Part shown: piece by piece, positions 1-32,000 of the stretch
Numbering within the stretch: the stretch's first letter is position 1
How the letters are laid out: each line of letters begins with the position of its first letter
Source: Candidatus Saccharimonadota bacterium
GTDB lineage: Bacteria; Patescibacteriota; Gracilibacteria; BD1-5; UBA2023
Length of the DNA stretch: 32,000 nt
Assembly (NCBI GenBank): GCA_042852035.1
Contig: BAAFHK010000001.1
Span: forward strand, 210,001 to 242,000
Reading direction: 5' to 3'
Translations under genes and position numbers: made by a program
Notes under the pieces: generated by a model
Seen by the model: only the letters and a program-made list of their open reading frames with translations
What the model was told of the DNA's origin: nothing
The model's database searches: none

Positions 1-236
1 TCTTCGAGAAATATGTAAGACCCAATAAGAACCAAAACAGGAGTGAGAAGATATATGACTTGTGCAACACTGATATTCGTGAGTTCTATGCCGTAGGCAT
101 AGAGGATACTATTGACACCGATTCCCATACAAATAACGATAAGGAGTCCTATATGTTTCCAGGAATATTTTCTGAGCTTCGGGAGGAGCGGAAGGATGGC
201 TAGAGTTCCTATGAGGTAGCGGAAAATCGTGAGCAT
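1..236 (-). CDS. EamA/DMT-family transporter, N-terminal fragment (gene continues past the left edge)
   Basis: ATG at 236 on the minus strand, open to position 1. Translation MLTIFRYLIGTLAILPLLPKLRKYSWKHIGLLIVICMGIGVNSILYAYGIELTNISVAQVIYLLTPVLVLIGSYIFLE shows hydrophobic helices with an EamA-like pattern. Absent from the ORF track because no stop lies in the window. Confidence 0.55.
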   Translation of the reverse strand, partial: MLTIFRYLIGTLAILPLLPKLRKYSWKHIGLLIVICMGIGVNSILYAYGIELTNISVAQVIYLLTPVLVLIGSYIFLE

Positions 237-321
237 CCATGGAGAAATCTCTGTCAGAACAAATTTCGAACTAACGACTCAAAGAGTTCCGCAGATTCAG
301 AGGGTGAGAAGAAGGAGAAGT

Positions 322-756
322 TTATTCATGACTCGTATAATGCTTAATCTCTTCTTCGAGTCGATCGAAATTTTCCTCATTTTTTTCTCTGAGGAATTCT
401 TGGGCATTCTCGAAAAAGTTTATATCTTCAAATCTTGCTATCCATGTCATCTTAGTCTCATTTTTATTTATTTCTTCGATGAGTACTTCGAGTGTAAAGA
501 TCGGTGCAACATCATGTTTCATGAGGATGTGATTGGTTTCGATTTTTTGAAACATCCATTCATTGTGATAGTCGTGCCCATCAGAGTGCATGGTAAAAAT
601 CCACTTTCCTCACTCTCTAAAATCAAAAGAGTGAAAGGTGTTCGTATTTCATGCAGGTCCCCACCAACGCGCCAGTGATATCGGGTCAGAATACTTCGAA
701 AAAATAGTCTTTGCGGAATAATGGAGAGTGCGAGAGGTAGTGAGGGCATTATTCAT
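322..756 (-). CDS. SRPBCC / AHSA1 (activator of Hsp90 ATPase homolog 1-like) domain protein, 144 aa
   Basis: ATG at 756, TAA at 322-324. Two in-frame TGA read as Gly restore the family motif ...ISLARWWGPAG NTNTFHSFDFREGGKWIFTMHSDGHDYHNEWMFQKIE. The track shows only the C-terminal 89 aa (322..591). Confidence 0.85.
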
Positions 757-765
757 GGTTTATTA

Positions 766-1344
766 TTATGAATCTAAAAAATCTCAAGTTGATTTTACGC
801 TAACGAACCTTCTGATGGCAAGCAAGGCTGCCTCATGATGTTCTTTTGATACCGTTCCACAAGCATCAGAAATAACGGTGGTAAGTATATCTCTATCATG
901 AGCATCACGAGCTGTACTAGAAACTGCTAAATCGGTTGCAACACCAGTAATAATTATTTCTCAAATTCATTTTTCATCAAGATATTCTTCAAGTCAGGTT
1001 TTATAGAAGGCGCTTAACTGAGTTTTTGTGAAAGTTTTCTCATTTGGATTATATTTGAGTCCTTCTATAAAATCTACAGACCAAGTTCATTCTTGTAAAA
1101 TCTGAAGATCAGGTATCATTTTAAATCGAGGAGATACTTTTGAGCAGTTATCATAGTTTTCATGAAAGCCAATGTGAATCCATACAATTTCTTCTTTCTT
1201 TTTTCGAAATGAATCTATAAGCTTTCTCGTATTTTTTATTACTCAAAATTCCTCACAAAATCTTCCCATTCATTGTGGGGAGATTTTTCCTTCTGGATGA
1301 ACAAATTCATTGATAAAATCAATTACTAAAAGAGCTCTTTTCAT
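766..1344 (-). CDS. Isochorismatase-family cysteine hydrolase, 192 aa
   Basis: ATG at 1344, TAA at 766-768, with 7 in-frame TGA. Translation MKRALLVIDFINEF...GTWSVDF...LSAFYKTGLEEYLDEKGIGEIIITGVATDLAVSSTARDAHDRD matches the isochorismatase fold signature. No ORF is reported here under the standard code. Confidence 0.9.
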
Positions 1345-1346
1345 AG

Positions 1347-1736
1347 TTAGTTATTAGGAAAATGTTCAACAATTAATTCGTTCCCACTTCTATCATAGTA
1401 GGTGCAAGTTCATGCCTTCATATCGAGTGTCCATTTTTCAACGCCACTTTCTGCGCAGTCTCGGCAGAAGGTCATATAATCAGTTCCACCATTTTGATGG
1501 AGCTTGAGTCTTTCGATAAAAAAATCTTTTTTAATATCGAGAGAGATAAGAAGAGGCTCATATTTTCATGGAGCATTGAGGGGATCAGGATTGCCAAAAT
1601 ATACCGCCCGCCCATCGGTCACGTAAACGTCGTATGCGGTGACTCACATCCTTGTAATCTCACGAGCATAGGCAGGGAAGTCAGCTCAGGATTTTACTTT
1701 CGCATGAGCATTGATGATATCAGGGAGGGTGAACAT
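1347..1736 (-). CDS. DUF1398-family protein, 129 aa
   Basis: ATG at 1736, TAA at 1347-1349, with 4 in-frame TGA. Translation MFTLPDIINAHAKVKSGADFPAYAREITRMGVTAYDVYVTDGRAVYFG...HQNGGTDYMTFCRDCAESGVEKWTLDMKAGTCTYYDRSGNELIVEHFP resembles the DUF1398 consensus. Confidence 0.8.
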
Positions 1737-1739
1737 TGA

Positions 1740-2282
1740 TTATTTTGTTAGGAGGTATTCTCGGAGTTTTTCTATAGGTTTTATTTTGAGGTATACTTTT
1801 TTGTAGTCTTCTTCGGAGAGTTCAGAACGGATGGTCGTATATCACTCAGGGATAAAAATCCTATCCCATCCAAATCCATTATCTTTTCCTGGATGGTCTG
1901 ATATAGCCCCATTCATGCTTCATTCAAAATATTGGAGAGTATTCCCATCAAAATATCCATATGCACATCGGGCAACGGCTCCACGATTTTTACCATCGAG
2001 GAGACGACAGATTTCTTCGTAAGGGATTTCCCCGATAAAGAACTTGATAAAAGTTCCTGGAAGTCTCCTAAGGGCGACGAATTCGAGTGAGACATCCTCG
2101 ACCAATATAGGCTTTTTTACTTTTTCATAGGCTTGCCGTGCTTTATGTTCGATGATTTCTCGAAGTGAAAGGCTCTGAATTTCATCGAGCTCAATTTTTT
2201 CATGTTCGACTTTGATTCCGAGATATTTACTCAGGTATTCTGCTTTTTTCGCGTTTCCAGTTATGAAGGTGACAGTTTGCAT
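1740..2282 (-). CDS. rdgB: Non-canonical purine NTP pyrophosphatase (RdgB/HAM1 ITPase), 180 aa
   Basis: Track ORF 1920..2282 (MQTVTFITGNAKKAEY...) extends through two TGA=Gly codons to ...YFEGSMNGAISDHPGKDNGFGWDRIFIPEGYTTIRSELSEED..., ending at TAA 1740-1742. This restores the C-terminal FGWD/IF.P.G motif. Confidence 0.9.
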
Positions 2283-2291
2283 AAAATACTA

Positions 2292-2576
2292 CTATTGTGG
2301 GATTGAAGTATCTGTCTGTTTCCATCTTTCTAGGTGCGGGATTTGCCAGAGTGCCATTTTTTTGATGAACCAATTCATTTTTTCTTTTTCGAGAGCTTTT
2401 TCGACGATATTTTTCATCTCATCGAGGGTGCAATCTTTTCAGGTAAATTCTCCATCTTTGTAGCAGAGAGAGCACCATTTTGTACTATGAGATCCATCCT
2501 TTTGTGTTCCACCCTTACCAGGGTCTTTATCGAGAGGCATTCCGCATGACTGACACTGTTTATAGATTTTGTTCAT
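2292..2576 (-). CDS. Zinc-ribbon domain protein, 94 aa
   Basis: ATG at 2576, TAG at 2292-2294, one TGA=Gly. Translation MNKIYKQCQSCGMPLDKDPGKGGTQKDGSHSTKWCSLCYKDGEFTGKDCTLDEM has CxxC...CxxC spacing typical of the putative zinc-ribbon family. Confidence 0.7.
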
Positions 2577-2667
2577 AGAAATGAAATTATATAAAAATTA
2601 TACTTGTTTTTACTCATTTGCAATCCAAAAAACTTGCACTTCTAGAACTTTCACTATACTCAAACTC

Positions 2668-2798
2668 ACATTCAGAGCGAGTACGAGGGATTAGGCCCGT
2701 TATGAGTACTCCGGCAGCCAACTATAAGTGATGAAATGGTTTCTTCTTCATCATTGGAAAATCGGTGCCACTTCCTACCCCTTTATGGGGAGAGATGT
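2668..2798 (+). promoter_or_regulatory. SAM-I (S-box) riboswitch in the metK leader
   Basis: Conserved core read directly: ...UUCAGAGCGAGUACGAGGGAUUAGGCCCGUUAUGAGUACUCCGGCAGCC...(variable P3 hairpin)...GGUGCCACUUCCUACCCCUUUAUGGGGAGAGAUGU. P1 pairs ACAUU (2668-2672) with AGAUGU (2793-2798). It lies directly upstream of metK. Confidence 0.85.
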
Positions 2799-2824
2799 AA
2801 TACAATTATTGTCATGCTATTATT

Positions 2825-2851
2825 CCCTCTTCGTAAATGGAGAGGGTTTTT
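2825..2851 (+). terminator. Intrinsic terminator (riboswitch expression platform)
   Basis: Stem CCCTCT (2825-2830) / AGAGGG (2841-2846), a 10-nt loop, then TTTTT. It sits 20 nt before the metK ATG. Confidence 0.7.
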
Positions 2852-2871
2852 CTTTCCTTAATTTTTCTACT

Positions 2872-4026
2872 ATGTCAGAATTTTTGTTTACTTCAGAATC
2901 AGTATCAGAATGACATCCTGACAAGGTTGCTGATCAAGTATCAGACGCTATCCTTGACGCTATCCTTACTGAAGATCCTCGTGCTCGAGTCGCGGCAGAG
3001 ACACTCGTGAATACCGGTCTTTGTGTTCTTGCGGGTGAGATTACTACCACTGCAAATATAGACTATATTGGTATAGCTCGAAAAACCATTACTGATATCG
3101 GATATAATTCGAGTGATGTATTCTACGATGGAAATGGTATAGCTGTTATGGTGTGTTACGATAAACAATCACCAGATATTGCTCAAGGTGTTGACGAATG
3201 AAAGGGGCTTGACCTCGATCAAGGAGCATGAGACCAATGACTAATGTTCTGATATGCTTGCCGAGAGACAGATACACTTATGCCAGCGCCGATCTACTAT
3301 GCGCATCGTATCATGGAACGACAGGCAGAAGTCCGAAGAACACTCCTTACATGGCTTCGTCCTGATGCGAAATCACAAGTTACCTTTCGTTATGTTGATG
3401 GCGTGCCAGTTGATATTGACACGGTTGTTGTTTCTACGCAACACCACCCAGATGTGAGCTATGACACTATTCGAGATGCTGTTATTGAGACGGTTATTAA
3501 GCCAGTTCTTCCAGCTCATATGATAACAGAGGCAACAAAGTTCCTCGTCAATCCTACAGGAAGATTTGTTGTTGGAGGACCAATGGGTGATTGTGGACTT
3601 ACGGGTCGAAAGATTATCGTGGATACTTATGGTGGTGCTGCACCACACGGAGGATGAGCATTTTCATGAAAGGATCCATCAAAAGTTGATCGAAGTGCTG
3701 CGTATGCAGGGCGCTATGTGGCAAAAAATATTGTTGCTTCAGGACTCGCAGAAAAATGTCTCGTTCAAGTTGCTTATGCTATCGGTGTTGCTAGGCCGGT
3801 TTCACTTATGGTGAATACCTATGGAACTGGAAAACTTTCTGATGAGAAAATTGCAGAGATTATTAACTGAGAGTTTGATCTCAGACCAAAAGGTATTATT
3901 GCTATGCTTGATCTTCTTAAGCCACGCTATTTGAAATCAGCTTCTTATGGGCATTTTGGAAGAAATGAAGAACTTTTCACTTGGGAAAAAACAGATAAAA
4001 TAGATGCACTTAAAAAGTACCTCTAA
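2872..4026 (+). CDS. metK: S-adenosylmethionine synthetase, 384 aa
   Basis: ATG at 2872, TAA at 4024-4026, with 8 in-frame TGA, all at conserved Gly positions. Examples: [13 protein letters not shown] (2911-2913), [40 protein letters not shown]. The track splits it into at least 4 pieces. Confidence 0.97.
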
Positions 4027-4039
4027 AATACAGGAAAAG

Positions 4040-4068
4040 TTCGCAAATTTAGAGAAAATGGATATAAT
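4040..4068 (+). promoter_or_regulatory. Candidate sigma70-like promoter
   Basis: TTCGCA (4040-4045), 17-nt spacer, TATAAT (4063-4068), 32 nt upstream of the DUF465 ATG. Pattern match only, in AT-rich DNA. Confidence 0.3.
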
Positions 4069-4100
4069 TCTACGCGATTTATTTCATCAATACACATTTT

Positions 4101-4343
4101 ATGCAGTTTGATCATCACCCATTTCTTCAGGATCACCCAGAGCTACAAGAAAAAATCCATGACCTTAAAAAATCAAATCATCATTTTGCGAAACTTCTGC
4201 GAGAGTACGAGGGACTTGATATCGAAATTGGTCGGGCTGAAAGTAATATCCCAGGATATCTCATGAGCGATATAGAGCTCACTGAGCTTAAAAAGCAAAA
4301 GATTCATCTCAAAGATGAGCTTATCGCCATGGTTCAAGTCTAA
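4101..4343 (+). CDS. DUF465 (YdcH-like) small protein, 80 aa
   Basis: Intact track ORF. Translation ...HPELQEKIHDLKKSNHHFAKLLREYEGLDIEIGRAE... is typical of DUF465. The stop TAA overlaps the next ATG (TAATG). Confidence 0.8.
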   Translation: MQFDHHPFLQDHPELQEKIHDLKKSNHHFAKLLREYEGLDIEIGRAESNIPGYLMSDIELTELKKQKIHLKDELIAMVQV

Positions 4344-5224
4344 TGCAGAAATTCTCTCTCGATTCTATCGGAACGCATCTTACTCTTTCAATCGATACTC
4401 CTCATTTGTGTGGGGAGTTATTTTCATCGATTGAGAAACGGCTCGTGCATTTTGAGAATAAATTTTCGCGGTTTAAGGCTGAAAATTGGCTCGATGAATT
4501 GAATCATCGTCGTGAATGAACACTCGATGATGATGCAAAATTTATGCTTACCTATGCACTTGACGTTTCAAAGAGGACTTGAGGATACTTTGATCCTACT
4601 GTTGGAAAACGACTCTCGGAGCTTGGGTACGGTGCAATCATGAATCATAGTCAATCTGTTATTCATAAAGGAAAACACAATGACTATCGAGAGATAGAAA
4701 TAATATGAGATATTGTTCAACTTCATGGGGATATTCTCCTTGAATTTGGTTGAGTAGGAAAAGGGTATCTTATTGATGTAATTAAGGAAATGATCGATGA
4801 GTATTATTACTCGAAAAGCATACCACTGCCACGTTACCTTATTGATTTTTGAGGTGATTTGTATGGTTATGGTGGATGGAAGGTTTGACTGGAAAATCCT
4901 CATGTTCTTGAAGAAATAATCGGAGTCCTTCTGTTGGATGACATTTTTCTTGCTTGTTCCTCAGGGTCAAAAAGAAAATGGTGAAATAACCATCACCTGA
5001 TTGACCCAAAAACGGGTGAATCAGCAACGGATGTTATAGCATCATTTATTGAGTGACCAAGTGGTATTTCAACGGATGCTTATGCAACATCTTTTTGTGT
5101 TATGCCATATGAAGAGTCTTGTGAGCTTCTCAGGGAGATTCCTTTTTTGGAAGGGGTTATTCTTGCTTCTGATGGTAGATACTTTCGCTCTTCAGGAAGT
5201 AAGAGTGAGATATTTACTGCCTAA
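4343..5224 (+). CDS. apbE: FAD:protein FMN transferase (ApbE family), 293 aa
   Basis: ATG at 4343, TAA at 5222-5224, with 10 or more in-frame TGA. Motifs: [53 protein letters not shown]. No matching plus-strand ORF appears in the track. Confidence 0.9.
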
Positions 5225-5559
5225 GCAAGCTTTGCTCCATTTGGGACTTCCTTTTCTGGAATAGCTAAAATAACGCTTCCATCTTCTCTGTAAAATCCTG
5301 TGCAGAGGAATTCACTTCGAAATGGTCCAATTTGTTTCGCTGGGAAATTCACAACTCCAATGATTTGTTTTTTTAGAAGCTCATCCTTCGTGTAGTGGGT
5401 AGTGATTTGTGCACTCGATTGTTTTACTCCGATTTCTCAGCCGAAATCAGCCCAGATTTTGTATGCCGGTTTTTTTGCTTCGGGAAAATCTTCTACACGA
5501 ATAATGGTTCCTGTCCGAAGTTCAATCGATTCGAAATCGTTCCAAGTTATTGTTTTCAT
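5221..5559 (-). CDS. tRNA-binding protein (CsaA/YgjH type), 112 aa
   Basis: ATG at 5559, TAG at 5221-5223, one TGA=Gly. Translation [53 protein letters not shown]...[18 protein letters not shown] closely resembles CsaA-type proteins. Confidence 0.9.
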
Positions 5560-5573
5560 GAGTTAGTGAGATA

Positions 5574-7277
5574 TTAGTTTTCTATAAGCGTATCTATAAT
5601 AAGCTGAAGAGATGACTTTTCTTTCCATATATTCTTTGAGAGTCCGAAAATTGGTGAAATAATTTCCCCTGGATGAATGTCGTTTTTGAGAATGCTTTTA
5701 TAATTCCATAGGAGGCACTTTATTCCAGGGAGCTCAAGAAAAGAGAGGGAAAGATGTTTTTTAGAGTCTCATATTGTATCTACTCTTGTAACCGTAAGAC
5801 TATTGAGATAGAATTTTGGTTTTGGATTTCATATACCAAAGGGCCGAAAATCCTCAATCATAGCGAGTGTATCGAGCGTTATTTCATCTGGGAAAATTTC
5901 GGATTCGACTCTGAGGGTTTTTGGTGGGAGTGATCAAATATCTCCATATCTTTCATGAAATCTCTCTTGTATATGATTTTGAAATGATTCAAATACTCAT
6001 TTTTCAATAGTAAATCCTGCCGCCTGGCGATGTCCTCAATATCGTAGAAAATATTGTTTTGAATCCTCAAGTAACTCAACAAGATTACACCAATCAGGGC
6101 TTCTACAGGATGCTACAAGGTTTTCATCATGCTCACAGAGCACGATTGCAGGACGATGGTATGCTTCTGTAAGTTTTCCAGCAATGAGTCCAATAATTCC
6201 ATGCTCAAGTTTTTTATGGGAATAAAAGAGAATAGGTGAGGCATCATTTACATGCAAGAGGGCATCTTCACTAAATTCTTTTACGATTTCCTGACGTTTC
6301 AGATTGAGGGACTCCACCTCCTCAAGTCAGTCATCAACTTTTTGTTCGCTAGAAAGAAGCCATTGAAGTGCTTTTAATGGCGAATCCATGCGACCAGCAG
6401 CATTGATTCTGGGTCCGATTTGAAAGCCAATAATATCAGCTTCGCCTTCCACCTCACGATCAAGTCCCTCTATAAATTTCCGAAGAGCGCTGGTTTTGCT
6501 TTGCTTCATTTGTTTGAGTCCTAGACTTGTAATGACTCGATTTTCATCAATGAGCGGCATACAGTCAGCGACGGTCCCAAGCGAGGCTAAGTCGATATAT
6601 GATTGAAGAATATTTTCCACGACTCATGTATCTCACTGGAGTTCAGTATGATGAGAAAGACGTATTGCGAGTGCATGAAGGAGCTTAAAGGCTACCCCTG
6701 CTCAAGCAAGTCACGAAAATGGATACTTTGAGTCTTTCCGTTTTGGGTTTATGAGAGCAATAACATCTTCAGGAATTATTTCCGGAACTGCATGATGATC
6801 AGTTACGATGACGTCAATTCCGAGAGTTTTTGCATATTTTATAGGCTCAATATCTCGCGTTCCACAATCAACAGTGATAACGAGTTTTACGGATTTTTCA
6901 GAAATTTCATCAAAATGATACTTTTTGAGTCAATACCCATCATGGACTCGGTGAGGGAGCCTATAAGAAACTTCACATCAAATCTCTCAAAGAAAACGAT
7001 AAAGGAGGGCGGTTGAACTTACTCCATCAACATCGTAATCTCAGAAGATGATAATTCTTTCTTTTTTTTCTTGAGCTAAAAGGATTCTTTCTACAGCTTT
7101 TTCCATATCAGGAAGGATATACGGATCATGAAGGTGTGAAAGTTTCGGAGTAAAAAAATCTTCTCATTCTATCTTTCGGTTTTCGAGAAGGACCTGTTTT
7201 AGGGGAGTATTATCACGCTCATTCATGACAATAACACTTTGTCCACAAACTGTCGAGAGTGTCTTTGACTTTATCAT
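5574..7277 (-). CDS. recJ: Single-stranded-DNA-specific exonuclease RecJ, 567 aa (alternative start at 7226)
   Basis: Motifs: IIIFGDYDVDGVSS, TVDCGT, VTDHH, GLAGAGVAFKL, GPRINAAGRM, GGHRQAAGFTI (TGA at 6036-6038), FRPFGIGNPKPKF. TAA at 5574-5576. The 7277 ATG lies 7 nt downstream of a minus-strand TATAAT (7285-7290). The in-frame ATG at 7226 is also possible. Confidence 0.92.
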
Positions 7278-7318
7278 GTTCACGATTATACTTTTCCGCA
7301 AGAAAACACAAGCCTTCT

Positions 7319-7678
7319 ATGTTTAAAGCCTATCTTACACTTATCACTCCACTTCAATATTTTCTTGTAATCTCTTGAGTGATAATTACAGTTGTGGCCC
7401 TTGCTCTTGCTAAAAGAGAGCGATTTAATGCACTTCATTTTCTCGTATTTCTTGCTGGAGGAGTATGACTTCTTGTGTTCTGATTCTTTCCCGGAATACT
7501 CGATCAGTTTGCTAAATTTGTCTGAGTAGCGAAATGAGCTGATGCACTTGTGTATGGAAGTGTAGTTTTTTTATTCTATTTTTCCCTGCTTTTACTCGCA
7601 AAAATTGAATCTCAACGCGAAGAACTCACTCGATTGGTTCGTGAGCTTGCTCTCCATGATATCCATGCAAAAAAATAA
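7319..7678 (+). CDS. DUF2304-family small membrane protein, 119 aa
   Basis: ATG at 7319, TAA at 7676-7678, with 5 TGA=Gly. It has three hydrophobic helices and a C-terminal ...IESQREELTRLVRELALHD tail. The 3' end overlaps the following GT2 start, the usual DUF2304-GT2 arrangement. Confidence 0.8.
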
Positions 7679-8372
7679 GTTTCTTTTTCTCATCCGTGCC
7701 TACAATGAAAGAACTCGGATAAAGGAGGTTATCGAGAGTATTTTTAATGATGGATTTCATCATATCCTTGTTGTGGATGATGGATCGACAGATGGGACAT
7801 CACAGCTCTTAAATGAAGTATTTCAGGACCAGATTTATCTGGTTAAACATCCGATTAATCGATGATGATGAGCCGCGATGGAAACATGATTTGCTTGGGT
7901 GAGAGAGAATGCCAAAAAATTCGAGATTGAATATGTTGTAACATTTGATGCTGATGGTCAGCATGATATTGCAGACATGAAGACATTTATTCATCATCTT
8001 GATAAACATTCCCATGCTGAGGTAATTTATGGCTCTCGTTTTATCATAAAAACAAATTCAAACGTGCCTTGGTACCGAAAAATGACACTCTATTGAGGCC
8101 GCATATTTACTAAGCTTCTTTCTTGAGTTAAACTGACGGATGCTCATAATGGATATCGACTCTTTCATATTTCAGTTATTGATAAGGTTCGACTCACTAT
8201 GGATGGTATGGAGTATGCGAGTGAACTTATCGAAGAGCTTGTAAAGCAGGGTTATAATATCCATGAAGTTCCCGTAAATATTCACTACGATAGCTATACT
8301 CTTGGAAAAGGACAGCGTTATGGATGAATATTGCGGATAGCGACTCGTATGATTTTTAAGAAATTTTTCTAG
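7656..8372 (+). CDS. GT2-family glycosyltransferase, 238 aa
   Basis: ATG at 7656 (or 7665), TAG at 8370-8372. Motifs: FLIRAYNE, VVDDGSTDGT, HPINR-GGG-AAMETG (three consecutive TGA, 7863-7871), TFDADGQH, AHNGYRL. Confidence 0.9.
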
Positions 8373-8377
8373 GCTCA

Positions 8378-10525
<2,148 letters not shown>

Positions 10526-10542
10526 TGTAAATCTGAGAAACT

Positions 10543-11217
10543 ATGCAAGAATTTTGGACCAATTATGCTCAAATTTATGGTGGAGCAAATGATCTTGAAG
10601 AAAAACAGAGACTTTTTGTGGCGAATTTTCTTTCTTGAAAAACTGGCAATCTTCTTGAGTTTGCAAGCGGGAATGGGAAAGTCATCTCCCATATACGAGA
10701 GGCTTGATTTAAGGGTGATATTCTCGGTGTAGACTATAATAAAGAAATGGTAGAAGTGGCAAGAACTCGACTTCCAAATGAGAAATTCATTCAGGGTGAT
10801 ATTCTTGAAGCAGAGAAATTTCTCGGAGAAATGAAGTTTGATTTTGTTATATGTCTCAATTCTCTTCATAATCTCCCGGATAAAAAAATGATCTTCAATT
10901 TTCTTGAAGCTATGAAAAAATATACAAAACAATGATGATATATTATATTTGATGTTCGTAATTCTCTTAATCCGTGAGTAAATTATTGATATTATAGAAA
11001 TCGGAAACGATGACTCCAATTTTTTACCCTTTTCCCAGATCGCATAAAACAGATTTTTAAAACCAATTTTGAGCCCATTACTGATACTTGAGTAAATTAT
11101 TCGAGCCCTCATGTAGGTGATTCTTTCGTTAAAAATTCTCTTTATAAATTTTATTTCCATCTTACGAGTTGGAAATGGTTTTCACCGTACCGTCTCTTTA
11201 TATTTCGTAAAAAATAA
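10543..11217 (+). CDS. Class I SAM-dependent methyltransferase, 224 aa
   Basis: ATG at 10543, TAA at 11215-11217. Motif I LLEFASGNGKV, then GVDYNKEMVEVAR...FDFVICLNSLHNL. The 212-aa minus-strand track ORF here is an antisense artefact. Confidence 0.85.
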
Positions 11218-11219
11218 TT

Positions 11220-11876
11220 ATGCACATTGAGTATACTACCATGCTCATAAATCTCAAAAAAACTGAAGAGGAGCTTTGGGAGCAAATCGGGAATGTTCGT
11301 ACTGACATTCGGAAGGCTCAAAAGAATAATGTTGAAATCGTTACTCAGCCAACCGATGATGAGCGTCATGAAGCCTATGAGCTCTATCTTGCAATGATGA
11401 AGAAGAAATTTCTTCCAGTAGAAATGAACTACTCGCTTGCTGCATCAAAAGACCATGAATTAATCGTTGCGAAGTACCAAGGAAAAGTTGTTTCCTATAT
11501 TCGTTTTCAACTTTTTTCTAAAATCGACACCCTTGGAAAGTCTAAAATATGTGCATTTGAAACTATAGCAAGTGATGATTCCTTTAAGCATCTGTCTGTG
11601 AATAGTCTTCTTTACTGGGAAGGTATACGGTATATGAAATCACTTGGGTTTGAATTTTTGAATTTCAATGGCGTGAGTTATCAATATGGTGGAGGCGATC
11701 TCAATAGTCTTGCCTTTTTTAAGAGAAAATGGAATGGAATCGAAATAGGCTGTACTTCAAAAAGGTCTCTCCTGGCATACATCTATTGGAGGTGGTTTCG
11801 AAAATATGAATTTGTACGGAGAGTGGTGTATCATATTCTTACGACATTCTTTCAGAGTCGGTTTAAAAAATACTAA
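11220..11876 (+). CDS. FemAB-like / GNAT-fold (Acetyltransf_6-type) transferase, 218 aa
   Basis: Intact track ORF with no TGA. Translation TMLINLKKTEEELWEQIGNVRTDIRKAQKNNVEIV...LLYWEGIRYMKSLGFEFLNFNGV...LAFFKRKWNG resembles the C-terminal half of FemAB-family transferases. Confidence 0.65.
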   Translation: MHIEYTTMLINLKKTEEELWEQIGNVRTDIRKAQKNNVEIVTQPTDDERHEAYELYLAMMKKKFLPVEMNYSLAASKDHELIVAKYQGKVVSYIRFQLFSKIDTLGKSKICAFETIASDDSFKHLSVNSLLYWEGIRYMKSLGFEFLNFNGVSYQYGGGDLNSLAFFKRKWNGIEIGCTSKRSLLAYIYWRWFRKYEFVRRVVYHILTTFFQSRFKKY

Positions 11877-11877
11877 C

Positions 11878-12927
11878 ATGCAAAAGAAGTTTATTTCCAT
11901 CATCTGGGGGTATCACGCTCAAATATTGAGTTTTGATGCGAAGCAAAATTATCATATGCTTCCCATAGAAGTAATGAAAAATGCCTGATACGATTGTGAA
12001 ATATTTGCTATCGATGCTCAAGTGAAGATAGAGGATGATCCAAATATTGTAGATGGAGTAAGAGTAGTATATTATAAAAATCTCTTAGGGTATTTCTCAT
12101 ACCTTTGGAAGAATCGTAGAGCACTTTTGTATAGCAATACCTTGACCCTTAAGACACTCATGGTTGGACTCTTTGGGAAATATAGTATATTTATGCCTCA
12201 CGACCAAGCTATACCACTCAAAGAAAAAAAAATAAAACGACTCATCACCCTCTTTTTTTATAGGTTTTTCTCAAGCATTCGTGTCGTAAATAAGGAAGAA
12301 AAGGATATGCTTTGAATTTATAATATTCACTCAAGAATTCTTCCGATTCCGATATCTGAGGCTTTTTATAAGAAAAATGAATGAGAGAGGAGTGGCTTTG
12401 TTTTTGTGTGAAATTTATATCATGATAAGAATCCGGAATTTCTCATCGAAACGATGAAAATTCTTTCTTCAAAGAATGATAGGAATATACTTCATATTTA
12501 TTGAGAGGATCGATATAATAAAAATGGAAAGAATTTCTCTGAACTGGTTCGTGAATCATGACTTGAGGAGAAAATAAAAATTCATGGATTTGTTCCTCAT
12601 GATAAGCTCGCTTGAGAATTAGCACAGTACATGATATATATAAATACTTCAATATCTGAATGACAGTGTCTTACGGCATATGAGGCATCACTCGCATGAT
12701 GCTTTCCATGTCTACAGAAGATTGTTGCTTTTCCTTCAGTTTTCCAGAGCAATGCCCTGTACCATATTTCACCAATGGAACTCGCAGAAAATATAATTTT
12801 TGTTCTTGCACATAAAGAATATGCTCTAAAGTGTGTTTCAGAAAATCAAGTAATGATACAGGAAAAATATGGCTACGATTATCTTAAGAACGAAACACGA
12901 GATTATTTACTCTCATTTTACAGGTAA
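11878..12927 (+). CDS. GT4-family glycosyltransferase, 349 aa
   Basis: ATG at 11878, immediately after the previous TAA, and TAA at 12925-12927, with about 9 TGA=Gly. C-terminal domain: FVFVGNLYHDKNPEFL...IHGFVPHDKLAGELAQYMIYINTSISEGQCLTAYEASLAGCFP (an E(x7)E-like region). Confidence 0.8.
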
Positions 12928-12936
12928 AATATTCCT

Positions 12937-13635
12937 ATGTACAATCCCAAATCCAACTATAATAATGCTACATCAGTCAAGGTTTATACAGAAAAGAGGT
13001 GACTCATGAAATCTGAAGAATCAATATTTGAATTGTTCTCATTTAATAAAGAAATAAAAATTCTCGATCTTTGATGTGGGTGAGGGAGGACAACTGCTGC
13101 GCTTTATGAAAGATGATTTAAGAATATTGTTGGTATTGATTTTGCTGAAAATCTCATTCATGGAGCAAAAAATGAATACCCTCATTTGGCTGATATTTTT
13201 TCTGTATGAGACGCAACTCATCTTGATCAGTTTCATGAACAGGAGTTTGATTTGGTCTTTTTCTCTTTTAATGGGATGGATTATATTCCAAACCGAGATG
13301 AGCGACTCAAGGCATATAATGAGATACATCGAGTTCTGAAACCTTGATGAATGTATGTCTTTTCATCGCACAATAAATGGTGCTTCCCAATAAATCGACT
13401 CTTGCTAAAAATTCAGATTTTAAATTTACACAGAATATTCAGTGAGTATTGGTGGGCTGGGCAAACATTCTGAAAAATGCTTACCTATTTTAGTACTGAA
13501 TCAGCACTCGAGAGAGATTTAGTAAATTCTGGTTTTCGAAAGATTTGTGTTATTCCAAACACAATACATCTCTACCCATTCTTTGACCCGTTCCCGTATT
13601 ATCTTTTTAAAAAGACTGAAAAAATATGAAAATAA
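12937..13635 (+). CDS. Class I SAM-dependent methyltransferase, 232 aa
   Basis: ATG at 12937, TAA at 13633-13635. Motifs: ILDLGCGGGRTT (three TGA), GIDFAENLI, FDLVFFSFNG, LKPGGMYVFSSHN. Confidence 0.85.
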
Positions 13636-14735
13636 CACTCTTTGCTCAGAACATGTATGCCCCCTGGATTGAGGGAGTCAAAAATAATTCACTCCTATTA
13701 CTCAAGGAGCTCAAAACATCTGCAGATATAGAAATTATTACTCATCGTGCAAAAGATGGAGAATGAGATGTTGAGGCGAGCACTATTGAATGAGTTCCAG
13801 TTTATCATTTTCTGGAACAGAGCGATAATAAGTGGAGACAGCTTTGGCTTTTTCTACGAGGAGGATTTAAGGCGTTCAAACATGTACGCAATAGTAAATC
13901 AAACATTATTACTTTCCAATATTTAGAAATTGGTTTCATAGTTCCAATGTTCCTTCTTGCTCTTTTTTCTCCAAATACGAAGTTTGTTCTTACGGTTTAT
14001 GCAACCGATGAGCTCGAACATTGGTATAAAGTTCTTACGTTAAAACTCCTGCGATGGAAGTTTAAAAAGATCGTTATTATTTCCGAGCTTCTCAGGCCTC
14101 TCGTTAAAGATATTTGATTTCGAGATGCTGATATCGCATGGATACCAATCTCTTTCGATAAAAAAAGATATGCTCATCTTGCTGATTTTGCTCATCAGGA
14201 TCGCAAACTAATACTTTTTTCAGCAGGGCCAGTATATGCGGCTGGGTCATTTTTTATGGTAGAGCTTGCTAAAAATATGCCTGAATATCGTTTCCTTTTT
14301 ACGATGCGACAATTTAATAAGAGAAGTGAAGATGAATTAGTAATTCTTAAAAATTATATCGCAGTACAGTGAGTGACAAATATAGAAATCGAGAGAAATC
14401 TTGAAAATATGGAAGAGGTACTATGAAAAGTTTGAGCTCTTATTCTTCCACTTCAAGATATCCATATTAAGATGCTTATACCAGTAGCCCTTCTTGAGGC
14501 TATGGCAAGAGGAACTCTTTGTTTCGTTTCGGATCTTCCGAATCTTCGATCTCTAGTAGAAAATGAAAAAAATGCAATCGTATTTGAAAAAGACAATATT
14601 CTTGATTTAAAGCGAAAAATCATAAACTATATGAACGACGACGCTATTCGTATTCAGGCATTTAATTTTGGTCAGGCATTTCCTGACTATCCTGAAATAG
14701 CTCAAAAGTATCTCAATATTTTCCAATCCCTTTAA
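13626..14735 (+). CDS. GT4-family glycosyltransferase, 369 aa
   Basis: ATG at 13626 overlaps the previous gene by 10 nt. TAA at 14733-14735. Translation MKITLFAQNMYAPWIEGVKNN...LPLQDIHIKMLIPVALLEAMARGTLCFVSDLPNLRSLVENEKNAIVF. Confidence 0.8.
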
Positions 14736-14741
14736 AACAGA

Positions 14742-15767
14742 ATGTCTCGTATTTTAGTACATGGTATTACTATAGATATCCATACCAGTAATGACTCACT
14801 TCTAAAATCAATAGAGGAATATTATCAGATTTTTCTTGTAGAATCAACGGATACGGCACCTGATATAGTTGTAAATCTTGATCTCATTGGGTATTTTGAG
14901 AAAATCCCAAAGAAAATACTCCCTTCTGAATGAAGTATTCGAGTGGGGGATACTATTTGGATACATAAAGAAAAAAAGGAATACACATTCCAAGATAGGG
15001 AAATTATGGCGCAAATTACTTGGGATACTTCTTGAAGTATGTGCATCGAGGCCTATCTTAAGCCTCTTGCTATTCGACATTGGGTAAATATAGCCCTTCA
15101 GGGAACTACGAGAATATCAAAGTATTATAATCGCTTCTTTATTAAGACATGCATTCATGACCCACTTTTTGTTCTCTTAGAGAAAAAATTTGGGATTATT
15201 CTTTTGCATGCTACAGCAGTAACGAATGGAAAGAAGACATTTGTTTTTAGTTGATTGTGATGAAGTGGGAAGTCTACAACTGCTGCCGCATTTTCAACTC
15301 AACATGGTTACACGATTCTTGCCGATAATTACGTCCTCTTAAAATGAAAGACGCTTTATCCTTTTCCAGAACTTGCAAGAGTAACAAAAGAAACAGAAAA
15401 CTTGCTCGGAATCCGTCTCAAGAAGAAGGCGGATGGAATAAAGAGCTATCTCCAAAACGATACAAAATCAGTTCAGGAATCATATGAAGTACGAGCTATT
15501 TTTCTTTGTAGTTACGGGGATTCATTTCGAGTAGATTTAGTAAATGATGTTAATACATCCTTCGAAAATATGCTTGCGATCAATCACTATACGAAGGAGT
15601 TTCCTGAATATGGGAATTTAGCACTTTTGAGCCTACTTTCTGAGTATAATACAGGATCTGTTCGTATGGAAGAGCTCAAAAATATCTGCCAGGAAAATCA
15701 TGTTTATTTCCTTCAAAACGATAAAAATATTATCTCCCATATTCCAGAGATTGCCTCATTTCAGTAA
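14742..15767 (+). CDS. HprK-like P-loop kinase-domain protein, 341 aa
   Basis: ATG at 14742, TAA at 15765-15767. The core LLHATAVTNGKKTFVFSGLGGSGKSTTAAAFSTQHGYTILADNYVLL matches the HPr-kinase C-terminal-like fold. The Walker A glycines at 15252, 15258 and 15261 are TGA codons. Confidence 0.7.
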
Positions 15768-15769
15768 TT

Positions 15770-16753
15770 ATGTATACCTTCTGTGACATCCCAAAGGCAA
15801 TTGATGTTTCTCAATATAATGAACAAACAGAGCAAGCAATGAATCATATTCGCAAAGAAGTGCCGAGTATAGTTGCTCTATACAGTATGTGAGAACAGGA
15901 TCTTCATGGGTTATCTGATATTGATTTGCTTTGTATTATTCGTGATAGTTCCGATGAAAAGGTTGGTACTATAAAGAATATATGTAAAAACTACTCTTTA
16001 CTTGATGTTCCGTACTGTATTGATGAAGATTCTGTCCTGCTTCTTTCGTATTTTATTCAGCAGCCCTATCTAAAGCATATCTGGTGAAAGAGATATGATA
16101 TCCCCGAGATTCATAAAGAAGCAAAAGTTTTATTTGCCTGGAAACTCTGCTTTATTGGTCTTTTGCGGATTTTTTATCCGGCATTTTATTCGAAGAAAAT
16201 TTCAGTAGAACTCCTCCTCAAACAAATCTATTATATACGGTATTTGATTTGTTTTTTGGATATTGATGATCGAGAAATACTAGATTTTATGGCTGAATAT
16301 AAAGAATTTCACAGAACATGGTTCGATCATCAAGATTCAGAGCTTCTTGCTAAAAAATTTTTACCGAAGGCTATTGATATTTGTTGGAGCATCATCGAAA
16401 TGATCGATAAGAAACTGAAGCAATCTGGAGTTCTTAGTATAATTCCAAAATCTCATATACATACCTGAAGGTATCCGACGCTTTTTTCTCATCGAGATTT
16501 TCGCAGAAAGAGTGAATGATATTTTCAGAAACTACAAAAATCAGATAGATTTCTTTGTCTTCCGCATTCATTTAATATGGATAATTGGGACAAGTCAAAG
16601 ATGGATGTGCTTGATAAAATTTTATTCATATCTCCTCAATTTCTCGATTTTTGATTTGAATCAGTTTCTCTGAAATTGCTTTTAAAAATAAAAATGATAA
16701 AAGATTATTTTATGATTTTGTATTACAGATACGGTATACTATGAAAAGAATAA
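15770..16753 (+). CDS. Nucleotidyltransferase-domain (Pol-beta superfamily) protein, 327 aa
   Basis: ATG at 15770, TAA at 16751-16753. The NTase signature G-x(9)-DxD appears as VALYSMGEQDLHGLSDIDLLCIIRD. The remainder looks helical and has no family I recognise. Confidence 0.6.
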
Positions 16754-17826
16754 CCTACCTCATGAATGGTTTTGAGTTCCAGTACCTTTTCTTTCAGAGA
16801 CAGTTGAAAGAGATTTTTGATATTACCCTTAAAACGCCACATACAAAAAAATATAATACCGGAACAAAATATATTCCGGCAAACATGCTCATGATGTATA
16901 AACTTTACAGAACAAAAGAAATACAAAAATATGATATTGTACAATTTAACAATACGGAAAACTTTCTCTTTTTCGAGAAGTCTCTCTCTCAAATTTCTAT
17001 TGCAGAATCTCATGGATTCGATTTCTGAGTAAACTATGATCGTTATCTTGAAGATGAAAAAAATCCAGTTCTTAAATGCATAGGTTGGATTACGGATAAG
17101 GTTATCTGATGGAAGATTCGAAAGAAAATTCAAGACTTTGATCTCTACTACTGCTCAACACCAGATATGTTAGATCCGCTTAAGAAAATTCGACCTGATG
17201 TGAAATGGCTTCCAAATCCAATCAATACCGAGCTCTTTACGCCAGAATGAAAGATTATAAAACTTGAAGGAAATCCAGCATGCTTTTTTCCAACACGACT
17301 TCATGGGGATAAAAAACCAGAATATGCAATTCGGATTTTTCAGGACTATATCAAGCCAAAATATCCAGAAGCAACGCTCCATCTTCTTAATCAATGAATT
17401 GATGTTGAAAGGTATAAAAAAGAACTCTCAGACGAGCAGACCTATTTTTGGCATGATTTCATGGATAAGGAAACTCTTGCGGCAAAAATCCGTGGTTCCG
17501 ACTTGTGTTTTGGTGATTTTAGCATAGGATGACTTTCGCTTATGCCGATGCAGATTATGGCTTGTCGAAAACCGATAGTTACCTACGATATGCATGAATT
17601 GATAAAAGTTGAAAGAGACGATTTACTTGATCTTACGAAAAATATTTTAGAAAACCCAAAATTCCGTTCAACATATATTGAGAGAAATTATCAATATATC
17701 CTTGATATGCATTCGGAGGCTTCTATAGCAAAAATGCATTTAAAAAATATTCTTCCCATCGCAATAAAAAAGAATCCTGATTTAGCATGAATTATAGAGA
17801 AATTTCTCTCCAAAAATGCATCATAA
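16741..17826 (+). CDS. Putative GT1/GT4-fold glycosyltransferase, 361 aa
   Basis: ATG at 16741 overlaps the previous gene by 13 nt. TAA at 17824-17826. Translation ...PNPINTELFTPEG...FFPTRLHGDKKPEYAIRIF...GSDLCFGDFSIGGLSLMPMQIMACRKPIVTYD resembles a GT-B C-terminal domain. The family call is weaker than for the other GTs. Confidence 0.6.
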
Positions 17827-17845
17827 CTTATAACGTATTTCTTCT

Positions 17846-18514
17846 ATGAATAACAATACCCCTCGTGCATTCGCCACACATGGAATCCATGAAAAAAGTA
17901 TCGAAATTATTAAAGGTGTTCTTGAGTCAAAAGAGTCTCCAAAAATTCTTATCGCTTCAGCTGGAAGTGGAAATTTCGAAAAGCAACTTGTGGAGACGCT
18001 TTCAGTCAATCCGAAAGATATAACCCCTCTTGATATTAATGGGGATACCTATAGCTATGATCTTACAAAGCCAAATTTTGTACTTGCAGATTTGAATAAT
18101 CCACTCCCATTTGATGATGAGGCTTTCGATCTTATTATTTGTATAGAGACTATTGAACATATTTCCTATACTTGGCAACTTTTGAGAGAGTTTAGTCGAG
18201 TAACAAAAGTATGAGGGAATGTTTTTATTACTTCTCCGAACTGTGAAAGTTTTGCTGCCCGACTCTTTTTTCTTGTGAAGGGAATTTTGCCAGCATTTCA
18301 GCAGGTGGATTTCGATAAGAGTGGTCATATTACTCCATTTTTTAGCTGGGTGTTGAAGTACTTTTTAGAGGCGCTTCCACTTCAGATAGTTAGCTATGAC
18401 TCACATAGTTTTCATGCTTGGATTATTCCTTATGTTTGGAAGGTGAGAGTTCCTATGAAGAGTATCCTTTTTGCAGAGACAAACATGTGGCTACTGAAGA
18501 AAAAAGAGGCATAA
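17846..18514 (+). CDS. Class I SAM-dependent methyltransferase, 222 aa
   Basis: Track ORFs 17846..18214 and 18275..18514 join in frame through TGA. Motifs: ILIASAGSGNFE, FDLIICIETIEHI. Confidence 0.8.
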
Positions 18515-18574
18515 TACTTACAGACAATGATTTGAATAATGATATTTTCCAGTATACTTGAATAAAGTTTTCCT

Positions 18575-19189
18575 ATGAATAAAAAAAAGAAAGTTCTCGC
18601 CATCGGTCCTCATCCAGATGATATTGAGCTGGCATGTTTCGGGACTATGTGTCGTCTTGCTGCAGAGTGACACGAAATTCATTTTCTTGTTCTTTCAAGG
18701 GGGGAGTGAGGGTCGAATTGACTTGATCGGACTGAAGAAGCGAAAGCTTCCGCAGCACTCCTTTCTTGTACGCTTCATCTTGAAAATCTTCCAGATCGAT
18801 ATATGAGTGATGGCATGGAAACCATTTCTGTGATTGAAAAATATGTGAGCACTATTCGGCCTGATATGGTATTTATTCCTTCAGGGAATGACGTTCATCA
18901 AGATCATCGTGCTGTGCATCTTGCTTCCCTGGTAGCAGTTCGTCTTGTAGATGAAGTCTATCTCTATCAGGCACCAAGTACGACTATGGGTTTTCAACCC
19001 TCGGTTTATTTTGATATCAGTGATTATATCAAGCTGAAGGTGGAGGCGGTAAAAATTCACTCTTCACAATGAGGAAAAGTTTATATGGCAGATAGAGCCG
19101 TAGAATGACTTGCTGAATATCGAGCCTTTGATATTTTCCGTAATGATCGATTTATGGAAGCATTTGAACCACTGAGAATCGTTAGATAG
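18575..19189 (+). CDS. PIG-L / LmbE-family N-acetylglucosaminyl deacetylase, 204 aa
   Basis: ATG at 18575, TAG at 19187-19189. Motifs: VLAIGPHPDDIELACFGT, LSRGEGG, NDVHQDHRAV. Confidence 0.9.
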
Positions 19190-19190
19190 T

Positions 19191-19865
19191 ATGATCTGTT
19201 CAATACATCAACCAAATTACATCCCATATCTCTGACTTTTCCATAAATTAGCTCAGTCAGATGTTTTTGTTTTTTATGATACAGCCCAATATACCAAAGG
19301 CGACTATCATAATCGAAATACCATTAAGTGACCAAATGGTCCTATTCTCCTCTCTCTTCCAGCCCAAGTCAAGCTCTGACAACTGATTTCTGAGGTTCAG
19401 TTTGACTCTCGAGTACTACCAAAGCACCTTAAAACTATCCAAGAATCGTATAAAAAATCAAAGTTTTTCCTAGAAGTACTTCCTATTGTAGAACAAATTT
19501 ATGCATATACGGGGAGTTCTCTCGCAGAGTTTAATATTGTCACCATAAAAAAGCTGGTAGATGTACTTTGAATCAAAACAAAACTTGTATTACTTTCAGA
19601 AATCTCTTCGAAGCTTGAGACACGAAGCACGGAGGCGCTTATTGATATCTGTAAAATTCTATGAGCTCATGTGTATATTTCTTGAGCCTGATGAAGGGGA
19701 TATCTTGAGCCAGAACTTTTTGTGTGAGCAAATATTAAATTGGAATTTCAGCACTTTGAACATCCAGTATATCCCCAGCTTTGGTGAGAATTTCTTCCCT
19801 ATATGTCAATAATTGATGTACTTTTCAATGTTGGCATTGAAGATACGAAAAAGCTTATATCGTAG
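19191..19865 (+). CDS. WbqC-family protein, 224 aa
   Basis: ATG at 19191, TAG at 19863-19865. Translation MICSIHQPNYIPYLGLFHKLAQSDVFVFYDTAQYTKGDYHNRNTIKGPNG...YISGAGGRGYLEPELF...SIIDVLFN matches the WbqC-like consensus. Confidence 0.85.
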
Positions 19866-20955
19866 GAGTTTTTTGATAGATACTTTGTATTATTCCACGC
19901 CATGAGAGGGTTGTGTTCTGGAATTTTTTTGCATTCTCTCCGAGCTGCTCGGTTAATTCTTGGTCTCAAAGAAGTTTTTCTATCGCATTAGCGATGAGTG
20001 CAGGATTTGGACTTTCTACCAGGAGACCAGTTTCACTGTTTTTAACATACTCGGAGAGTACTCCAACATCTGTTGCAATCACCGGAAGAGAAAAACTATA
20101 AGAAAGTGGTATGATTCAGGAGGCAGTTGCGTCTTTGTACGGGAGTACGACAAAGCGAGATCTTCCAAATAGTCCTGGGATTTCTTTATCGTCAATAAAA
20201 CGATTTATAAGAGTAATGTTCTTCTTTTCTATTTTTTCGAATTCATTTTTATAAGGCGATATATCCCCATCTCAAGCGATGATAATATGATAGGGGATTC
20301 ATTTCTTTTCAAGAATCTCTACAGCCTGAATCAATATATCAAGTCATTTGTATGCAACAATTCTTCAGAAAAAAAGAAAGGTGTAGGGTTCCTTTTTTTC
20401 TGAAAGGTTTTCATGTCTAAGGAAATCAAGGGATCAGTGATAGATGCTTCTTATTTTTTCTTCGGGAATACCATAATATTTTATAACTTTAGTTCGCATT
20501 TTCTCCCCATGAACTATAAGAATATCAGAAAATTTTCGTAAGAAGATATTTACTCAAATTGCTACTTTGTGAAAGATTCATTTTCTTTCCCCTGAATGAG
20601 GAAATGGATCATGTTGAATGACATATATTTTCGCACCAATAAGTCTCCCAAAAATTGGATAAAAGAAGTACCAAGGATGATTATCCATAATTTGGATAAT
20701 ATCTGGTTGAAATTTCCATATTTTCGACAGAAGCCCTATATGAGCGAAGATATTGAGGCTATCAATGATAAATGATCCAAATGTTGGATTCGTTCGAATC
20801 TTCCATAGCTCTATACCCTCATCATAGAGTTGAGTATCAGCATAACTTGGAACAATTACTCGAATATTGTGCTCACTTTTCAGAGCATTCGAAAACTGTG
20901 AGCTATAATGGAGCATTCATCCTCGTCCATTCAGATTAAAGACAACAATGTTCAT
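19855..20955 (-). CDS. GT4-family glycosyltransferase, 366 aa
   Basis: ATG at 20955, TAA at 19855-19857. Translation [21 protein letters not shown]...FLFFGRIVAYKGLDILIQA...[46 protein letters not shown]. Confidence 0.88.
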
Positions 20956-20956
20956 A

Positions 20957-21730
20957 TTAGTCTTGAAATTTTTTTCTATAGAGCTCACCTGCTACAGATA
21001 CTGGAAAAAAGAGAGCAAAAGGAATAAGCGCCATAGAGTATCGAATAAAGCCAAAAGCATCTTCAAGTCCAAATGCCGGTTCAATATAGAGTATGGCAAG
21101 GAATATTGCATAGAGCGCAAAAGTCTTTACAAGCATGGTTGAGAATTCCTTAAGGTAAAATCTTTTAATAAAAATAAAAATGAGAGATCCAAGAAAAATC
21201 AAATAGAGTAAATTATAATCTGGGTGATAGAGCGATTGCTCAAGAGGGGCCATGAGAGTCTTTGAATTCGATATATGTTCAAAGAAGCTTGAGAGGGATT
21301 TTACAGAAAAAATATCAAATCCATCGGTCATAATATTTTCTTTTGGGGAAAAGCTATGGAGGTACTTATTTACTGCCCAAGAAAGGGAAATGCCAACGAG
21401 TATTGGAAGAAATGAAATACTATTTTTTTTATTTACCGCTTTTGCAAGAAATAAGAATATGAAATCAATCACGAGAAGAGTCGAAACAAGCAGGAGAGAT
21501 TCACTTCGGATGCTTGAATCAAGAAATACGAGTATACCAAGTGGAAAAAGTATGAGAAGGTTCCTTTCTTTTTTTAGGATTACCTGATCAGATATGTAGA
21601 AGGCAAAACTAAAGAGAAAATATCCAGAGACAAGATTAAAATAAGCATCAATACTATGAATAAAGATAATTGGGAGACTTACCCAAATATATGCTGCCAT
21701 GGAAGCGATAAAGCTATCATACTTTCGCAA
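20957..21730 (-). CDS. Polytopic membrane protein, C-terminal part (~9-10 TM), start uncertain
   Basis: Track ORF with a TTG start at 21730 and TAA at 20957-20959, one nt before the GT4 ATG. The frame stays open upstream to 21910, and the first ATG is at 21700. It contains a loop ending SLYHPDYNLLYL. See the finding on the in-frame TAA at 21911-21913. Confidence 0.6.
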   Translation of the reverse strand: MRKYDSFIASMAAYIWVSLPIIFIHSIDAYFNLVSGYFLFSFAFYISDQVILKKERNLLILFPLGILVFLDSSIRSESLLLVSTLLVIDFIFLFLAKAVNKKNSISFLPILVGISLSWAVNKYLHSFSPKENIMTDGFDIFSVKSLSSFFEHISNSKTLMAPLEQSLYHPDYNLLYLIFLGSLIFIFIKRFYLKEFSTMLVKTFALYAIFLAILYIEPAFGLEDAFGFIRYSMALIPFALFFPVSVAGELYRKKFQD

Positions 21731-21910
21731 GAAAATACCAAAGAGAAGAAGTGCGGTATTCAGATAGATAAGAGAAGATATAATATTTGTATATCCGTCT
21801 GGGAGCTCATCATAAGGGAGGAGGAAATAGAGATCGATGAGTGGTGCAAATATGCTGCGCTTATATTCTCCTCAGAGGTTCTCAGGATCCTGTTTATCGA
21901 GAACGATTGA

Positions 21911-22369
21911 TTTATTTTCGAAAAAAACCTTTGTTTTTAGATCCCATCCAGTAACCGCATCCTCTCAGAGAGTTGGATGGGAGAGGTTTGTCATAAAGGA
22001 AAGGGCAATCTTGAAGAGCACCATAACAAGGAAAAAGAACACTCCAATCTTTCGCCATGTTCCATAAATCTTTATATCATGAAGTATTTTTTCTCATGTT
22101 TTCTTCCAGTCACTCAATAAGGGGGGTGTATCTCCTTTTTTTCTTCCCCAGAGCACAAAACCAACAAGAAGAAGACTGGTAATTGCTGGAATAAGGATAG
22201 TAATATGTTTAAAAAGAATCGTTGAGAAGATTGATTCCATCACAAAAAGTGAGAGTCCAATTCCAAATCACAATCAAAGAATTTCAAAGATATTGAGGTG
22301 TTTCGATTGTTTTGAGAGAATGAGGATGGATCCACCAGCGAGATAGGTGAGTACTATGGAGAATAGCAT
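21911..22369 (-). CDS. Membrane protein with 4 TM helices, 152 aa (possibly the N-terminal part of the downstream protein)
   Basis: ATG at 22369, the first ATG after an upstream TAA, and TAA at 21911-21913, with 4 TGA=Gly. Translation MLFSIVLTYLAGGSILILS...ILGLGFGIGLSLFVMESIF...ITILIPAITSLLLVGFVLW...IGVFFFLVMVLFKIALSFM. It is in the same frame as 20957..21910. Confidence 0.55.
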
Positions 22370-22387
22370 ACTGAGAGGAGTAATAGA

Positions 22388-23020
22388 TTATTTCGTATTT
22401 TTGAAGCTACTCAAGTGAAAGAGGTCGAATGGAGGAAAGAATGGATGGAAGCAACGACTTTTTCTCGTAAAGTGTTTCTCAATCTGTTTCGAGAGTCCTG
22501 ACGCTCCATGATAATGGATTCCAGTTCCAGGTCATTCTACCATACTAAAAGTTCCCTTTAAGAGAAAACGCCCAATCTTATAGATAATATTTTCAGTTGG
22601 CATCGATACGATAAGTTTTCCACCAGGTTTTAGGATACGTCGAAGTTCGCTAAGGGGTGCCTCAAGGAATTCAAAATGCTCAAGAACGTCCAAAATAATG
22701 ATAGTATCAAAAACGTTATCTTCGAAGGTTGTTTTTGTAAGATCTTCACAAAGAAAACGAGCATTATCAACAGATAAAGTTGTAACATTCTCATTAAAAT
22801 CAATGCCAGTAATATTGGTAAAACCAGCGTTTGAGAGCATCCGCACAACACGTCCATCACCACATCCCGCATCAAGAATTGCTTCATTATGATTTTTACA
22901 TTGCTTTACTGCCCAGGTAAGGCGTTTTGTGAATATCCACTGAATGAGTGGATTTTTTGATTCATATTCTGGAACAATGGATTCAAGAGTCTGTTTTTTT
23001 TCATCGAGCAGAGTGGTCAT
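22388..23020 (-). CDS. Class I SAM-dependent methyltransferase, 210 aa
   Basis: Track ORF 22532..23020 (ILDAGCGDGRVV, FDTIIILDVLEH, LKPGGKLIVS) extends through TGA 22532-22534 by 47 codons to TAA 22388-22390. Confidence 0.85.
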
Positions 23021-23032
23021 AAGTGAGTGAGA

Positions 23033-23752
23033 TTAGTGAGTATGTTTGTTGTTTTTAGGCTTCCAAAAGCGATAGCGAAAAAGAGTAAATATGGCATCGG
23101 CACCATCATGCCATCGAATTTTTTTTCATTCTGAAATCTTTCGAGGATGATAGTGAATGCCAATCTCAGCGATTTTATGTCCCATTCGAGCCGCTTTTGC
23201 AGTCACTTCAGGGCAAAATTCGAATCTTGTACATTGTAAGTCCATATCCTTCAACATTTTTGTCTCAATGAGCTTGTAGCAGGTTGGCTCATCGGTGATG
23301 TCGAGTTTATAGAGAAGATTCGAGAGAATGCTCAGAAGCTTTCCTCCAAGAAAAAAGCTTAGATGAGAGTATCCTTCATAAAAATTCATACTTCTTGATC
23401 CATAAAGAATCGAAAGATTATTATCTATGAGGTAATGAATCATTGGGATATAGTCCTCTGGGTCGTATTCAAGATCCGCATCCTGAATAATACAGTATTC
23501 TCATGTTGCCTTTTCAAGACCAGTGCGTAATGCGCTTCCTTTGCCTTTATTTTTTTCATGATAGAGAACAATATATTTCTCTTCCATTCATTTGAGAATT
23601 TCTCTGGTTTTGTCAGTTGAAAAGTCATCAACAATGATAATCTCCTTTTCGATGTTATAGGGGAGCTTTACTTTTTCTACCTTTTCAATCAGGGTAAGAA
23701 TATTTTTTTCCTCATTATAGACGGGGATGAGTATGGAGAGTTTATTGAGCAT
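23033..23752 (-). CDS. GT2-family glycosyltransferase, GtrB / polyprenol-phosphate hexose synthase-like, 239 aa
   Basis: ATG at 23752, TAA at 23033-23035. Motifs: LSILIPVYNEEKNI, IIIVDDFSTDKT, NKGKGSALRTG, IIQDADLEYDPED, and EFCPEVTAKAARMGHKIAEIGIHY. Confidence 0.9.
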
Positions 23753-24119
23753 GAGAGGCGAACGTTACATATTTACTGGCGAGAAAGTTGAGTCCCATAA
23801 CGAGAATTTTCCCGACAATAGCAATCGCGATATAATGGTACTTGAGGATATCTACTCCTATATAGAGAATAAGGGAATAAATTCAAAATGATCCTACATT
23901 AACAAGAAAAAAGGAAGTATATTGTCTCCATATATCTTTTCTCTTGCAGTCAAAGGTATATTTTTTATGAATAAAAAAAGCAATCAGAAGCACAATATTG
24001 AAACTCATGCATGCTGAAACGAGATAATAAAACCCGAAAATATCAGTAAAGGTATAGAGAAGACCAAGGTCGAGAAGGGCTGAGAGTCAGCCGATGATGA
24101 TGAATTTTATAAGCTGCAT
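23742..24119 (-). CDS. gtrA: GtrA-family membrane protein, 125 aa
   Basis: ATG at 24119, TAA at 23742-23744, overlapping the GT2 start by 11 nt. Translation MQLIKFIIIGGLSALLDLGLLYTFTDIFGFYYLVSACMSF...NFLASKYVTF has 4 TM helices and the GtrA signature. Confidence 0.88.
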
Positions 24120-25207
24120 TACTTTTGTATTACGTAGATCTTTCAGAAATCTCCAAAAGATTGAACTTTTTCTATATTCCATCGGTATGATCGATTTTCT
24201 CCGGGATTCCAACTGAGTATTTTCGAGTTCTCATCATAGATAGGATCAACGAAACCAAAAGGAGCATCTCACCCATAGGGATTATAGGTGAAGACATATT
24301 CAAGTTCTTCAGGGTCTTTGAATTTTACATAAGGATACATATGGTACTTTCCTTCACTATCATATGGGTAAGGGGCGATAAAATTTCATTTTGATGATGA
24401 CTTTACCTGACTTCGTACAAAATCAAGAAACTGGTAAAAATCTCCATTTTTTGCCAGCCTACCATTCGACATAAAATTCGGTGCAGACGCGAAATCCTTA
24501 TACATTCTCACTTGATTGAAGCTCGAGAAGAAATCAAAGAAAATCCAAAAAAATACAAGAATAAAGAATCAAAATAAAATACTCTTTTTAAAGCGACCAT
24601 GTGACTCCTTCTCGAACATTGACCAAATCAATGCAGCAGACAAAAGAAAAAGAATGATGGGGAAGAATGCCTTGTTAATATAGACTCATCCCCACATCGG
24701 TCACTCGAGAAAGTTGATGGTACGAGGAGTGAATGGAGTATAGTGGGTTGCAGACTTAAAATTCTCTATAAATCGAGAGAGTGGATCATATTGACCAATG
24801 TTTACCTGGAAGTTTTTTCATGTAAGTGCCCCGTTTACTATGAGGATTATTGGCATCTCTTTTGGGAGTTGGCTATAGTATGGAAGAGAGCTGAAGTTAA
24901 ATTTTTTTTCTCTCTTTGTTGTATCTTCTATGTTTTCAAGACCTCAAGCAAGTATCTGGTTTCCATTCAGGAACCCATATCAAATCACTCCCTTTCCACT
25001 TATGTCACCACTAAATTCTATGAATTCATTCTTATTGAGATTTCCAAGTATTATAAAGCACTGTTGTTCACAGACAAATTCACTTCCACTGGTCTTGCTG
25101 GTAAAAGATTCGAATCACTGTTTTTGTAGAACAGTGAAATCTATATCCGCATATAGTAGGGCAGGAATAACAGACAAGACGAGCGCGATAGCTATTCGTA
25201 ATTTCAT
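24119..25207 (-). CDS. Hypothetical membrane protein, 362 aa (signal/anchor, ~150-aa domain, 2 TM, ~180-aa domain)
   Basis: ATG at 25207, TAA at 24119-24121 sharing its last A with the gtrA ATG (TAATG), with about 11 TGA=Gly. N-terminus MKLRIAIALVLSVIPALLYA. Central TMs AFFPIILFLLSAALIWSMF and ILFGFFILVFFWIFFDFF. An alternative TTG start at 25291 lies 7 nt after a GGAGG (25299-25303). No family recognised. Confidence 0.7.
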
Positions 25208-25327
25208 AGAAAGGATAATAACGAAATTCCACAAAAAAATCTCCGCGATTTTATTACCCGCGCATTCTATGAATTTTCCACTATTATTCAAATCTCTTCC
25301 TCCTTCCTGTGATGCGCAAATTGACAA

Positions 25328-26458
25328 TTATTGTATTCCTATGTTTCTACTAAGAAAATCTCAGAAACTCTTTATGAAAACCTCCTTTGAAAAATTCTTC
25401 GCATGCTTTTGTATCTCTGTTTTATTCCAGGTCATTCATTCGAAAGATGTTATCGCAGTGTTCAGTTCCTCAGGAGTTTGTGTTGAGAAAAAAATACCCG
25501 TCTTTCATTCCACAATACTTTCGGTTGCCCCTCATTTTCCATAGGCAATTATCGGGGTTCCGAGTGACATCGCCTCCACAGGGACAAGTCCGAAATCCTC
25601 GAGAGGAGGGAAGAGAAATGCCTTAGCCTTTGCCATAAGTTTTATTTTTTCTTCATTGGATACTCGAAATTTCCACTCGATATTTGGTTTTGATTTTCCT
25701 TTGAGTTCATGATAGAGCTTTGTATCCGTTGCTGTGCAGAGGATGAGTTTTTTTCCATTTGTGTTGAATGCATCGACAAGTAGATCGAATCGCTTATAGG
25801 GAATGCATCGACCAAGTCCGAGATAGTATGGTTCGTGATCCTGTCATTCTGACAATTCTTCTCTATTAGGTGATACTTCCACTCATGGATAGATTACCTC
25901 TGCATCTCGATTATAGTATTTTCTGATTCTCTCTGCTGTGTTCTTCGAGTTTGCGATAAAATAGTCTACTCTCTTGCTCGCTCTATAGTCAACCCTCTTC
26001 ATCCAGTTTCTTACAAGTGGAAAAATAAATTTCACCAGAGGGTTCAGATATCCGAATTCCATCATTTCCTCATATTCCTTGGCGTGACTCCAGTAATAAC
26101 GAGTTGGAGTATGGCAGTAGCAAATATGTTTCACTCAGGCTTTCCTTTTTGAGTATCAGGCATTTTTCGATTCTGCTGAGCTCGAAGAGATGATGACATC
26201 ATATTCCGAAAGGTCGAAACTCCGAAATGCCCATGGCCTCAGAAGTCCAGCGAGTTTGTGTTTACGGTTAAAAAATGGAATATGCTGTATCCAACTCGTA
26301 TAAACCTTCCTTCCTTCCAGCATTGGATGGTTCATGTAGCAGACACTCGTAAATATATCTGCCTCAGGAAACATTTCGAGGAGATGTGATATGACGAGCT
26401 CTGCTCATCAGAAATCGATGAGCCAATCAGCAATGATGGCTATTTTTTTCCCTTTCAT
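25328..26458 (-). CDS. GT4-family glycosyltransferase, 376 aa
   Basis: ATG at 26458, TAA at 25328-25330. Translation MKGKKIAIIADWLIDFGGAELV...HICYCHTPTRYYW...FLFPPLEDFGLVPVEAMSLGTPIIAYGKGGATESIVEGKTGIFF. Confidence 0.88.
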
Positions 26459-26470
26459 TGTTTTTAGATA

Positions 26471-27301
26471 TTACTTCCAGAGCTTATTCATGTCCCCAAT
26501 AAATGCATTATAAGATGATAAGAATGCTTTATTGAGGGATGGATTTTTTAAGTATTTCCCTACGGTTGCTGATCACCATGATATCTGTGATTTTCTTGAG
26601 TCAAAAAGAATCTTGCAGTCTGCATTCTTTTTAATTTCATTAAGGAATCATGCTAAATTATAGTATGTAAAATTCGGGTATTTTGAACATTGGAACACTA
26701 TATGAGTTGGGTTCTTTATTTGTGAATCTGTTGCAAAATCCGTGTAAGTATATATTCCTGCAATTTCTTTAGAACTTACCATATAAAAAATATTGTCTTT
26801 TATAAAAATATAATTCAATTGAAATGATGAATATTCACCATTTCATCAGCCACTAATCGTTACAATTCAGTTTTTTAATCACTTTGCTGCAACAACAAAT
26901 CTCGGAATTCATAGATAATCTCCTCTTGCATAGAATGGGTCTAGTGAATTCCAATATTTTTCAATTAATAACGCTGCTTGAGTTGTATTTTTTTTCTTCA
27001 TGTATTCTGAGAATTTCAGAAATCTTTCTTTGCTCCAATCTTTACTTTTGGATGCTAATTGGATTGAATTGTAAGAATCCATTGTTCATTGATTGAAATC
27101 AGAAATATCTTTTCGAATATCTTCCTCAAGATTTGCTATGTTATAATATTGAATATATCATGCTCAATTGGCCTGATATTGTGTTCATACCTTTTTTTGA
27201 ATTCATAAAATTTCTCAAGATATAGTTTCTTTTGCAGAAACATTATTGAATGCTACCCCGAATCATGCGATAAATGTCACTAACGCAAAGATATATTTCA
27301 T
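26471..27301 (-). CDS. Hypothetical secreted protein with N-terminal signal peptide, 276 aa
   Basis: ATG at 27301, TAA at 26471-26473, 12 nt before the GT4 ATG, with 14 in-frame TGA. Signal-like N-terminus MKYIFALVTFIAGFGVAFNNVSA. No minus-strand ORF appears here in the track. I checked the revcomp line by line and found no TAA or TAG in 276 codons of very AT-rich DNA. Confidence 0.7.
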
Positions 27302-27373
27302 ATTAAGTTTTTAAAAAATGATGATGAACAATATTCTATTGTTTTCCTCTTCTTTTTCAATATTCTTCAAAAA

Positions 27374-28504
27374 ATGGAAAAACCAAAAATTGCTATCATC
27401 CATGACGCCTTCCTCTATCGCGGAGGGGGAGAGCGACTCGTGACTCTCATGGCGAAAACACTCAATGCGGATCTTGTGTCATGATTTTTTAGTGAGTGAA
27501 GTTTTGATCCGAGAGAACTCGGATTTAAGGGGAAGATGATCTCTCTCGGGAAGCCTGTGTTTATGAAGGGCGTTCGTCATATGGTCCTCAAATGGAGATT
27601 CTTCTGGCATGCGAAAACTCTCAGGAACTACGATATTGTAATCTTCTCATGAGATTGTCTCGGAGCGTTGAAGCACATGAGGCATGATTCGAAGAAATTA
27701 TACTATTGTCATACTCCACCTAGGTATCTCTATGACTTTAAAGAGCGATATCTCGAGAAGATGCCATGGTATATCCGACCAGTATTCTCTCTTATATTCT
27801 CATTTTTTTCGAAGATCTATGAGAGAAATCTAAGGAAATTCGACGCTATCTACACGAATTCAGAAAATGTAAAAAAGCGACTTCTCGAATATACCTGATT
27901 TCAGTCAGAGATTATCTATCCACCGACTGATACTCATTTTTTTTCTCCCTGAAAGGTACATCTCCCAGAGGAAATACCATTTTCTTCATGAGAATATTTC
28001 TTCTCTTGGGCGAGACTTTCTCCACCAAAAAGAGTTGATCTTGTTATTGATGCATTTCTTGAGCTTCCAGATAGAAAACTTATATTCTCATATGGGGCTA
28101 ATGATCCCCTAAAAGAGCAGATTCTCGAGAAAATTTCCCACTCAGAGAATATTTTCGCTGTTGAGGCACCCAGAGATGATCTTCTCCTGACTCTTATCCG
28201 ATGAGCTATCGCGAGCATATATATACCAGTAGATGAGGATTTTGGTATGTCGCCAGTCGAGAGTATGGCTTGTAGTACACCAGTCATAGGCTCAAAAGAA
28301 TGAGGTATTCTTGAGACTATTATTGATGGAGAGACAGGAAAACTTATTGATATAACGAGTCATGAGCTCGGTATTATACGACTTAAAAATACCATAGTAG
28401 ATACTCCACATGAAGATTGGTTAAGTATGAAGGAGAAATCGAGGCAGCAATCTGAGAAATTTTCTCTTGAAAAATTCCGTCTTCGATTAGAATCATTGCT
28501 ATAA
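27374..28504 (+). CDS. GT4-family glycosyltransferase, 376 aa
   Basis: ATG at 27374, TAA at 28502-28504. Translation MEKPKIAIIHDAFLYRGGGERLV...LYYCHTPPRYLYD...YIPVDEDFGMSPVESMACSTPVIGSKEGGILETIIDGETGKLI. It has the same architecture and length as 25328..26458. Confidence 0.88.
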
Positions 28505-28505
28505 T

Positions 28506-29309
28506 ATGAGAATTTTATGACTTAACATCCATGAAGGAAAGTATAGAGATTTTTTGGAATACATTCGTCACCCACTTCAACCAACTCTTGTTTTTACTCC
28601 AAATCCAGAAATACTTGTGAAGGCATCCAGTGATAGTGATTTTTATAATACACTTAAGAAGGCCGATTTTCTTATTCCTGATGCAAATGGACTCTATACG
28701 GCAACTCTTATTCAAGAAGGTGCTTCGTATATTGGAGCTCTTTTTCGAACCTTTTTTCTAAAACGGAACCTCTCTAAGAGATATGGTGAGCTTATGCGCT
28801 GAAGTACTCTTACGAAGGATCTTGTAGATTTTGCTTGTGATAGTGGCGAGAGTGTACTTATGATAGATAACTATAGAATTCACAAACCGAAAAATTCTTT
28901 TGAAGAAAGAAAAATGCAAGTACAAGCCGAGCTTTCCGAGCGGTTTCAAAAAAAATTTCCAAAACTAATGATTGAGATTCTCTTTGACTGAGAGAAAACC
29001 CCAGAACAAATAGCTCAATTAATTCAGGATAAAGATATTCGATACGTTTTTTCTTGTATCTGAATGAAGGCGCAAGAAGTTCGCTTGACTGAAATATTTT
29101 CACATATTCCTGATTCATGCAAAGTATTGGGAATATGAGTTTGATCCTCTTTTGACTATCTTCTTGGGCTCCAAAAAAGAGCCCCAGTAATCTTTCAGAA
29201 AGCCTGACTCGAATGGTTTTATAGACTTCTTCAGGATCCATTTGTGAGATGGGAGCGCATTAAGAGGGCATTAGTAGATTTTCCTCGATTGGTTGAACAA
29301 TCAAAATAA
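28506..29309 (+). CDS. WecB/TagA/CpsF-family (GT26) glycosyltransferase, 267 aa
   Basis: ATG at 28506, TAA at 29307-29309. Translation ...VFTPNPEILV...ADFLIPDANGL...FSCIGMKAQE...GIGVGSSFDYLLGLQKRAPVIFQKAGLEWFYRLLQDPFVRWER. Confidence 0.9.
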
Positions 29310-29313
29310 ATTT

Positions 29314-30108
29314 CTATATGACATCATAGTACTTCAGTCCTTCGATGAATCCATCTCCATCATTTTGACTTGCTTGAAATCATCCATGCTCTTCTCAGAG
29401 TTTTTTTATTTCTGGATGTGCATTGGCAACTATGATGCTTTTGACTCCTGGTACAAAAAGTCAGACATCATTTTTTCCATCTCAGGCTACAAGTATTTCT
29501 TCGGATCTTAGGTTGTAGCGGAGCATGATCTCTTGGACGCTATTTGCTTTGCTTACACCATTCGGAACAATATCAATACAACCATCAGGATGTCGTACGA
29601 CGTAGAGCTCCCATCCGTTATCTTCGATGAGTGCTCGAAAGTATTGTTCCCATACGAGGGTTTCTTCTATATTTGTTCCTGCAGGAAAAAGAGTTATCAT
29701 GGTCTCCTTAAGTTCGGGACGATATTTCACCCACTTATTATTGAGCTTAAATTTTCTCTTAAATGAATCAAGCTTTATGGTTGAAAGAAATTCTGAAATA
29801 TCACTCACATCTCGTGCCGTATTTATTGAGGTATAGGTTACCGGCTTTACGGCAGTTCGTTGCATAAAAAGACCACCATTCTCAGCTCCGATATAATCAA
29901 AGGGCTTGAGTCACATGCCTACAGCTACTCATCGCATATAGTCTGCTCCTTTTCCAGTTGATGGTCAGATGAGTATTTTATCTTGTAGATTTCTACGAAA
30001 AACCCGAATTATTTTATCGCTTGCTGGTCATCATTGAGGCATTATAGTTCCATCCACATCAAATAAAACTGCTTTTACTGAAGCGTTTCCATTTCTTTGA
30101 GAATTCAT
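29314..30108 (-). CDS. HAD-IIB family hydrolase (Cof / sugar-phosphatase-like), 264 aa
   Basis: ATG at 30108, TAG at 29314-29316. Motif I AVLFDVDGTI, motif II GPSTGKG, motif IV AGDGKNDVGLF. Confidence 0.85.
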
Positions 30109-30225
30109 AGGAAGTGAGTGGTTATGAGTAAATAAATTATACTAAAATATTATATAGAGTCAATATATGATTTTTTCAAATCAGTATTCGATTTTTTTAA
30201 AAATTTTACTAGAATATAACTACTT

Positions 30226-31452
30226 ATGTTACAAATTCGCAGAAAAACACATACTGTCATGGTCGGAAATATCCCAATAGGAAGTGGGCACCCTATAGTA
30301 ATCCAGTCGATGACGAATACTCCGACGCGTGATATCGAGGCAACGCTGACTCAGATTATCGAACTTGCAGATACAGGATCTGAGCTCGTACGTATCACTA
30401 TCAATGATGATGCCGCAGCAGTTGCAGTCCCTGAGATTGTAAGAAAACTCCGAGAAAAGTGATACCTCACCCCGATTGTTGGAGACTTTCATTACAATGG
30501 GCATATTCTCCTCGAGAAATATCCAGAAATGGCGCGGTCTATTTCGAAATACCGAGTTAATCCAGGAAATGTCGGGAAATGAAACCGCCACGATGACAAC
30601 TATAAAAAATTTATCGAATGTGCAATAAAGTATAATCTTCCTGTTCGTATTGGAGTCAATGGATGATCCCTCGATGACGAACTTCTCTCAGCCAATATGG
30701 AAATGAATGCAAAGCGAGAGAATCCAAAATCCTGACAGGATGTATATATAGATACTATGGTAGAATCTGGTCTTATCTCTGCAAGAAAGGCAGTTGAATG
30801 GGGACTACCTGAGGATAAAATCATTATTTCAGTGAAGATGAGTGACCTTCAGTCGATGATAGGTGCCTATGAGCGAATTGCCTCACAGTGTGAGTATCCT
30901 CTCCATCTCTGACTTACAGAGGCTGGTGCGGGCACGAAGGGAATTGTCTCTTCTTCCGCAGCGCTTTCTCTATTGCTTGAGCAAGGAATAGGGGATACTA
31001 TAAGAGTTTCTCTTACTCCCGAACCTGGAGCTCCACGCACTCTCGAAGTGGAAGTTTGTAGGGATATTCTTCAGTCAATGTGATTTCGTGCTTTCGAGCC
31101 TCAGATTGTGAGTTGTCCCGGATGTGGACGAACGAGTTCTGATAAATTCCAGATTCTTGCAAAATATGTAAAAGAACGAATCAGAGAAAAAATGCCGGAA
31201 TGGAAGAAGAAATACTACAATTTTGAATCCACTCATATCGCTGTTATGTGATGTATTGTGAATGGTGTTGGGGAAGCAAAAAATGCAGATATTGGTATAT
31301 TTATCCCATGAGATGCTGAAGCTCCACAGCTTCAGATCTATGTAAAGTGAGAACACTATAAATCTCTTGAGTGAAAAGATATTCTCAGTGTTGGAAGAGA
31401 GTTTATAGGGGTAATTGAGGAATATTTTGATCAAGAATTTACTCAGAAATAA
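30226..31452 (+). CDS. ispG: 4-hydroxy-3-methylbut-2-en-1-yl diphosphate synthase (IspG/GcpE), 408 aa
   Basis: ATG at 30226, TAA at 31450-31452, with about 13 TGA=Gly. Motifs: [57 protein letters not shown] (TGA at 31249-31251). Confidence 0.95.
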
Positions 31453-31639
31453 GTCAACTCAAATCTTCTCCTACTTTTTTTGCTACCTCAGTACTTACTG
31501 TAGCACCAGAAAGAAAGGCTTGAATTTTTCGAAGCTCAATAGCATATTCCTTGCTTCAATCTCATCACTTTGTTACGATGGCTTGATAATCCTTTCAAGC
31601 TTGTAGATATCTATCGTATGCTATTTGACTTAATTCCAT
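31439..31639 (-). CDS. Small hypothetical protein, 66 aa (doubtful)
   Basis: ATG at 31639, TAA at 31439-31441, with 5 TGA=Gly. It overlaps the ispG 3' end by 14 nt. Its ATG abuts the terminator hairpin with no room for a promoter or RBS. No family recognised. Confidence 0.3.
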
Positions 31640-31640
31640 A

Positions 31641-31679
31641 ATAAAAATACGTTATAATATTCTTATAACGTATTTTTAT
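31641..31679. terminator. Perfect 17-bp inverted repeat with 5-nt loop (A/T-flanked, potentially bidirectional intrinsic terminator)
   Basis: ATAAAAATACGTTATAA (31641-31657), loop TATTC, TTATAACGTATTTTTAT (31663-31679). It lies 13 nt downstream of the DUF305 stop on the minus strand. Confidence 0.75.
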
Positions 31680-31691
31680 TATTTATCAAGT

Positions 31692-32000
31692 TTAATAGTA
31701 TTTTTCACATCATAGCATAGTTGGCATTTCGCGACAATGCTCTCGCATCATCTCATCTTGAGGATCTATGCTAGTTCCGCTCGATATAGTTCCACTATTT
31801 GTATAGCCCCATTCTCTGAGCCATTTCTCCATTTGATCGATTTCATTTGCTTGTGCTGCGATGATATCAGCACCAAGTTTTTTGAGTTCGTCGTGTTTTG
31901 CTCCAGTAAGATATTTTGCCATATCGATAGCTCATTGATGATGGGGAATCATCGCAATAAGAAAGGCCTTATCAAGATCATCTCAAGTTTTTCCTTCGAG
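31692..32000 (-). CDS. DUF305-family protein, C-terminal fragment (gene starts beyond the right edge)
   Basis: Open from 32000 to TAA 31692-31694. Translation ...DLDKAFLIAMIPHHQGAIDMAKYLTGAKHDELKKLGADIIAAQANEIDQMEKWLREWGY is the DUF305 HH motif repeat. The track end at 31710 is a TGA=Gly codon. Confidence 0.85.

Follow-up and report, generated by a model that had tools for sequence, protein, structure and literature searches.

Genetic code 25, in which UGA specifies glycine, was reportedly described by Campbell and by Rinke, both in 2013, in the Gracilibacteria (BD1-5) and the Absconditabacteria (SR1). The code has been validated by proteomics (Hanke 2014; PMC4032931) and was covered by the codon reassignment screen of Shulgina and Eddy 2021 (PMC8629427). 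An extended code has also been proposed for the Absconditabacteria, in which UGA = Gly is accompanied by CGA and CGG = Trp, with CGG = Trp in some Gracilibacteria as well (PMC8629427). Code 4 of the Mycoplasmatales, Entomoplasmatales and some insect endosymbionts alters the same codon, again from stop to sense, and its users resemble the organism studied here in being small, AT-rich, host-dependent bacteria, with RF2 loss as the proposed route; their UGA, however, encodes Trp and not Gly.

The 32-kb stretch of DNA analysed here (the window) behaves like the code 25 lineages: UGA is frequent in frame on Gly columns, UGG is Trp and the stops are UAA and UAG. The DNA is low in GC (36.8% for the window), and its phylum-level taxon is the shared one, taxid 363464, the Gracilibacteria entry annotated "UGA Stop->G". 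The code itself does not differ from that of the Gracilibacteria and SR1, although GTDB places the organism in JAEDAM01, a class separated from the Gracilibacteria. When TGA is translated as glycine, four genes reproduce exactly the NCBI proteins GAB0174343.1, GAB0174356.1, GAB0174361.1 and GAB0174370.1 of the MAG HHAS10, an activated-sludge episymbiont of Zoogloea that NCBI assigns to Ca. Altimarinota/Gracilibacteria; tryptophan translations of the same four genes are absent from the NCBI protein collection searched. These exact matches bear out the lineage given in the preliminary description, which had also called UGA = Gly the published reassignment of that lineage. It is indeed textbook there, and Fujii et al. 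2024 already gave UGA = Gly, by Codetta, for the HHAS10 genome and also for class JAEDAM01 (PMC11393006). The assignment is thus correct but already known, having been published for this same genome.

Gene calling under the standard code fails in the window, as had been claimed. With table 11, greedy non-overlapping calls yield 62 ORFs (median 84.5 aa) that cover 57% of the window; reading TGA as sense gives 35 ORFs (median 255 aa) that cover 93%. Counted from stop to stop, 37 ORFs reach 200 aa when TGA is sense and 4 do with table 11; those of 150 aa or more add up to 15,972 aa and 1,603 aa, respectively. Making TAG or TAA the sense codon instead, as controls, brings this sum to only 2,778 aa or 3,392 aa: the long ORFs are restored solely by taking TGA out of the stop set. 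When TGA is masked as X, 27 models of the first gene calls match Pfam, many at full length across their TGA codons. The refined set has 37 genes, not the roughly 39 first described, and covers 95% of the window with 237 in-frame TGA codons. Its members are as follows (coordinates, strand, product).

322..756, minus: AHSA1/SRPBCC protein, 144 aa, 2 TGA, stop TAA; PF08327 E = 1e-10 (X at TGA); LARWWGPAG with Trp as TGG
766..1344, minus: isochorismatase-family protein, 192 aa, 7 TGA, stop TAA; PF00857 E = 1e-36, full length, X at TGA
1347..1736, minus: DUF1398, 129 aa, 4 TGA; PF07166 E = 2e-30; orthologue in the relative L001
1740..2282, minus: Ham1/ITPase, 180 aa, 2 TGA; PF01725 E = 2e-30
2292..2576, minus: Zn-ribbon protein, 94 aa, 1 TGA, stop TAG; PF12674 E = 6e-22; same gene in L001
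2872..4026, plus: MetK (S-adenosylmethionine synthetase), 384 aa, 8 TGA including 2911-2913; three Pfam domains full length; PDB alignments
4101..4343, plus: DUF465, 80 aa, 0 TGA; PF04325 E = 9e-13; syntenic in L001
4343..5224, plus: ApbE flavin transferase, 293 aa, 8 TGA; PF02424 E = 7e-35, profile positions 2-258 of 266
5221..5559, minus: tRNA-binding-domain protein, 112 aa, 1 TGA, stop TAG; PF01588; Gly translation GAB0174343.1
5574..7277, minus: RecJ exonuclease, 567 aa, 15 TGA including 6036-6038; DHH, DHHA1, RecJ_OB; PDB alignments
7319..7678, plus: DUF2304 membrane protein, 119 aa, 5 TGA; PF10066 E = 8e-19
7656..8372, plus: GT2 glycosyltransferase, 238 aa, 7 TGA including the triple TGATGATGA at 7863-7871, stop TAG; PF00535 E = 1e-20
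8378..10525, plus: GalE-like epimerase fused to GT4, 715 aa, 18 TGA including 8405-8410 (GxxGxxG); PF01370, PF13439, PF00534; L001 orthologue 717 aa
10543..11217, plus: SAM methyltransferase, 224 aa, 8 TGA; Methyltransf_31/25/11
11220..11876, plus: FemAB/GNAT-like protein, 218 aa, 0 TGA; weak PF02388 and PF13480 matches
11878..12927, plus: GT1-family glycosyltransferase, 349 aa, 9 TGA; PF00534
12937..13635, plus: SAM methyltransferase, 232 aa, 9 TGA, with TGA in the DLGCGxG motif; Methyltransf_25/11
13626..14735, plus: GT1-family glycosyltransferase, 369 aa, 6 TGA; PF00534
14742..15767, plus: P-loop protein, 341 aa, 6 TGA; Walker A SGLGGSGKST with three TGA Gly (15252-15263)
15770-16753, plus: ORF without family match, 327 aa, 6 TGA; intact only with TGA as sense
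16741-17826, plus: ORF without family match, 361 aa, 6 TGA; intact only with TGA as sense
17846..18514, plus: SAM methyltransferase, 222 aa, 1 TGA; PF08241; Gly translation GAB0174356.1
18575..19189, plus: PIG-L family deacetylase, 204 aa, 5 TGA, stop TAG; PF02585 E = 4e-24
19143..19865, plus: WbqC-family protein, 240 aa, 11 TGA, stop TAG; PF08889
19855..20955, minus: GT4/GT1 glycosyltransferase, 366 aa, 10 TGA; PF00534, PF13439
20957..22369, minus: polytopic membrane protein, 470 aa, 5 TGA; intact only with TGA as sense; family searches without match
22388..23020, minus: SAM methyltransferase, 210 aa, 1 TGA; PF08241; Gly translation GAB0174361.1
23033..23752, minus: GT2 glycosyltransferase (DPM1-like), 239 aa, 3 TGA; PF00535 E = 2e-31
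23742..24119, minus: GtrA-family membrane protein, 125 aa, 2 TGA; PF04138 E = 2e-21
24119..25207, minus: membrane/secreted protein, 362 aa, 10 TGA; family searches without match
25328..26458, minus: GT4/GT1 glycosyltransferase, 376 aa, 10 TGA; PF00534, PF13439
26471..27301, minus: secreted protein, no assigned function, 276 aa, 14 TGA; GC 29.7%
27374..28504, plus: GT4/GT1 glycosyltransferase, 376 aa, 8 TGA; PF00534, PF13439
28506..29309, plus: WecG/TagA-family glycosyltransferase, 267 aa, 7 TGA; PF03808
29314..30108, minus: HAD-family phosphatase, 264 aa, 9 TGA, stop TAG; PF08282, PF05116
30226..31452, plus: IspG/GcpE, 408 aa, 10 TGA including 31249-31251; PF04551; Gly translation GAB0174370.1
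31692..32000, minus: DUF305, 3' part (leaves the window), 3 TGA; PF03713

Some individual genes call for comment. An antisense ORF opposite the DUF465 gene (4101..4343) was discarded as spurious, the PF04325 match and the synteny with L001 favouring DUF465. HprK-related kinase A/B matches the P-loop protein weakly and locally, at a score under the curated cut-off, and the Pfam search gave it no hit; the two ORFs that follow it match nothing in Pfam or NCBIfam. The table-11 truncation (162 aa) of the methyltransferase at 22388..23020 also occurs in public data as a fragment, and the IspG-DUF305 neighbourhood is present in the relative L128 too.

Under table 11 the window resembles a field of broken genes, and one might suppose that the standard code applies and that the in-frame TGA codons reflect pseudogene lesions, errors in sequencing or real stops that undergo programmed readthrough. 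Lesions or errors of this kind do not fit a set of 37 genes with 237 in-frame TGA and zero TAA or TAG (232, 0 and 0 in the 32 Pfam-supported models), nor proteins that keep their catalytic motifs and full-length Pfam matches. We compared codons at the DNA level, independently of annotation, in eight orthologue pairs between the window and its syntenic relative L001. Window TGA codons correspond in L001 to TGA 32 times, to GGN 20 times and to TGG once; in the reverse direction the counts are 32, 23 and 0. The 32 TGA positions common to both are thus retained at 51-91% protein identity, the others becoming GGN, and the TGA pattern recurs in independent assemblies of other samples. With no in-frame TAA or TAG and with TGA positions conserved, we reject the standard code, whose probability we consider negligible.

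A further question is which amino acid is inserted, since the ORF test is blind to Gly versus Trp: code 4 brings back an identical set of long ORFs, and some public gene calls of close relatives have W at TGA positions. All six sites at which TGA had been cited on invariant glycines are TGA codons in the contexts claimed: 2911-2913 in SESVSE-G-HPDK (MetK), 8405-8410 (TGATGA) in LITGGLGYIG (GalE), 7863-7871 (TGATGATGA) in NRGGGAA (GT2), 15252-15263 (TGA TTG TGA TGA) in the Walker A SGLGGSGKST, 6036-6038 on the minus strand in YGGHRQAAG (RecJ) and 31249-31251 in AVMGCIVNG (IspG). With TGA masked as X, we aligned MetK, IspG and RecJ to standard-code references. Conservation reaches 80% or more in 21 of the columns under TGA; Gly occupies 20 of these (pooled P about 1e-18) and Ala the other, with Trp in none. 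In MetK, all 89 betaproteobacterial sequences have Gly at seven of the eight TGA columns; in IspG, Gly dominates nine of ten columns across 65 references of at most 58% identity, and the same holds for Thermus PDB 4s38; and in RecJ 53-55 of the 55 standard-code orthologues carry Gly at four invariant columns (aa 79, 116, 192 and 414), the single Ala column being in this gene. PDB alignments place Gly at 28 of 40 TGA positions and Trp at none; in the GalE domain, six of nine are Gly in 8wov. About a third of the TGA codons lie in variable columns, where the references carry E, K, A, L and others; this is to be expected of any codon, but the assignment per site is statistical.

Profile scores agree, Gly at TGA outscoring Trp in every Pfam model tested: Trp costs about 119 bits over 44 codons, with 526.6 versus 496.5 bits for MetK, 366.0 versus 340.3 for IspG (PF04551), 199.8 versus 169.0 for RecJ, and 238.9 (G), 223.3 (X) and 206.9 (W) for WbqC (PF08889). 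Moreover, TGA is paired with TGG only once among 64 cases in the L001 comparison, in which TGG is kept as TGG in 25 of 26, and Trp, at 1.1% of residues from TGG alone, would rise to an implausible 3.5%. The preliminary description was therefore right to set this code apart from the Mycoplasma type, citing LARWWGPAG in an SRPBCC gene that does exist (322-756, minus strand). The W residues that databases show are code-4 mistranslations, since standard-code orthologues have 100% Gly in the columns concerned. Column, score and codon-exchange tests all being against Trp, code 4 is rejected as extremely improbable.

Selenocysteine, or another residue such as Ala, Ser or Cys, fares equally badly. ARAGORN does label UCA-anticodon tRNAs "SeC", and one conserved RecJ column is Ala. 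Nevertheless, TGA makes up 2.3% of all codons, far too frequent for Sec, the UCA tRNAs found are 71-77 nt long with Gly identity elements, unlike the roughly 90-nt Sec type, and the columns are Gly rather than Cys or Sec. The column tabulation thus disposes of this reading, to which we attach hardly any probability.

Further reassignments can also be considered. While the window shares UGA = Gly with the extended Absconditabacteria code, its CGA and CGG codons behave as Arg: CGA falls on Arg columns in 8 of 8 cases and is exchanged with Arg synonyms, the 23 CGG codons fall on R/K/Q columns and are exchanged with CGT, CGA, AGG and AGA, and neither the columns nor the orthologue exchanges show any sign of Trp at CGA or CGG. 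Judged by such codon behaviour, CGA, CGG and AGG are still Arg, and for that reason the code is plain table 25. Given that TGA falls on Gly columns, is exchanged with GGN and occurs in frame 237 times, we regard it as nearly certain that this Gracilibacteria-type Patescibacterium uses code 25, with UGA = Gly, UGG as the sole Trp codon and UAA and UAG as the sole stops.

A subtler variant, in which UGA is mostly Gly yet ends some genes or is read ambiguously by context, is somewhat harder to dismiss. Low-level termination at UGA and misreading of UGG via U34 wobble, an ambiguity discussed in the literature (PMC8629427), are compatible with the DNA data, and TGA use is heterogeneous among genes (p = 0.005). 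The refined genes end in TAA (31) or TAG (6), as the preliminary description had it, but its "never TGA" is partly circular once TGA is counted as sense; independently of that circularity, the proteins share their C-termini and the positions of their TAA/TAG stops with the L001 orthologues. The heterogeneity is accounted for by gene GC, the TGA share rising as GC falls (rho = -0.47). The FemAB/GNAT-like gene (11220..11876) has 0 TGA among its 11 Gly codons; its L001 orthologue carries 3, so drift explains the absence. Finally, prfB is reported missing from all BD1-5 genomes (PMC6851277). Dual meaning is very improbable, if less so than the readings rejected above.

Within code 25, TGA is the most used Gly codon, accounting for 35% of all Gly codons in the 37 genes and raising Gly from 4.4% to 6.8% of residues. 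The secreted-protein gene at 26471..27301 combines the highest TGA share with the lowest GC (29.7%).

Neither the window nor the roughly 250 kb of sequence sampled from relatives contains a tRNA gene. On the metagenome contig L107, a Gly-type tRNA(UCA) adjoins a gene of the sigma-70 family that has 7 in-frame TGA. Criteria by which a tRNA(UCA) is called as Gly, and the status of RF2, are covered in PMC8629427. From published work on the lineage, a dedicated tRNA-Gly, with UCA as its anticodon, would read UGA and probably carry the GlyRS identity elements G1:C72, C2:G71, G3:C70 and U73, and RF2 (prfB) would have been lost, such that UGA would no longer terminate translation. AT mutational pressure probably holds TGA, the most AT-rich Gly codon, at its high frequency.

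In the 37 genes of the window, UGA is read as glycine and has no role as a stop. When TAA, TAG and TGA are all treated as stops, the sequence (36.8% GC; 32 kb out of about 1.3 Mb) contains 4 stop-to-stop ORFs of at least 200 aa, and the ORFs of at least 150 aa add up to 1,603 aa. Releasing TGA from the stop set raises these values to 37 ORFs and 15,972 aa; as controls, the release of TAG or of TAA gives summed lengths of 2,778 aa and 3,392 aa, respectively. Greedy non-overlapping ORF calls bear out the preliminary description, according to which the standard code (table 11) breaks up the genes of this DNA: it yields 62 pieces with a median of 84.5 aa and a coverage of 57%, whereas with TGA as sense there are 35 ORFs with a median of 255 aa and a coverage of 93%. 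The first-call ORFs at 328-777 (+), 2330-2617 (-), 4079-4330 (-) and 23727-24137 (+) proved to be spurious antisense or wrong-frame calls and were replaced by Pfam-supported genes. The refined set comprises 37 genes and 10,175 codons (95% of the window), with 237 in-frame TGA, and ends in TAA (31 genes) or TAG (6 genes). The Pfam-supported models (n=32) contain no in-frame TAA or TAG, and both the TAA/TAG stops and the C-termini agree between the window genes and their orthologues on the syntenic contig of a relative, L001. Each of the six coordinates that the preliminary description had given for TGA within a particular peptide is indeed TGA in that context, and the SRPBCC gene in which it had read LARWWGPAG exists at 322-756 (-). 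The sole sizeable stretches without a supported gene are 1-321 and 31453-31691. A 66-aa ORF with 5 TGA at 31439-31639 (-) gave no match in a Pfam search, and no Rfam match was found across the 32,000 bp.

To guard against circularity, TGA was masked as X ahead of every comparison. With X at TGA, 27 models had Pfam matches, many of them full length and spanning the TGA positions; these include MetK (all three domains), IspG, RecJ, ApbE, the GalE-GT4 fusion and WbqC. The genes used for the closer comparisons are the following.

Residues at TGA positions in the best PDB match, and Pfam scores with Gly or Trp placed at TGA.
2872-4026 (+), MetK: Gly at 7 of 8 positions; 526.6 bits with Gly, 496.5 bits with Trp
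5574-7277 (-), RecJ: Gly at 6 of 13 positions; 199.8 bits with Gly, 169.0 bits with Trp
8378-10525, GalE domain of the GalE-GT4 fusion: Gly at 6 of 9 positions
19143-19865 (+), WbqC: 238.9 bits with Gly, 206.9 bits with Trp
30226-31452 (+), IspG: Gly at 9 of 10 positions; 366.0 bits with Gly, 340.3 bits with Trp

Taken together, the PDB alignments have Gly at 28 of 40 TGA positions and Trp at none. In MetK, seven of the eight TGA columns are 100% Gly among 89 betaproteobacterial sequences (72-74% identical), the eighth being variable and mostly Glu; in IspG, Gly is dominant in nine of ten (65 references, <=58% identity). The RecJ homologues from the protein search, which are of Gracilibacteria type as far as they carry names, are not independent and were replaced by 55 ORFs cut from standard-code genome loci. 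Against these, aa 79, 116, 192 and 414 fall on invariant columns, with Gly in 53-55 of the 55 sequences; among the other RecJ TGA columns Gly is the commonest residue in several, and those left over vary, apart from one conserved column with Ala. Pooling the columns of MetK, IspG and RecJ that are at least 80% conserved, Gly is the consensus residue at 20 of 21 (P ~1e-18 versus a background of ~11% Gly), in agreement with the earlier claim that TGA falls on invariant glycines. The same data exclude a reading of UGA as Trp (table 4): Trp is found at 0 of the 21 conserved columns, and placing W at TGA lowers every Pfam score tested, the total gain of Gly over Trp being ~119 bits.

Table 4 is also opposed by codon exchange and by composition. 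The codon-by-codon comparison with L001, which comes from a different sequencing run and shares 8 orthologous genes with the window at 51-91% protein identity, is an annotation-free test. Opposite the TGA codons of the window, L001 has TGA 32 times, GGN 20 times and TGG once; opposite those of L001, the window has TGA 32 times, GGN 23 times and TGG never. TGA therefore behaves like a further GGN codon, not like TGG. As had been claimed, TGG still encodes Trp, since it stands opposite TGG in 25 of 26 cases and falls on W columns in all three instances in the reference alignments. TGA is in fact the most used Gly codon (237/685, 35%). In the 32 Pfam-supported models, leaving TGA out puts Gly at 4.4% of residues, and counting it brings Gly to a normal 6.8%; Trp makes up 1.1% from TGG alone and would reach 3.5% if TGA encoded it.

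Pseudogenes or sequencing errors, as an explanation of the in-frame TGA, are likewise excluded: TGA alone is ever in frame, its positions are kept or replaced by GGN in independent assemblies, and the catalytic motifs are intact. Selenocysteine recoding is excluded as well, since it would entail rare UGA at the Cys/Sec columns of selenoprotein families, whereas here TGA constitutes 2.3% of all codons, occurs in nearly every gene and falls on Gly columns. A dual meaning, in which UGA would specify Gly and occasionally termination, or a wobble ambiguity is very unlikely, and nothing in these data suggests it.

The share of TGA among Gly codons is uneven between genes (chi-square p = 0.005), ranging from 0/11 (11220-11876) to 14/21 (26471-27301). 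It is anticorrelated with the GC content of the gene (rho = -0.47, p = 0.005), a trend that fits AT mutational pressure on the most AT-rich Gly codon. A recent horizontal transfer was considered for the FemAB-like gene devoid of TGA and rejected; because its L001 orthologue has 3 TGA, drift and AT pressure account for it instead.

With respect to the remaining codons, a Codetta-like tabulation over MetK and IspG places every codon besides TGA on its standard amino acid. CGA and CGG are reported to be read as Trp in Absconditabacteria and some Gracilibacteria (PMC8629427), and under the extended code of Absconditabacteria one or both would be rare and lie on Trp columns. The window differs from this: CGA and CGG are used 122 and 24 times per 10,000 codons, CGA falls on Arg columns in 8 of 8 cases, and the 23 CGG codons lie on R/K/Q columns and are exchanged with CGT, CGA, AGG and AGA in L001. 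The code of the window is plain table 25.

A single large cell-envelope glycosylation cluster fills nearly all of 7319-30108. It includes at least nine glycosyltransferases (GT2, GT4/GT1, WecG/TagA) and four SAM methyltransferases, along with WbqC, a PIG-L deacetylase, GtrA, a FemAB/GNAT-like protein and a HAD phosphatase; several of its ORFs, at 14742-17826, 20957-22369, 24119-25207 and 26471-27301, have no family match. At 8378-10525 a GalE-like epimerase and a GT4 glycosyltransferase are joined in one 715-aa ORF, the L001 counterpart of which has 717 aa. The P-loop protein at 14742-15767 carries a Walker A motif, SGLGGSGKST, in which three glycines are TGA codons; its only similarity is a weak local one, below threshold, to HprK-related kinases A and B, and it has no Pfam match.

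By analogy with the lineage, UGA would be decoded by a tRNA(UCA) bearing the Gly identity set G1:C72, C2:G71, G3:C70 and U73, which is reported for the lineage (PMC8629427), and prfB would have been lost, this gene being undetected in any BD1-5 genome (PMC6851277). The 32-kb window contains no tRNA gene, and about 250 kb of sequence sampled from relatives likewise lacked a tRNA(UCA). When metagenome contigs were scanned with a structured pattern, however, tRNAs of 71-77 nt that combine a UCA anticodon with the Gly identity set did turn up; those on the three contigs L107, L118 and L088 are 74-75 nt long and have the Gly identity elements. On L107 (25% GC), the tRNA(UCA) at 1549-1622 lies ~70 bp from a sigma-70-family gene (319-1476) with 7 in-frame TGA, one of which is presumably the conserved region-4 "LEE[IV]G" glycine when read against the known RpoD sequence. 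This contig physically ties the decoder tRNA to recoded genes, though in a different organism. On L118 the tRNA(UCA), at 1521-1595, adjoins a phage-type RNA ligase gene (PHA02142/RNA_ligase, 1951-2997) with 12 in-frame TGA, and the same tRNA occurs on L088 at 323-397; L118 could be from a phage that infects a code-25 host and brings along its own decoder tRNA. A further Gly-type tRNA with a UCA anticodon lies within an 11-tRNA array at 8966-9041 of L123, a contig of 31% GC whose genes give no sign of TGA being read as sense; possible explanations for this tRNA are a UGA suppressor, a variant tRNA-Gly(UCC) and an error of the assembly.

On BNJ* contigs the scan gave many matches whose "anticodons" had 2 or 4 bases; these were taken for homopolymer errors affecting tRNA-Gly(UCC) and its neighbours and were discarded. 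The odd anticodons (tc, tttt, taaa, tggg) occur on the BNJS/BNJT/BNJU loci L086, L092, L098-L105, L113, L115, L117, L119-L121, L124 and L126, and look like homopolymer indel errors of long-read assemblies, for example TTCCAA appearing as TTCAA in tRNA-Gly(UCC). An apparent "TAA-as-sense" signal in L103 was also rejected, as it came from overlapping low-complexity ORFs in AT-rich DNA.

The reading of UGA as Gly has been known in this lineage since 2013. Translated with Gly, four genes of the window are identical to the NCBI proteins GAB0174343, GAB0174356, GAB0174361 and GAB0174370 of a Candidatus Altimarinota MAG, HHAS10 (tags HHAS10_02xxx, encoded on a contig of 750,307 bp), and the Trp versions of the four are absent from the protein collection searched; the NCBI record for the HHAS10 proteins is already translated with Gly. 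These four exact matches, with taxid 363464 (Ca. Altimarinota), place the window in the Gracilibacteria/Absconditabacteria clade, and all 120 RecJ homologues with a source name among the matches listed are Gracilibacteria or Altimarinota. The taxon of this taxid is listed as Gracilibacteria, "UGA Stop->G", by Shulgina & Eddy (PMC8629427), and UGA = Gly was confirmed by proteomics in a BD1-5 enrichment in 2014 (PMC4032931). HHAS10 itself is a published activated-sludge MAG of the GTDB class JAEDAM01 and an episymbiont of Zoogloea (PMC9530719, PMC11393006). A 2024 paper reported UGA -> Gly by Codetta in JAEDAM01 "including HHAS10" (PMC11393006), so the finding is correct but already published for this exact genome. 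We hold it as good as certain that the observation is confirmed and the code-25 interpretation supported; the reassignment being already known for both the lineage and HHAS10, there is no scientific gain. According to the same paper, UGA is still a stop in the MAGs of the GTDB class Gracilibacteria in its tree but means Gly in JAEDAM01 (PMC11393006), and Shulgina & Eddy describe two "Gracilibacteria" with RF2 and without tRNA(UCA) (PMC8629427); the reassignment therefore appears to be patchy among these taxa.

What value is left is practical, as public collections contain table-11 and table-4 calls for this lineage that are visibly wrong: table 11 breaks the genes of this DNA into fragments and table 4 places Trp on catalytic glycines. 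A 162-aa table-11 fragment of the 210-aa methyltransferase encoded at 22388-23020 is on public record. Among relatives of MetK and IspG in the Logan, ENA and JGI gene calls, P0014-P0044 and some of P0186-P0252 have Trp where standard-code orthologues are 100% Gly; they are code-4 mistranslations of genomes in which UGA encodes Gly. Searches are affected as well. Among the best 80 RecJ loci (L006-L085), Gracilibacteria, Absconditabacteria and other Patescibacteria account for only about 3 to 5, whereas every named nearest RecJ protein match listed is of Gracilibacteria type; the tblastn confirmation counts in-frame TGA as a stop, and code-25 relatives are therefore under-ranked.

MetK belongs to a tight Patescibacteria clade at 80-90% identity, outside of which its nearest relatives are Betaproteobacteria at 72-74% identity (Leeia, Vogesella, Oxalobacteraceae, Burkholderiales). 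Its best PDB matches are two chains that we take to be from Neisseria and Burkholderia, ahead of chains presumed to be E. coli MetK. Zoogloea, the reported host, is a betaproteobacterium, and these similarities suggest that MetK may be an old transfer from the group that includes this host. It is perhaps conceivable, though we think it rather improbable, that the gene was captured from a betaproteobacterium in such a way that, if this happened after the code change, its seven invariant-Gly TGA codons would record the GGN-to-TGA "naturalisation" of a foreign gene. If that were true, the density of TGA might be used as a clock to date transfers from host to episymbiont among code-25 bacteria.

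Follow-up and report, generated by a model that had tools for sequence, protein, structure and literature searches.

An operon probably for extracytoplasmic glycosylation in a code-25 Patescibacteria lineage, with a divergent GT-C glycosyltransferase and a conserved partner protein

Three-component glycosylation systems, and also GT-C glycosyltransferases that carry carbohydrate-binding modules (CBMs) in cis, are established precedents (PMC11127046). In the Gtr systems for O-antigen glucosylation (Shigella and Salmonella phages), three roles are co-transcribed: a GT2 for the synthesis of a polyprenyl-phosphate sugar, a GtrA-family protein (PF04138), and an outer polytopic GT-C (PMC11127046). 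The streptococcal GacI/GacJ/GacL and mycobacterial PpgS/Rv3632/Rv3779 side-chain systems use a GT-C to decorate a wall polysaccharide, and their lipid-sugar synthase is a GT2 with a small membrane protein as its partner; GacJ binds and activates GacI, as Rv3632 does PpgS (bioRxiv 10.1101/180810). The same three-component logic is seen in teichoic-acid glycosylation by CsbB/GtcA/YfhO in Bacillus and Listeria, with GtcA as the GtrA-family member and a single-membrane envelope (PMC7389260). Here, we found the three roles in one minus-strand gene run of the window, the whole 32,000-nucleotide stretch of DNA that was analyzed. This locus is probably an operon for extracytoplasmic glycosylation with a lipid-linked sugar donor. 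The kind of system is already known; the GT-C subfamily and its conserved partner are new.

We found that the window uses genetic code 25, in which TGA encodes Gly. ORFs of ≥100 aa covered 14.5 kb with TGA as a stop and 68 kb once it was read as sense, and conserved Gly in the GT4 motifs is encoded by TGA. The first-pass annotation had described a 13-14 TM protein in two pieces. Because the window reads code 25, this split is an artefact of taking TGA as a stop. We found one uninterrupted ORF of 470 codons (Mem470; 20957-22369), which has in-frame TGA at codons 32, 34, 92, 135, and 166 and meets neither TAA nor TAG ahead of codon 471. ORF reading and Pfam identities otherwise bore out the gene order and coordinates that had been proposed for the minus strand.

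The run opens with a secreted 276-aa protein with an N-terminal hydrophobic helix (26471-27301), which has no Pfam match and was not found in the related loci. It is followed by a 376-aa GT4 glycosyltransferase (25328-26458; PF00534, 7.7e-21; PF13439, 5e-16) directly upstream of Mem362, the 362-aa conserved partner protein (24119-25207). Next come a GtrA-family four-helix membrane protein of 125 aa (23742-24119; PF04138, 2.6e-22), a soluble 239-aa GT2 (23033-23752; PF00535, 1.7e-32), a cytoplasmic class I SAM-dependent methyltransferase of 210 aa (22388-23020; PF08241, 5.4e-20), Mem470, and, as the final gene, a 366-aa GT4 (19855-20955; PF00534, 6.6e-28). The stop of Mem362 overlaps the start of GtrA in the sequence TAATG, and the GT2 ATG lies 11 nt within the gtrA 3' end; both junctions had been noted at first pass and hold. 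The ATG of the last GT4 lies 1 nt past the Mem470 stop. The operon is surrounded by an island of ~22 kb with GT4, WecG/TagA, PIG-L, and WbqC genes. Such gene sets are typical of glycopolymer synthesis. Elsewhere in the window, at 7319-8372, we observed a true DUF2304 plus GT2 pair.

The gene arrangement is far beyond chance, because related loci repeat the same gene set. In 9/9 related loci, the gene immediately upstream of the Mem470 homolog encodes a Mem362 homolog. GtrA is found ≤1.4 kb downstream of the Mem470 homolog in all eight code-25 loci with enough sequence (8/8), and GT2 follows GtrA in six related loci. The first-pass annotation had counted a gtrA-GT2 pair lacking a polytopic partner in relatives as evidence against its reading; we found that GT-C, GtrA, and GT2 are linked in relatives. 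It had also set the methyltransferase outside the module. Instead, a SAM methyltransferase or B12/radical-SAM gene, compared as a gene class, adjoins the GT-C in relatives and, in most of the related loci, separates it from gtrA. In the distant loci (Deltaproteobacteria, Omnitrophica, and metagenome contigs), partner homologs flank GT39-like genes in 7/7 cases, with 10 pairs in total, and adjacency of the two genes spans at least three named phyla. Stop and start codons of the pairs often overlap, and tandemly duplicated pairs occur in three loci (L015, L017, and L018). The Deltaproteobacteria-type loci have the partner and GT-C pair with no GtrA or GT2 nearby.

GtrA scored 79.7 bits against PF04138 (cut-off, 26.1) over its full length. 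Its sole PDB match is the C-terminal TM domain of the Pyrococcus dolichol-phosphate-mannose synthase (PfDPMS; E = 2.8e-4), with residues 3-121 aligned to 256-373 of 5mlz. The GT2, which has a DAD motif and no TM segment, aligns over residues 4-206 with residues 24-226 of the same structure (E = 3e-16), and its other PDB matches are GtrB (5ekp) and ArnC (9hwj). NCBIfam matches were AglJ (2.7e-26), ArnC, PpgS (3.3e-12), and Dol-P-hexose transferase. By homology, we assign the GT2 to the polyprenyl-phosphate sugar synthase type (DPMS/GtrB/ArnC/PpgS-like), and the PF04138, PF00535, and PDB matches support the module of GtrA and a polyprenyl-phosphate-type GT2 that was predicted at first pass. We infer that GT2 would act as the catalytic half and GtrA as the transmembrane half of a DPMS-type synthase.

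GtrA could then be a subunit that anchors and activates a split DPMS-type synthase rather than a flippase, with flipping left to another protein or unassisted. We regard this as possible, if somewhat doubtful. It would suit a GT2 that lacks its own TM segment, an 11-nt gene overlap, and the match of the two proteins to consecutive parts of one chain. GacJ and Rv3632 are likewise small membrane proteins that stimulate GT2 partners, and flippase activity of GtrA proteins has no direct demonstration (PMC11127046). However, the subunit and flippase roles are not exclusive. In addition, relatives' GT2s of ~385 aa have their own C-terminal hydrophobic region and still keep a separate GtrA, so GtrA is retained even where an anchor is not needed.

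The first-pass annotation had proposed the unrecognized membrane proteins as GT-C candidates for the third slot, and it took the 362-aa protein to be polytopic. This held for Mem470, as detailed below, but not for Mem362. Mem362 has a signal peptide or anchor helix, a β-sandwich ectodomain (~28-138), a PRTINFLEGP motif, a single TM hairpin (177-197/204-241), and a second extracytoplasmic α/β domain (257-360). It has no Pfam or NCBIfam family match, and the 34 members of its family all come from code-25 lineages. The AF2 model has a pLDDT of 83 (~90 for the N-domain). With Foldseek, the β-sandwich matched CBM6/29/16/61 (E = 3.5e-5 to 1e-3; prob, 1.0; TMt, ~0.5), and a porphyran-binding CBM was also among the matches; sequence identity to the matched CBMs is 6-16 %, and the fold is also found in toxin receptor-binding domains. 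We concluded from the model that the ectodomain is a CBM-like β-sandwich with a putative sugar-binding role. In hhalign, Mem362 matched the partner proteins encoded beside GT39-like genes of other phyla (prob, 94.6 %; E = 7e-8). This alignment is confined to the pre-TM motif, the hairpin, and the C-terminal domain, and the sequence of the N-terminal β-sandwich is not conserved between code-25 and Deltaproteobacteria-type partners.

This lack of conservation would fit another reading, in which Mem362 is no transferase subunit but an unrelated surface protein that shares the transcript and serves, for example, as acceptor substrate, as lectin-like adhesin, or in wall anchoring. So would our search for a cis-fusion of the Mem362 and Mem470 families, which found none. 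Nevertheless, we think that this explanation is unlikely. Adjacency in all nine close and all seven distant loci, with tandem pairs and overlapping codons, is typical of stoichiometric partners. Moreover, conservation across phyla falls on the membrane hairpin and the juxtamembrane domain, the expected contact zone with a membrane enzyme.

Mem470 has ~13 membrane-length helices in its AF2 model (pTM, 0.82), in agreement with a hydropathy scan and within the 7 to 13 TM helices of the GT-C fold. It had no Pfam or NCBIfam match at E≤1, lies below the gathering threshold of PMT_2 (PF13231; GT39-GT83-like in CAZy terms), and matched no solved GT-C in the PDB by sequence profiles; likewise, 0/15 close family members have a precomputed Pfam domain. 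The family link is therefore transitive. A profile search of 1.84 billion representatives recovered 241 relatives. PMT_2 was matched by 24 of the 55 superfamily members (best, 4.5e-11), and two of these (P0075 and P0080) score above its gathering threshold. By hhalign, the Mem470 family aligns full-length with the distant tier of ~465-aa proteins (prob, 100 %; E = 1.3e-43; 447 columns), whose members are named "glycosyltransferase family 39 protein" at NCBI. Foldseek ranks 1 to 8 for the Mem470 model are all GT-Cs (STT3, AglB, PglB, and ALG9, including 6ezn_F, 3waj, 5ogl_A, and 9s6s_A; prob, 0.93-1.0), and these matches are weak (E = 0.03-0.6, with none ≤1e-3; TM-scores, 0.38-0.47; TMq, 0.32-0.47). 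Beyond rank 8, prob is <0.1, with AftA (rank 20) as the sole exception.

The 65-residue loop at 131-195 is conserved, with the motif PTxxEDAVxGWDLKTKVF, and D137 is invariant across the 55 superfamily sequences. The loop is net negative, and the flanking loops on the opposite face are K/R-rich. This charge bias, from which alone the topology is predicted, places the loop and most invariant polar residues outside. The most conserved part (131-171) has an AF2 pLDDT of <50. In canonical GT-Cs, the acidic loop comes after the first helix; here, it comes after the fourth. Full-length homology to PMT_2 proteins, top structural matches that are all GT-Cs, and invariant polar residues on the predicted outer face together indicate that the third slot is filled by a divergent GT-C. 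We concluded that Mem470 is a divergent GT39/PMT_2-like GT-C glycosyltransferase, with its chemistry predicted from this homology. A polyprenyl-phosphate-linked donor for it is suggested by genomic association, namely, by the presence of a DPMS-like GT2 and of GtrA in its operon and by their linkage to the GT-C in related loci.

The acceptor is likely a cell-wall glycopolymer made by the surrounding GT4/WecG-TagA island. We consider it distinctly unlikely that Mem470 is instead a PMT-like protein O-glycosyltransferase. In that case, the lipid-linked sugar would go to Ser/Thr residues of proteins that are secreted or lie at the surface, such as pilins and S-layer-type proteins, and perhaps to Mem362 or the secreted 276-aa protein of this run. 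The nearest named families are PMT_2 and PMT (GT39), whose founding members O-mannosylate proteins. PMTs have an acidic Asp-Glu pair in loop 1, and E136 and D137 stand side by side in the Mem470 family. A protein with a faint SLH domain is encoded ~5 kb upstream in two related loci (L001 and L002), and Vampirococcus-type relatives have elaborate surface proteins (PMC8080830), which also counts toward protein acceptors. However, enzymes that modify lipids or glycans, ArnT among them, also fall in PMT_2, and the family name thus leaves the acceptor unfixed. The CBM-like ectodomain of the partner and the glycopolymer-type island around the operon argue for a glycan. It is highly improbable that Mem470 is a Wzy-type polymerase, an O-antigen-ligase-like enzyme, or a transporter, since, despite the lack of a direct Pfam, NCBIfam, or PDB sequence match and Foldseek E-values of >0.01, it matched no Wzy_C or transporter family at E≤1, is homologous over its full length to proteins above the PMT_2 gathering threshold, and resembles no transporters (Foldseek prob, <0.1 only), a match that the first-pass annotation had named as evidence against a GT-C.

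According to our model of glycosylation of a wall glycopolymer, the GT2, with GtrA, would transfer a sugar from a nucleotide-sugar to polyprenyl phosphate at the cytoplasmic face. Before export, either the sugar itself or the lipid-linked donor may be a substrate of the SAM methyltransferase. The lipid-linked sugar would then be flipped outward, for which GtrA is the usual candidate, a role unproven even in model systems. Mem470, a short 13-helix GT-C with no soluble domain, would transfer the sugar to the acceptor outside the cell, using the loop of invariant Asp137 together with the invariant polar residues that form a ring at its outer face. Mem362, as its conserved adjacency and fold suggest, would sit beside Mem470 in the membrane and supply ectodomains in trans for carbohydrate binding or acceptor positioning, which the larger GT-Cs EmbA/B/C, AftD, and GT136 ORF12 have in cis. 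We tentatively propose, as quite possible, that Mem470 and Mem362 form an obligate two-subunit "split" GT-C in which acceptor recognition is delegated to a separate ectodomain protein. The cassette would be ancient, spread over unrelated phyla (code-25 Patescibacteria, Deltaproteobacteria-type lineages, and Omnitrophica), and diversify by tandem duplication of whole pairs, with acceptor specificity set by each pair.

The locus differs from each of the known systems. GtrB-type enzymes of the Gtr systems have their own TM helices, whereas the 239-aa GT2 here is soluble. The genes here come in a permuted order, the GT-C, with only 470 aa, is of the GT39/PMT_2-like kind, the CBM-like partner and the methyltransferase are extra, and the host belongs to a code-25 Patescibacteria lineage rather than being an enterobacterium that makes O-antigen LPS. 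The likeness to GacI and PpgS includes the match of NCBIfam PpgS to the GT2. In contrast, GacJ is a DUF2304 protein and Rv3632 its homolog (bioRxiv 10.1101/180810), and the small protein here is of the GtrA family; neither of these two systems has a separately encoded CBM-like partner. CsbB/GtcA/YfhO and this locus share the three-component logic, a GtrA-family member, and a single-membrane envelope, but no YfhO model matched Mem470 or its relatives, and Mem470 falls in the PMT_2/GT39 branch. The GT2 and GtrA jointly span both domains of the Pyrococcus furiosus dolichol-phosphate mannose synthase (5MLZ), but they are separate genes with low sequence identity to it, and the TM part is encoded first. 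Finally, EmbA/B/C, AftD, and GT136 ORF12 combine a GT-C core with CBM-type outer domains whose presumed ligand is the acceptor glycan (PMC11127046 and PMC3044687). There, the CBM is in the same polypeptide; here, it is on a separate hairpin-anchored protein, next to a GT-C that has no soluble domain.

The window is read with genetic code 25, in which TGA encodes Gly, as in Gracilibacteria and Absconditabacteria (SR1). We concluded this because open reading frames (ORFs) of ≥100 aa covered 68 kb with TGA read as sense, against 14.5 kb otherwise, and because in-frame TGA codons fall at conserved glycines of GT4 motifs (FFxRI, AxDGD, and GKxGATESIVExKTG). Reassigning TAG or TAA gave a far smaller gain. 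A table-11 ORF list, which left the region in short ORFs with all genes fragmented, was dropped. With code 25, we found a minus-strand run that begins with a secreted 276-aa protein (26471-27301) and continues with a GT4 (25328-26458), the 362-aa protein Mem362 (24119-25207), GtrA (23742-24119; PF04138, 2.6e-22), a GT2 (23033-23752; PF00535, 1.7e-32), a class I SAM methyltransferase (22388-23020), the 470-aa polytopic membrane protein Mem470 (20957-22369), and another GT4 (19855-20955). Pfam confirmed GtrA and GT2, which the first-pass annotation had recognized from sequence alone, together with the methyltransferase and the two GT4 proteins. The junctions it described were exact: TAATG joins Mem362 to gtrA, and the GT2 ATG lies 11 nt inside gtrA. 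The remaining intergenic gaps in the run are 1 to 18 nt. Mem470, previously read as two pieces, is instead a single ORF with five in-frame TGA codons and no TAA or TAG ahead of codon 471. Nor is Mem362 polytopic, as had been assumed; apart from a single N-terminal helix, it has just one TM hairpin. The gene for the 276-aa secreted protein has 14 in-frame TGA codons, and we found neither a Pfam match for its product nor a homolog of it in the related loci. Many public homologs of Mem470 and Mem362 have W where the window has TGA/Gly; these are apparently code-4 translations, which blur conserved glycines in alignments.

Mem470 had no match in Pfam and NCBIfam at E ≤ 1, and a word-indexed search returned just 15 relatives, all lacking Pfam domains. 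Alignment of the close family showed a strongly conserved PT[FL]xEDAVxGWDLKTKVF motif and many invariant polar residues. When we searched 1.84 billion representatives with the family profile, we found 241 proteins, among them a distant tier of the same length (460 to 480 aa; E 1e-23 to 1e-7). Several distant members are named "glycosyltransferase family 39 protein" by NCBI, and some carry PF02366. Pfam PMT_2 matched 24 of 55 members of the superfamily (best, 4.5e-11), and two tested members exceeded its gathering score, with the domain at about 180 to 335; a direct test did not place Mem470 itself in PMT_2. By hhalign, the close family and the distant tier aligned with 100% probability (E 1.3e-43, 447 columns), and D137 and R443 are invariant across the 55 superfamily sequences.

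The AF2 model of Mem470 (pLDDT 74, pTM 0.82) is all-helical, with about 13 membrane helices. In a Foldseek search of the PDB, ranks 1 to 8 were all GT-C enzymes (STT3, AglB, PglB, and ALG9) with probabilities of 0.93 to 1.0 at weak E values of 0.03 to 0.6; matches beyond rank 8 were noise. PDB profile searches with the close family, superfamily, and distant tier gave just chance matches (SemiSWEET, Sec61γ, and FliQ; E > 0.02). We concluded that Mem470 is a divergent GT39/PMT_2-like GT-C. The earlier proposal that the unassigned membrane proteins fill the GT-C slot thus holds for Mem470, through the PMT_2-linked tier and the GT-C fold ranks, but not for Mem362, which is excluded as a GT-C by its topology and fold. 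A Wzy/O-antigen ligase or transporter identity for Mem470 found no support in Pfam or Foldseek.

We counted charges in the Mem470 loops and found 17 K+R among the 58 residues of the predicted inner loops and 11 K+R plus 20 D+E in 134 residues of outside loops. From this bias, loop 131-195 and most invariant polar residues are predicted to lie on the outer face, including D137, D143, K145, K147, D158, R171, D179, S285, R288, E290, Q378, H382, D384, Y385, R443, and Y444. The acidic loop is unusual in following the fourth helix; therefore, three N-terminal helices, conserved throughout the superfamily, precede the equivalent of GT-C TM1.

We found nothing for Mem362 in Pfam and NCBIfam, and its family (n = 34) consists of entries from Absconditabacterales, SR1, or Gracilibacteria that are annotated simply as hypothetical. 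In the AF2 model (pLDDT 83), a signal peptide is followed by a β-sandwich (about 28 to 138) with two invariant cysteines, the segment PRTINFLEGP, the TM hairpin, and a second domain, of α/β type. For the β-sandwich, Foldseek returned CBM6, CBM29, CBM16, CBM61, and toxin receptor-binding domains (E 3.5e-5 to 1e-3). Neither the tested profile libraries nor literature searches revealed an accessory protein like Mem362 for a bacterial GT-C. A Rosetta-stone fusion of partner (Mem362 or a homolog) and GT-C was unsupported among the long superfamily members: P0159 consists of two GT39 units in tandem, P0180 has cytochrome c and phosphoesterase domains, and the other extensions aligned to partner profiles with hhalign probabilities of <10%.

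Loci of the distant tier use the standard code, and every one sampled (two labelled Deltaproteobacteria, one Omnitrophica, and the others unlabelled metagenome contigs) has a Pfam-less protein beside the GT39-like gene. The usual length of this partner is about 370 aa, and overlaps of stop and start codons are frequent; it lies downstream of the GT39-like gene in L019, and truncated forms occur in L016 (216 aa) and Omnitrophica (136 to 144 aa). A three-partner profile found the other distant partners at 1e-35 to 1e-67 and the Omnitrophica short form weakly (0.0024), and it also detected 11 Mem362-family members. Aligned by hhalign with nine distant partners, the Mem362 family scored 94.6% (E 7e-8) over the pre-TM motif, hairpin, and C-terminal domain, and both share the motif DF[YF]xF[LI]xF[IV]KxxVPxG. 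The partner and a short GT39-like enzyme thus form a cassette conserved across phyla. Tandem double pairs are present in L015 (3229-8395; labelled Deltaproteobacteria), L017 (2884-7962), and L018 (79-5443), and the unit of duplication appears to be the whole pair, not single genes. We found no GtrA or GT2 near the pair in the two Deltaproteobacteria-labelled loci and L018.

To assess conservation, we used nine genome loci and two contig look-ups translated with code 25; the L001 and L006 contigs are identical. The Mem470 homologs have 12 to 29 in-frame TGA codons, except that of L004. A Mem362 homolog is directly upstream on the same strand in all nine distinct loci with upstream sequence (9/9), a GtrA homolog is ≤1.4 kb downstream in 8/8 code-25 loci with enough sequence, and a GT2 of ~385 aa follows GtrA in six loci. 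Compared with these relatives, the window order is permuted (partner, gtrA, GT2, methyltransferase, GT-C). The relatives encode a class I SAM methyltransferase, a B12-binding radical-SAM enzyme, or both between GT-C and gtrA. Therefore, a methyltransferase is a recurring component of the module; the first-pass annotation had described it as embedded but not part of the classical module. In relatives, one methyltransferase gene adjoins the GT-C and another a GT4, and the window enzyme is the best window match to each of them, at weak scores, so that it is a putative ortholog of either.

The B12-binding radical-SAM enzyme (PF04055 + PF02310) is encoded just downstream of the Mem470 homolog in L002 (11819-13210), L006 (12626-14026), L008 (10130-11566), and L011 (4097-5485). 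In L011 it lies between GT-C and gtrA, whereas in L002 and L006 it follows GtrA; a possible role is that of a class B radical-SAM methylase with the sugar as substrate. Downstream of the module, L001/L002 (about 13 to 19 kb) and L010 (13634-16484) carry GT9 heptosyltransferase-like genes and genes for heptose-type activation (SIS isomerase, PfkB kinase, cytidylyl/nucleotidyl transferase, HAD phosphatase, and epimerase). Such genes are unexpected in a lineage that lacks an LPS outer membrane. L004 (JADGCS010000038.1, labelled Deltaproteobacteria) has a Mem470 relative with 37% identity and 2 in-frame TGA codons, and a 650-codon open frame matching the Mem362 profile but lacks a nearby GtrA; the contig might be mis-binned, or its lineage might use another code.

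The best NCBIfam matches of GT2 include the polyprenyl-phosphate-loading enzymes AglJ, ArnC, PpgS, and a haloarchaeal Dol-P-hexose transferase. Its closest solved relative is Pyrococcus dolichol-phosphate mannose synthase (DPMS; 5mlz residues 24-226, 3e-16), ahead of GtrB (5ekp), ArnC, and others. The sole PDB match of GtrA is 5mlz residues 256-373, the C-terminal membrane domain. Because the two proteins match separate parts of 5mlz, the soluble GT2 and the overlapping gtrA resemble a DPMS-type synthase split into two halves. Published precedents are GacJ and Rv3632, small membrane proteins that bind and stimulate their GT2 partners GacI and PpgS (bioRxiv 10.1101/180810).

The operon lies in a glycan island of ~22 kb with at least seven genes with GT4-type domains, a GalE-GT4 fusion, WecG/TagA, PIG-L, WbqC, and three methyltransferases. 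This gene content suggests that the acceptor is a wall glycopolymer. The 715-aa fusion (8360-10522, plus strand) joins an NAD-dependent sugar epimerase (GalE-like, PF01370, 3.9e-49) to a complete GT4. Two ~340-aa proteins (14736-15767 and 15725-16753, plus strand) have no Pfam match, and the former has a P-loop-like GLGGSGKST motif. A DUF2304 small membrane protein (PF10066, 1.7e-22; 7319-7678, plus strand) overlaps a soluble GT2 (PF00535, 1.2e-23; 7656-8372, plus strand), and we predict that these genes encode a second lipid-sugar synthase pair in the GacJ/GacI arrangement. We saw one GT-C candidate in the window; thus, one transferase may draw on two donors, or another GT-C may be encoded elsewhere.

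Gracilibacteria and Absconditabacteria live as episymbionts and predators and have hardly been cultured, if at all. Their surface is thought to mediate prey attachment, and to our knowledge, almost none of their envelope genes are annotated. Our literature search found no paper pairing GT-C enzymes with the Candidate Phyla Radiation. The present data give a function class to two lineage-wide "hypothetical" families (Mem470 and Mem362), uncover a whole GT-C subfamily missed by standard profile libraries, partly because public translations often read TGA as Trp or stop, and indicate a conserved accessory protein for a bacterial GT-C. Should the partner prove to be a genuine subunit, the pair would offer a simple two-gene model of acceptor recognition by GT-C enzymes and a handle for predicting acceptor specificity from sequence.

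The best-supported reading of the operon is the three-component scheme described for Gtr, GacIJL, PpgS/Rv3632/Rv3779, and CsbB/GtcA/YfhO (PMC11127046; bioRxiv 10.1101/180810). According to this model, GT2 with GtrA would make a polyprenyl-phosphate sugar on the cytoplasmic side, which might next be methylated before being flipped to the outer face, and Mem470 would transfer the sugar outside the cell. Our analysis itself shows the homology, fold, gene linkage, and predicted topology, whereas the donor, acceptor, flipping, and methylation target are inferred. This type of system is already known. What is new is the GT-C subfamily invisible to Pfam and NCBIfam, the conserved, undescribed partner family, and the split arrangement of the synthase and, possibly, of the transferase. 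EmbA/B/C, AftD, and GT136 ORF12 have their acceptor-binding ectodomains in cis (PMC11127046), whereas we infer that Mem362 interacts with Mem470 and propose that it supplies such ectodomains in trans.
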